Assembly: GCA_964016885.1 (NCBI GenBank)
Contig: OZ024745.1
Location: 62,062,001 to 62,126,000, forward strand
Direction of reading: 5' to 3'
Length of the DNA stretch: 64,000 nucleotides
From: Eledone cirrhosa
Lineage: Eukaryota
In this document: in pieces, positions 1 through 64,000 of the stretch
How positions within the stretch are numbered: position 1 is the stretch's first letter
Layout: each line of letters starts with the position of its first letter
The notes under the pieces: generated by a model
Database searches by the model: none
Told to the model about the DNA's origin: nothing
Seen by the model: only the letters and a program-made list of their open reading frames with translations
Made by a program: the position numbers and the translations under genes

Positions 1-479
1 GTTTGTATCCTGAAATCCTACAACTCTTCTCAGTATAAGCTAAATGATTCAGGTACTTTTCCTACGATATCATGCCGCTATCCTTCATAATGAGTCTGGG
101 ATAGGTGTTTACATGCGGATGCGAGGTGAGCAACAGTTCACAGATGCTACAGAGTGGGCTAGCTTCCTCAATGTCAATATGATGTTTCACCCTCTTTGTT
201 CTAAGGGATTGTGTCTAAAAGACTGTTTGAAAGTTATCTAGATGATGTCAAACATTTTTTTTTAAAATTTATAAGCAAAGATAGCTCTAGCGTTCAGACC
301 TTAAACGCACTCTTTTATTAAAAGTGAATATAGAAACGAAGAACTGCATATATATCACATCACTTTGCACCCAAACAAAAAAACAAAAAAATAAAAAAAC
401 AAGAAAACAAAAAAACAACAACAAAAAAAACAAAAAAAACAAAAACAAAACAGAAACAAAAGGAAAATACAAAAATGTA

Positions 480-720
480 AAAAGGACAAAAATATATGCA
501 AGTTAACATGGTTTTTCAATGAAGGCAACATATTTGTGGTCAAATAACTTCTTAGAAAACATTTTAAGTTGTTACCCACTCAACAGAATTTCGTATCGAA
601 ATCCTACGATTGTAAGAAAAACCGGTACAATAATAGACTATTTGACTAAGCTATATAGCAATATTACACATGTAACAAATAAATTATTGATAGAATATAT
701 TACACAAACCCGAGAATGAA
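480..720 (+). pseudogene. Highly degenerate Penelope-like element fragment (post-RT region)
   Basis: The translation LENILSCYPLNRISYRNPTIV, preceded by TWF, resembles the recalled PLE motif (I/W)WFNPP...LIDKHFP..HPLHKIFNRNT. It is collinear with the endonuclease fragment at ~1700. Confidence 0.3.
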
Positions 721-944
721 TAACTATTTCATTTATATGAAACAAGATTGCAAACCACAAAATTTATGTCAGGAAGCTAATGTTTATGTTGAAATTATTA
801 AAACATATGGCAGTCTCATTTTGCTATTAATTTTATGATTGCAAATACTTGGTATAATAGAATTGTGTTCTAGCTTTAATAACGCATCGTCACCGTAGTC
901 ATACACACGCAAATACACACAAATACACGAACACACACACATAC

Positions 945-1007
945 ACATCACATCACACAAACACACACACATATATGTATGTACATATATATATATATAC
1001 ATATGTT

Positions 1008-1100
<93 letters not shown>

Positions 1101-1281
1101 AGGTAATGAATTCTTTTACAATGGAATCAGCTCGAATATATATATATATATATATACAGATGTGTTGGTATCTGTGTTTCATCACATACATATTAATTTA
1201 TATATATATATATATATGTTTATATATATACATATGTTTATATATATATATATATACATATGTTTATATATATATACATAT

Positions 1282-1362
<81 letters not shown>

Positions 1363-1370
1363 TATGTATA
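945..1370. repeat. (CA)n/(TA)n microsatellite field
   Basis: Long TA runs seen directly. The YIYI ORFs are artefacts of these runs. Confidence 0.95.
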
Positions 1371-1699
1371 TCATACATAAGAACATTTGTCACCAATATC
1401 CATAACATCTCAATGAAAAGATGGTTTTAATGTATCTAAGCATACACATATACAACATCTTGTACAAAGTCAACAAAAATTGATCTGTAAGTCTATGTGT
1501 AATACTCAGCTATAGCTTCACTAAACATAGAATAGAATATATTGCCAGCAAATATATCAATCATAGTATTGCTAGATGTCTACTGTACGACTCTTGCAAC
1601 GTGCGCCCTAACCCAGGTACCCCTAACCCAGGTACAAACCTTGGCATAGGTCATCTACGAATTCAAGTAAAACATTTCTAAACGTAGGAATCCATTTTA

Positions 1700-1870
1700 G
1701 GTCCACGGTACAATTTCAGAAGTGCAACACAACGTACAAAATAAATGGAACATCCTGGAAAGATGTAGCTCATATTCCAATAGGTCAAGGAAATGTCGAC
1801 ACTGTACAGCCGAGAGACTACACATATTTCTTGTGCTAAACAAAAAGAAGCTTTTCTTGCTCAATATGCA
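1700..1870 (+). pseudogene. Penelope-like GIY-YIG endonuclease C-terminal fragment
   Basis: NKWNILERCSSYSNRSRKCRHCTAERLHI matches the recalled PLE C-terminal pattern IKW.IL....Y.N.SK.C.LC..EK..I. Confidence 0.55.
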
Positions 1871-2033
1871 AGTCTTCATGCAATCACATTTCACATTGCA
1901 CATTGGATAGTTTCCTCACATCCGTATACATTTAAACACCAAATACTCTCGATATTCACAACACATATATGAATCTTAGCGTGACCACGCCTGTGTATTA
2001 TATTAAATTATTCATTTTAAAATATGATCTTTC

Positions 2034-2393
2034 TTAACAATGCAAGCTGTAGATTGTGGAAGTTGTAACTGCTACTGCTAGAACGCTGAGCGTCAGCGGA
2101 TAGCTCTCTATTTCGTTAAGTTGCGTGTTGTCTTGGAATTCCAAAACCTTAACATCGTGAAGAATTGCAATGCATATACTAGCAGGATTGTCATTTTCAC
2201 AATGAAATATGCCGAAATGAAGCACTTCTTGAAACAATGGGGCACAGGCGAAGTATGTTAATATCGGGTCAATACGTTTTATAACTACCTCCTCCACGTT
2301 AATTCCCACTGCATTCAACCTGATTAGAACTAGCGGACGGGGTATTATGGAGATCATATGCAGGCACAGTATTACCGAGAAAGTGCATAACAC
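2034..2393 (-). pseudogene. Degenerate Tc1/mariner transposase fragment
   Basis: RPLVLI..LNA...IL....IFH.EN.....L.DVKVLEF....QLNEIE loosely follows the Tc1 C-terminal pattern GPLV...LNA..Y..IL...FQQDNA...VL.WP..SPDLNPIE. Confidence 0.35.
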
Positions 2394-5029
2394 AAATATA
2401 TTGAGGTAATGTCCCTAAAGCTCTTGCACTCATTCATTACCAAAATACTTTTCTTGTGATGTTATATTGAACACTTGTTACGTGTATAACATATCATGCT
2501 GTGAAAATCGTTGTCTTTATGTTTTCTGTTTGCTGTATTTGACAGGTTTAATATAATTGAAGATAAGACATTTGTCGTCTGTTTTGTCACTAAAAAAACT
2601 TCAAAAAATTGAAAAGAAAGTTTGTGGTGGAAAGGGAAATGCTGCTATCCTGTGAATGTAATTAAAAACAGATGAAAGTGATAACAGTAGCTTAGATGAT
2701 TGGTCAGACTATGGACATGTAGTAATAGTATTACGTATAGTAATATCCAGTTGGAAACTGTCTGTTCCAATTAGTTTTCAATCAATCGTATTGGTAGGAT
2801 ATTTCAGTTTGTGACTTTGGTGTATTCTGTCCGCAGATTTGAGACTGAACTCGGATCTCCAACGAGCAGATGTGATAATGTTATTTTGAAATAGTTCCTT
2901 TCTCATAGGAATATGACCCATTTGCATTATCAATTCTTTTATCAGTAACATCATATTTGTATTTATCTTATATTGGCCAATCAGTTGTTTTTAATATTGA
3001 AGATGGTTACATAACATAAGTATCTCAAATATTACAAAGAGTGGTATGCTATGCATTTTTGTTTAGCAATTATGGCTTACAAGCTTTTTTGCGTGCCGTT
3101 CAACTGTTTGTTTCTTCATTAGTCTTCATATTTTTGGCGAGTTTGGACATTAATGCTATCTTCTGTAATTTGCCGGATCATCGCCATTAACTTTACAACC
3201 ATACATCACTTTCAGATGCCAATATTCTCCTTTAGTAAGGTATTATTAATTTTCAAATAAGCGCTGAACCACCTGATATGTGGTATATACGTCAATGTTT
3301 AGTAACAAACGAAATATTGGTGTGTAGTAAAGGGCTCTCTAATGTTCTTATTTGTAGGAATCAATTATACCTAGCTCAAATCAACTTGCCAGATATAATT
3401 TCCTTAAATCACACTCTACTACCATTTTAAGTGAGAGGATTGTAATTCGCAAAATATATTCCAATCTCTATCTCTATTCAGTGTGTTATTAAGAAATTCT
3501 TTTATTCAACTATATTTCGGCTGTCTTCAGTAAATATTCGGAAAAATCTGTGATTACATCCTTGTAAGTAGTTCCTTGCGCTTAAGGTGTTTAGTTTATA
3601 ATATGGCTAGTCATTTTGTATTAACTCCCTTGCTGAGTAGATGGAAAATGTTTCCTGTCAATATCACGTTTAAATTGTGATATACAAAGCCTGTTCTGGT
3701 TTATCTCTCGTTTAATTTGCTAATATTTTTGATTTAATTTATTGTTTCTACTCATTTTATTCCCATTATGTCTAATTACTAGGATAGCAGGTGTAGTTAC
3801 ACAATGTATTTTCGAGTAAGTTGTTTTTATTTAATTCTGTTTCTATGCAAATCCAGCATGCTTATGCTAATATGTTTCAAGAAATATTTCTATAAATGTG
3901 TATAGTTGTATATTACCTGTTCTATTTACTTAATTTCCCTGATGTCTATGCTGATGTTATACTTCTTTTGTTACTCATTATAATTATATTGCAGTTAATG
4001 TTCTGAGATGTTTTGTCTTTACAATTACTTCATACTCTCTAAAGGAGCAATCATACATTTCATACACTGTGGCTTTGCTTCATATATCTATCTGATTTAA
4101 TTATATTTCATATAATATTATTTTCCCTTACTTCAGTACCCAAATAATTTCTGTATATTTCATACTATTGAGAGGGAATTGTTTCTTATAATATATTTTA
4201 AACTGTGTGCATTTGAGTTCTAAAACGTCGCTTGTTTAACTTCACACCATCCCGCTTAGAGCAAGTCTATGTCCAATGGTACAACAGCTATGATTATACC
4301 AACTGTGTTTCTGATATAATGCACTTACGATTAAATTATCTTCTTTTAATGTTGGTAGAATGTAATTATAATGCGATTGGCAGGTCTCTCTAGAGAATAT
4401 TTGGAAGTCTTTGCCTTTGCTCAAGAAAACATGTTCTATTCAAGTATAATATAGTAACTGAATAACTGATTTATGTTGATATCTAACTCCCGAAGATGCC
4501 ACCTGGATCTAAAATATCTCTTAACACACAATTATTTGGGAAATTTACTGAGGATACCTTATGATTAGGTTTCTTATATTCTTAGTGATTTACTTCTAAT
4601 TACGTTAAAACTATTTACAATCGCTTCCTATACACCGGAACAGTTTTAATCAAAAGTGGAAACATTGTTTTGCCTTGTGAAGGATACATTAAAATAAAAT
4701 TATCATTCGTATATTGTTCAAATTACATGAATGGTAGAAATAATGAGTTCCACTTTGGAAGTACCTCTCTGTACCATATTTAAAATGATGCTCAGTATGA
4801 CTTTTTTTTTTCCGAAGTAGAAAAGTAAAATATGAGTCGTTAGCAGGGGTCGATATAATCGAATACTATCTCTGCAAAAATGGCAAACATGTAGGGTTTT
4901 GTATATATCATGGATACCAATCAAATGTATTGTAGTATATATTAAATATTTTCATACATAAGGAAATAGTTGAAGACTAGAAAATATATCCTTGCAAAAA
5001 AACACACATACATCGCTTAATCGTGTATG

Positions 5030-5033
5030 CCTG

Positions 5034-5115
<82 letters not shown>

Positions 5116-6017
5116 AATGAAGTAATTCCGTCGGAAAAGTCCAGGAAAAAAGAGTGCTCTATGTAGGTAACAGAGCTTAATAGTTATGTAATAAACAACA
5201 TAAGGCAATTATTTCATTTACCAGTGGTTTCTTAAAAGCAAAAATATTTTGCTTTCAATCATCAGAATGAAAAAATCCTGGTGTATTTATTGACGTTGGA
5301 TTTAAAAAAAAAAATGCAATCTATATGAAAGTGAGGCTGGAAAAGGAAGAAGGAAAGGAAAAATAAAATAAAAAACACACATGCAAACACACACACACAA
5401 TTATATACATACACACATATGTATATATATACATACACACATACATACACACACATATATACACATACACACACATATATATGTGTATATATATACATAC
5501 ACATACATATACACATATATACATACCTAAATATCGACATATCCATACATACACATACATATATACAACCACACACACACATATACATATATATATATAT
5601 ATACACATACATATACATACAGATATACATACACATAGATACATACATACACACAATCATACGTATATACACACGTACATACATACACATACATACACAC
5701 ATATATACATGCATACATATGCATGCACAAAAATAGATAAATATACACACACCTCTACATACTCACACACACAAATAAATATAAGAAAAAATATATAATA
5801 ATAAAAAACATAAAAATGAATATAAAGACTATTATAATGTTGACAACGATACAGGCGACAAATAAATGAACAAACACACGTGGTAAGCAATACACACAAA
5901 TGCACGTACACATACATACGTAAAAATAAATACATACACACACTCTCACACATAAATATACATATACAAATACATAAACACATACATACCCATACACAAT
6001 TACATACACACACATAT

Positions 6018-6093
<76 letters not shown>

Positions 6094-6432
6094 GTATTGA
6101 AACTTGCAAACTTGACTGTCACCACATATTATGAACCTGAAGATTGCGAAAGCATGAAAGTACTTGTTCAATTAACACTTAGAATTTAATATTCTATCAT
6201 ACTATTTCATTATAATACCATTATAAATTTTAAAGGATTGTAAATAAAACGAGTAAATCAGACAAAGTTGGAATTCCTCTTATTAATATATATATACACA
6301 TACATACATAACCATACAAATATACACATACATATACATACATATCACAAACACATACATACAAATACAAACACACACATATATATGTGTGTAAAACTCA
6401 TTCTTAGATAATTCATATGAACCTTATTTAAC

Positions 6433-6518
<86 letters not shown>

Positions 6519-6760
6519 GCACATATATACACATACATACATACTCACATACACATATATACCTACACACACATATATACCTACACACACAAATATACAT
6601 ACACATACGTATGAATACGTACATACACACACACATATACATATATAACTAAATATATATATATATATGAGAAAGAACATAAATATTATATATATATATA
6701 AAAAATAAATATTGTATATATAAAATAAATAAATATTGTATATATAAAAAAAAAATATTG
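5030..6760. repeat. Compound (TA)n/(CA)n/(TACA)n microsatellite region
   Basis: Seen directly. Confidence 0.9.
6132..6170 (+). ncRNA. Minimal type I hammerhead ribozyme (PLE-type)
   Basis: tgaac-CTGAAGA-t-tgc-GAAA-gca-t-GAAA-gtac-TT-gttca: perfect 5-bp stem I, 3-bp stem II with a GAAA loop, and palindromic stem III (AGTACT). Predicted cleavage after 6165. Confidence 0.7.
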
Positions 6761-6765
6761 TATAT

Positions 6766-6960
6766 ATAAAAATAAAAATAAAAATAAAAATAAAAATAAA
6801 AATAAAAATAAAAATAAAAATAAAAATAAAAATAAAAATAAAAATAAAAATAAAAATAAAAATAAAAATAAAAATAAAAATAAAAATAAAAATAAAAATA
6901 AAAATAAAAATAAAAATAAAAATAAAAATAAAAATAAAAATAAAAATAAAAATGAAAATA
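6766..6960. repeat. (ATAAAA)n hexanucleotide tandem repeat, about 32 units
   Basis: Near-perfect repeat seen directly. Confidence 0.95.
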
Positions 6961-7206
6961 CAAAGTTGGGAATACGACAAATAATTAATTAAAAAATATA
7001 TATTTAGAAAAGGGTATAAATGCTTATAGCAGATTTAGAGCACTCAACAAGTTCCTGGAGCAAAAGATCAATGAAAATAATCATTAAATCACTATATGTA
7101 ATGATGCATATACATACACCCTTATACATATATACATATACACACATATATATATACACACACACACACACACAATCACAGAAATACACACACACATACA
7201 ATTACG

Positions 7207-7238
<32 letters not shown>

Positions 7239-7403
7239 TAGGAAAAAGTCTGACTCCACGGCAGAGTTCAAGCCTTTTCTGAGGCTATTATATATATACA
7301 CACAAAACCATTATATAAAAAAATATACATATATACGCACAAATATACACACGCCCATACACACACATTAAATCTATCTATATATATATATATATATATA
7401 AAA

Positions 7404-7447
<44 letters not shown>

Positions 7448-7451
<4 letters not shown>

Positions 7452-7610
7452 CAAGTACGATTTATTAAAAATTCATTACGTTTATTGATTGGTGACCCGC
7501 GTTTCGCTATTGATTAGCTCAAGGTTCGATCTCTATCGATTTGGCCCGACTCTTGACACAGGTTACCAATCAATAAACGTAATGATGGCTTAACAAATCG
7601 TCCCTGTATT
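7448..7610 (-). ncRNA. Type III-like hammerhead relic closed by a ~55-bp imperfect stem
   Basis: Minus strand: ...attggtaacctgt-GTC-[aagagtcg...tcgat agag atcga acctt]-GA-gcta-atcaa-tagc-GAAAC-gcgggtcaccaat.... The arms 7448-7502 and 7556-7610 are complementary, and the CUGANGA box is partly deleted. Confidence 0.5.
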
Positions 7611-7720
7611 GTTATATTACACTCTGTCTCGCTCTACACCTCGCCACTGACGCTGACGTTAAGCTAAACATCGAGTGCTCACCTGGGTGAGCTACAGTAA
7701 CTTCACGTTACACACCAAAT

Positions 7721-7893
7721 ACTATACACACACACGCAAACGCATGCGCAGAGAAGAAGACAAAAATAAATAAATAAATAAACAGATAAAATAAAAATGG
7801 CGTAGACATACAATACAGCAGTAGGAACATAATAGTACCACTGATGATATTGCAGATGTGCAATTGAAAATTAGAATTGGTACTCTGAAATAG
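7721..7893 (+). mobile_element. Penelope pseudo-LTR fragment with a degenerate hammerhead (7834-7884)
   Basis: Clearly homologous to 61671-61824, the 3' end of the Penelope element. Reads agtacca-CTGATGA-t-attgca-gatg-tgcaat-t-GAAA...tggtact. Confidence 0.75.
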
Positions 7894-7941
7894 CGATATA
7901 TATATATGAATGGAATTCTATAAGAATCCAACACACATAAA

Positions 7942-8030
7942 TTTCGGCAGAGAGGGAAAGTAGTGAGTTTTGATAAGTACCAAAAAGTACGAAACAGAGC
8001 TGTCAACTTATTTCCCCCTGTCTGCCGAAA
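7942..8030 (+). ncRNA. Type I hammerhead ribozyme, U3:A8 core variant, with extended stem I
   Basis: gtgagtt-TTGATAA-gtac-caaaaa-gtac-GAAA-cagagctg-TC-aacttat, with outer stem tttcggcaga..gggaaa / tttccc..tctgccgaaa. GUC triplet, cleavage predicted after 8004. Confidence 0.75.
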
Positions 8031-8070
<40 letters not shown>

Positions 8071-8074
<4 letters not shown>

Positions 8075-8579
8075 GTAATCTGAGTTTTTCGAATATTATT
8101 CGAAATAATATTCGAAAAACTCGGATTACATTTATTTTATTCAGTGCCATAGAGCGAAATTTTGTTTTTCTATTTGAACTTGGCAAAGCCGGCCATTTAT
8201 CGCTCGTATACAGGAAACTGACTGGCCAGTCTGCTGATATGCAAATCTGGCTGATCAGTGGATCTGCTAATATACAGATCTGACTGATCAGCCAGTCTGG
8301 TAATATGCAAATCAGGCCGATGAGTCTATATTTTCACTAGCTCTGACAGTTTGGCAGGTGAACAGTGAGCTGTACTGATGAAGGGTGATACCCAGAAACA
8401 TTAGTGTCTGCAGTTCTGTTCGAATGCCAACACAAAAGCAAGAATGAAGTGTTCATTCTACTGACATGTTTATAAAATTGAGGCTTGTTTGCATAATTGC
8501 AAACGAATCGAATGTTATTATTAATATTCGAAAACCTCAGATTACATTTATTTTATTCAGCCATGTAGAGCGAAATTTT

Positions 8580-8583
<4 letters not shown>
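8071..8583 (+). mobile_element. Non-autonomous PLE/retrozyme-like module in (TA)n
   Basis: 5' palindrome at 8071-8133, ~59-bp direct repeats at 8106-8164 and 8522-8580, an internal hammerhead, and TA runs on both sides. Confidence 0.65.
8360..8421 (+). ncRNA. Type I hammerhead ribozyme
   Basis: gaacag-t-gagctgta-CTGATGA-a-gggt-gat-accc-a-GAAA-ca-ttag-tg-TC-tgcagttc-tgttc. GUC triplet, cleavage predicted after 8408. Confidence 0.8.
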
Positions 8584-8610
<27 letters not shown>

Positions 8611-9988
8611 GCAGAATTCTAAGATGAGACATGTTTTTCAGCAAGTTATGTATAGTTCTGTATAGGATCCCTAAATTCATTCTTTGAGTAAAACTGAGGG
8701 AATTAGGTTCCGCTATTCGAACGTGGGATATATTAATGCTAAGATCTCAACTAATTGGTACATAGTCTATCAAATACGAACTGATATCAGCTGCTTCTAT
8801 ATAGAATTTACCATTGAGATTATCAGCTCTTGCAGAATTATTCAAACAATCATCGATTAGATCAGATACTCTTGCTGATAATACATATCCTACGTTTCCT
8901 TTGGCCGCTGGCTGTCGTCAGAAGTGCTGCAATTCAATTGCCTTTTTCTTCTGTCTATTATTTCTATTGAAACAGACAATGACAGGAAACCTAATCAACA
9001 CAACCTATATTACTATATTATCGCAACATCGACGTTATCCTATTATCTATTTTCAACATTTGAAAAGAGAAAACAATACTCAACGTGTGTACACCAATGG
9101 GAATTCTTACAACATTGCTAACAAAATTTATCCAGTTACCGATTATTTATCTATAACATACAGCGATTCTACTTTAACGAATTTGTAGCATTTGTTATTT
9201 ATATAATATAATGCAGTTTTTAAGCTCATATTACACCCGTGTTCTATCGCTTGTAACTTCTCAACAGTTCACCTAGAGGTTGAAACTCTGTGAAGCAGTG
9301 AATATGGGCAAAGGTATCTAGTATTTGTTTAAAGTAGTATTTATCTAATAATTGAACAATCCAAGAATATACTGGAAGTTAATTACGAAATAATTCTGAG
9401 CTTGTAAAACGAGACACAATCAATTTCTGTGTAACGAATACTGTTGTAAGTCTAGTATAATGTCGTACGTCTATAATCCACTGATTTAGACAATATGTTA
9501 ATAAGGCGCCAGAAAAAATAACATCATCCATGCTAAACTATTATTGTCCTAGTTTAGCTCAGACTGTTTCCAGTTTCTTCGGTTCTATATTTCTCAGGTC
9601 ACAAATGGTTTTAATCCCTCATCATATTATGAATATTGTAAAACCACAAAAAAGCAAGAAAGTATTGTATAATCTGTTGATAATCACTAATCATGAAGAC
9701 GTTGGCACACAGTGAGTTATTAGTAAATTACCGTTTCAAAAACAACAATATGACTGTTCCTAAAAGCAGTTCTAGTTTTAACTTCGTTAAAAGTTCTAAA
9801 GATTGGCAGAATAAATAAAGCGTCGATCGAAGTCAAATGTATTATATTTTCGAAATCTTCACCCTCATATCTTAGTGATATGTTTATCCTTGTTGCCTCA
9901 ATAAAGACAAAAATAATGTATCACTTAATTTTTCACTTAATTTTTCCTATCTCCCGAAATACCTGGACTTTTGCCTAAGTTATACAGA

Positions 9989-10057
<69 letters not shown>

Positions 10058-10213
10058 AGATGAATATAAAATGAAAGTGCTTTTATAAAGGAATTTATTA
10101 GGTATTGACATATGTTTTTGTAACAGACGGAATACCTATGTATCGCTGCTTGCGTAATCATATAATGTTAGTAAGTATTCGATAGCACATGTATAATCAG
10201 TTGTCACTTCTTC

Positions 10214-10287
<74 letters not shown>

Positions 10288-10849
10288 ATGTGTGTGTGTA
10301 GTAATAAGAAACCCTCAGGAGAACTGGGAGCAGAAGGTCTTCAAAGAAGAAACCCCTCCTCAAGCGAGTGTTTCGACCCTTAACGTCTTACATACAACGG
10401 GTGCTAGGCCGCATCCAGGCTATATATATTTATGTATTTGAATTTCAAGGTTTCAGATGTGAAATCTCGTGTTGAAACTAAATTTGTTATATTTAGGCAT
10501 GGATATTTCGCCAATAAAAACATACACACTATTTTATTTTTATTTTATTATTATTAATCAGGGGTATCTTGTCACAGGGTTTTGGTAACATACACAGTGA
10601 TCTCATTAATGAATATGTGTATCTCCCCTTTTTTCTCCGTTCCCCCAATACCTAAAACAGGAGAGGACAAAGCGAAAAAGATCATTTTGCTATAAGCCCC
10701 GAGCATTCCAGCTCTAGGGCAGGGTACAGTAAGGTAGGCATATTTTTAGGTAAACTTTCACTTTCAGACATGTGTTTGCAATAATACAAATTTACCTTAA
10801 ACACATGACGATTTTGTAACAGTGTTATTTCTACCAAGCGTATGATACC

Positions 10850-11130
10850 TTGATCCACAAATGTTGACCTGTTATCCGTGAAATACTAGGATCGACTTTT
10901 AAATTAATTTTATGGAAAACTCCAGATTGTTTTGCCAAAACTTGAAGCTGAACGTTTACATGATCTCGATTATTACTGGAGTATATATATGGTATATTAA
11001 AATGTGCACTAGCAGCGGAGGTGGATATAAATACGTTTTCTTTGGGTTGATTGGATGATATACATGCTTTCTGATAAGGGTCCAATCAGATTCGAACATC
11101 GATTAAAGGGGTATATTATTTTTGCAACTT
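10850..11130 (+). pseudogene. Possible degenerate Tc1/mariner-type transposase 3' remnant
   Basis: catgatctcgattattactgg...atatgg loosely recalls the SPDLNPLDY..W motif. No open frame remains. Confidence 0.2.
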
Positions 11131-11321
11131 ACAGGGAAATTCCTATTTTCTGGCATGTTTACATGCCTACATATTAGATATGTGTATATATTTATACACG
11201 TTGGTGCAGTCTCGTTTGCACACTTTATATTTATAAAGACATAACGTTATCATACACTTCGGCTGTAGCGCTATTCTTAATATATATATATATACATATA
11301 TATATGCACAAACACGCTCCC

Positions 11322-11456
<135 letters not shown>

Positions 11457-12504
11457 GAAGCAAAGAGAGTGCGGTATATGAATAATTGAAAGAACAAGAA
11501 ATGCGATGGAAAAGAGAAGACCGAATACGAGAATGAGTAAAGAGTCTTAGAATTGTAATTCGGACACTGTCATACAATATCCGGCTGGATATCGAAATGC
11601 AAATAGGTGAGGAAAATTACCGGGAGAAGAAATAAATTCTCGAGGTGAATTAATGGAAGTAATCTGAAAAGAAAGAAAAGCGAGACTCAGACTATGTTAA
11701 GAAAATAAGATTAACTGGATGGTGGGATATGTAATAGTAGAAGAATCAAAAGAAAAGCTTGAAGAAAGAAGAGCAACTCAAATGCCCAGGAAACCCAAGA
11801 AAGTATGTGAATTGCATGAGATAGCTATTCGATGCGTATTGCCGAAAGAAATGAAGAAAATTCTATCAACGGAAGACAAAGAAATGCAGATATTACATTC
11901 GTAATAAAAGAATTGCACGAGTTCAAAATAATATAGTTAGCAACAATATTTTTGGAATTGAACCTGTACTGCTTTATGCTTTATTGAAGTGAGACTATGA
12001 CAATTGTTTTCCAATATTGTAGCGCCAACATCTTTTTATCAACGGGTAGTTCAGATGATGAAATCAATAACTGCTGCCATGTAGGGAAAATAATATTGCC
12101 TAACATTTTCTTCGCAATATAATGAATAAGGCAAATGATAATAATAATTATGCAACATCAAAGATATTACATCTAACAATTCAGAATTCTCCTTGCTTCA
12201 TTGTGTCCTCATATATTTAATACTTGGTGTTGAGGGACAATCCACCAACACACGAGAAATAAGCCTCCTACCCATAATACATTTAAAAAAAAATATTTTT
12301 ACTTCTTTCGTTCATTAGACTTTTATCACATTAGGCTTACGGAACTCAATCAATCATATAGAGCCTAGTAACTATATTTTTAAGGAGCTAATTTTTATCG
12401 ATCGTGGTTTGTCGAATTGTAAGTGCATATCCCATATACGAACAGTAAATTTAAACACATACACATACATACAAACACATACATACAAACACATACACAT
12501 ACAT

Positions 12505-12795
12505 AAAAAAAGTCTAAAGTCCTGTCTTGAGCAAGAACGCTCATTTGGCCGGTGCTTATCCCAGTTTCATGGCGTGAAGCGACTGAGAGTACAGACCCCA
12601 CCCCCTCCTGGAAAGGACGCCAGTCCATCGCAGGGTTAAACCTCCATCTATTGCTGGTACTCATTTTCAACTGAGTATACTGGAGCAACGTGAAATGAAG
12701 TGTTTTGGTCAAGAACACAACACGCAACCTAGGAATCGAGTCCACAACATTATGATCGTAAATCCAACATCCTTACCACTAGGCCACGCGCCTCC
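12505..12795 (-). mobile_element. tRNA-derived SINE with V/Meta-SINE-like body
   Basis: Minus strand has A box TGGCCTAGTGG, B box GGACTCGATTCC, and body tgttgtgttcttga..aaacactt..ttgctccagt..aaccctgcgatggactggcgtcc..gtcgcttca..gaaac.gggataagc. Family assignment is from recall. Confidence 0.8.
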
Positions 12796-12871
12796 ACCAC
12801 ACATACATATAATAATATATATATATATATACATACGTACACACACTCACGCACATATATATAATAATACT

Positions 12872-13049
12872 TGTTTCTACTTTTGGCACAAGGCCAGCAA
12901 TTATCCCAGTGCGTTACTGGTACTTTATTTTATCGACCCCGTAAGGATGAAAGGCAAAGTTAACCTCGGCGGGATTTGAACTCAGGCCGTAACTCTATGC
13001 TGCAAAGCATGGCGTCCGATCCTCTACCGATACTGCCAATCAACCGACT
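12872..13049 (-). mobile_element. tRNA-derived SINE with Nin/Deu-like core and (ATT)n tail (octopus-type)
   Basis: Minus strand has A-box-like TGGCAGTATCGG, B box GAGTTCAAATCC, core gcctttcatcc.t.cggggtcgataaaataaagtaccag, and tail ggccttgtgccaaaagtagaaaca. More than 10 copies in the window. Confidence 0.85.
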
Positions 13050-13073
13050 TATATATAATAATATATAAGCCGC

Positions 13074-13113
<40 letters not shown>

Positions 13114-13373
13114 TTTCTTTATTAACCACAAGGGTTTACATAAAGTAGACATTAAGGACAGTGCAGGACAATGCAGGACGGTACAAATGGGCATTTCTGC
13201 GTGTAAAAAAACAAAAACAGAGGATGTAACAAAAATAACAATGAAAATAACAATGAAAAATTCCCCAATAGGGGGGAGACTTCGGAGGGACATTTGTGGA
13301 GAAAGCCCAGTAAAAAGCCACAATGACCCTGACCACCAAGGCAAGTGCCCTTTCCCAGTTTTCCACCTTTAGT

Positions 13374-16300
13374 TTACAGATATATACTCAGAGTCGGCCC
13401 ATTCACTCGGGCCATTCTTGCTTCTCTCACCCATCTTTCAACAAAATGCTGGGAAGAGAGCACTTCCTTCTCTACTCTGATTTTCCTTTTCAAATGAAAT
13501 TTGAAAAAGTCAATCAGAGCATCACCGAAGAGGTAAGTGCTCGTCTTCAGCCCTTTCAAACGTGTCCACCATACTATCTCTTTCGCCATGGCCACCAGAC
13601 AGATAAAAACTGCCTGCCCTTCCCGGCTAAAGGAGGAGGACGGGGCAATCCTCACGATAGACTCAGATGATAGCTGGATCCGTCCTAAACGCGACAGCAG
13701 GTGTTCGACATAAACCCACAAGTCAGCAATTTTCGGACACTGGACGAGTGCGTGCAGGACGGTTTCGTCGCCCTGCGCGCATCTCGGACATGCCCGGCTG
13801 ACGGCACCTCCATGCCTGTAGAGTTTATCCCGAACTGGCAAGGCTCCTCGGTAGCACTGCCAGGCCAGAGATTTCTGGAAGTTGTCCATAGGCCCTGGCC
13901 CGAAAGTTCTTCCGAAGAGATTGGCTAGTTGATTTTCGTCGACGCCTAGAGTTTCCCCAAGTACGTCGTCGCTCTTCCCCTCCACTAATCCTCTATAGAA
14001 CGCCGAGGTGGAGTTTCCACCGATCACATTGCCCGATTGGTCGAGGGCTGTGAGCGCCTGAAGACATTCCAGTCTCCAGGCGCTCCCTCTCGGTCTTCGC
14101 TTGACCCAGGACTGCAGCTCCGTCAAGGAAACGAGCTGGGGAAAAACGCGTCTAGCAAACGGCGACCACACCTGATCACCGTCGAGGAAGAGGTGGAGAT
14201 GTCGTAGCCTGAGCGCGTGCCTACGCATCATCAGCCACGGCATGCCCAGCCCTCCACGTAGCGGGTGTTGACAACAGATGGACCGCCTGACCATCGGAGC
14301 ACGTCCCTTCCACAAAAAGCGAAAGAGCAAACGCTCCAGCGCAGTCAGGCGAGGCTTAGGACAAGGTACGACGGTTAGGCGGTAGCAGATGACAGACGCG
14401 ATGTACGCGTTAGCCACCTCCGCTCGACCTTTCAGGGATAGCTTCCTCTCCGCCCATTTCTGGGTGAGAGAAGCCACCCTGCTCGTCACCTCGTCCCAGT
14501 TTTTGTCCGTCTGGAGGTCCGGACCGAACCAGACCCCTAGCAATTTAACCGGTCCGTCCGTCCAGCGCCCGACGACGCTGTTGGACGGCATGGACCTGCC
14601 TCTCCAGGTGCCGAGCTGCAGGCCCACTGACTTTTCCTGGTTGATCATTGCTCCTGTCACCGCTTCGTATTCTCTTAGTGTAGTGCCGATCGCCTCGATG
14701 TGTTTGGCGTTCGACACCACTACGGTGACATCGTCCGCATATGCTGACACGGATCTTCCGCATCCTAGTTCGCGCGGGACTCCCCTCAACGTCTCCAGTT
14801 TGTGCAGTAATGGCTCGAGAGTCAATACGTACAAGAGGGACGAGAGGGGACATCCTTGGCGGACCGAGCGCATGATGTTGAACGGTTCCGACAGGTGACC
14901 GTTCACTCTCACCACAGAGCAGATGTCGCTGTGCATGGCAGCGATCCAGCCTCTGAAGACGGGCCCAAAGCCAGCCGCCCTCAGGACTGCCGCTAGGTAA
15001 CGATGGTCGACCCTATCGAAAGCTTTCGACTGATCTAAATTGATCAAGGACCCACCCGTGCCAGGTTCCTTAGCTACCCTCTCTATGATGTATCGCATGA
15101 GGTGGAGGTTGTCGTGGATGGATCTGTCGGGAATGGCGCATGTCTGCGCCTCTCCCACCAGACCACCAACGACAAGCGCCAACCTCTTTGCTAGCACCTT
15201 GGCCAAAATCTTGAACTCTGTGTTTAGCAGAGTTATGGGCCGGAAATTGTCTATGTTATCCCCCTTGATCGGGTCCTTTCTCAGCAGTGCCACCGCTCCT
15301 CGGCTCACAGAACTGGGCATTCTTTTGTTCTGTTGCCAGTTGCAGTAGACGTCCGCCAAGAGGCCTCCGAACAAGTCTGGCATCTGTACGTAAAGTTCAT
15401 AGGGCAGACCATCCAAACCAGGCGATTTACCCCTTGTGCAGCCAGTCATTGCCTCCCTTATTTCAGCGGCTGTTATCGGCTTTTCGCAACACTTCGCCTC
15501 AGTGGCCGAGAGCCGCGGCAGTCCGTCGAGGTAGACACTAAAGTCCATCCCTCTACCCGGCCCCCCGCTGCCCCCGAACAGCTGAGCGAAGTGTCGCTGA
15601 AAAGCTTCACACATTTGCCCGGGATCGAGTAGCATGCGCCCGTCGTGGTCCACCAAAGACCGGATCGTGGCTTTGTTGCCACGACGCGCCTCCGCCACTC
15701 GGGCCCATTGAACGGCTTTCGTCCCCTCGTGTCTGAGAGCACGCACCCTAGCTCTGACAACGCAGCCTTCGTGCTTTGCATTGAAGAATTGGTCAAGGGC
15801 CAATTTCGCCGCAAGCACGTCGGTCGCAATGCCTTTGCTAAGCGCCTCGTCTAATTTTCTAACTAGTTCTCCCTCTGCTCTATTTTTCTCTATTGCTAAA
15901 GCCTTACTAAACCTAATCGATTCTATTCTAATCGCTCTTTTCAGAGCAAACCACCACTTGTTGTTGACGATGGCCCCCGTCAACGCCCGCTTAACTAGTT
16001 CGCTAATCCGGTCTCTGTAGGCCTTGCGCGCTGGTAAGGACGCGTTTAGCTTCCAGTAGCCGGGTCCTCGTCTATGAAGCCTATCTAAGTCAAGCACACA
16101 GGTCACGAATTTGTGGTCCGTGTAGCTGACTATCTTGAATTGTGGACAGCCTATGCTAGACCTATCTATTTCCCTACAAAATACTCTATCTAGATATGAT
16201 CTGGATGACCCTATGCGGTTTGTCCAAGTCCACATTGGCACATTCGGGAAATCCAATCGGTACCTGTCAGATAGTTCAAAACGCCTGAGCAGGTTGGTCA

Positions 16301-16793
16301 GGCTCTTGCACCCTCCACCCCTATCCGCTAATCCCACACAGTCCCAGCGTGCATCTAAGATCCCGTTCCAGTCGCCCACTAACACTAAAGAGCGGGACGT
16401 TCCAAGAAAGGTCTCCAGACGCCGGAAGAAATCAGGCCGCCCTGCTCCTGTCGGGGCATAGACGGCCACTAGCCTGAAAGCTTGCCCGTCTCCGCTGGTC
16501 ACGTCCAGCACCACCAGCTTACCCTCTGGGTCCAGGAAGATGGCCCGTATGGCGAGATCCAAACCTCTCCGAAAAAGCACAGCAACTCCTCCACCCGATC
16601 CAGGACGGCTGGGAGATGCGTACACATCGTAGCCGCCGAAGATCGGTGCGAAGGCCCGTGCTTCGGAGATTCTGGTCTCGCTGATGGCCACTACATCTAT
16701 GTTTAGTGACCTGAGGTCGTTGAGCAGGTGACCCTGCTTCCATGACGACCCCAAGCCACGCGCATTTATGCTGCCTATTCTGAGTGAGGTCAT
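13374..16793 (-). CDS. Tx1 ORF2, 1139 aa: APE endonuclease, reverse transcriptase and CCHC zinc finger (intact)
   Basis: EN motifs SINARG, ISET, VYAP, GDWN, SYLDR, TDH. RT motifs SPGLDGLP, RPITLLN, LDQSKAFDRVDH, RQGCPLS, YADD. C-terminal CPRC..ETVLHALVQC. Confidence 0.96.
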   Translation of the reverse strand: MTSLRIGSINARGLGSSWKQGHLLNDLRSLNIDVVAISETRISEARAFAPIFGGYDVYASPSRPGSGGGVAVLFRRGLDLAIRAIFLDPEGKLVVLDVTSGDGQAFRLVAVYAPTGAGRPDFFRRLETFLGTSRSLVLVGDWNGILDARWDCVGLADRGGGCKSLTNLLRRFELSDRYRLDFPNVPMWTWTNRIGSSRSYLDRVFCREIDRSSIGCPQFKIVSYTDHKFVTCVLDLDRLHRRGPGYWKLNASLPARKAYRDRISELVKRALTGAIVNNKWWFALKRAIRIESIRFSKALAIEKNRAEGELVRKLDEALSKGIATDVLAAKLALDQFFNAKHEGCVVRARVRALRHEGTKAVQWARVAEARRGNKATIRSLVDHDGRMLLDPGQMCEAFQRHFAQLFGGSGGPGRGMDFSVYLDGLPRLSATEAKCCEKPITAAEIREAMTGCTRGKSPGLDGLPYELYVQMPDLFGGLLADVYCNWQQNKRMPSSVSRGAVALLRKDPIKGDNIDNFRPITLLNTEFKILAKVLAKRLALVVGGLVGEAQTCAIPDRSIHDNLHLMRYIIERVAKEPGTGGSLINLDQSKAFDRVDHRYLAAVLRAAGFGPVFRGWIAAMHSDICSVVRVNGHLSEPFNIMRSVRQGCPLSSLLYVLTLEPLLHKLETLRGVPRELGCGRSVSAYADDVTVVVSNAKHIEAIGTTLREYEAVTGAMINQEKSVGLQLGTWRGRSMPSNSVVGRWTDGPVKLLGVWFGPDLQTDKNWDEVTSRVASLTQKWAERKLSLKGRAEVANAYIASVICYRLTVVPCPKPRLTALERLLFRFLWKGRAPMVRRSICCQHPLRGGLGMPWLMMRRHALRLRHLHLFLDGDQVWSPFARRVFPQLVSLTELQSWVKRRPRGSAWRLECLQALTALDQSGNVIGGNSTSAFYRGLVEGKSDDVLGETLGVDENQLANLFGRTFGPGPMDNFQKSLAWQCYRGALPVRDKLYRHGGAVSRACPRCAQGDETVLHALVQCPKIADLWVYVEHLLSRLGRIQLSSESIVRIAPSSSFSREGQAVFICLVAMAKEIVWWTRLKGLKTSTYLFGDALIDFFKFHLKRKIRVEKEVLSSQHFVERWVREARMARVNGPTLSIYL

Positions 16794-16828
16794 GTTTAAA
16801 ATAGAGTGGAAAAGATGGGAAAGACCAC

Positions 16829-18925
16829 TTACCGTACTTTTGGTAGAGGAGGGATGGTTTTTACATCCCTTTTCACTTGATCGTCTGGTGAAGGGACCGT
16901 TGAATCGTCCCTTCGGCTGGTCGTCGGCTCTTCTAAGAGAATGTCTGAGTATACTCTTCGATTGATGGTTCCTCCTAGGTCCCTGAAATCACCAACTGCG
17001 TTGGGGAATTTCGTTTTAATATTTGTGTATTGTTTCTGTGCTATTTTTAGCAGTCTTATGTTAGTTGGCGTTTTGATTGGTGCTGGTATTATGTAGTCCT
17101 GTTGTGAAATGTCTGTGTGTTCAATTATGTAAGTCATTAGTTTCTTGTTGTGTGTATTTATTGCCGTGCATTTGTTTTTCTGGGGGTGGGGTGTGGTTCT
17201 GCTATTTTCTTGTCGTTGTTGCTGGGTGTGTGTGTTTTGTTGTTGTGTTTGCGATGTTGGTGCTTGTGGTGGTGGTGTTGAAGGTGTTGTTGGCGGTGGG
17301 GTTGTCGCCGGTGGTGATGGTGGCGCTAGTGTAGGTGGTGATGGTGTTGGTGTTGTTGCTGCTGTGGGTCTCTTTGCAGTAGACTTTACCCTTTTCTCAT
17401 TTCTTTCCTCCCTTTTCAAAGGCGACGATGCGCTGCTTCTGCGTTTGTGCCTTCTTACGACCTTTTGCCATCTCTCTCCCACCTCACACTCCATGTCTGA
17501 TTCTGTGAGGTCGGGGAGGGGTACCAGCTCCACTCTTTCACTTGTTGTTGTTGGTGATGTTTGCACTGGAGTCTCTGTTGCAGCTGCATTTGGTATTGCT
17601 GTTGTTGTTGTTAGTATTTCCACTGCTGCTGCTGTTTTTGATTTCCGTGGAGTGGGTATGGGTGCCACGGGCCTAGCGTTCCTGGTTGCCGCTTGTCCTG
17701 TTGCTGGTAGCCGTGGAGCCGGATTCAGAAGGAGGGGGGTTTTCTCCTTTCTCAGGGTCTTCTCGTTGCAGAAGGCCCTGAGGTGAGTCTTCGATCCACA
17801 GCGAAAGCATTTCGGGCGTTTGCCCTCAACACTTATGGGCAGTTGAGTGCCGTTATCGAAGTCTATCACATCCGGGATAGCTTCGATGCACTCCTGGTTG
17901 GTTTGGATTAGCATCTCAATGGAGGAGCCGACCCAATCTTCTCTTACTTTTTTCTGTACTTGCAGTACAGTTGTTTTGTCCTCGATTCCGACGAGGACAG
18001 ACGCGGCCAGCCAAGAAGGGGTCATTCCGGGGGGGACGTGGGTCAGTTTGACCCTCACAATTTTTGCCCACAGTAGGAGGGCACCAACACCATTTCCTCG
18101 CTCCTTAGGGTCACTACTGATTGGGCCTTTGCCTCCTGGGGTGTGGCAAAAAGTACGTCTACGGTGGCATATTTTTTGCCTCGGGTGATGTGCGTTTTCC
18201 GCTGCCACACAGACCCCAAGGCTTTTTGTATTTGGGCCTCTGTGGCTCTTTCCACCCTACGGGATTTTGTACTTACTGTACGGTACGTGACGGTACAGTG
18301 CTCTTGGGTTTCGAAAAATTTTTTCCGCTGCCTTGCAGATTGCTCGGTGTCCGTTCTTTGTCACCATCTTCTTCGCTTCCTCTAATTCCTCATTTGTTAT
18401 GAGGATTGTTTCCAAGTTTTTCGCAATACCTGCAAATGAGATTGGTTTTTCTCTGCTGTTGTTGTTGTCGTCAGAGCTGCTGGTACTTTTGTTGTTGCTG
18501 CAGGTACTACGACTACTGCCTCCGCCGCTGTTGCTGTGGTTGTTGTTGGTGTTGCTGCTGCTAATGCTGTTGTTGTTTATGCTGCTGGTGATGCTGTTGC
18601 GGCTGCTACTGTTGTTTTCATTGTCACTGTTGCTGTTGTTATTACGGCTGCTACTGCTATTATTCCTGACGTCAGACGAATGAACTGGGTTTTCGTATTT
18701 GCCGCACACCTGTTTCGTCGCTGTCGTCGTCGTCGTGGAGAAACCTTGCACGCTTTGCACGAGACTTTTCTTTTCTTTCGTCGCTTGCGAAAGAGAAGGG
18801 AGGGAGAGAGACACATTTAAAGAAGGGAGGGAGAGAGACAATCTTCTCTCTGCTGTAGTGATGATTGAGGAAGAAGAAGACGGAATGAGTGGGAGTGACG
18901 TATGAAATTTCTTTTTCGTAGCCAT
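16829..18925 (-). CDS. Tx1 ORF1, ~698 aa nucleic-acid-binding protein with CCHC knuckle and two compensating homopolymer indels
   Basis: ATG at 18925 to TAA at 16829 is 2097 nt, in frame overall. Contains CFRCGSKTHLRAFC. Frame shifts at ~18320 and ~18062 relative to paralogue E. Confidence 0.85.
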
Positions 18926-19418
18926 GTTTTTTTGTTTAAAATGAAATTTTGGGTACAAAACCCCAATAACTGGTTATTTAACCCCGAAGGGCCAAATAAC
19001 GGACAGAAAGACCCCTCTCACGAGGAGGAGGGTGTCTTTATCAACAATTTGGTTCAAGTTTTAAACAATTTACAATTGTTTTAACGGTTAAAAATTACTA
19101 TACCTTACAGAGCCGAGCCTCCGTCAACCATGGCATTCAATAATAATAATAATAATAATGATTTCATTTATTGGCCACAAGGGCCGACATATAGGGGACA
19201 ACACAATAGACAGGGACAGTGGGGGTTTACATAGAGATCGAGTAAGTATAAATAACAAAAAAACAAAAACAAAATAACAATAAAAATACAACAATGAAAG
19301 TTCCCCAATAAGAGGGATCACCACCCAGGGTTGACTCAAGCACCCCACCAGTCCTGAGCCACCCGACGCTCCTAGGGCACCCGGGAAGGGCACCCCTCTC
19401 CTTCTCGAATTCACCAGC

Positions 19419-22400
19419 CTACAGGCGCATGATCAGAGTAGGCCCACTCACGCGGGCCATTCTCGCCACATTCACCCACCTTTCAGTAAATGTACTGGGG
19501 GGCAGCACTTCTCTCTCCACCCTCACCTTCCTTTCCAAGTGAAACTTGAAGAAGTTGATGAGGGATTGGCCGAAGAGAAAAGTGTCTGTCTTCAGTCCTT
19601 TCAACCTGGTCCACCATGCAACCTCTTTCGCTACTGCCACCAGGCAGAGGAAAATTGCCTGCCCTTCCTGACCAAAAGAAGGCGGCGGGTCAATCTTCAC
19701 TATGGACTCGGACGATAGCCGGATCCGTTCTACACGCGACAATAGCTGTTCGACATAACCCCACAAGTCAGCAATGCACGGACACTGGACGAGTGCGTGC
19801 AGAACGGTTTCGTCGCTCTGCGCGCATCTCGGGCAGGTTCGTCTGACAGCACTTCCGTGCCTGTAGAGTTTATCCCGAACCGGCAGCGCCCCCCGGTAGC
19901 ACTGCCAAGCGAGGGATTTCTGGAAGTTATCCATCGTCCCCGGCTCGAAAGTCCTCCGGAACATACTGGTCAGTTCTACTTCGTTGACGCCCAGAGCCTC
20001 TCCTAGTACGTCATCGCACTTGCCCTCCACTAATCCTCTATAGAAATCTTGAGTGGAAGTTCCACTGACCGCATTGCCCACCTTGCAGAGTGCAGTGAGC
20101 GCCTGGCAACATTCCAGATGCCAGTCGCCCAGTCTCGGTCTCTTCTTGACCCAGGACTGCAGCTCAGTCAAAGAGATGAGCTGCGGAAAGGCCCGTCTAA
20201 CAAACGGCGACCACACCTGTTCACCGTTTAGGCAAAATATCTGGAGATGTCGCAGCCTCAGCGCATGTCTGCGCATCATTAGCCACGGCGTGCCCAGCCC
20301 TCCACGAAGAGGGTGCTGGCAGCAGATGGACCGCCTCACCAACGGGACCCGTCCCCTCCACAAAAATTTGAAAAGGAGCCGTTCCAAATTGGCGAGGCGT
20401 GGACGGGGGCAAGGCACGACGGTCAGGCGGTAGTAGATGACGGACGCGATGTACGCGTTCGCCACCTCCGCCCGCCCTTTCAGTGATAGCTTTCTCTCAG
20501 CCCATTTCTGGGTGAGGTTGGCTATCCTGCTCGTCACCTCGTCCCAATTCTTATCCACCTGGAGGTCTGGTCCGAACCAAACCCCGAGCAACTTTACCGG
20601 TCCGTCTGTCCAGCGCCCAACGACGCTGTTGGACGGCATGGACTTGCCTCTCCAGGTGCCGAGCTGCAAGCCCACCGACTTTTCCGGGTTAAGTTTTGCT
20701 CCCGTCAACCTTTCATATTCCTCCAAATGGGTGCGGATCACCTCGATTTCCGAGGTGTCCGACACCATCACGGTGATGTCGTCCGCATAAGCGGACGCAG
20801 CCTTTCTACGTCCCGGTTCGAGCGGGATGCCCTGCAACAACTCCAGCTTCCGCAGTAGAGGCTCAAGAGTCAATACGTACAGAAGTGAGGAGAGAGGGCA
20901 CCCTTGACGGACCGATCGAGAGATCTGAAACGGTTCCGAGAGGTGGCCATTAACTTTGACCACCGAGCGGATGCCGCTGTACATTGCAGCGATCCAGCTT
21001 CTGAAGACGGGGCCGAAGCCAGCCGCCTCGAGGACAGCCTCCAAGTACCGATGGTCGACCCTATCGAATGCTTTCGATTGATCTAAATTGATCAGAGCCC
21101 CACCGAAGCCAGGTTTGCACCCAACCCTCTCTATGATGTATCGCATGAGGTGGAGGTTGTCGTGTATGGACCTGGTCGGGATTGCGCAAGTTTGCGCCTC
21201 CCCAACCAAATCTTTGACGACAAGCGCCAACCTTTTCGCTAACACCTTGGCCAAAATCTTAAACTCTGTGTTGAGCAGGGTTATGGGCCTGAAATTATCT
21301 AGTGTGTCCCTCTTGTTCTCGTCTTTCCTTATCAGCGTCACTACGCCACGGCTCACAGAACTGGGAATGCTCCCGTTCTGCTGCCAGTTGCAGTAGAGCG
21401 CTTCGAGGAGATCGGAGAACAAGTCTGGCATATTTACGTAAAGCTCGTAGGGCAGACCATCCAAACCGGGTGACTTGCGACTCGAGCAGCCGACAAGGGC
21501 GTCCTGAATTTCGGCTGATGTTATCGGCTCTTCGCAGCGCTCAGCGTCGGCCGTCGAGAGGCGTGGCAAGCCGTCGAGGTAGGGACTGAAGTCCGCCGCC
21601 GTCTCCGACTCACCCATCCTCCCGAACAATCGAGCAAAGTGCTGGCGAAAGGCCTCACACATCTGCTTGGAATCGCTCAGTTCGTGTCCATCTCGATCCG
21701 TCAAAGACCGAATTGTGGTTTTATTTCCACGCTGCGTCTCTGCAAAGCGAGCCCATCGGGCAGCTTTGGTTCCCTCGTTCCTCAGAGCACGCGCCTTAGC
21801 TCTGACAATGCAACCTTCGTGTTTCGCATTGAAGAAATGGTCTAGTGCCATTCTCGCCGCTAGCACGTCTGTTGCAATGCCACTACAAATAGCCTCGTCT
21901 AACTTAGCTATCAGCCCCTCCTCCTTTCTATTTTTCTCTATTGCTACTTCTTTGCTAAATCCTATCGAGGTTGCTCTAATCTCTCTTTTGAGTGCCCCCC
22001 ACCACCTGTTGTTGACAACCCCCCCTGTCAACTTTTGCTTAACTAAGTTGTTGACCCGGTCCCTGTAAGCTTTACGTGCCGGAAACGACATGTTTAGCTT
22101 CCAGTAGCTAGGTCCTAACCTACGTGTCTTATCTAGGTCGACCATACAGATCACAAGCTTGTGATCTGAATAGGCAACCGTTTTAAAATGTGGACATCCT
22201 ACACTATTTCTATCTCTTTTCCTAATGAAAATCCTATCTATGTACGATCTAGATGACCCTATGCGATTGGTCCAGGTCCATACTGGCGCATTAGGGAAAT
22301 CTAGTCGGTACCTGTCAGACAGTTGAAACTGGCTGATCAGGTACTTGAGGCTTTTGCACCCCCCGCTCCTATCAGATACTCCCACACAATCCCAGCGTGC

Positions 22401-22838
22401 TTCTAAGATGCCATTCCAATCCCCTATTAACAGTAAAGGGCGAGACGTAAGCAGAAAGTTTTCCAGGCGCCTAAAGAAGTCCGGCCGACCGGCCCCAGTA
22501 GGGGCGTAGACGGCCACCAGTCTAAAGGCACCACCTTCGCTATTGCTCACGTCCAGGACCACCAACTTTCCGTCAGGATCCCGGAAGATTGACCTTACCT
22601 CGAGATCCAGACATTTCCTAAACAGCACAGCCACTCCACCTCCCATTCCCGGCCGACTAACAGATGCAAAGATCTGATAATCGTCGAAAATCGGCGCCAG
22701 TGCGCGTGTGTCGGAAATTCTGGTCTCGCTGATGGCAATTACATCCATTCCTAGTGACCTGAGGTCGTTGAGCAAGTGACCTTGCTTCCAGGGCGACCCC
22801 AGGCCACGAACATTTAAACTTCCTACTCTTATGGCCAT
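19419..22838 (-). CDS. Tx1 ORF2, 1139 aa EN-RT-CCHC (intact, family distinct from A)
   Basis: Same motifs as element A (SLNVRG, GDWN, SDH, YADD, CPRC..H....C), with many substitutions relative to A. Confidence 0.96.
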   Translation of the reverse strand: MAIRVGSLNVRGLGSPWKQGHLLNDLRSLGMDVIAISETRISDTRALAPIFDDYQIFASVSRPGMGGGVAVLFRKCLDLEVRSIFRDPDGKLVVLDVSNSEGGAFRLVAVYAPTGAGRPDFFRRLENFLLTSRPLLLIGDWNGILEARWDCVGVSDRSGGCKSLKYLISQFQLSDRYRLDFPNAPVWTWTNRIGSSRSYIDRIFIRKRDRNSVGCPHFKTVAYSDHKLVICMVDLDKTRRLGPSYWKLNMSFPARKAYRDRVNNLVKQKLTGGVVNNRWWGALKREIRATSIGFSKEVAIEKNRKEEGLIAKLDEAICSGIATDVLAARMALDHFFNAKHEGCIVRAKARALRNEGTKAARWARFAETQRGNKTTIRSLTDRDGHELSDSKQMCEAFRQHFARLFGRMGESETAADFSPYLDGLPRLSTADAERCEEPITSAEIQDALVGCSSRKSPGLDGLPYELYVNMPDLFSDLLEALYCNWQQNGSIPSSVSRGVVTLIRKDENKRDTLDNFRPITLLNTEFKILAKVLAKRLALVVKDLVGEAQTCAIPTRSIHDNLHLMRYIIERVGCKPGFGGALINLDQSKAFDRVDHRYLEAVLEAAGFGPVFRSWIAAMYSGIRSVVKVNGHLSEPFQISRSVRQGCPLSSLLYVLTLEPLLRKLELLQGIPLEPGRRKAASAYADDITVMVSDTSEIEVIRTHLEEYERLTGAKLNPEKSVGLQLGTWRGKSMPSNSVVGRWTDGPVKLLGVWFGPDLQVDKNWDEVTSRIANLTQKWAERKLSLKGRAEVANAYIASVIYYRLTVVPCPRPRLANLERLLFKFLWRGRVPLVRRSICCQHPLRGGLGTPWLMMRRHALRLRHLQIFCLNGEQVWSPFVRRAFPQLISLTELQSWVKKRPRLGDWHLECCQALTALCKVGNAVSGTSTQDFYRGLVEGKCDDVLGEALGVNEVELTSMFRRTFEPGTMDNFQKSLAWQCYRGALPVRDKLYRHGSAVRRTCPRCAQSDETVLHALVQCPCIADLWGYVEQLLSRVERIRLSSESIVKIDPPPSFGQEGQAIFLCLVAVAKEVAWWTRLKGLKTDTFLFGQSLINFFKFHLERKVRVEREVLPPSTFTERWVNVARMARVSGPTLIMRL

Positions 22839-22867
22839 GCTGGCAGGATGAATGGGAGAGGAAAGGT

Positions 22868-24730
22868 TTACTTACCTTCCGGGGTCTTGTGAAGGTCGGG
22901 TGGTTCGACCTCCATGGTTTGTGGGGTTTCTTTTGGGAACCCCTTTAATAGTCTTGACGTGGGTTTTACGTTCGGGGTTCCCACATCCCGAGGAAAGCTC
23001 TTTCGAATTTCTTTGTATGAAGCGAGCGACATTCGCATCAGAAGCAAATTATCTGGTACGCGAAATGTGCTCGCTTCAAATGTTTCCCCGTCTTTTTCGA
23101 TGTTTGTGCTTCGTGCTACATGGGCCATCAATTCCTTGTTGGCCCTTCTGGCAAGCACGAAGTTTTTAATGTTTTGTTGCTCGGGTTTTATTTGTTCGTG
23201 TGATTGTGGTGGTGATAGCTTTGTTAGTGTTGTTTCTATTGTGTCTGCGTTTGTTGTGGGTGGGGTGTCTGTAGTTTCTGATGTTTGTGTGTCTATTTGT
23301 TCTTGTGTCTGTTTAGCTTGTTTGCGTTTGGGGGATTTTGGTGGTTGTGTTGGTGATGCTGTGGGGAAAATGTTTGTGTGGGTGGTGTGTGTATTTTTTT
23401 TTGTGGGGGTGTTTGTGCTTTGTGGATTTCTTTTTTTTTTGTGTTTTGTTTTTTGTATTTTGGGGGACTTTGGTTTTCCCTCATCTTCACTGCTGGAGGA
23501 TGAGGGGTCTGTGGCTGTGAGCGTGTTTGTGTCTGAGTGAGTGTTTATCTTCTTGTTCGTGTGTGTATTTTGGGGGGGAGGGGGAATGGGAGAGCTTTCC
23601 TCGTTTCCCCCCTGGGTGTGCAATTTTGGTGGTTCCATTGTTGACGGTGTTGCTGGTGGTCCTTGTCCCGGCGTCGCCAGCAGTGGAATCTTTCGACCCC
23701 TTGCGCTTTTCGGCAGTTGAGGGCAGAAGGCTCGCAAGTGTGTCGTTTCCCCACAAAGGAAACAATGCGGCCTTTTGCCCTCAGTCATTATATGCAACAC
23801 CCTCCCGTTTTGGAGGCGGATGTGGTCCGGGATTGTTTTTACGTTTTCGGGTCTGATTTGGAGCAGTATCTCCAGATCAACCCCGGACCAGTCGTCTCTG
23901 GCAGTTCTCGTTGCCTCTACCGGGACTGTATCCGTTCCTTCCACGATTACGCAACCCAGGAGCCACCACATATCAAGTCCTGGTGGAATCCTGGGAATGC
24001 GCACACGTGCTATTCGTTTTCCCATGTGGGAGGGGTACATTATGACCTTGCTGGTTTTGCAAGGGGTCATTGAATGCTTCACAGCGAGGGCTTCAGACTT
24101 GAACAGCACCGAAACGGTGCCGTATTGCCTGCCCCTCTCTATGAAGTCTGTGTCCTCTCTGATGTATTTCAGTGCGGCTTCTATGTCAGCTTGGGCGATT
24201 ATCGCTGCCCTCTTTGTCTCTACTGAGATGCATCTGAAATGCACCGTTCTTTTTTCCACTGCCTCAATGGCTTCTGCCGGGACAGTTAAGTTTGCCCAGG
24301 TCTGCTCTTGGTTTATGATTTTCCAGGCCTGGGCCAACTTTTCCTCTCTGTTGGTTAAGTCGATGCTGTAGCATGGTCTCCTTTTAGCCGCTGCCACAGC
24401 AGCGAAAGTGTTCTTGTTGGTGTTGTCACTGTTGTTGTTCTTGTTGGTGTTGCTGCTGCTATTGCTGTTGTTGTTCTCCCCTGTGTCGTGGTTACCTTCT
24501 GTGCTGTTGGCCTTGTTGGTGCTCTCGCTATTACCACCTTCTGCGCTGTTCGGCTTGTTGGTGTTGGTGTTGTCGCTGTTACCACCTTCCGCGCCGCTCG
24601 GCCCGTTGGTGCTGGCACTGTCGCTGCTCACATTCGTGCTGGTGGCGCTCCTCGCCTCACCTCTCCTCTCAACGCTCAAGTCGCCGTTGCACGACAGCAG
24701 ACCCGCCTCTAGGGGGCGTGGCTCCGCCAT
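22868..24730 (-). CDS. Tx1 ORF1, 620 aa from ATG 24730
   Basis: MAEPRPLE... start, Asn/Ser-rich N-terminus, RRM-like middle region, CFLCGETTHLRAFC knuckle, Pro/Thr-rich linker and conserved C-terminal domain. Confidence 0.9.
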   Translation of the reverse strand: MAEPRPLEAGLLSCNGDLSVERRGEARSATSTNVSSDSASTNGPSGAEGGNSDNTNTNKPNSAEGGNSESTNKANSTEGNHDTGENNNSNSSSNTNKNNNSDNTNKNTFAAVAAAKRRPCYSIDLTNREEKLAQAWKIINQEQTWANLTVPAEAIEAVEKRTVHFRCISVETKRAAIIAQADIEAALKYIREDTDFIERGRQYGTVSVLFKSEALAVKHSMTPCKTSKVIMYPSHMGKRIARVRIPRIPPGLDMWWLLGCVIVEGTDTVPVEATRTARDDWSGVDLEILLQIRPENVKTIPDHIRLQNGRVLHIMTEGKRPHCFLCGETTHLRAFCPQLPKSARGRKIPLLATPGQGPPATPSTMEPPKLHTQGGNEESSPIPPPPQNTHTNKKINTHSDTNTLTATDPSSSSSEDEGKPKSPKIQKTKHKKKRNPQSTNTPTKKNTHTTHTNIFPTASPTQPPKSPKRKQAKQTQEQIDTQTSETTDTPPTTNADTIETTLTKLSPPQSHEQIKPEQQNIKNFVLARRANKELMAHVARSTNIEKDGETFEASTFRVPDNLLLMRMSLASYKEIRKSFPRDVGTPNVKPTSRLLKGFPKETPQTMEVEPPDLHKTPEGK

Positions 24731-24963
24731 GTTTTTTTTGAGAAAAAAATTATTATTTTTTTCAAAATAAAGTTCAAATATTTGGGCCAAAAGGCCCAAA
24801 TATTATGAGTTATTCCTTCACAGGATACAAATGAATGTCTTATAATGCTTCAGCGGTACAACAAAATAAACAATTCTCCACAATTAATCCTCAAAAAATT
24901 GCTTACTCACGGAGCTTCAAAAAACGTACATCCACTTTCGTCAATAATAATAATAATAATAAT

Positions 24964-25209
24964 TGTTTCTACTATTGACACAAGGCCAGCAATTACCCAG
25001 TACATTACAATAATAATAATAATTGTTTCTACGTTAGGCACAAGGCCAGCAATTACCCAGTGCATTACTGGTACTTTATTTTATCTACCCAGTAAGGATG
25101 AAAGCAAAGTCAACCTCGGCGGGATTTGAACTCAGATCGTAAAGGGACGTAACTATGCTGGAAAGCATGGCGTCCGACCCTCTACTGATACTGCCAATCC
25201 ACGGCCCTT
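24964..25209 (-). mobile_element. (ATT)n-tailed SINE: a 3' fragment (24964-25005) plus a full copy (25024-25209)
   Basis: Same family as 12872-13049, with the copies separated by AAT repeats. Confidence 0.85.
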
Positions 25210-25216
25210 TATATAT

Positions 25217-28200
25217 GATTTTATTTATTGGCCACAAGGGCCGACATATAGGGGAAAATACAAAAGACTGGGACAGTGGGGTTTTACAGAAAAATCGAGT
25301 AAACAATATGAATAACAATAACAAAGTAACAATAAAAAAGTAACAATAAACAAACAAGAAAATTACAAGAAAAAATTTCCCCAATAGGGGGGTTGACCAC
25401 CCAGGGTTCGCTCAGGTACCCCACCAATCCTGAACGACCCGACGCTTCGAGAGCACCCTGGAAGGGTACCCCCTCTCCTCTTCACATTTACCTACCTACA
25501 GCCGCATGACCAGAGTAGGCCCACTCACACGGGCCATTCTCACCACATTCACCCACCTTTCAGCAAATGTACTGGGGGTGGGGGTGGGGGGGGGGAGCAC
25601 TTCTCTCTCCACCTGCACCTTCCATTCCAAGTGAAACTTGAAAAAGTTGATGAGGGATTGGCCGAAGAGAAAAGTGTCTGTCTTCAGTCCTTTCAACCTC
25701 GTCCACCATACAACCTCTTTCGCTACTGCCACCAGACAGGAAAATTTCCTGCCCTTGCTGGCCAAAAGAAGGCGGCGGGTCGATCTCCACTATGGACTCG
25801 GCCGATAGGCGGATCCGTTCTACACGCGACAACAGCTGCTTAACATAACTCCACAAGTCAGTAGTGCACGGACACTGGACGAGTGCGTGCAGAACGGTTT
25901 CGTCGCTCTGCGCGCATCTCAGGAAGGTCCGTCTGACAGCACTTCCGTGCCTGTAAATTTTATCTCGAACCGGCAGTACCCCCGGTAGCACTGCCAAGCG
26001 AGGGATTTTTGGAAATTATCCATCGTCCCCGGCTCGAAAGTCCTCTGGTACAGACTGGTTAGTTCGACTTCGTTGACTCCCAGAACCTCTCCGAGTCCGG
26101 CGTCGCACTTGCCCACCAATAATCCTCTATAGAACTCGACAATGGAAGTTCCACTGACCGCATTTCCCGCCTGGTAGAGGGCAGTGAGTGCCTGGCAACA
26201 TACCAGATGCCAGTCACCCAGTCTGGGTCTCTTCTTGACCCAGGACTGCAGCTCAGTCAAAGAAATGAGCTGCGGAAAGGCCCGTCTGATAAACGGCGAC
26301 CACACCTGTTTACCGTTGTGGCAGAATATCTGGAGATGTCGCAGCCTCAACGCATGTCTGCGCATCATTAACCACAGCAGGCCCAGCTCTCCGCGTAGAG
26401 GGTGCTGGCAGTCGATTGACCGCCTCACCAACGGAAGTTGTCCCTTCCACAAGAATTTGAAGAGGAGCCGTTCCAACTTGACGAGGCGCGGACGGGGTCA
26501 AGGCACGACGGTCAGGCGGTAGCAGATGACGGACGCGATGTACGCATTCGCCACCTCCGCGCGATCTTTCAGTGATAGCTTCCTCCAAGCCCATTTTTGG
26601 GTGAGACTGGCTACTATGCTCGTTACCTCGTCCCAATTCTTTTCCACCTGGAGGTCTGGTCCGAACCAAACCCCGAGCAACTTTACCGGTCCGTCCGTCC
26701 AGCGCCCCACGATGCTGTTGGACGGCATGGGCCTGCCTCTCCAGGTTCCGATCTGCAAGCCCACCGACGTTTCAGGGTTAAGTTTGGCTCCCGTCAACCT
26801 TTCACATTCCTCCAATAAGTTGCCAACCACCTCGATTTCTGAGGTGTCCGACACCATCACGGTGATGTCGTCCGCATAAGCCGACACCGCCTTTCCACGT
26901 CCCGGTTCGATCGGGATGCCCTGCAACAGCTCCAGCTTCCGCAGTAAAGGCTCAAGAGTCAATACGTACAGAAGAGAGGAGAGAGGGCACCCTTGACGGA
27001 CCGATCGGGAGACCTTAAACGGTTCCGAGAGGTGATCATTAATTTTGACCACCGAGCAGGTCCCGCTGTGCAATGAAGCGATCCAGCTTCTGAAGACGGG
27101 GCCGAAGCCAACCGCCTTGAGGACAGCCTCCAGGTACCGATGGTCGACCCTATCGAATGCTTTCGATTGATCTAAATTGATGAGAGCCACACCAAAGCTA
27201 GGTTTACATCCTACCCTCTCTATGATGTATCGTTTCAGGTGGAGGTTGTCGACGGGGACCTGGTTGGGATTACGCAAGTTTGCGCCTCCCCAACCAAATC
27301 CCCGTCGACAAGCGCCAACCTCTTCGCTAACACCCTGGCCAAAATCTTAAACTCTGTGTTGAGCAGAGTTATAGGCCTGAAATTGTCTAATGTGTCCCTC
27401 TTGTTCTCGTCTTTCCTTATCAGTGTCACTACGCCCCGGCTCAGAGAACTGGGAATGCTCCCGTTCTGCTGCCAGTTGCAATAGAGCGCTTCGAGGAGAT
27501 TGGAGAACAAGTCTGGCATATTTACGTAAAGATCGTAGGGCGGACAATCCAAACCGGGTGACTTGCACCTCATGCAGCCGACAAGGGCATCCTGAATCTC
27601 GGCTGAAGTAATCAGCCTTTCGCAGCGCCCAGCGTCGGCCGTCGAGAGTGGCGTCAAGCCATCGAGGTAGGGACTGAAGTCCGCCACCGCCTCTGACCCG
27701 CCACTTCCCCCGAACAACCTAGCAAAATGTTGGCGAAAATGCCTCACACATCCGCTTGGAATCGCACAGCTCGTGTCCATCTTGGTCCGTCAAAGACCGA
27801 ATCGTGGTTTTATTACCACGCTGCGCTTCTGCCACGCGGGCCCATCGAACAGCTTTGGTTCCCTCGTTTCACAGAGCACGCGCCTTAGCTCTGACAATGC
27901 AACCTTCGTGTTTCGCATTGAAGAAATGGTTTAATGCCATTCTCGCCGCTAGCACGTTAGTTGCAATGCCACTGCAAATAGCCTCGTCTAACTTATCTAC
28001 CAACACCCCCTCCTTTCTATTTTTCTCTAATGCTACTTCTTTGCTAAACTCTATCGACATTACTCTAATCTCTCTTTTGAGAGCCCCCCACCATCTATTG
28101 TTGACGATTTCCTCTGTCAACTTTTTCTTAACTAAATTGTTGGCCTGCTACCTGTAAGCCTTACGTGCCGGAAATGACATGTTCAGCTTTCAATAACCAG

Positions 28201-29934
28201 GTCCTAATCTACGCGTCTTATCTAGGTCGACCATACAGATCACAAACTTGTGATCTGAATAGATGACCGTTTTAAAACGTGGACAGCTTACACTAGTTCT
28301 GTCTATTTTTCCTAATGAATATCCTGTCTATATACGACCTAGATGACCCTATGCGGTTAGCCCAGGTCCACACTGGCGCATTAGGGAAATCTAGTCGGTA
28401 CTTGTCAGACAGTTGGAACTGGCTGATCATGTTTTTGAGGCTTTTGCACCCCCGCCCCCGCTCCTATCGGATACTCCCACACAGTCCCAGCGTGCGTCTA
28501 AGATGCCGTTCCAGTCCCCCGCTAACAGTAAAGGGCGAGACGTACCTAGAAAGGCTTCCAGGCGTCTAAAGAAGTCCGTCTGTCCTGCCGGTGATGGTTT
28601 TGGTGGTGTTGTTTCGGTTGTGTCTGTGTTTTGTTGTGAGTGCGGTGTCTGTGGTTTCAGATGTTTGTGTGTGTATTTGTTCTTGTGTCTGTTTAGGTTG
28701 TTTGCGTTTGGGGGATTCTGGTGATGGTGATGGTGGTTTTGATGTTGGTGTTATTGGAGAGATATTTGCGTGGGTGGTGTCTGCATTTTTTATTGTGGGT
28801 GATGTTGTGCTTTGAGTTTTTTTTTCCTTTTTGTGTTTCCTTTTTTGTATTTTGGGAGATTTTGGTTTTCCCTCATCTTCACTACTGGTAGATGAGGGGT
28901 CTGTGTCTGTAAGTGTGTCTGTGTGTGTTTATGTTTTTATTGATGTGTTTATTTTTGGGGGGAGGGTGAATTTGACAACTTTCCTCGTTTTCCCCCTGGG
29001 TGGTCAATGTTGGTGGTGGTCTTTCTATTGGTGTTGTTGTTGGTGGTTCTGCCGGTGCTGGTGTTGGTTGTGGTCCTCGCCCTGGCGTCGGAAGCAGTGG
29101 AGCCCTTCAACCCCTTGCATCTTTCAGCAGTTGAGGGCAGAAGACTCGCAAATGTGTTTTTTCCCCACAAACAAAACAACGCCGCCATTTGCCCTCGGTA
29201 ATAATATGAATGACCATCCCATTCTGAAGGCGGATGTGGTCCGGGATTGTCTTCACATTCTCGGGCCTGATCTGGAGAAGTATCTCCAGGTCAATCCCGG
29301 ACCAGTCCTCTCTGGCCGTTCTTGTCACTTCTATCGGGACGGTATCCGTCCCCTCCACAATCATACATCCCAGAAGCCATCACATGTCAGTCCTGGTGGG
29401 AATCTGGGAATGCGGAGACGGGCCGTTCTTTTTCCCATGTGGGAGGGGTACATTATGACCTTGCTGGTTTTGCAAGGAGTCATAGCGTGTTTCATAGCGA
29501 GGGTTTCTGACTTGAACAGCACCGAAATGGTGCCGTACTGTCTGCCCCTCGCTTTGTATTCGGTGTCATCTCTGATGCACCTCAGTGCGGCTTCGACATC
29601 TGCTTGTGGAATTAAAGCTTCCCTTTTGGTTTGTGCTGAGATGCATCTATAATGCACCGTTCTGCGCTCCACTGCCTCAATAGCTTCTACCGGGACAGTT
29701 AAGGTTTGCATCTTTGTTTGAGAGGTCCATGTTCAAGCAAGGCCTCTTTTTTGCCGCTGCCGCAGCGAAAGTGGTCTTCTTGTTGCCGTTGGGGGTGTTG
29801 TTGTTGTTGTCGTTGTTCTTCTTGGTGTTGTTGTTATCACTGCCTTACAAAAGAACAACAAATTCAATAAATAAGTTTTGACAGGTAAATAAATAAACTT
29901 ACGAGAGCAAGCAAAAAGACGTCCGTTCAGACAC
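25217..29934 (-). mobile_element. Tx1 element C (B-family ORF2), decayed, with internal deletions
   Basis: ORF2 remnants 25496-28587 are frameshifted. ORF1 is fused to ORF2 at ~28588 (PKPSP|AGQTDFFRRLE). The 5' end abuts (AAT)18. Confidence 0.92.
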
Positions 29935-29988
<54 letters not shown>

Positions 29989-29989
<1 letters not shown>

Positions 29990-31807
29990 TTTTCTTTATT
30001 AATCACAAGGGTTTACATAAAGTAGACATTAAGGACAGTACAGGACAATACAGGACGGTACAAATGGGCATTTTTGCGTGTAAAAAAAAACAGAGGATGA
30101 AATTAAATAACAAAGAAAAATTCCCCAATAGGGGGGAGACTTCCGAGGGACATTTGTGGAGAAAGCCCATTAAAAGACCACAGTGACCCTGACCACAGTG
30201 GCCCTGACCACCAGGGCAAGTGCCCTCTCCCAGTTTTCCACCTTTAATTTACAGACACATACTCAGAGAAGGCCCATTCATTCGGGCCATACTTGCTTCT
30301 CTCACCCATCTTTCAACAAAATGCTGGGAAGAGAGCACTTCCGGGGCATAGACGGCCACTAGCCTGAAAGCTTGCCCGTCTCCGCTGGTCACGTCCAGCA
30401 CCACCAGCTTACCCTCTGGGTCCAGGAAGATGGCCCGTATGGCGAGATCCAAATCTCTCCGAAAAAGCACAGCAACTCCTCCCCCCAATCCCGAACTTTT
30501 CACTGCTTGTGGCCTCCTCCGGAAGGATGTCCTTATAAATCCTCCTGAAGAATGCTTGTCGGAAGTCTCCGATGTCTTTGGGGAATTTTTGTTTTAGTGT
30601 CGTGTACGTTTTCTGTGTGATGCGAGTGATTTGTATGTGTGGAGGTGGTGTGAACTTTTGGGTTGTTGTGTAGTCTTTTTCTGTGATGCTGGTGCTGTGT
30701 TGGATGTAGTGTAATAATTGGTTGTTGTTCAAATTTAATGCTGTGTAGTGTGTATCGTTTTGGTTGTTTTGTTTTGTTTGCGTTTGTTGTGGGTTTGTTT
30801 ATGTTTCGCTTTTTGGTGACTTTTGTGGTGTTGGTGATGGAGGTGTTGGGGTAATGATGGTGATGGTGTTGGTGTTTGGTGTGATGGGGTTGGTGATGCT
30901 GGTGTGGATGGTGGCATATCTGTCCTAACTTTTTTGTTTAATAGTTTATTTGTTTCCCTCTGTATTTTGTTTATGGAGGGAGCGTGAAGATAATTTTTTT
31001 CTTTTTTGGTTTCTTTTTTTCTTTTTTCCTGATACCGTTTCTCACTCCTCGTCGTCACAATCTGTCTACAGTTGCGATAAGCCGGGGAGTGGAAAATCAT
31101 CCACAGGCGTTGGTTTTGGTTGGGGGCTGACCCTGTACCCATCTTTCTTTACCATTTTTTTGGCTTCTTCTAATTCCTCCTGAGTTACCTGAAATGCTTC
31201 GCACTGTTTTGCTACTCTGGCAAAACTCAAGGTGGTTTTCTTAATTTCATTGTTGCTGTTGTTATCGTTATTTTTGTTATTATTAATTTTAGTTTCAGTT
31301 GTGGTGGTGGTGGCGTCAGTGGTGTTCGGTGTCGAAGAGTTCATTTTGGTTGAATTCATTTCGATATCACGAGTTAATTTATTTTTTTCTTTTGTTTCTG
31401 TTGTCGCTGTGGTGGTGGGGGTAGCGGCTTTAACACCTGCAGTTATTGGTTATGGCGTGAAATGAATGTCTGCCTGAGACAAATTTAAAATATTGCTACT
31501 GCTTATATTTTTAGTGTTGGCAAACGTAGTAATATTTACAATGGTGTCGGTGTGAGGTGTTAGGTTGTGAGGAAAGAGTTACTCTGAGTCGTCCATGATT
31601 TTTCAAAGAAACTATAATAATTATAAAAGTTTAAATTTTGGGCTCAAGGCCCCAATCTTTTTGGGTGTCCTTTTCAGATAACAATGTATGTGCACTTATA
31701 TACAGTAAAAACAATAGAAATATTTTCCATAAATGGCAATTTTAAACAACTGAAAATAACAAACCTTTGCGGAGCTCAGGATGATACGATTTACTACGTA
31801 GGTCGCC
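29989..31807 (-). mobile_element. Tx1 element D, 1.8-kb multiply deleted non-autonomous derivative
   Basis: A-like 3'UTR and ORF2 pieces (…VYAP|EVLSSQH…), divergent ORF1 remnants from ATG 31596, and (AAT)n on both sides. Confidence 0.9.
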
Positions 31808-31853
<46 letters not shown>

Positions 31854-32224
31854 TTAATAATAAATAGGGAACAAAGAAGAAGTATTGCATCAAATACATA
31901 TTTAAATACATATTACACATGTTTCGATGCCAATCAGTCCAAGAATTTTCGAATTATATATTGTGGTATGTCGAAGTTACACTTTACAATGTTTTAATTG
32001 TATATTGACCGTAACATATATTTCAAAGATGATTTGCTCGAGATGTACATATCGATCTATATGTTCGTCAGATATTTGAACTGAATCATCTGTCAAACAT
32101 ATGTAATGGTCGATAAACAGGAAACACATTTTAAATTCAAATCTTCGTTATATCATACTTGATATATACATTCTGCTATAGCACTGAGTACGCAAATTGA
32201 TACCATTTTCAGTAATCCATAAAA

Positions 32225-32324
<100 letters not shown>

Positions 32325-33189
32325 TAAGTTTCGATTTTGTATTCTTTTAGCAAGGATGTTATGTAAAAACCTGCTTTGAAATAGAGAAGGTCCTGCTAAC
32401 AATAAAAACAAACGCACCACGCGAGTTTCACTTCAATTTATTCTAATTAGTTAAATAACTAATTTTTACGCAGGTTAGTTTACTAACCGGACGGTTGTTC
32501 AGGTTTTAATTGCCAAAGTATTTTCGTCACACAATCAGTGACCTTCTCAGTGACTACTTTTTGACCCTAATTTTGTTAATGAAACTCTCATCATATTTAC
32601 TATATTCCATGCATAGAGAATTACGATTGAAGTTGCTACATGTATCATGAATCATACCATAACTGTTCTGTGAGGTGAGTGTTTAGTATATTGAACACAT
32701 AACACTGAGCTTTCTCTTTTGGCTTTTTCTCAGATCTTCTAAGAAAATTATATTAACATGGAGTTATGCGTGTTTCTGGAATTTTATAACATGCCATGTG
32801 ACTTTATATTCCCACATTATTATTTTTCAAGATATCGTTCACTAATTAGTAATTAATTATATACATTCATTTAATTCATCTCAAACAATTTCATTAAAAT
32901 TTCTGTTCTCTCTGATACGAATTACACATGAAAGAGGTTATATTACATTTCCTCTCAAGTGAGAGTGAATATAATAGGGGTAATTAAATATGTTTTGTTC
33001 AAATTAACTTTCTAAACTACTAGGGATAATATAAACGTTACTTAAAGTACATTGGCTATACATCCATAGTTGGGATAATGTAATGAATTCGACAACTATT
33101 TTAAGAGCCATATACTTGTTGAGTCTATTCGATTTTGAATGAGAGACATAGTTTCAAGGAAGGATGCTTTATCTGTCTTTTATTCTAAT

Positions 33190-33330
33190 TTGATACCGGT
33201 GGCTATTCACAAACCGTCAACATAATGTTGGAAAAGTTGTCCACACTTTCTTCCATACGTCTGGTGATATGGCAATGCGGCAACGAATGCGTAAAAGAAC
33301 ACGGCCCACGAACTGGGGCATTAGATGTAA
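33190..33330 (-). pseudogene. Possible Tc1/mariner-like transposase C-terminal remnant
   Basis: RIRCRIAISPDVWKKVWTTF resembles the recalled RI..AI..I.PDML..VW..F tail. Confidence 0.25.
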
Positions 33331-33747
33331 CAGTATCAAATAAGCCAAATCAATATATATAGGTGTAAGTACTAATATTGTCTTTCAAGAATTTGTAACT
33401 TTGCTTATTAATTTTGTTAATTATATATTACGAAGATATGATTGCCATTCTTTACGACTGTGTAATATTAATTCAACTTTTAAAAATGTACTATTTGAGA
33501 GAAGCTGCGATAAAGCAATCAGTATTCAATAGGCTCACATGAATTGTTCAGTAAATCTTCTATATCGAAATTATTGTTGTTTCCCGTAAAGTCGTGTATT
33601 TCCCTTTTCCTTAAATTTCTTCGACTCTTGTTCGTACGAATTTCTTCGACTCTTGTTCATACGAATTTCTTCATTCTTTCGGAAATAAGAGCCTTTTATA
33701 TATTTTTAAGAATTAACTTTCTATCTCGTGTCTTTTTCACATAATCA

Positions 33748-33778
<31 letters not shown>

Positions 33779-34053
33779 GTAGGGGTCTTTTAAAGCTGTT
33801 CGTATTCTTTTCTTTCCTCATATACTTTCATTGCTATTTGTTATTCTTGTATAAACTTTTATGATTTTGTAGAAATTCTCTTCATTTCACATCGAATGTT
33901 GACATGTGACATCGTATGTTTCCTTTATGCATTCTGGGGCGAGGAATTTCTGTTTCTCTGGGTTTGCGTATATCTTTGTTTAAACTTGTTTGTCTTAGTT
34001 TTCCACTTACAATCGCTACATTTATTCCAAGAAATCCCCCATTTTGAATCAAG

Positions 34054-34126
<73 letters not shown>

Positions 34127-37100
34127 TATTTGTTTCATTGTTTTAAATAACATTTAAAATAACGAAATGATAAATTATGACTGAGGAGGCCAATAGAGTA
34201 ATTTCTTAATACGTCAATTGAGTGAAAATGTAGGAATCGGTTGTATAGAATCGAAGATATGCCTACTGATAGTGATACAAAATGACGTTGGGCGATTTAG
34301 AAAGATAAAAATGTGTGAACAGTAGAATAATATACTAATAGAAGGAAACGGACAGACCATACACGAGTGAATGAAACTTCAATTATCATGGTGAAATTCC
34401 CATTGCTTCTTTCTCTTTCTCTTAATCTCTAACTAGTTATAAATCATCCACATTCTCTTTGTCTCTATCTCCCTCTTTTACACCACAGTTTTTGTATCGA
34501 TATAGCAATCATTTTTAAGTGTATCTAAATAATTACCATTGTGACCGTGAGCAATTGACAATCTTCGTATGTATTGAGTTTTGAAATACGATATTGGAAT
34601 GAAGATTGTCTGTTTCATTTTATCTCCAAATTCGTTTACTGCATGGTTATGTATTTATGTATGTATATATTTATGCATGGATTTTTGTATATGTTCCTTT
34701 ATATAATGATGCTAGTTGATAATCCTACTGTGTGACAGAAGCAACACATCAACACACGTGCACACGCACACGCGCGCGCACAAACACACGCACACACACA
34801 TATATAAGAACCCTATATATTTATTCATTTATTATGATGGAAAATATTTTAATCGTTCATATCACTGGAATATTTTCTCTGAAGGAGACATCAGTTAAAG
34901 AAGGTGAAACTATGGAATAAGTGAGTGTTCCCAGTCTGTTTAAAATACATTATACATATTTACTCGGCAATAAAAAAAAACAACAGCAACTAAAACTAAA
35001 CAATTATGAGATTGTACGTTATGGTATATATATTTAACATGTAGAGCGTTCCTTTGGGATATGTTTACATATCTTTGTTGTTATACATACTCAGTTACAC
35101 TGTTTTACCTATATATTTATATATACTGAATATATCTATGTCTAGTCGAGTAAGTTACATCAGATTCTCCGATGAGATCGAAGCCGCTCAACACAGATGC
35201 CTCAGTTTGAGTTACAAACAATGATCACTTCTAATTTGAAATTATGTATATTTTCAGAACATTATATTAACTGATATCATAAGATTTTCAAATTACTATA
35301 TTACTTACATGGGGTTCGAACCTTTATTTATTTACCTACAAAAGTTTTCTCAGTGGTATTTACCTTCAATTATAGAGTCAACATTTACAGAAGGCCTAAT
35401 TTAAAAAAGAATATTTCAATTTATATTAGTATGATATTTACATATAACTCATGATGAAGAGAAAAATATGTCACTATATCGTTGAGAGTGTGTGTCACGA
35501 CGACGTCAACGTTGATATTGAAAATGTTTAGATTCTTTCATCCTGTTACAATAAATCAACTATATACACATGGACCCCTATTCAGATGACATGTGAATAG
35601 ATTCCATATCGGGAAAATAGAATTTTGAGAGAGAGGGGATTTGTCCGTATAACCGTTCTAATTATACGAAATATTGTAATAGAAATTACCATTGAACATG
35701 GTTCTCCAGCAAAACAGGAAGTTAATCACTACTAGAGATATAGAAAGACTAAAGTAAACAAGATAAATATATAACCTGTATAAAACCATGTGTACATTTT
35801 ATTTGCTATTTGCAAGTATCTTCTGTTACGCTTTTGAATGTTTAAAGTAGTGGGAAGGTAGGCATTATATAAAAAATAATCGATTTTCGCTTACACAATA
35901 TTTATAATGTTCTATAGAAGGCGTCAATAAAGAACAACTAGAAAACAAAACATAAATTCATTGATTGAAATATTGTTTAATTTTTGTTGCCTTTTAATGC
36001 AGTCTTCGTTGTAGCTGTACAATTGTATTTCATTTATTAGGTGTAGGTTTTGTGCATATTGCTTCATTTGATTTTATGTTTAACAATTCATTACCAACAG
36101 TTATTTTCACCAGAGACAATTTATTAACCATGTATATCGTTTGTTTTTATCCCATTTATTAGTTATATCTAATTGTTAGAAGAAGGGTCTTTATCTCTAC
36201 CAGTTTCTTTACGCATCTATCTTTATATCTATATATGTATCTCTATAATTATATACACCACTCTTTCCTATTCTCTTTTTTTACAGTATCTCACTTCACT
36301 TACTATAATAGGAAAAATGCAAATAAATTATAACTAAAGAAAGAAATGAAATCAAAGAAAGAAGCAACATTCATCAAACTATATTGACATCACCGAAGAC
36401 AACAAATTAAATATTACGTATTATTTCTGAGCTTGCGTTTAGTCACGCAGAGAATGGGATAGGTAGAAAACTGAGGGTAGTTTTGCCTATTGTATTGCTT
36501 CTATCTTTTATATCTTTAGAATGTTTATCATTTCTTACCCGTTCATCCTCTCTTCACAGCCTTTCTAAATGTAAGTAATTAATACATGTTTGTTCATGTT
36601 AGTCAATTTTTTTAATGTTTCCAAATAGCATTCACTACTCTGCAGGTAACCAATCAGCAGCCTATGTCCAAGCTTTCTGAAATAATATATACTTACAATG
36701 TCGCTATTATTCGAGAGACAATAATGAGAAAAGGAAGGTAAAAGGTATATATAGTTTCGAATTGGTATCCTTCCTCCATTAGCATTATAACCATTAATGA
36801 TAATATATTATAGACAAATTAATCGGTTGGAAATGAATTGTCTGTGGTAGAAAAGAGTGGATAAAAGGATTCGTACTGATATCAAACTGAGAAAGTCACT
36901 AACCTTTGATAATCACACCAGATTCTAAGGTTGATGAAGGCATAATGAATATTTTAGATTCCACCCATACATACAAAAACAAAACAAAAGGACACACGTA
37001 CATACACATATAGAGATATGTAAAGAAGGAAAGGCAGGGCTAGTAAGAGAGAAAGAGAGAGATAACCGTGTGCTGGCAAATAGAATTATTTCCTCATAAC

Positions 37101-38405
37101 TAAATAATTTGTGCATTTAATGTTGGTCAGTCCTTCTTTTTGGTAAGACTGAATTAAATAATTCTAATCTCAACGAGAATCCTAAACTGCATGAAACCTT
37201 ATCGTGACATTCATATTATTGCACGAAAACTCAATGCTACAAATATTAGGGGCATTGTGTTTCATTTCTTTCCTAGCAATTTATATGACACCATATACAT
37301 AACTGTTTCGCAAAATCTACCTACTTCTTCAGACCCTGAATATATTTCAAAGGTGAAAGGTGTTGACTTTCTATGAAATCAAGTAGACCATACATTTCAG
37401 AATAGCACAATGCTTTACTGAATAATACAGCTGATATACACGCAAACATCGTTAGACCTACAAAGGAAGTCTATAAATTTAATACGCAAATCCTCCTGCA
37501 CTAACATACAACAACATCAGACCAACAGGTGTGAAGTTGCACTAAACTATATAGTTGCATGGCATCTTCACACAAAACACTTGTTTCCTCTCCTACGTCA
37601 AACATAATTTGCATTTGCTCACATGACAGTTTAACTAGCATTTCTTTATCAGATCATTTCTTTACAGATCTATATAAACCAAATAGTGTATAAGAAGTGG
37701 GTGACTTAGCTGTTGTGTATTTGTTACAAATTTAATTTGGTTAAAACTATTCAGCCTCGAAGATTTTCCCTGTATAATATTGGCTCGTCAATCCAAATCG
37801 TTTAGAAATGCAGAGTTTTAATGGAAATCATGTAAATAGATAAATGTTTTTCACCAGACAGTGAAACATATGCTGCTTCAAACGAATACATAAAATGATG
37901 CCAGGAATTAAATGAAAGTTGTAATATTTCTTGTCATATATCAACTAAAATTGTATTCGCGGAAAATTGCATTCATATCTGTAATTATGCTAGTGGTATT
38001 ACAGGCAGATTTCTGTATACATTGTGTAAGCGTGGGAGTATAACGTTTCAGAGCGACAGCTTAATTGTAACGATCATAATTGCATATCATATTGCTAACC
38101 TTTGGTTCACTACAACCAACCTTCTTTTTATTTTCGATTAAATTACATCAATATATTATTGGGTAACACATGTTCTGGAGTATTTATGGTTGTTTATGTT
38201 CTTTTATAAGTATAATTTGATTATTCAAAATCGCATTCATCCGCAGCCTAACTAAAGAGAGTTCATTATAATAGACAACGTAATACGCAGTTCAGAAAGA
38301 CACCCTTGAAAACATGTAATTGTTTAATCACAAGCCCTGATCTACTCGGAACAGAGTGGAGAACCATCATATATATGTATATATAAACTTACATAAACAC
38401 ACACG

Positions 38406-38460
<55 letters not shown>

Positions 38461-38463
<3 letters not shown>

Positions 38464-38796
38464 GAAAATCAGTCATGTGGAACTATTGTCATCCTGCCTG
38501 ACGGTTTGAACCTTACAGAACCACCTGCCTCTTTGAGGTCAAATACAAACCCTACCAGCATCTACAAACTGACCAATGAGAATCAAGACTGTTCCTGCTG
38601 ACAACATCAAAATATTCCTAACAAGCTCATATGTCCCAAGGCTCTGATACCATCAACACTATACACACAGAGCTGGCATATCTAAGAACTGACTAACTGC
38701 CTGATGAGGTCATAGCCATTCAATGGCTATCATCGAAATATATATAGCAGTAAATAAAGGATTATGAGTTCATGCAATTGACTTATGTTTCGTCAC

Positions 38797-38797
<1 letters not shown>
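38461..38797 (+). mobile_element. Solo pseudo-LTR/retrozyme-like module in (TA)n
   Basis: ~335 bp of unique sequence between TA runs, with a hammerhead followed directly by AATAAA. Confidence 0.6.
38696..38751 (+). ncRNA. Type I hammerhead ribozyme with palindromic stem III
   Basis: actgc-CTGATGA-ggt-c-atagccat-tca-atggctat-c-atc-GAAA-tatata-TA-gcagt. AUA triplet, cleavage predicted after 38746. Confidence 0.8.
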
Positions 38798-38850
<53 letters not shown>

Positions 38851-38989
38851 TATATATGTGTGGATAGTACTGTAAATCTTCAGGGAGGTGTAGGGACTCC
38901 GTATTGACATACGGTGTTTCCTGAGCATTTAAAAATGGTCAAACCCATACTACTCTATGTATAAATACAGTTGATTTCTGCCAGAGAAG

Positions 38990-39750
38990 GATAGGGATTG
39001 GCAGAAAAAAAGTGAAAAAGAGACACAGAGGAAAAATCAGTCCTAGTACTTGATGGTACATTTTTATCGACCTCTGATGGATGAACTCGGCGAGATTTGA
39101 ACTCAGATAGCATAGAGCCGAAACGAATACGGCAAAGCATTCTATTTGACTGTCGAACGACTTCGTCTTGTCGCCGCCTACAGGTTCAATAAGTGTCAGT
39201 GATGAAATATTAATACATTTTTGAAACAACACTGTCGGACACAACATTTTACAATATATATACAGTCAAGGCGTAGATAATTGTTTCTACGTTAGGCACA
39301 AGGCCAGCAATTATCTAGTGCATTACTGGTACTTTATATTATTGACCCCGTAAGGATGAAAGGCAAAGTTAACCTTGGCGGGATCTGAACTCAGAATGGC
39401 AAGGGCCGTAACTCTATGCGTCAAAGCATGGCGTCCGACCCTCTACCGATACTACCAATCCACCGCCCTAGATAATGATAATTGTTTCTACTTTTGGCAC
39501 AAGGCCAGCAATGATCCCATTTCATTACTGGTACTTTATTTTATCGACCCCGTAAGGAGGAAAGGCAAAGTTAACCTCGGCGGAATTTGAACTCAGACCA
39601 TAAAGGGGCGTAACTCTATGCTGCCAATCCCCCTAGATAATGATAATGAATTCTGATTTGGCACAAGTCCAGCAACTTGTTTTGGGGGAAAATCGATTAA
39701 ATCTAACCCAGTGCATGACTGGTACTTTATTTATCGACCGCGTAACGTAA
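38990..39750 (-). mobile_element. Cluster of four (ATT)-tailed SINE copies (approx. 38990-39179, 39281-39469, 39483-39635, 39649-39750)
   Basis: Repeated ggcacaaggccagcaa...tactggtactttat...atcgaccccgtaagg...atttgaactcag, with the later copies joined by gataat(gataat) spacers. Confidence 0.85.
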
Positions 39751-41973
39751 AGGCTGTAACTAGAGCTAAACTAAGCAGCTCACGAAGATACCGATTAGTT
39801 TATATAAAAAAACACACAAGTTCAGTACAAAAGGCTGACTAACTGTGAACATAGAATAAACTTACAGGAACGATGTGAACCACGTCTAGAATGAGTCAAC
39901 AACAAAGATAATAATAACAACAACAACAACAAAAATAATGATAATCACAATCCTGTACAATTGGCATGTAGGTGTAGATAGAGAACTAATTAAAATAGGA
40001 AGAAATCCCAATTTTCTAAATGAAACTTAATGGCATAAATCAGTAACGACTCATAGTAATCTTAGTGTCAAACGTCTATACACATGCAACAGCCCATACA
40101 CTCATATAGTCATTCACAACGGCACAAATATGTATCTACATACACACAACCACACGTATGCATATCTCTACACATATGCTCTATTAGAAGTCTCAGAAAT
40201 ACCCATTCATTCACACAAATAATCATTGCAAAATAAGGGATAATAGTAACAGACGCTCATACACCTACACAAACGTCTACATATACGCGTTAATTATATA
40301 TGTAGCATTTAACGAAGCAGCTGGTTGTAATTGAAAAAAAAAAAAGAAGATAAAGGAATGAACGCATCAAATTATAATATATGGGGTAATAATAGGTGCA
40401 GCAGAAGATGAAGTAACAACAGTAATACCGACTATACTATTTTCTGGTTTAGCATATAATATATTAGCAATTGGCAACCGCATTTCGATGTAGGAGAATT
40501 AGTTGAGTGCATCGACACCAGTAACATTTCACGTAACTAATTTATCGACAGATGTGATGTGAACGCATAACTGATGCTGGGTGAAAATAAATTGTACTTC
40601 GGCATTTAATCTATACTAAAATGCCGGTGGATTAGCAGAATAATTTGGGTGTTGAATAAAAGCAATGTGAAATTTGAGTCAGCTATTTTGCTTCTGAGTT
40701 CAAATTTCATCGAGGTAAACGTTGCAATTAAGCCTTTTATTTTTGATAGAATAAGGTATAAGTTACGTATTGTGGTCGATATAATCAACTAAACTCTCTC
40801 CACGAAAATCTGTAATTCAAATGCTGAAATTCAAATGCTGTTGATCTAGATGAGATTTGAAACATAAGTGTACAAATGCGATATTTTAATCATGGTAAAA
40901 CACTTATCCTGATATTAAAGGTGTGTGTCACCCCGGTGTTTAATAATGTTTGAAATATTATGAATTATGAAATGGAATGAAAGTGAAGAGAAAATAGCAG
41001 CCTGGATTGTAGAGGGTATAATGAGAGAAAGAACACAGGTAATAGATTCAGTATGAGAAGAGTAAGAGGGAGAGGAACCCGGATAGACTCTAACCCCGAT
41101 AAACAACATCCTTTCACAAATAAGAATTTAATTTGAGACACAAATTTAAACAACAGTAAATTGAACATTTGGCATAACAAGCAGTTATATTGAATATTTA
41201 GTATTCAGTAATGACACAAAATATGACAAAACCTTTTGTAATTAGACAAAGAAATAGAAGGAACATATGTCATTAAAGAACAAAACTCTTGGGAAATATG
41301 TTGTATGCTTCGAGACATTCAACAGAATTATATTTCGTCTGCATTCATTTTCCTTTTCTCGTTTACTTCCGTCAAGTTTCTTTTCTCCAAATCTCTTCCA
41401 GATGATTTAATCAGAATTTAATAATAATATTTAAAACATTATTCCACACCCGAGAATATAATTAAATAAATAAAACAACGGTGTAACCATCATAGTTTTA
41501 TATTTATTTTCTTTCATTTTATTAAACAGATAACGGTTGACAAAGTTCCATGCACACATACTCTACAGAGCGCTATGTACGTACATCTACACTAATGTGC
41601 ACAGGCCAGGTGTGATATAATAAGAATTAGATACAGCATTTTTATATGGTATTTCATATTTCCTACATAAAGACTTCAAATAATTGTATATGAGTAATAT
41701 ATACCGCAATTTTGATGAAGATCACACGTAAATATATGTATAGTGCCACAAATATGGAAAGCACACACAAATGTAAGTTTTCAGGTCTCCATGTATATAT
41801 ATATATATTGGTGTGTAATTCATTAGGGAAATCACAAGTCTGAAGAGCTAACGATGAATGGTCACGAGTGAATGGTCACCCAGAACCCTTTATTTGCTGA
41901 TCTGAAGTCGTATTCCAAAATACTCACAAAACACCTTTAGTGTCTCTGCTGCGATCTTTCGCACCTGCTATCA

Positions 41974-42050
<77 letters not shown>

Positions 42051-42379
42051 TTGTGTGTGTGTGCGCGCGTGTGTGCGTGCGTGCGTGTTTGTCTGTGTGC
42101 GTGTCTGTATGTGAGAGAGAGAGAGAGAGAGAGAGAAGAGAAACATAACCCGATGTGACTACGACTAAAACAAAGAAATTCCATTCTCTTGAAGTTAATT
42201 CTCGCATATTAATAAATATGATTTCTTCAATTGGTATAATATTAATTGTTTCTGTTTAGGTTTGCACTGCTTAAAATATATCATGGGAGAAGTGAACGAA
42301 TAATGCAATCACACAGATCACAACAAACACAACGTTTATCTCAGAACACTAACAATTGTTTCTTTGGGTAGATCCTTCT

Positions 42380-42720
42380 TATAAACGGTGTTCTTCAGGG
42401 ACTCCCTCATACCATAGATGGTACTGAGAATAATTGTATCTCTTTACCAGCCAATGTGTTCATGGTTCGGTATACCAATTTCCGTTACATCTGGAGGCTT
42501 CGGGATCATCTGAGCCACTACGGGCACTTATAAATGAGCATTGTGGACAGAGAAGCTTCTGATCGCTCAAGGGGTCACAAACGTCCACTTTTTCGTGTGA
42601 ATTTACACTTATTGCTATACATTGTTATATACAAAACGACGTTCTGGCGTCATCAGTTAATTGGTTTGCGAGCCAATTGTTGGCCCTGGATACCCACAAA
42701 GACCAAATCAAACATCCCAA
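42380..42720 (+). pseudogene. Degenerate RTE/RTEX-like LINE remnant
   Basis: ggtgttcttcaggga (GVLQG) and downstream text loosely following RLR..GH...EASD...G.R...LTY. Heavily decayed. Confidence 0.3.
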
Positions 42721-44223
42721 CCTTTGAGCCATCGAAAAAATACCAACACGATCATTATCCCATTTCATATGCCCATGACCTTGAACTCTGTTACAAATTT
42801 TTATATATTTTGAATTTTACTATAATAAACATTTATTGTCAGAACTGTATCAATAAGATTCAAATTTTGTTTAATTTCTGCCTTGAACTGCGTCAGAATT
42901 TTTTCATCGCTGACTTTGAAATGTTTAATGTCAATGCTGTAATTGGGAACGAAACTACCAATTTGTTCGGAGAAACTTACCGATATTTCTTTTTACATAT
43001 GGTTTATAAAAAAACTGCTCAAGAAATTTTCCTTATCAAGAAATAAGATTGACATTAACATTGTCTTTATGAAAATAAAATGAATTTTACATTACTATAA
43101 AACTTCTCATCGACATTAACTCGGTGTGTAGAAATAATTATATTTTATCCTGGTATATCTGGTTGTGTTGACTCTCAATAAATGCTGCAGTCAACAATTA
43201 CTGTAATCCTTATGTTTTCTTATTAATTTAATCTTTGTATAACTATACAGTAACATTCCTTTGTGCTTCCGAGGGTATTTTTCATGTCTTTCTCATAAAC
43301 AGAATTGTTTTCTCTAACATAATTTCGCACACTAGTTCGGCAACATTACACTTTTATTTTATGAGTCTAAACATTAGAAATAAATGTTACTATTTTCCGA
43401 GATGTTTGTATGTTTGTAAATTTGAAAACGTTGAAATCCAAACACGGTGACGCTACAATGATAATAACATTAGGAAATTAAGTAAAATACACCTAAGGGA
43501 CAGAAAATGAGAAGCCGCTACAGGGAATCGAATTCTGTATCTCTTGAATTCTGGCCACATGCATTAACCACTACGGAAAATGGCAAGTTAGGAAGTATAT
43601 ATAATAACTTTTGTGGCTAGATTCGGAAGTAAACAAATCCCACGATTTATCGAGGCATGTGTGTGATTTGAAATGTGTTTGTTTCCTAATTTGAACAACG
43701 AGTATTGTCATCTTCCATTTGGAGAAGTAGTTAACTATTTCCTATCGCATTCATTCATGCGAGCGACTATAATTTCACCCACTAAAAGGCTGCGTACATC
43801 TCAAATACAGATGAATGTAGATACATAATATTTTTCTTATATATGATTTTATATAGGAGGCCTTTTTGACGTCTCTTTCTTTATCTCCACCAGGGTTTAT
43901 GTTTCAACGCCGATTATTTCTTCTGTTTCACCTCCTCATTTTTGCAGCTAACTTCAATGTTCATAATTCTACGCTAATCCAATGATCCGAGTACGTAATT
44001 CCTGCATACTGTTTGTTATCAGCTTTAAATTACAAACATGACCGTCTTAATACAACATTGTATTTTAGTATGAATCTTGAATATGACAAAGGAATGTACA
44101 CAAATTATGAATCTTAGGTCTTATACAATACAAACAACCAAGTGATAGATAAAGATAAAAACATTAGTTTACAAAACACCACAGCAAATATTTTCCGGTG
44201 GTCTAAAGATTATTAATAATAAT

Positions 44224-44693
44224 TGTTTCTACTTTTGGCACACGGCCATCAATTACCCAGTACATTACTGGTATTTTATTTTATCGACTCCGGCGGGATT
44301 TGAACTCAGACCGCAAAGGGACGTAACTATGCTGGAAAGCATGGCGTCCGACTCTCTACCGATACTGCTAATCCAAAATAATAATGGTTTCACATGTAAG
44401 TAGAAAACCGACAATTTTCGGTGTAGGAAAAATCATGACGGCAGGATTTGAATTCGGAATGTCAAAAGCCACAAAGCTTTTTGTCAAAGTCCTAACGATT
44501 CCGTCAATCCTTCACATCAATATTAAGGATAATAGTTTTTGATTTAGACACAAGGCCAACAGGTTTGGGGAGGAGAAAATCAATTAAATCGTCCCAGTGT
44601 GTTACTGGCACTTTATTCTGTCGACCCTGTAATGCTACCCTCGATGGAGCGAAGCAGGGTGTCCAAAGGTCCAACGATACTGCTAATCCACCA

Positions 44694-44694
<1 letters not shown>
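44224..44694 (-). mobile_element. Three tandem (ATT)-tailed SINE copies of differing age
   Basis: Same diagnostic segments as the other copies, joined by AAT-like spacers and followed by (ACT)n(AAT)8. Confidence 0.8.
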
Positions 44695-44740
<46 letters not shown>

Positions 44741-45013
44741 ATAATAATAATAATAATAATAATGATTTCTTTATTAACCACAAGGGTTTACATAAAGTAG
44801 ACATTAAGGACAGTGCAGGACAATACAGGACGGTACAAATGGGCATTTCTGAGTGTAAAAAACAAAAACAGAGGATGTAACAAAAAATAACAATGAAAAA
44901 TTCCCCAATAGGGGGGAGACTTCGGAGGGACATTTGTGGAGAAAGCCCAGTAAAAGGCCACAATGACCCTGACCACCAAGGCAAGTGTCCTCTCCCAGTT
45001 TTCCACCTTTAAT

Positions 45014-48000
45014 TTACAGATATATACTCAGAGTAGGCCCATTCACTCGGGCCATTCTTGCTTCTCTCACCCATCTTTCAACAAAATGCTGGGAAGAGAG
45101 CACTTCCCTCTCTACTCTGATTTTCCTTTTCAAATGAAATTTGAAAAAGTCAATCAGAGCATCACCGAAGAGGTAAGTGCTCGTCTTCAGCCCTTTCAAA
45201 CGTGTCCACCATACTATCTCTTTCGCCATGGCCACCAGACAGATAAAAACTGCCTGCCCTTCCCGGCTAAAGGAGGAGGGTGGGGCAATCCTCACGATGG
45301 ACTCAGATGATAGCCGGATCCGTCCTAAATGCGACAGCAGGTGTTTGACATAAACCCACAAGTCAGCAATTTTCGGACACTGGACGAGTGCGTGCAGGAC
45401 GGTTTCGTCGCCCTGCGCGCATCTCGGACATGCCCGGCTGACGGCACCTCCATGCCTGTAGAGTTTATCCCGAACTGGCAAGGCTCCTCGGTAGCACTGC
45501 CAGGCCAGAGATTTCTGGAAGTTTTCCATAGGCCCTGGCCCGAAAGTTCTTCGCAAGAGATTGGCTAGTTCATTTTCGTCGACGCCTAGAGTTTCCCCAA
45601 GTACGTCGTCGCTCTTCCCCTCCACTAATGCTCTATAGAACGCCGAGGTGGAGTTTCCACCGATCACATTGCCCGATTGGTCGAGGGCTGTGAGCGCCTG
45701 AAGACATTCCAGTCTCCAGGCGCTCCCTCTCGGTCTTCGCTTGACCCAGGACTGCAGCTCCGTCAAGGAAACGAGCTGGTGAAATACGTGTCTAGCAAAC
45801 GGCGACCACACCTGATCACAGTCGAGGAAGAGGTGGAGATGTCGTAGCCTGAGCGCGTGCCTGCGCATCATCAGCCACGGCATGCCCAGCCCTCCACGTA
45901 GCGGGTGTTGACAGCAGATGGACCGCCTGACCATAGGAGCGCGTCCCTTCCACAAAAAGCGAAAGAGCAAACGCTCCAGCGCAGTCAGGCGAGGTTTAGG
46001 ACAAGGTACGACGGTCAGGCGGTAGCAGATGACAGACGCGATGTACGCGTTAGCCACCTCCGATCGACCTTTCAGGGATAGCTTCCTCTCCGCCCAATCC
46101 TGGGTGAGAGAAGCCACCCTTCTCGTCACCTCGTCCCAGTTTTTGTCCGTCTGGAGGTCCGGACCGAACCAGACCCCTAGCAATTTATCGGGTCCGTCCG
46201 TCCAGCGTCCGACGACGCTGTTGGACGGCATGGACCTGCCTCTCCAGGTGCCGAGCTGCAGGCCCACTGACTTTTCCTGGTTGATCATTGCTCCTGTCAC
46301 CGCTTCGTATTCTCTTAGTGTAGTGCCGATCGCCTCGATGTGTATGGCGTTCGACACCACTACGGTGACACCGTCCGCATATGCTGACACGGATCTTCCG
46401 CATCCTAGTTCGCGCGGGACGCCCCTCAACGTCTCTAGTTTGTGCAGTAATGGATCGAGAGTCAATACGTACAAGAAGGACGAGAGGGGACATCCTTGGC
46501 GGACCGAGCGCATGATGTTGAACGGTTCCGACAAGTGACCGTTCACTCTCACCACAGAGCAGATATCGCTGTGCATGGCAGCGATCCAGCCTCTGAAGAC
46601 GGGCCCAAAGCCAGCCGCCCTCAGGACTGCCGCTAGGTAACGATGGTCGACCCTATCGAAAGCTTTCGACTGATCTAAATTGATCAAGGACCCACCCGTG
46701 CCAGGTTCCCTAGTTACCCTCTCTACGATGTATCGCATGAGGTGGAGGTTGTCGTGGATGGATCTGTCGGGAATGGCGCATGTCTGCGCCTCTCCCACCA
46801 GACCACCAACGACAAGCGCCAACCTCTTTGCTAGCACCTTGGCCAAAATCTTGAACTCTGTGTTTAGCAGAGTTATGGGCCGGAAATTATCTATGTTATC
46901 CCCCTTGTTCGGATCCTTTCTCAGCAGTGCCACCGCTCCTCGGCTCACAGAACTGAGAATTCTCCCGTTATGTTGCCAGTTGCAGTAGACGTCCGCCAAA
47001 AGGCCTCCGAACAAGTCTGGCATCTGTACGTAAAGTTCATAGGGCAGACCATCCAAACCAGGCGATTTACCCCTTGCGCAGCCAGTCATTGCCCCCCTTA
47101 CTTCAGCGGCTGTTATCGGCTTTTAGCAACACTTCACCTCAGTGGCCGAGAGCCGCGGCAGTCCGTCGAGGTAGACACTAAAGTCCATCCCTCGACCCGG
47201 CCGACCGCTGCACCCGAACAGCTGAGTGAAGTGTCGCTGAAAAGCTTCACACATTTGCCCGGGATCGAGTAGCATGCGCCCGTCGTGGTCCACCAAAGAC
47301 CGGATCGTGGCTTTGTTGCCACGACGCGCCTCCGCCACTCGGGCCCATTGAACGGCTTTTGTCCCCTCGTGTCTGAGAGCACGCACCCTTGCTCTGACAA
47401 CGCAGCCTTCGTGCTTTGCATTGAAGAATTGGTCAAGGGCCAATTTCGCCGCAAATACGTCGGTCGCAATAACTTTGCTAAGCGCCTCGTCTAATTTTCT
47501 AACTAGTTCTCCCTCTGCTCTATTTTTCTCTATTGCTAAAGCCTTACTAAACCTAATGGATTCTATTCTAATCGCTCTTTTCAGAGCAAACCACCACTTG
47601 TTGTTGACGATGGCCCCCGTCAACGCCCGCTTAACTAGTTCACTAATCCAGTCTCTGTAGGCCTTGCGCGCTGGTAAGGACGCGTTTAGCTTCCAGTAGC
47701 CGGGTCCTCGTCTATGAAGCACACAGATTACGAATTTGTGGTCCGTGTAACTGACTATCTTGAATTGTGGACAGCCTATGCTTGACCTATCTATTTCCCT
47801 ACAAAATACTCTATCTAGATATGATCTGGATGACCCTATGCGATTTGTCCAAGTCCACATTGGCACATTCGGGAAATCCAATCGGTACCTGTCAGACAGT
47901 TCAAAACGCCTGAGCAGGTTGGTGAGGCTCTTGCACCCTCCACCCCTATCCGTTAATCCCACGCAGTCCCAGCGTGCATCTAAGATCCCGTTCCAGTCGC

Positions 48001-48418
48001 CCACTAACACTAAAGAGCGGGACATTCCAAGAAAGGTCTCCAGACGCCGGAAGAAATCAGGCCGCCCTGCTCCTGTCGGGGCATAGACGGCCACTAGCCT
48101 GAAAGCTTGCCCGTCTCCGCTGGTCACGTCCAGCACCACCAGCTTACCCTCTGGGTCCAGGAAGATGGCCCGTCTGGCGAGATCCAAACCTCTCCGAAAA
48201 AGCACAGCCACTCCTCCCCCCGATCCAGGACGGCTGGGAGATGCGTACACATCGTAGCCGCCGAAGATCGGTGCGAAGGCCCGTGCTTCGGAGATTCTGG
48301 TCTCGCTGATGGCCACTACATCTATGTTTAGTGACCTGAGGTCGTTGAGCAGGTGGCCCTGCTTCCATGACGGCCCCAAGCCCCGCGCATTTATGCTGCC
48401 TATTCTGAGTGAGGTCAT
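45014..48418 (-). pseudogene. Tx1 ORF2 of E, split into 431-aa and 691-aa pieces; YADD changed to YADG
   Basis: ORF track compared with element A. Confidence 0.9.
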
Positions 48419-48453
48419 GTTTAAAATAGAGTGGAAAAGATGGGAAAGACCAC

Positions 48454-50545
48454 TTACCGTACTTCTCGTAGAGGAGGGATGGTTTTTACATCCCTTTTCA
48501 CTTGATCGTCTGGTGAAGGGACCGTTGAATCGTCCCTTCGGCTGGTCGTCGGCTCTTCTATGAGTATGTCCGAATATACTCGTCGATTGATAGTTCCTCC
48601 TAGGTCTCTGAAATCACCAACTGCGTTGGGGAATTTCGTTTTAATGTTTGTGTATTGTTTCTGTGCTATTTTTAGCAGTCTTATGTTAGTTGGCGTTTTG
48701 ATTGGTGCTGGTATTATGTAGTCGTGTTGTGAAATGTCTGTGTGTTCAATTATGTAAGTCATTAGTTTCTTGTTGTGTGTATTTATTGCCGTGCATTTGT
48801 TTTTCTGGGGGTGGGGTGTGGTTCTGCTATTTTCTTGTCGTTGTTGCTGGGTGTGTGTGTTTTGTTGTTGTGTTTGCGATGTTGGTGCTTGTGGTGGTGG
48901 TGTTGAAGGTGTTGTTGGCGGTGGGGTTGTCGCCGGTGGTGATGGTGGTGCTAGTGTGGGTGGTGATGGTGTTGGTGGTGTTGCTGCTGTGAGTCTCTTT
49001 GCAGTAGACTTTACCTTTTTCTCATTTCTTTCCTCCCTTTTCAAAGGCGACGATGCGCTGCTTCTGCGTTTGTGCCTTCTTACGACCTTTTGCCATCCCT
49101 CTCCCACCTCACACTCCATGTCTGATTCTGTGAGGTCGGGGAGGGGTACCAGCTCCACTCTTTCACTTGTTGTTGTTGGTGATGTTTGCACTGGAGTCTC
49201 TGTTGCAGCTGCATTTGGTATTGCTGTTGTTGTTGTTAGTATTTCCACTGCTGCTGCTGTTTTTGATTTCCGTGGCGTCGGTATGGGTGCCACGGACCTA
49301 TCGTTCCTGGTTGCCGCTTGTCCTGTTGCTGGTAGCCGTGGAGCCGGTTTTCTCCTTTCTCAGGGTCTTCTCGTTGCAGAAGGCCCTGAGGTGAGTCTTC
49401 GATCCACAGCGAAAGCATTTCGGGCGTTTGCCCTCAACACTTATGGGCAGTTGAGTGCCGTTATCGAAGTCTATGACATCCGGGATAGCTTCGATGCACT
49501 CCTGGTTGGTTTGGATTAGCATCTCAATGGAGGTGCCGACCCAATCTTCTCTTACTTTTTCTGTACTTGCAGTACAGTTGTTTTGTCCTCGATTCCGACG
49601 GGGACAGACGCGGCCAGTCAAGAAGGGGCCATCCCAGGGGGGGGGGGGGACGTGGGTCAGTTTGACCCTCACAATTTTTTGCCCGCAGTAGGAGGGCACC
49701 AACACCATTTCCTCGCTCCTTAGCGTCACTACGGATTGAGCCTTTGCCTCCTGTGGTGTGGCAAAAAGTACGTCTACGGTGGCATATTTTTTGCCTCGGG
49801 TGATGTGTGTTTTGCCCTGCCACACAGACCCCAAGGCTTTTTGTATTTGAGTCTCTGTGGCTCTTTCAACCCTACGGGATTTTGTACTTACTGTACGGTA
49901 CGTGACCGTACAGTGCTGTTGGGTTTCGAAAACTTTTTCCGCTGCCTTGCAGATTGCTCGGTGTCCAGTCTTTGTCACCATCATCTTCGCTTCCTCTAAT
50001 TCCTCATTTGTTATGAGGATTGTTTCCAGGTTTTTCGCAAAACCTGCAAATGAGATTGGTTTTTCTTTGCTGCTGTTGTTGTTGTTGTCGTCAGAGCTGC
50101 TGTTACCTTTGTTGTTGCTGCAGGTACTACGACTACTGCCTCCGCCGCTGTTGCTGTGGTTGTTGTTGGTGTTGCTGCTGTTAATGCTGTTGTTGTTTAT
50201 GCTGCTGGTGATGCTGTTGCGGCTGCTACTGTTGTTTTCATTGTCACTGTTGCTGTTGTTATTACAGCTGTTACTGCTATTATTCCTGACGTCAGACGAA
50301 TGAAATGGGTTTTCGTATTTCCCGCACACCTGTTTCGTCGTTGTCGTCGTCGTCGTGGAGAAATCTTGCACGCTTTGCACGAGACTTTTCTTTTTTGTTG
50401 TCGCTTGCGAAAGAGAAGGGAGGGAGAGAGACACATTTAAAGAAGGGAGGGAGAGAGACAATCTTCTCTCTGCTGTAGTGATGATTGAGGAAGAAGAAGA
50501 CGGAATGAGTGGGAGTGACCTATGAAAATTCTTTTTCGTAGCCAT
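48454..50545 (-). pseudogene. Tx1 ORF1 of E, frameshifted
   Basis: MATKKNFH... start, CFRCGSKTHLRAFC knuckle, and a deletion/frameshift at ~49345. Confidence 0.88.
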
Positions 50546-50779
50546 GTTGTTTTTTTTGTTTAAAATAAATATTGGGCGCAAAACCCCAATAAGCAGATAT
50601 TTAGTCCCGAAGGGCCAAATAACGGACAGAAAGACCCCTCTCACGAGGAGGAGGGTGTTTTTGTCTACAAGTTCGTTAAAGTTTTAAACAATTTACAATT
50701 GTTATACCGTTCAAAATTTACAATACCTTACAGAGCCGAGCCTCCGTCAACCATAGCATTCAATAATAATAATAATAAT

Positions 50780-53700
50780 GATTTCATTTATTAGCCACAA
50801 GGACCGACATGTAGGGGACAATACAAAGACAGGGACAGTAAAAGTGCACAATGGCAAGACTAATTTAACAATGAAAATATAAAAATATAAAATAAACTAT
50901 GCATAAATATAACAAAATAAATTCCCCGATAAGGGGTGGACGACCCTGGGGTGACTCGGGTACCCCACCAATTCTGAACCACCCTGCGCTTCTCGGGCAC
51001 CCAGGGAGAGCACCCCTCTCCTCCTGTTAGCTAGCCTATAGGCGCATGGTCAGAGTAGGCCCATTCACACGAGCCATTCTCGCCACATTCACCCACCTTT
51101 TAGCAAATGTACTGGGGGGCAGCACTTCTCTCTCCACCCTCACCTTCCTTTCCAGGTGAAACTTGAAGAAGTTGATGAGGGATTGGCCGAAGAGAAAAGT
51201 GTCTGTCTTCAGTCCTTTCAACCTGGTTCACCATATAATCTCTTTCGCAACTGCCACCAGACAGAGGAACATTTCCTGCTCTTCCTGAGCTAAGGAAGGC
51301 GGTGGATCGACTTCACTATGGACTCGGCCGATAGCCGGCTTCGTTCCAACGCGACAGTAGCTGTTCGACATAACTCCACAAGTCAGTAATGCACGGACAT
51401 TGGACAATTGCGTGCAGAACGGTTTCGTCGTTCTGTGCGCATCTTGGGCAGGTAAGTCTGACAGCACTTCCGTGCCTGTAGATTTTATCCCGAACCGGCA
51501 GTGCCCCCTGGTAGCACTGCCAAGCGAGGGATTTCTGGAAATTGTCCATCGTCTCCGGTTCAAAAGTCCTCCGGTACAAACTGGTCAGTTCGAGGCCCAA
51601 AGCTTCTCCGAGTGCGTCATCGTACTTGCCCACCAATAATCCTCTATAGAACTCGAGAGTGGAAGTTCCACTGATCGCATTGCCCGCTTGGTAGAGGGCA
51701 GTGAGTGCCTGGCATCATTCCAGGTGCCAGTCACCCAGTCTCGGTCTCTTCTTGACCCGGGACTGCAGCTCAGTCAAAGAAATGAGCTGCGGAAAGGCCC
51801 GTCTGATAAACGGCGACCACACCTGTTCACCATTCAGGCAGAATATCTGGAGATGTCGCCGCCTCAATGCATGTCTGCGCATCATTAGCCACGGCATGCC
51901 CATCCCTCCGCATAGAGGGTGCTAGCAGCAGATGGACCGCCTCACCAACGGAACTTGTCCCCTCCACAAGAATTTGAAGAGGAGCCGTTCCAACTTGACG
52001 AGGCGCGGACGGGGGCAAGGCACGACGGTCAGGCGGTAGTAGATGACGGACGCGATGTACGCATTCGCCACCTCCGCGCGACCTTTCAGTGATAGCTTCC
52101 TCCCAGCCCATTTTTGGGTGAGACTGGCTACTATGCTCGTTACCTCGTCCCAATTCTTTTCCACCTGGAGGTCTGGTCCGAACCAAACCCCGAGCAACTT
52201 TACCGGTCCGTCCGTCCAGCGCCCCACGACGCTGTTGGACGGCATGGGCTTGCCTCTCCAGGTTCCGAGCTGCAAGCCCACCGACTTTTCCGGGTTCAGT
52301 TTGGCTCCTGTCAACCTTTCATATTCCTTCAATAAGGTGCCGACCCCCTCGATTTCTGAGATGTTCGACACCATCACGGTGTTGTCGTTCGCATAAGCCG
52401 ACACCGCCTTTCCACGTCCCGTTTCGAGCGGGATGCCCTGTAACAGCTCCAGCTTCCGCAGTAAAGGCTCGAGAGTCAATACGTACAGAAAGGAAGAGAG
52501 AGGGCACCCTTGACGGACCGATCGGGAGAGCCGAAATGGTTCCGAGAGGTGGCCATTAACCTTGACCACCGAGCGTGTGCCGCTGTGCATTGCAGCAATT
52601 CAGCTTCTAAAGACGGCCGAAGCCAGCTGCTTTGAGGACAAACTCCAGATACCGATGGTGGACACTATCGGATGCTTTCGATTGATCTAAATTGATCAGT
52701 GCCCCACCGAAGCCAGGTTTTCACCCTGCCCTCTCTATGATGTATCGCATGAGGTGGAGATTGTCGTGTATGGACCTGGCTGGGATTGCGCAAGTTTGCG
52801 CCTCCCCAACCAAATCCTCGAGAACAAGCGCCAATCTCTTTGCTAACACGTTGGCCAAAATCTTAAACTCTGTGTTGAGCAGAGTTATGGACCTGAAGTT
52901 GTTTAATGTATCCCTCTTGTTCTCGTCTTTCCTTATCAGCGTCACCACTCCCCTGCTCACAGAACTGGGAATACTCCCATTCTGCTGCCAGTTGCAGTAG
53001 AGTGCTTCGAGGAGTTCGGAGAACAAGTCTGGTATATTTACATAAAACTCGTAGGGCAGGCCATCCAAACCGGGTGACTTGCACCTCATGCAGCCAACAA
53101 GGGCGTCCTGAATTTCGGCTGAAGTAATCGGCCCTTCGCAGCGCTCAGCGTCGATCGTTGAGATGCGCGGCAAGCCGTCAAGGTAGGGACTGAAATCCGC
53201 TACTCTCTCCAACTCGCCACTCTCCCCGAACAACGGAGCAAAGTGCTGGCGAAAGGCCTCACACATCCGCTTGGAATCGCTTATCTCGTGTCCGTCTCGG
53301 TCCGCCAAAGACCAAATTGTGGTTTTATTACCACGCTGCGCTACCGCCACGCGGGCCCATTGAACAGCTTTAGTTCCCTAGTTTCTCAGCGCACGCGCCT
53401 TAGCTCTGACAATCAACCTTCGTGTTTGGCATTGAAGAAATGGTCTAATGCCATTCTCGCCGCTAGCACATCAGTTGCAATGCCACTACAAATAGCCTCG
53501 TCTAACTTATCTACCAGCTCCCCCTCCTTTCTATTTATCTCTAACGCTAGTTCTTTGCTGAACTCTATCGAAGTTACTCTAATCTCACTTTTGAGAGCCC
53601 CCCACCATCTGTTGTTGATGATCACCCCTGTCAACTTTTGCTTAACTAAATTGTTGACTCGGTCCCTGTAAGCCTTACGTGCCGGAAATGACATGTTCAG

Positions 53701-56635
53701 CTTCCAGTAACCCGGTCCGAACCTACGCGTTTTATTTACGTCGACCGTACAGATCACAAATTTGTGATCTGAGTAGGCGACCGTTTTAAAAAGTGGACAG
53801 CCCACACTATTTCTATCTATTTTCCTAACGAAGATCCTGTCTATATACGATCTAGATGACCCCATTCGGTTGGTCCATGTCCATACTGGCACATTGGGGA
53901 AATCTAGTCGATACCTGTCAGACAGTTGGAACTGGCTGAGTAGGTGCTTGAGGCTTTTGCACCCCCGCTCCTATCGGCTACTCCACACAATCCCAGCGTG
54001 CGTCTAAGATGCCATTCCAGTCCCCCGCTAACAGTAAAGGGCGAGACGTACCCAGAAAGGTCTCCAGGCGCCTAAAGAAGTCCGGTCGTCCGGCCCCTGT
54101 AGGGGCGTAGAAGGCCAGCAGTCTAAAGGCACCACTTTCGCTACTGCTCACATCCAAGACCACCAACTTACCGCCCAGGTCCCGGAAGAATGACCTTACC
54201 TCGAGATCCAGTCCTTTCCTAAACAGCACTGCCACCCCCATTCCCGGCCTGCCAACAGATGCGAAGATCTGATAGTCGTCGAAAATGGGGGCTAGTGCGC
54301 GCGTGTCGGAAATTCTGGTCTCGCTGACGGCAATCACATCCATTTCCAGCGACCTGAGGTCGTTTAGCAGGCGACCCTGCTTCCAGGGTGACCCCAGGCC
54401 GCGAACATTTAAACTTCCTACTCTTAATATGGCCATATCGGTAAGCTAAGAGAGAGAGGGAAGGTTTACTTACCTCCCGGGGTCTTGTGAAGGTCGGGTG
54501 GTTCGACCTCCATGGTTGCTGGGGTTTCTTTTGGGAACCCCTTTAAAAGTCTTGATGTGGGTTTCACATTCGGGGTTCCCACACTTGAGGAAAGCTCACT
54601 CGAATTTCTTTGAAGGAATTGAGTGACATTCGGACCAGAAGCAAATCTTCTGGCACGCAAAATGTGCTCATTTCAAAAATCTCCCCCTCTGTTTGAATGT
54701 CCTCGCTTCGTGCTAAGAGGGCCATCAGTTTATCGTTGGCCCTTCTGACAAGCATGAAGTTTTTAACATTTTGTTGTGTGGTTTTATTTGTTTTCGTTTT
54801 GGTGACTGAGGTGGTGATGGTTTTGGTGGTGTTGTTTCGGGTATGTCTATGTTTGTTGTAGGTGTGGTGTCTGCAATTTCAGGTATTTGTGTGTTTATTT
54901 GTACTTGTGTTTGTTTAGGTTGTTTGCGTTTCGGGGATTGTGGAGGTGGTGTCGATGTTGCTGTTGGTGATGATGTTATTGGGGAAGTGTTTGCGTTAGT
55001 GGTGTCTGTAATTTTTGTGTTTTGTTGGGGCTTTTTTTTGTGAGTTTTCTCTGTTTTTTTTTGCACTTTTGGGTTTTCCTTCATCTTCGCTGCTGGAAGA
55101 CAAAGGGTCTGTGGCTGTGAGTGTCTCTGTGTCTGTGGGTGCGTTTATTGTTTTGTCTATGTGTATAATTGGGGTGGCGAGGGGGAGTGGGAGAGCGTTC
55201 CTCGTTTTCTCCTTGGATTGGTTTTGGTGTTGGTGGTGATCCGGCTGTTTTTGATGTTGGTGTCCGTGTTTTTGCTGGTGTTGTTTTTGGTGGTGGTGGT
55301 GGTGCAGCCTTCCGTGCTGACACTGGCGTTGGCAACAAAGGAGGTTTGCGAACACCTGCATTTTTGCGCTGAGGGCAGAAGGCTTGCAGATGCGTTGCTT
55401 CCCCGCAGACGAAGCAGCGTGGCCTTCTTCCGTCAATGATTAGTTGGATTGTTGTCCCGTCCTGCAGGCGGGAAAAATCCGGGATGTTGTCCATGTCCTC
55501 GGGTTTCATTTTGAGAAGAATCTCCAAATCCATTCCGGACCAGTCCTCTCTCTCTGTCCTTTTGATATCCAGGAGGGTAGTGTCTGTCCCCTCCTCGATT
55601 ATGCATCCCAGCAGCCACCATATGTTCATTCCTGGTGGGATGCTGGGAATGCGTACCTTTACTGTCCTTTTACCCATGTAGGACGGATGCATGATAATGC
55701 GTTCCGTTCTGCAGGGGGTCACCGAGTGCTTAATAGCGAGGGCCTCGGTTTTGAACAGTACCGAGATGGTACCGAACTGTTTGCCTCTTGCTTTGTACTC
55801 TATGTTACTTCCGATGTACTCCAAAGCAGCCTCGACCTCTGCTTGGCTGGCAAGTTCCACTTTTCGTGTCTGCACCGAAATACATCGAAAGAACACCGTC
55901 CTCCTTTGCATGGCCGCTATTGCCTCGTCCAGCATGGTCAGGTTTGCCCAGGACTTCTCCCGTTTAATTAGCCTCCACGCTTTGGCCAACTGTTCGTCTT
56001 TATCGCTAATATCAATATCAATATTCAATAAACGCTTTGTTTATGCTGCTGCAGCACATGTGTTGTTTCTGATGCTCTTATTGTTGGTGTTGTCATTCTT
56101 GCTGTTGTTATTGGTGTTGTTGTTGTTGTTTTGTTTGTTGATGCTGTTGCCACCGCCATCCGTGTTTACATTGAAGCTGTTGGTGTTATTGTCGTTATTG
56201 CTCTGAGTTGTTGTTGTTGTGGTGGTGGTGGTGGCGATGGTGGTGATGTCGTTTTCAGATGATACTGCTGCTATCACAGAAGGTTGAGTTTTGCCTTCAC
56301 ATTCAGTAGAGTGGATGACACGCATGACTGTGGCCGTCGTAGTCGCTGCGTGGCTGCCTTTAAACTTTTGACCTGAACGTTGTTTACCGTTTCAAGGTCG
56401 AACATTTCCATGATTTTTTTTTGGTGGAAAAGCGATTTTTTTCGAAGTTTTGAAAAATAAATCTGAATATTCGGGCTTAAAGCCCGAATATTGAGAGGTA
56501 TCCCTCTCTTTAAATCAATATGTGTACCTTAAGTTTCGTTAACGACAAGAAAATACAAAAAATGACACTTTAAAACAGCTTAAAGTTACGAACCTTTTCC
56601 TCGCAGATTTGTACTGTCTTCACACGTGTGCGGTC
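50780..56635 (-). mobile_element. Full-length Tx1 element F (B-family ORF2, distinct 5'UTR and ORF1 N-half), decayed
   Basis: ORF2 remnants 51036-54436, ORF1 remnants 54466-56411 with CFVCGEATHLQAFC, and (AAT)n on both sides. Confidence 0.93.
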
Positions 56636-56661
56636 ATAATAATAATAATAATAATAATAAT

Positions 56662-56868
56662 GGTTTCTTATATAGGCACAAGGCCAGTAATTTGGGGGGA
56701 GGAGAAAGTCGATTAAATCGACCCCAGTGCGTGACTGGTACTTTATATTATCGACCCCATCTGGATGAAAGGCAAAGTTAACCTCGGCGGGATTTGAACT
56801 CAGATCATAAAGGGCCGTAACTCTATGTTACAAAGCATGGTGTCCGACTCTCAACCGATACTGTCATC
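56662..56868 (-). mobile_element. (ATT)n-tailed SINE with the long 3' tail variant
   Basis: Minus 3' end ctccccccaaattactggccttgtgcctatataagaaacc-(ATT)8. AAT repeats on both sides. Confidence 0.88.
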
Positions 56869-56883
56869 AATAATAATAATAAG

Positions 56884-57170
56884 TGTAGCCTTGTCTTCCT
56901 AGTCTTCTCGTGAAAAGGAAATCTCTTCTGCTTATTCAAGATTTGAAAATGGTGGTGACATGGTAACAGCGGCTGTCGTATCCTGATGTTGCTGCATGTG
57001 CTGATCGTTTTCTTTCAGCTTTTAGGAAATCCGTGACACATTTCGACACATTTATCCGCCAGGATTGTTCCCCAATAACCCTTTTAACATTTCTTTTCAT
57101 CTCCTTTATGCGGAATATTTTACGATGCTCTCATCGGATTTCCTCAAGAGTTCTATGACTGCTGAAACCA
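56884..57170 (-). pseudogene. Possible old RTE-like LINE 3' remnant
   Basis: Weak resemblance to RTE C-terminal coding sequence (…KRNVK…QSWR…) ending at an (ATT)n run. Confidence 0.2.
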
Positions 57171-58770
57171 ATAAGAACTGAGCAATAGTTTATATATTGT
57201 GATACCAGATAATTGGAAATTTACTATGAGTCAATGAAGTATACGATGGATTTCATATTTTGTCATCTCATATATTGTGAGCTTAGTCATTGTGAAAGCG
57301 TGTGATGCAACAGTTCAGCTAGTTTTATTATCAAGTATTCTTCTTTCGTAGTTTATACTGTGTGGGGAAATGTTAAATTACAGCATTTCTCTTCCGATGC
57401 GTGTTCCCCGTCATCATTCCTACACGTGTCTGTAGACAAATAATAAAGAAATATAATTTTCGAAGCAACTCATCCTCCTTTGAACCATATATGGGTGGAA
57501 TTCCTAATTTTTTACAAACATGTTGCATGAGGATAAATTCAAAAAGAATTAATTATCAAGCATCTGGGCTTGGCAAAATCCACAAGCGTCATGCTGTATA
57601 AGAAATGAATAAAATAAAATTAACAAAGAATTTTCTTTTCATATACATAGATAAATACAAAAAACTACAGGCTAGGAAGAAGTATTCCAGTAGAGTAAAT
57701 GGTAAAGGATGAGTTGTTTAAACATCTGAATTCAGGGCATTCAAACACGCATGCACAGACACAAGCGCACGCACACGCACATTCACACTCACACGCACAC
57801 AAACTCAAACACACACAGAAACTATGGACTCCTCACTTCAAACTAATGTAAACTTAGATTTTTACTGCAGATTTGAAATCTAACACAAAATATTCCGATT
57901 ATAAGTGAAGCCACTTGTTACAGCAGTAATGATTAAATAAATATTATGTTTTTACAATTCAGTGGACTACGTATAAGTGATTATGAAAGAATATGAACTA
58001 CCAAAACTCTGAATGATTGTAAATCACTGTATAGATTTAGTCAGCTTAAATTCATAGTAAATAGTTTTAAATTATTTTTAAATATTCATCAATCTCTGTT
58101 TTGTGTGCAGGAAAAAATAAAATGCTTGCAGTCTTTTCTTAATCCTCTTCCATAACAACAAACTTTGCAAAGAGAATAGTAACAAGGAAAAGGCATGGAC
58201 TGCAAATATACACAACAAGAACAGCACTCCAAAACATATTAGCCAACACCGAAACATGTAAATATTTTATTTCAATAATAATTGATTAATTTATTCCGTC
58301 TCTTGTGTAAGAATTGTAATAAATTTTAACAGATTGTTTGCCAGAATATGATGGAATAGCACGTATCAATGGGGTTACAGAGAATGGAGAAAAACATTCA
58401 TACATTGCATATTTGTATTCACCTAACAAATGATATTGCAACTGAAGATTTGTAGTATTGGTATAATGCCACACATTTCTCGAAATTCAAAACTTGTGGG
58501 ATATGAACCGAAAACGTCAATGTATAAAAGTACCTACATTGTTTCGGGATACTACCATATTTTCTCATTGAGCCAGCTTCGACCACCATTTATTTCTTAC
58601 CAAAGTAACACTCCAAATATTTCTAACGAAGTAATTCCCTGTAGAGAGATTAGACATCGTATAATCGTTAAAGAAATTCACTGGCTGTTAATATTTGTAG
58701 GTAGTTTTGATTTATTTACTATATCTTATACACCTTATGAATGTTCTATATATTTGTTGTGTGCACGTTA

Positions 58771-58882
<112 letters not shown>

Positions 58883-59796
58883 TTCTCTCTTTAACAACAA
58901 CTCTCTCAGTGCGTGTGATATTTTGTCATACATAATGTTATATCATGTTCTTGGTACGGAGAGGGGATTTGATTAAAAAGTGACGTTAATTACAAGTTAT
59001 TCTCTCAGTGATTAGCAAATATTTATGACCATAGGTAAGGGTAGGCATGATTTGAAGACAACAACTTTGGCTTTATTTTCAAAGTTTCTACCAGGTTCAG
59101 AATAATGTTTAAGAAGAAGAAGAAGAAGAAGAAGAAAAAAAAAAGAAGAATAGTTATATTTAAAAAAATCATTACACTACCGAATATACACTACTAGCTT
59201 TCGAAAGACACCATGAATGAAATCAATTGAATGGGAGTTTCGTGTTGCTGTGAGAAAAGTTAATATATTTCGGAAAAGAGGTAGCTAAATAAATATTAGT
59301 AATAGGAGTAATAGGATTACATTCTTCAATGATGGATAGCATTCCTCATGGACACACATCTATCTAACACCTAGGTCCCACATACGGATAAAACCTAAAT
59401 ATAAGACAACTCAATACAGTTTGAGAATATATTTTTGAATGCTTAGAGTGTTAGGAATGCTAAGAATATGATTTGAATTCTAAGAATACGATCAGACGAT
59501 ATATGTCTAGATGCGAGAGCATAGACTGATATTACGGAAATATCAGTCACTTAAATCAATTTCGCCTGTAAGCTCTTATATCACAGCTTGTAATAATCAT
59601 CATTCAATTGCTATCAACAAAATATGTTCAATTTAAAAATAAAAGGAATTTATAAAGATATAGTGTACTAACAAATTAAAATATTCAAGTTCCATTTAAA
59701 TATTAAGTTCAATATTGATTTCAAATATTCGTTGACAAATATTGGCAGAATATTTGTAGACGGAGTCAGAATATTAGTGAGCCCTCAACCTCAAAC

Positions 59797-59875
<79 letters not shown>

Positions 59876-60183
59876 GGCGATGTGGTATCACTGTACCCAT
59901 CCATTAACATTGACTTTGATGTGGAAAAATGTGTGGCGATGATCATTGAGAGTGAGGTGGATTCTGCGACGTCGACACAGACGAACTGGGCCTCCTACTT
60001 AGACTTACCTATGATACTGACTACCTAGACAGCCATGACCTTAGACGTTTCTGCCCCAGTAGACCCATAAGGGGTAGACCCCCCCCCACCATAACCTCAA
60101 TGGCCAAAAAGACTCCCATGGGAAGGTGGATTGGGTGGACCAAAGCTATATGGACCCCCAAAACAATGATCAGGTAAGAAAAA

Positions 60184-61500
60184 ATGGTCGCACATGCAAT
60201 AGGGGTTAGTATCAAAACTACCCTAAAGGGCCACATATTCAAATTCTACACCCAAAATGAGGGAGCAGCCATTGGCGTCAGCATAGCTGGTGACGTTGCC
60301 AACCTTTTTATGGTATGGTGGGAAAGGAGACTCAAAGATCTCCTTGATGAGAGCTCCATAGACCTCATCATGTACTCTCGTTACGTAGACGACATCAATA
60401 TAGTAATAAGGACATCCCCACAAGAGAGTACTAACAAGTTTGATTTAGAACGTAGCACAATGGAAAGCATCCAGCAGATAGCTAATTCGATACACCAGAG
60501 TATAACTGTAACTATCGACTACCCTTCGAAACACCCTAACAATAGACTACCTGTATTAGACACGGAACTCTGGATTAACACTATAGACGAGAGAGCCCAA
60601 ATTCTCCACTCACACGATGCTAAACCCATGGCCTCAAAATACCTGATACTCAAAAACTCAGCAATGTCCAGTAGTGCTAAGTTTAATATTCTGATCGCAG
60701 ACTTGGTACGAGTGATGAAGAACGTGCCCCGCATGTGCAACCCAACAGAAATGGAAAGACACATCCAACACTTCATCAACCGCATGCAGTTCTCTGGCTA
60801 CAAACAAAGAGACAGAATCAGAGAATACGAAGGAGCCACGGAGAAGTATACGACCCTCATAGAACTGGACATGAAAGGAATTTTCCCATTATACAGGAGC
60901 AAATCATGAAATAGCTTATATAGGACTAGACATAAGATAGGGAAAGCCACCTCATGGTACGACAACCAGAGATACCAGAATGTCATGTTTGTGGACGCTA
61001 CCTCTGGAGGGAAATTAGCTAACCAGTGTAGAAAAGCCCCGAGAAAGACCCACTTAAAGATTAAGGTGGTAGAAAAGCCAGGAACCACCATAAAATCCCT
61101 GATCAGCAAAACCTACCCTTTTAAGAAAACTCACTGTACTAATAGGAAATGTATTATATGTAAAGTAAACCCCCGGATAAACTGTAAGACTAGAAACGTA
61201 GTCTATAGCATAAGATGTACAGAAGGTACTTGCAGAAACATGACAACAACATACATAGGCGAGACAGCTCGTAGCATAGGTGAAAGGATAGACCAACACT
61301 GGGGGGGGGGAACTAAAAGGACGAAATAACGGTTCAGTACTATACGAAGATGCCAGACAACAACACGACGGTAACATAGACAACATAGAAATTAGAATAA
61401 TATCTAAACATTGAAATGACCCAGCAGATAGGCAAATCAGAGAGGCCAGCGAAATAGAACTTAGAAGGCCAAGGCTAAACAGAAAAAATGAATGGAATAA
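60184..61500 (+). pseudogene. Penelope polyprotein remnant (RT core, thumb, GIY-YIG endonuclease)
   Basis: ORFs 60184-60909 and 60985-61329 are in one frame, separated by stops. Confidence 0.88.
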
Positions 61501-61789
61501 CAACAACACCCAAACAAACAACACTGACCTAATAGAACTATAAATAAATAAATAAATACATAGACAAGCACAATAACAACAAACACATATAAACACACAC
61601 TAGTAAACTAAAATAGAATACAATAACCAATACACAGTCACCCAAACACGAACACACATCAAACAAAACACTATACACACACGCAAACGCATGCGCAGAG
61701 AGGACAAACAAAATAAACAAATAAATAAATAAATAAACAGACTAAATAAAGATGGCGTAGGCATACAATACAACGGGAGGAAATATAAT

Positions 61790-61839
61790 AGCACCACTGA
61801 CGATGTTGCAGATGTGCAACGAAAGAACTTTGTTAGACT
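61790..61839 (+). ncRNA. Degenerate hammerhead in the Penelope pseudo-LTR
   Basis: agcacca-CTGACGA-t-gttgca-gatg-tgcaac-GAAA-gaac-TT-tg. The 3' strand of stem I is eroded. Confidence 0.55.
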
Positions 61840-62029
61840 ATATATATGTGTTTGTGTCTATATTGTATCTGTATTTTTGACCGTTGGTCAGTCAATGGTA
61901 ATATTGAGGACCGAATAAATTAAATTAACTGATATAAAAGACACAGAAGCGAAAATCAACCAAACAGTGAGTGTGTTCTGTTATTAATTCTGGCAATATT
62001 ATTACACAAATACGACCCTCCCCAAGTAT

Positions 62030-62997
<968 letters not shown>

Positions 62998-63015
62998 TAT
63001 ATATATATATATATA

Positions 63016-63746
63016 GTATTTCTCGTACTAGTTTACTTTCTAGCACTGGGTGGTTGCTGGCCCTGTGATTGGGGTAGAAACCTTTATTTCGTGGTAGTCT
63101 CTTTAGTATTTTGGCCCCCCCTTTGTTGACCCGTCACCGTACGATACACGCACCTATACCTCGTATAAGGGTCCCTTTATTTCCGTCCCACCTAGTTTAT
63201 TTTTATTATTATTATTTATTTTTTTATTCTTCATCATATATATATATATTTTTTTAAAAATTTATTTATCTATTCTTTTATTCACTTATTTGTTTATTTA
63301 TTTATTTATGTATTTATTTAGCCTAGCAATAGCGAGAGACTTTAGTCTTAGTATCCAGACTTTGCTTATTTTTTCTTTCTCTCTCAGTATCTTTTATAGT
63401 TTTACCCTTCATTGTTCTACTTACCGTTTCGACTCCCCCCCTCCCCAGTACCCTCTTTGACCTCACGCCCAGCTGTAGCTGGCACTACCAACGCATGAAT
63501 GGGTCTACTCCACCCCCTCTCCCTTTTTCTCCTACCGGCAGGTTTAGCTACCCCTTCCCCCACCAATTTGCCATCACAGATTTACTACTAACTTATGATG
63601 TGATCAATCCTGGTGATTATCTCTTTGACCATATATGGAATTACCCCTTGATAAGCTCGGCTATTTAAATACCAGAATAAATTTTCATTCAGTACAGAAT
63701 TAGCCGTCGAAACGGCTTGAGCTCAGCCGTCGGGGTCTTACTTGTT

Positions 63747-63748
<2 letters not shown>
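63016..63748 (+). mobile_element. Pseudo-LTR of the second PLE family
   Basis: Ends in a hammerhead followed by ggggtcttacttgttcc, which matches 62872-62888. Bounded by TA runs. Confidence 0.65.
63643..63736 (+). ncRNA. Type I hammerhead ribozyme, U3:A8 variant with a large stem II loop
   Basis: acccc-TTGATAA-gct-cggcta-(37 nt)-tagccg-tc-GAAA-cggct-tgagctc-agccg-TC-ggggt. GUC triplet, cleavage predicted after 63731. Confidence 0.8.
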
Positions 63749-63817
<69 letters not shown>

Positions 63818-64000
63818 GAACATGTCATGAGATGAGGTAAAAACGGAAACCATTACCACCTACATATATCGTAATATGCTTCCATCATTAAAGCGGTCTG
63901 ACTATATTAAAATATAATTATATATATATATATATATATATACTTATATTTATTATTATTACTATTATATATATATATATATAATTATATTTTAATGTAG

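Follow-up and report, generated by a model that had tools for sequence, protein, structure and literature searches.

The window analysed here is a stretch of 64,000 nucleotides from Eledone cirrhosa (assembly GCA_964016885.1, contig OZ024745.1, positions 62,062,001 to 62,126,000 of the forward strand), and all positions below are counted within it. It is AT-rich, carries 42 TA runs of at least six units and contains two arrays of APE-RT LINEs. Positions 7448-8583, which we call the island, hold a pile-up of pieces from five or more repeat families, unrelated to one another and high in copy number, next to TA microsatellites. The first-pass annotation had read this island as four consecutive hammerhead ribozyme modules, numbered 1 to 4 below, that had been left by Penelope-type elements (PLEs) or retrozymes. 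The features on which our analysis draws are as follows.

7239-7290, minus strand: family F remnant, a decayed 3′ end with a GAAA box, helix III and the 3′ strand of helix I
7375-7448, no strand: (TA)37, left target array
7449-7553, minus strand: family A inverted segment, with the helix II interior and 3′ arm (7553-7506), GAAA (7505-7502), helix III (7502-7495), the family cut site after 7494 and then about 45 nt of 3′ tail
7554-7710, plus strand: family A direct segment, which starts at helix III and extends over about 145 nt of 3′ tail
7711-7863, plus strand: family B, a Neptune-like PLE 3′ end, 83% identical to 61660-61819 and likely cut short at 7863
7862-7895, no strand: repeat C, likely a separate high-copy repeat, which gives module 2 its GAAA and the 7-bp partner of its "helix I"
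7896-7907, no strand: (AT)6 spacer
7909-8033, plus strand: family E, a type I hammerhead with U3:A8 and an extended long helix I, ending at a TA array
8034-8071, no strand: (TA)19 spacer
8069-8135, no strand: family D foldback, a palindrome in which an inverted, truncated copy of the unit's 3′ end lies at the 5′ end
8102-8582, plus strand: family D, non-coding, 419-bp period, about 1.2 copies, non-LTR retrozyme-like
8583-8610, no strand: (TA)14, right target array, followed by unique DNA
59872-61845, plus strand: family B reference copy, a 5′-truncated, broken Neptune-like PLE between TA arrays, with its core at 61797

The locus was viewed from outside through three contig sets, all from one sample. 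The flank at 8618-9200 was covered by single contigs with 0 mismatches at a depth of 7-12; thus, the contigs belong to the species of the window or to one very close to it, and the flank provides a single-copy baseline. Expressed as summed contig depth over this unique flank, which is not a copy count, family A reached approximately 9,000-13,000x at 7508-7566 and 3,000-5,000x at 7626-7684, family B 12,000-14,000x (7803-7861), the repeat C bin at 7862-7920 approximately 13,000-17,000x, family E 1,000-1,300x (7980-8038) and family D 18,000-67,000x. The modules are therefore multicopy, as had been supposed, each piece reaching roughly 1,000-67,000 times the depth of the unique flank in the DNA contigs of this one sample, and depth varied about 50-fold among the pieces of the island. 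A depth near 1 at 8039-8097 was set aside because contigs break at the TA run. The family reconstructions given below rest on 40 of 78 variants, 15 of 90 joints and 18 of 1728 loose contig ends.

The four claimed hammerhead modules fared unequally: modules 3 and 4 fit complete type I folds, and modules 1 and 2 are incomplete. The claim that their stems are unrelated was borne out by self-BLAST, which found no common sequence. TA runs were said to separate most of the modules, and they do so in two of the three gaps, between modules 2 and 3 (7896-7907) and between modules 3 and 4 (8034-8071), with none between modules 1 and 2. Our descriptor covered type I and type III hammerheads and accepted any Watson-Crick 3:8 pair, and it tolerated an unpaired base at either end of helix II. 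The suspicion that shuffled sequence might yield a similar motif density was not confirmed: the island holds two full motifs, and among 3000 dinucleotide shuffles (mean 0.005 per shuffle) 15 had one and none had two. Half motifs, which comprise the core, helix II and GAAA, numbered three in the island against a shuffle mean of 0.045, with two found in 2 of the 3000 shuffles and three in none. Because the descriptor was written after the modules had been seen, these odds against chance are somewhat flattering.

Over the whole window, five full descriptor matches were found, where 60 block shuffles gave 0.08 on average, and the seven half motifs, against a shuffle mean of 1.9 and a maximum of 6 (n = 60), are not clearly above chance. 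Several matches were discounted as probable chance, namely 13550 and 45190, which lie inside LINE ORFs, the half motifs at 9629 and 37332, and the marginal match at 6137. No Rfam family reached its gathering score in the window, and miRNA matches at 8067-8137 were rejected as generic similarity to the hairpin of the foldback. Each of eight selected motifs has a TA run no more than 237 nt away, and 34% of the non-LINE sequence lies within 250 nt of one; this set was picked by hand, omits 9629, 37332, 13550 and 45190, and takes three of its members from the island itself, so that a concentration of hammerhead motifs near TA runs beyond expectation is at most suggested.

Module 3 (7942-8030, plus strand) is the best hammerhead of the island. 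Its core (UUGAUAA, 7970-7976) carries the U3:A8 pair that had been reported for it and sits in a complete hammerhead fold, with a helix I of 8 bp and a distal extension, a helix II of 4 bp with G10.1-C11.1, a helix III of 3-4 bp, and a GUC with the predicted cut after 8004. Against the Rfam HH9 model it scored 21.5 bits (E 0.021), compared with a gathering score of 52. Opposite the family variant 7968 T>C, a loose end has a G at 8001 (read by hand from the listed contig rows), and the second pair of helix I thus changes on both sides with pairing kept; no variant at 7970 or 7975 occurred among the variants listed. The U3:A8 pair is a known natural covariation (PMC3088659, available part), and it marks approximately 1,300 motifs tied to the Cercyon PLEs of Schistosoma (PMC4209133), whose core family E shares. 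Family E differs from published PLE motifs in combining U3:A8 with a canonical 4-bp helix II and a long helix I.

Module 4 (8356-8426, plus strand) matches the type I descriptor with the core CUGAUGA at 8375-8381, a helix I of 8 bp, a helix II of 4 bp, a helix III of 3-4 bp, and a GUC with the predicted cut after 8408. The descriptor thus placed GUC cuts after both 8004 and 8408, the positions first proposed, which are correct as predictions. In module 4, helix II has an unpaired A at both of its ends (8382 and 8394), and family variants at 8421-8423, read by hand among the variants listed, lengthen the distal part of helix I. One of the 56 aligned PLE motifs in PMC4209133, by row order that of a Cotesia bracovirus PLE, has a comparable extra A before GAAA.

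The family D unit around module 4 has 38% GC. Its first 85 nt recur 419 nt on (direct repeat 8089-8173 / 8508-8589), the last letters of the second repeat running into the TA array, and the foldback at 8069-8135 is 92.5% self-complementary over 67 nt. Depth in family D rises toward the 3′ end, and a head-to-tail joint (8535>8152) was seen among the joints listed in one contig from one of three runs (run X2). The circular fold of 8171-8589 gave z = -6.8 against 40 shuffles, partly by way of an internal palindromic repeat. The one overlapping open frame of at least 150 aa had no Pfam match; the family D pattern had 0 viral matches and 2 bacterial ones, both of which end at the 20-mer and were judged to be chance.

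Non-LTR retrozymes of animals consist of 150-450-bp tandem units with type I hammerheads (PMC7229834, available part), and they are held to derive from PLE termini (Li, Clavereau and Pollet 2026, 10.64898/2026.07.22.740005, available part). Judged by its sequence, family D would be a retrozyme unit, as it is non-coding, within 150-450 bp, below 50% GC and equipped with a type I hammerhead. It resembles the non-LTR retrozymes of Cervera and de la Pena (2020; available part) in its non-coding nature, its one hammerhead per unit, its predicted self-pairing as a circle and its very high copy number, with a period of 419 bp compared with the 350-390-bp units of mussel retrozymes (PMC7229834, same part). 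The copy described here, known from DNA, is unlike those retrozymes in being a 1.2-mer with one hammerhead and a PLE-type foldback end (the comparison extends to the available text), and it therefore falls short of the two ribozymes of an active retrozyme.

Module 2, claimed at 7834-7884, does have a core, a 6-bp helix II, a GAAA and a 7-bp downstream complement. It matches only the half descriptor, having no A15.1-U16.1/H17 in register, and as a hammerhead the claim did not hold. The 5′ part of the module belongs to family B, whose minimal-type hammerhead has its core at 7841-7847, an extra U and a 6-bp helix II; an extra base before helix II together with a 6-bp helix II is also found in published PLE hammerheads (PMC4209133). 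Among the loose ends listed, those behind 7863 (37/34/39 contigs) match the ending at 61.8 kb and then run into (AT)n, and those before 7862 (31/31/28 contigs) carry a different upstream sequence; the two pieces overlap by 2 nt (7862-7863). From these contig ends, module 2 is probably the junction of a truncated family B end with repeat C, in which case its helix I and its GAAA come from two elements. We also considered a subfamily of B with a non-canonical hammerhead ending of its own. The 7-bp complement and the GAAA are roughly in place, which is improbable by accident, and the two endings can be aligned with gaps. Against this, the two contig sets diverge at one point from opposite sides, one into the B ending and the other into unrelated upstream sequence, and the fold of module 2 offers no cleavable triplet in register; we regard such a subfamily as unlikely, if still worth weighing.

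Module 1 (7448-7610, minus strand) was described as type III-like. The long hairpin does exist (-71 kcal/mol when the minus strand is folded), and it resembles the open-ended helix III of type III hammerheads, with GUC on the 5′ arm, as known from plant LTR retrozymes, HDV-like RNAs and some insects (PMC7936874, available part). The descriptor search found no CUGANGA-type core on either strand; unlike type III hammerheads as described in that part, module 1 lacks both a core and a helix I hairpin, and other copies of the family are uninverted and read as type I with a palindromic helix III. The window copy is without a core because its inverted segment starts downstream of it. From helix III on, the left and right arms of the hairpin can be aligned with each other, and what passed for a long helix III is the inverted and the direct family A segments taken together.

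What the window copy lacks is found in the loose contig ends. Among those listed, the ends behind 7553 (184/180/169 contigs) continue with the core in reverse complement, which on the minus strand reads CUGA(U/C)GA and then 12 nt, the first 10 of which pair at 9 of 10 positions with 7506-7515 (by hand). The segment from core to GAAA, assembled by hand from loose ends, comprises 60 nt with inner hairpins. Two majority variants stand out among the variants listed, 7515 T>C and 7497 C>G; the latter accounts for about 95% of depth and turns the eight bases from A15.1 to U16.1 into a perfect palindrome ending in GUC. This palindrome reads as the type I helix III described for PLEs, whose hammerheads are known for U3:A8, an extra base before helix II and a palindromic helix III (PMC4209133). 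Only 3 bp of helix I are visible in family A; a palindromic helix III with a short helix I is likewise on record for PLE hammerheads (PMC4209133).

Three opposite-strand joints among those listed (7449>7653, 7472>7607 and 7472>7655; 1-2 contigs each) run along the left arm on the minus strand and then along the plus strand past the right arm, a reading imposed by the little room otherwise available; a fourth (7497>7562) fits it but is ambiguous. In other family A copies, helix II is thus followed without inversion by the cut site and then by the tail at 7600-7690, and contig record 1 spans 7566-7713. Together with the variant at 7497, the joints led us to drop the reading of family A as type III with letters deleted at 7553/7554, and a MITE reading was dropped since the family extends about 100 nt past the right arm. 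The type III look would likely be a by-product of an inversion, probably specific to this locus, in a type I family. Some other copies may have the inversion too; joints of higher depth (7551>7664 and 7685>7601) point to additional arrangements that recur. A 20-letter family A pattern gave 0 matches in metagenome and GTDB contigs. The inferred 60-nt branched helix II is the least ordinary part of the island; with the segment of about 55 nt at 63648, it compares with at most about 25 nt in all 56 published motifs (PMC4209133, supplementary Fig. S3).

The identity of family B comes from its reference copy, which holds an RT thumb region, a C-x4-C-xx-C linker and a GIY-YIG region, its frame carrying YVDD, the linker and YIGET. 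Three homologues align over 59879-61299 by tblastn, and for the RT piece at 60178-60906 the best longer homologue, first of 62, is a named Octopus vulgaris RT protein with 67% identity. RVT_1 was matched at E 1.2e-4, below the Pfam cut-off; Pfam reported no GIY-YIG in the window piece or in three homologues. By these features, family B is an EN+ PLE, with a PLE-type RT followed by GIY-YIG and a hammerhead near the 3′ end. Neptune and Nematis elements are EN+ PLEs with a C-terminal GIY-YIG after the RT and a CX2-5CxxC linker, as in the element at 59.9-61.3 kb, and a DKT motif marks the Hydra clade (Craig et al. 2021, PMC8557442, available part). The family B linker fits the pattern of Neptune, which is common to Nematis, and "Neptune-like" is meant by motif only. 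Among RT relatives from metagenomes (n = 32 loci, many of which end too early to show a hammerhead), three (L003, L004 and L019) have a compact hammerhead of the same minimal type as family B, located 700-840 nt beyond the RT match. Two (L001 and L004) have a TA run, in both cases 3′ of the element. Matches to long helices in L005, where the match lies downstream of the RT match, and in L032 were discounted as probable chance.

A fifth remnant, absent from the first list, lies at 7239-7290. It is 78% identical over 50 nt to 63701-63750, and its sequence suggests a Hydra-like PLE, family F. The end of this family also follows a DKT-bearing PLE ORF piece, at 62850-62890; the copy at 62109-62890 combines a 190-bp foldback with this ORF piece, for which two homologues were found at 48-53%. 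Like the piece at 62.2-62.9 kb, Hydra-clade EN+ PLEs bear the DKT motif (PMC8557442, same part). The motif at 63648 has a U3:A8 core and, by eye, the helix II region mentioned above. The stretch at 59.8-63.8 kb is thus a second TA-separated pile-up, composed of Neptune-like and Hydra-like pieces.

We consider it highly probable that the island is a nest left by TA-targeting PLEs and their passengers through repeated, 5′-truncated reverse-transcription insertions. The earlier proposal that several PLE or retrozyme families inserted at one (TA)n array thus stands in the main: the high-copy pieces differ in depth, one of them is the 3′ end of a PLE with RT and GIY-YIG present in the same window, and family D shows the foldback and partial-tandem layout of PLEs. 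Foldback 5′ ends occur at 7449-7610, 8069-8135 and 62103-62295, and, as far as their sequences can tell, families A and D bear the marks of PLE insertion, namely 5′ truncation, an inverted 5′ copy, partial tandems and a TA target. The same layout is described for PLEs in the available part of PMC8557442, according to which (TA)n is the target of Naiad and Hydra PLEs and Neptune is biased toward microsatellites; its supplement, likewise seen in part, lists octopus Naiad and Hydra families with (TA)n. The PLE endonuclease makes cuts in both strands of AT-rich DNA, the RT starts near the end of the element (PMC11167929, available part), and new PLE insertions tend to land inside or next to earlier ones (PMC6765202, available part). 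In the putative mechanism, the endonuclease would nick either (TA)n or an older insertion at its AT-rich end, and the RT would copy the element RNA from near its 3′ end, usually halting after 100-500 nt. Each remnant would retain all or part of a hammerhead, because PLE hammerheads lie within about 20-200 nt of the 3′ end. Hammerheads would therefore cluster because insertions cluster, not because the locus needs them. A later truncation would have shaped the joint between B and C. The island is mostly ordinary repeat debris, likely PLE tail ends with non-coding passengers, and the copies at this locus are most likely passive.

No ORF linked to families A, C, D or E was found; their dependence on PLEs is thus argued from layout and location only. 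Compared with autonomous PLEs, these four gave no match in the window and one 22-nt match (E 0.025) among the 32 PLE loci. No TA run divides family A from B or B from C, which are directly adjacent, and under independent insertion into (TA)n such joints need a later deletion or an insertion beside an older end; target-site duplications are unreadable within TA arrays. These joints bear on a different account, in which A, B and C arrived as a chimera in one event when the PLE RT jumped between RNAs of different families. It draws on the shared plus orientation of A (direct), B, E and D, on the TA-free joints A|B and B|C with the 2-nt overlap at the latter, and on the start of the direct family A segment, which is only about 10 nt or less from the cut site predicted for the family. 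However, only one of four segment starts or ends lies close to a predicted cut site, B breaks off short of its own 3′ end, where a deletion fits equally well, and four co-oriented pieces are a one-in-eight chance, with family F (7239-7290) facing the opposite way. We hold such a chimera to be improbable. A composite, Terminon-like element with several terminal hammerheads, amplified as one unit, would also account for the close spacing and mostly shared orientation of the pieces. This is largely refuted by the roughly 50-fold depth differences among them, by contigs that leave the window sequence at 7553, 7862 and 7863, and by the family B copy at 61.8 kb, which has none of the island neighbours; we give it virtually no credence. 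Serial insertion beside TA arrays is the reading that we retain.

The first-pass annotation further proposed that a plus-strand transcript would be cut at 8004 and 8408 by the two unrelated hammerheads and that the released 404-nt RNA might circularise. Both cores are complete, co-oriented and predicted to cut at these sites, ends of this kind are chemically compatible for ligation (PMC7229834, available part), and U3:A8 is reported to be active (PMC3088659, available part). Nevertheless, the core is paired away in the folds of both monomers, which lie 5-6 kcal/mol below the hammerhead fold, a weak comparison that uses nearest-neighbour energies with no active control and ignores tertiary contacts. 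The stability of the 404-nt fragment stems largely from the TA run and the DNA foldback. Additionally, published PLE hammerheads cleave poorly (PMC4209133) or require protein (PMC11167929, available part), eight of nine Xenopus retrozyme dimers stayed uncleaved (preprint 10.64898/2026.07.22.740005, available part), and no RNA-seq read ends were found at the anole PLE cut site in the available part of PMC11167929. For the scheme to work, the locus would have to be transcribed by read-through and the RNA cleaved by two non-standard cores of unrelated families, and we judge it very improbable. The more natural candidate for a circle is the family D unit of about 419 nt, released from tandem copies elsewhere.

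A bolder extension would make TA arrays nurseries of new elements. Co-oriented hammerhead ends of unrelated PLE families, stacked by shared targeting or RT jumps, would cut hybrid RNAs (here 8005-8408) out of read-through transcripts, and these would form circles and be copied by PLEs into new retrozyme families, while the host would carry a hammerhead, in approximately 10,000 copies, whose branched 60-nt helix II is of a kind not yet described. We regard this as a long shot. If true, hybrid circles between unrelated families would be a route for the birth of retrozymes.

Set against the literature, the kinds of element found here appear to be known and the members new. Published PLE hammerheads are type I, sit at element 3′ ends and are mostly single truncated copies (PMC4209133), as they are here; the 56 published examples include no cephalopod. 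Unlike the EN+ PLEs in the available part of PMC8557442, the island itself has no coding sequence, and multi-family nests are not described in that part. The literature searched yielded no cephalopod hammerhead survey, and the word "ribozyme" has 0 occurrences in the 2026 Octopus vulgaris repeat annotation. The literature covered, mainly papers outside subscription journals and part of the supplements, yielded no account of these families or of a PLE helix II of 60 nt.

The island adds very abundant hammerhead-bearing PLE ends and a retrozyme-like unit in a cephalopod genome. It also carries two cautions for annotation: PLE foldback insertions can make a type I end resemble a type III hammerhead, and junctions between repeats can fake a hammerhead. 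The long, branched helix II of family A would escape the usual descriptors and hints at a class of PLE hammerheads that has gone uncounted, and family D offers a ready test for abundant circular RNAs of about 420 nt in cephalopods.

The source family of module 2, the 7834-7884 piece of the hammerhead-bearing island, is that of a Neptune-like Penelope-like element (PLE) lying far downstream, and further PLE pieces and hammerhead motifs are scattered through the window:

5205-5285 (-) and 38690-38760 (+), two more full type I hammerhead matches, close to TA arrays
6766-6964, homogeneous array of (ATAAAA)33, on the upstream side of the island
12500-12790, SINE-like sequence
13.1-31 kb and 44.7-56.6 kb (-), two APE-RT-zf LINE arrays with head-to-tail copies
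41808-41975, short element with TA on its flanks, containing a CUGAAGA string
59872-61845 (+), broken, 5′-truncated Neptune-like PLE, flanked on both sides by TA arrays
62103-62890 and 63016-63750 (+), Hydra-like PLE pieces with a DKT motif, within TA arrays

The Neptune-like copy retains the RT, linker and GIY-YIG regions and carries a minimal hammerhead at its 3′ side. The hammerhead at the Hydra-like 3′ end has a U3:A8 core, with a helix II region of approximately 55 nt and a helix III of approximately 6 bp, and a near-perfect foldback of 190 bp lies among these pieces. U3:A8-type cores were also observed at the 3′ ends of two distant PLE relatives from metagenomes (L008, at ~2425, and L019, at ~2495).

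Both additional type I matches have a predicted cut after GUA. Helix II is 12 bp long in one of them; in the other, the helix II region spans 26 nt and helix III is rich in TA. The element at 41808-41975 is possibly another decayed end; no GAAA fold matching its CUGAAGA string was found. Within the island, the interior of family D, the non-coding retrozyme-like unit, contains a 33-nt unit repeated 2.9 times (8207-8326), whose inverted symmetry produces a long hairpin.

The SINE-like sequence may resemble cephalopod core SINEs. Judging by domain order, the LINEs of both arrays are L1/Tx1-like; the copies are ~6 kb each (about three in the first array and two in the second), and in some of them long ORFs of 1150-1204 aa are still open. 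Next to the arrays lie (AAT)n and a short, recurrent repeat that is also present at 12.9, 39.3-39.7 and 56.7 kb; insertion of the LINEs may be site-specific.

Follow-up and report, generated by a model that had tools for sequence, protein, structure and literature searches.

Tx1-like LINE families of Eledone cirrhosa insert in ATT repeats in one orientation and accumulate in stacks

At least four related families of Tx1-like LINEs, here termed A to D, have been recently active in the genome of Eledone cirrhosa, and the flanks of their genomic copies confirm that they insert almost only in ATT repeats and on one strand, as a sequence-only reading of a single stack had claimed. Genome copies were located by sequence patterns (5' motifs), and most sampled copies lie in the first 100-180 Mb of contig 1. 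For family A, 2,330 of 2,413 5' ends genome-wide (96.6%) are preceded by (ATT)3 in exact phase, against a background of 172 in 400,000 strand positions (about 0.04%) in a 200-kb sample taken at fixed intervals on contigs 1-5, and only one match was found for 5' ends in the opposite orientation. The placement of family A behind (ATT)3 is not due to chance, and the contrary scenario of the sequence-only reading, in which most genomic copies would have non-ATT 5' flanks, does not describe this genome. ATT also precedes the 5' end in 30/30 sampled copies of family D (at least three units), in 29/30 of family B (at least four units) and, under a strict rule, in 20/25 of family C, the remaining five of which lie in interrupted ATT tracts. 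The genome contains 1,503 family-D and 317 family-B 5' ends, 87 matches to the 5' motif of C, a single match to that of B2 (an old B-type copy described below) and about 83,000 ATT runs of at least six units.

The window (the whole 64,000-nucleotide stretch analyzed) holds a 19-kb stack at 12870-31863, every element of which lies on the minus strand according to sequence reading and self-BLAST. In forward coordinates it begins with a SINE (about 12870-13067), recognized from its sequence and by self-BLAST to other window copies, with a tail ending in GCCTTGTGCCAAAAGTAGAAAC and with A/B-box-like motifs from which we take it to be tRNA-like. The 3' flank of A, (ATT)11 at 13079-13111 ((AAT)11 on the forward strand), is followed by A itself (13112-19138), a full-length copy identified by its ORFs, Pfam matches and motifs, in which ORF2 is open (13374-16793) with EN, RT and zf-RVT and ORF1 is interrupted, with a CCHC knuckle; it is 99.3% identical to its nearest sampled copy. 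An (ATT)7 spacer (19139-19159) joins the 5' end of A to the 3' end of B (19160-24942), which is full length with both ORFs open, differs from its nearest sampled copy by nine mismatches in 5.8 kb and was likely the last element of the stack to insert. The 5' flank of B, (ATT)7 at 24943-24963, is where the tail of a SINE ends, represented by a 3'-tail fragment of about 45 bp (24964-25008; a 60-bp unit is repeated with the adjacent SINE tail). Next, (ATT)5 (25009-25023) follows the tail of another tRNA-like SINE (about 25024-25205), which is separated by ATATAT from C (25215-29934), a decayed copy with an internal deletion of about 1 kb and a B-type 3' part (88% to B). An (ATT)18 spacer (29935-29988) runs from the 5' end of C to the 3' end of D (29989-31807), which is internally deleted to 1.8 kb (whole family-D copies measure about 5.9 kb) and combines a 5' part of its own with an ORF2 and 3' end about 95% identical to A; its 5' flank, (ATT)15 plus interrupted units (31808-31863), has no recognized element upstream. 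The order SINE-A-B-SINE-SINE-C-D first read here holds as to run and strand, but its middle SINE is only the tail fragment; the junction repeats were recovered as (AAT)11, 7, 7, 5, ATATAT, 18 and 15 plus an interrupted part, as claimed.

Two further minus-strand copies complete the window: A2 (44764-50761), an older family-A copy 97% identical to A and flanked by (ATT)6 and (ATT)8(AGT)n, and B2 (50780-56637), an old copy of B type that has a distinct 5' end and lies behind a SINE tail and (ATT)8. A segmental duplication of the A-B pair within the window was considered and rejected, since identity is uneven (97% for A/A2, 82% for B/B2) and the 5' ends differ. The 3' ends read AATAAA...GAAA(T/A)C followed by ATT, without poly(A), and the 5' ends ATT|G in five of the six Tx1 copies; the terminal patterns first proposed hold for these copies, but C ends in AATAAATAAAATC|ATAT and B2 begins at ATT|ATGACC. 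None of the six copies in the whole window lies inside a TA or CA run, in agreement with the initial observation that the commoner repeats are avoided: there are 41 TA runs of at least six units (1,506 bp) as against 10 AAT runs of at least four (267 bp).

That ATT constitutes the target, and not just a tail or an RNA leader, follows from the retention of ATT on the 5' side of truncated copies and from the duplication of interrupted repeats. Fifty A/D-type 3' ends were examined, yielding 21 truly 5'-truncated copies. In 10 of these, at least three ATT units are found no more than 45 bp from the 5' junction; four more lie in other triplet tracts and seven have neither, one of the seven being in an AAT-oriented run; (CTT)n, akin to the Koshi target, is present at only two of the 21 junctions. 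Exact interrupted 18-mer duplications occur at the B copies L355 and L360, site-specific GTT interruptions being duplicated, and the truncated copy L243 shows a duplication of 16-17 bp. At the young copy L352, ATT stands in the 5' flank where the 3' copy of the site has AAT; no empty form of this site was found, and two runs supported the filled junction. Contigs and RAD reads matched to the stack were swamped by other copies. Under a strict test, an interrupted duplication was found in 0/69 whole A and D copies and an exact one in only 2/21 solo B copies, so that the length of the duplication rests on few cases and on the SINE; in several copies the 3' run has just 0-4 units and its interruption is not repeated upstream. 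The 21-bp duplication suggested for B is close to the 18 bp of two B copies, but it is unprovable at B, where the flanks are pure repeat.

The SINE extends the picture, for both it and the truncated copies are far less strict on target than full-length copies. Exact copies of its head motif number 34,432 in the genome, part of them in satellite arrays, and the SINE lies mostly outside microsatellites, with at least three ATT units upstream in just 2/20 copies. Duplications of 15-20 bp beginning ATTA(T/A) were found in unique DNA at 9 of 20 scorable copies, and the SINE heads located within ATT runs join in all three phases (5, 3 and 3 of 11). Comparison of its tail with the Tx1 3' end was significant for one variant (0 and 12 of 2,000 shuffles) and weak for the other (58 and 141 of 2,000). 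The duplications are of the kind expected if these LINEs mobilize the SINE, the microsatellite confinement is not shared, and the SINE likely borrows the Tx1 insertion machinery.

Two readings would place the specificity elsewhere. If ATT served solely as 3' tail and RNA leader, with untargeted insertion and with stacks arising by chance or selection, truncated copies without ATT at the 5' junction would be expected, and some exist; yet inspection revealed no duplications outside the ATT runs of whole copies, and the duplicated GTT interruptions, together with the ATT kept upstream of truncated copies, largely refute this idea, which we regard as very improbable. Alternatively, the endonuclease might be weakly specific (ATTAT), with full-length copies confined to (ATT)n by RNA-DNA pairing at both ends, because a full-length cDNA would anneal only if the duplicated stretch were pure ATT. 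The gradient in strictness from full-length (96.6%) through truncated copies (10/21) to the SINE (2/20) is congruent with such pairing, as is the correlation between microsatellite-like tails and the first base of duplications reported for RTE-related elements (PMC6007223), and we assign to this explanation a real, if minor, share of the probability. Nevertheless, truncated copies have ATT far above a background that we estimate at about 2% or less per 45-bp window, and the SINE could be of greater age or depend on a different enzyme. Target or tail is a false alternative, ATT likely serving as both.

We favor, as probable, a mechanism in which the Tx1-like families insert in (ATT)n one way and duplicate about 15-20 bp through a nick on the AAT strand and pairing of an AUU-ended RNA. 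The endonuclease likely nicks the AAT strand, presumably just left of ATTAT to judge from the SINE duplications, and the RNA would then pair with the freed (AAT) primer. The full-length RNA likely begins with a few ATT units, so that the cDNA end could anneal to the upstream repeat, which would explain the fixed ATT|G junction by analogy with R2 RNA carrying upstream target, cDNA annealing to the target having been proposed for that element (PMC3774820). Both flanks would remain targets and stacks would therefore grow. If a resident copy of the same family begins 15-42 bp downstream of the nick, it likely serves as the annealing partner of the cDNA, and its 5' part would complete the new copy, copies being thereby added at the head of the array.

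Stacking is indeed frequent. A Tx1 3' end adjoins a 5' end in 47 of 130 cases (36%, compared with an expectation of about 20%), and up to 10 copies stand in one array; the earlier notion of a self-renewing landing pad with growing arrays accounts for most of the stacking, but not for all of it. At least 35 B-B junctions were seen against about 11 expected, with a near-constant spacer of 5-6 units (exactly (ATT)6 in 25 of them). The ten-copy B array has (ATT)5 in all nine spacers and decayed copies downstream, and is a mosaic in which neighbors share deletions and variants in patches, its neighbor pairs not being independent of each other. Sharing of the 5' part reaches, in 11 of 27 same-array neighbor pairs, a level attained by fewer than 2% of unlinked pairs, and is lacking in the other 16; once three near-identical pairs are set aside, it is found in 8/24 on the 5' side versus 1/24 on the 3' side. 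In array ar57, an old decayed downstream copy has private variants of which 4 and 16 recur in the upstream copies, over their first 0.6 and 1.4 kb; further on, the upstream copies match young unlinked ones. These sequence comparisons point to the 5' part of the upstream copy in same-family tandems often having been copied from the downstream neighbor, by cDNA annealing to the resident or by allelic recombination.

The second of these routes deserves weight. Targeting and duplication would stand, and the shared 5' parts would date from after the insertion, through recombination or gene conversion of the pre-insertion allele (flank-resident) with the post-insertion allele (flank-new-resident), the two aligning from the upstream flank; this is a substantial possibility, if somewhat short of an even one, with breakpoints spread along the element (about 0.6, 1.4, 2.8-3.2 and 3.2 kb and the whole length) and the patchy mosaic of the ten-copy array in its favor. 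Later recombination alone does not explain the excess of B-B junctions and their near-constant spacer, however, and the 5'-only asymmetry would still require polar upstream growth. It seems improbable that same-family tandems stem from one event, be it a template jump to a second RNA, a tandem duplication or an assembly error. Three neighbor pairs are indeed identical or nearly so (0, 0 and 1 substitution in 5.8 kb), and template jumping from RNA to RNA is known in vitro for R2 proteins (PMC11371274), but the ar57 copies pass from a resident-like 5' part to sequence like that of young unlinked copies, array members differ in age, which refutes a single event as the general cause, and most of them are no more distant from unlinked copies than from their neighbors. 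Likewise, the uneven identities (97% versus 82%) preclude a single duplication behind A-B and A2-B2.

The same repeats are used in opposite orientation by an unrelated LINE bearing a restriction-like endonuclease (RLE) of the C-terminal PD..D type, in which at least three AAT units follow 38 of 39 3' ends and which occurs next to Tx1 copies. Tx1 3' ends are followed by the antisense 3' end of this element in 8/60 cases and by the sense one in none. We take it to be Dong/R4-like from its motifs; it gave no PDB match and only a weak zf-RVT match.

Classification of the Tx1-like families rests on their proteins. In A and B, Exo_endo_phos, RVT_1 and zf-RVT exceed the Pfam cut-off, describing an N-terminal APE, an RT and a C-terminal CCHC, and the ORF2 catalytic motifs are present, while ORF1 carries a zinc knuckle (C-X2-C-X4-H-X4-C) and matches no Pfam family. 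The best match with a family name is Xenopus laevis Tx1L (P14381), which scores 324 bits with 28% identity across 83% of ORF2; human L1 ORF2 scores 176 bits. A and B carry the APE-RT-CCHC ORF2 and the CCHC ORF1 of the L1 group that includes Tx1, and target-site duplication and sequence-specific insertion agree with that group as well. In a quick RT tree, built with no named L1 outgroup and leaving out P0114 (short RT), the window proteins group with an Argonauta protein and family-unnamed sisters in a clade separate from the 100%-supported one that holds Xenopus Tx1L and the (TC)n-flanked protein P0094. A metagenome scan for sister-clade targets returned mostly distant or short relatives, and the 14 loci screened gave only fish-like (TC)n flanks. 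An Rfam scan of 12500-32400 matched neither a ribozyme nor a tRNA family and gave nothing beyond simple-repeat noise.

These results add a C-free target to the microsatellite series of Tx1, in a lineage grouping apart from the (TC)n-targeting one, and young copies number in the hundreds to thousands, many of them having both ORFs open. How APE-type elements target microsatellites is, according to a review, not well understood (PMC3812793), and the mechanism becomes testable here because full-length copies, truncated copies and SINE differ in strictness, which separates enzyme specificity from RNA-DNA pairing. If resident copying takes place during insertion, it would be a way for copies to be rescued to full length and for polar arrays to form. 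The convergence of two unrelated LINEs and a SINE on the ATT runs could explain why repeats pile up locally, and calls for caution with AAT microsatellite markers in cephalopod genomics. In the most far-reaching picture, ATT targeting would have evolved in an independent Tx1 lineage and would be aimed largely by pairing, as an RNA with ATT units at both ends docks on the repeat; downstream residents would template the repair of truncated cDNAs to full length, and polar, telomere-style arrays would grow at internal sites numbering in the thousands, the repeat being shared antisense with the unrelated RLE-type LINE. We regard this picture as unlikely in its entirety.

In human L1 and Alu, the tail pairs with the nicked target, duplications measure about 15 bp, the SINE borrows the enzyme and insertion into older tails takes place; A-D differ in that a triplet takes the place of poly(A), full-length copies are almost absolutely confined to it and as many as 10 of them stand in one array. 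Those R2 elements whose RNA carries upstream 28S sequence have uniform full-length and variable truncated 5' junctions, explained by cDNA annealing to the upstream target (PMC3774820; PMC11371274), and A-D share both the uniform junctions of full-length copies and the variable ones of truncated copies, although R2 differs in its RLE and its HDV-like ribozyme. Dong, of the R4 clade, is specific for TAA microsatellites (PMC3812793; PMC3774820) and thus shares a microsatellite class with A-D, but its endonuclease is unrelated and its orientation opposite: Dong/R4 has a single ORF with a C-terminal restriction-like endonuclease and a sense strand flanked by (TAA)n, whereas A and B have two ORFs with an APE and the sense strand of A-D is flanked by (ATT)n. 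Tx1L is likewise sequence-specific, with a DNA transposon as its target (PMC4494074) in place of ATT, and the window ORF2 is about 170 residues shorter than that of Tx1L in the C-terminal part. Within the Tx1 clade, Kibi and Koshi target (TC)n and (TTC)n in teleost fish, and crocodilian families lie in (TTCC)n/(TTTC)n (PMC4494074; PMC3812793). Kibi and Koshi resemble A-D in their APE endonuclease and RT, microsatellite target and single orientation, as does the (TC)n-flanked relative L365 in ending near AATAAA without poly(A); they differ in their target, that of A-D containing no C, and the RT of the window proteins lies apart from the clade of P0094, the sequence here compared in place of named Kibi/Koshi ones. 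No ATT-targeting Tx1 element was found among the published papers searched, as opposed to the entries of Repbase/Dfam. Microsatellite targeting by Tx1 is in itself already known, and ATT appears to be a new target for this known kind of site-specific retrotransposon.

Insertion of the Tx1-like elements into (ATT)n, as proposed by the sequence-only reading, proved to be a real pattern and far above chance. Exact-pattern counts over the 3.0-Gb genome yielded 2,413 5' ends of family A, of which 2,330 lie directly after an in-phase (ATT)3, against a background of 172 in 400,000 positions in 200 kb drawn at regular intervals, where runs of (TA)≥8 outnumber those of (ATT)≥5 by 145 to 14. In the opposite orientation, A 5' ends after (AAT)3 gave a single match, likewise ending in ATT. 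For the other families, flanks were taken from the first matches listed, mostly on contig 1: all 30 D 5' ends (1,503 copies) carry at least three ATT units, 29 of 30 B 5' ends (317 copies) at least four, and 20 of 25 C 5' ends (87 matches) pass a strict ATT rule, the other five lying in interrupted tracts. Median 5' runs are 8, 7.5 and 16 units long for A, B and D, respectively. A/D-type 3' ends number 6,573 by one pattern and 6,874 (NC-ATT) by a slightly shorter one, and B-type 3' ends 1,433.

Because a third kind of Tx1-like 3' end (GTCAGCCCTTGTGGCCAATAAAGAAATC) occurs with ATT runs, in the upstream flanks of loci L014, L127, L146 and L316, at least one further Tx1-like family is present; additional 5' starts (GGTCTAAGCGG and GATCTGTTCGG) likewise come after ATT runs. 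A minority of 3' ends and junctions (L160, L161, L163, L176, L049) adjoin AAT-oriented repeats, possibly reflecting a subfamily or insertion through the nick of the Dong/R4-like LINE described below. Several independent A and B insertions (L341, L360, L332-L335, L095-L096) are surrounded by a recurring host motif, (ATT)n-GTT-ATT-AAT and then TA/TG repeats, which may be a host repeat present in many copies.

Truncated copies bear on whether the repeat is target or tail. From 50 A/D-type 3' ends (the 30 first listed, with 1.5 kb upstream, and 20 without a listed 5' end), two internal deletions and three near-full-length copies were set aside, and 21 were truly 5'-truncated. Among these 21, (ATT)≥3 lies no more than 45 bp from the 5' junction in ten; four are in other triplet tracts, two come after a SINE tail, two are in an ATTAT minisatellite (one event) and one is in an AAT-oriented run, and two have no such feature. 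The repeat is therefore a target, although truncated copies adhere to it less closely than full-length ones do. Duplication of the target on insertion was borne out at interrupted repeats, exactly over 18 bp in two of 21 solo B copies (L355 and L360) and over 16-17 bp at the truncated copy L243; in 69 whole copies of A and D the strict interrupted-duplication test found no case, the main reason being flanks of uninterrupted repeat. We regard true ATT targeting with duplication as very highly probable.

Within the window, the layout described for the stack at 12870-31863 holds overall, save for three small details: the second SINE of the run is a 45-bp tail fragment and not a complete element, the 3' end of C is followed by ATAT, and the 5' junction of B2 reads ATT followed by AT instead of by G. 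The ORF2 of both A and B is open, with 1,139 residues comprising an APE endonuclease, a reverse transcriptase (RT) and a C-terminal CCHC motif; C has decayed; D is a deletion derivative from a 5.9-kb family that has ORF2 and 3' end in common with A (~95%) and a 5' part of its own. Despite this likeness, the 5' UTR and ORF1 regions of A and D are unrelated, amounting to a swap of 5' modules, a pattern repeated in B, C and B2. A second Tx1 pair, A2-B2, occupies 44764-56637; its origin as a duplicate of A-B is ruled out by 97% identity for A/A2, 82% for B/B2 and unrelated 5' ends. Since B is closest to its kin (nine mismatches) and A next (99.3%), B was likely the last arrival, landing in the run between the SINE tail and A. 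Minus-strand SINEs whose short tails read ATT/ATC lie in clusters at 39277-39739, 44211-44627 and 56647-56880, several of them in tandem, and a plus-strand ORF fragment of a decayed retroelement at 60178-60909 has a weak RT match (E 1e-4, below cut-off).

The genome holds 83,321 (ATT)≥6 runs (443,461 minus 360,140 overlapping matches). Among the 5' ends examined, 24 of 70 in family A, 11 of 30 in D and 12 of 30 in B (one of the 12 read by eye), 36% overall, have a Tx1 3' end immediately upstream. Random run choice, in either order, predicts ~20%, a figure based on lower-bound 3'-end counts and hence underestimated. On this comparison, simple renewal of the target accounts for most mixed stacks like that of the window.

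Same-family arrays require more than simple renewal. B-B junctions number at least 35 (25 with exactly six units, 10 with five) against ~11 expected, and ten full-length B copies lie head to tail on contig 1 (G000 C1:423,361,001-423,424,000; L321-L327), all nine spacers being (ATT)5, with decayed, old copies downstream and intact, young ones upstream; this array ends at an inverted B 3' end. In a family-A array (ar57), one and the same interrupted 42-bp flank recurs in front of each of three copies. For their first 1.4 and 0.6 kb, the two copies further upstream follow the old downstream one, with 16 and 4 private variants in common; beyond that point they agree with young unlinked copies instead. 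Among 27 neighbour pairs chosen by spacing, 11 have a common 5' stretch at a level reached by <2% of unlinked pairs and 16 have no such 5' sharing; minus three near-identical pairs, the 5' side shows sharing in 8 of 24 and the 3' side in 1 of 24. The older copy is the upstream one in two A arrays. Annealing of new cDNA to a resident copy would account jointly for polarity, spacer and B-B excess; its rival, allelic recombination, would account for the spread of breakpoints. Annealing to a resident copy stands nearer to an even chance, and the full mechanism of targeting plus pairing seems to us probable.

The 5' junction has a fixed phase in full-length Tx1 copies and all three phases for the SINE in ATT runs, and at L352 the site reads ATT in the 5' flank but AAT in its 3' copy. 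Both hint that the 5' ATT units are supplied by the full-length RNA, which would carry a few of them at its 5' end. In unique DNA, SINE duplications of 15-20 bp beginning with ATTA were found in 9 of 20 scorable copies (30 fetched); only 2 of the 20 lie in an ATT run. The matching duplication length, together with a tail similarity to the Tx1 3' end that is significant in one of two SINE variants, suggests that the SINE uses the Tx1 enzyme, in which case the first nick would fall immediately left of ATTAT on the AAT strand. The SINE head is also found as a satellite of tandem 45-bp units spanning several kb of contig 1, at ~10.53-10.54 Mb, 7.2 Mb and 1.98 Mb (L272-L275, L288-L290).

Many Tx1 flanks consist of another LINE, of RLE type, in reverse complement; it carries a C-terminal CCHC and a PD..D motif, and we take it to be Dong/R4-like. 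Its copies are commonly truncated at the 5' end and stacked in their turn, flanked on each side by (AAT)n (e.g. L120:3256-7950), and (AAT)≥3 comes next in 38 of 39 of its 3' ends at the inspected loci. Behind 8 of 60 Tx1 3' ends this LINE is present in antisense (in sense, 0 of 60), and it lies upstream of 18 of 130 Tx1 5' ends. The repeat is thus a landing site that both kinds of LINE use. A TAA target is known for Dong (PMC3812793), and PMC13282606, whose main text does not contain the word "target", counts both Dong-R4 and L1-Tx1 among the recently active elements of Octopus vulgaris.

Among named proteins, one from Argonauta comes closest (68% over 59% of ORF2), which points to an octopod as the source; the best family-named match is Tx1L (324 bits; human L1, 176 bits). 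A quick RT tree (42 rows, no L1 outgroup), in which deep branch order is not firm, groups the window proteins with unnamed sisters and the Argonauta protein and separates them from a clade of Tx1L and a (TC)n-flanked relative. Metagenome contigs also contain Kibi-like Tx1 copies flanked by (TC)n (L365:700-823 and 6382-6426; 5' ends of L363 and L366). A literature search covering few subscription journals, and neither Repbase nor Dfam, found no description of ATT-targeting Tx1 or of cephalopod Tx1 targets. The RNA leader proposed here would resemble that of R2, whose RNAs carry upstream 28S sequence (PMC3774820), in bringing upstream target sequence. The Tx1 microsatellite targets on record are TC, TTC, TTCC and TTTC (PMC4494074, PMC3812793), with no others in the consulted parts of PMC4640811, PMC8967140 and PMC4824008. 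ATT would be an addition to this series of known Tx1 microsatellite targets.
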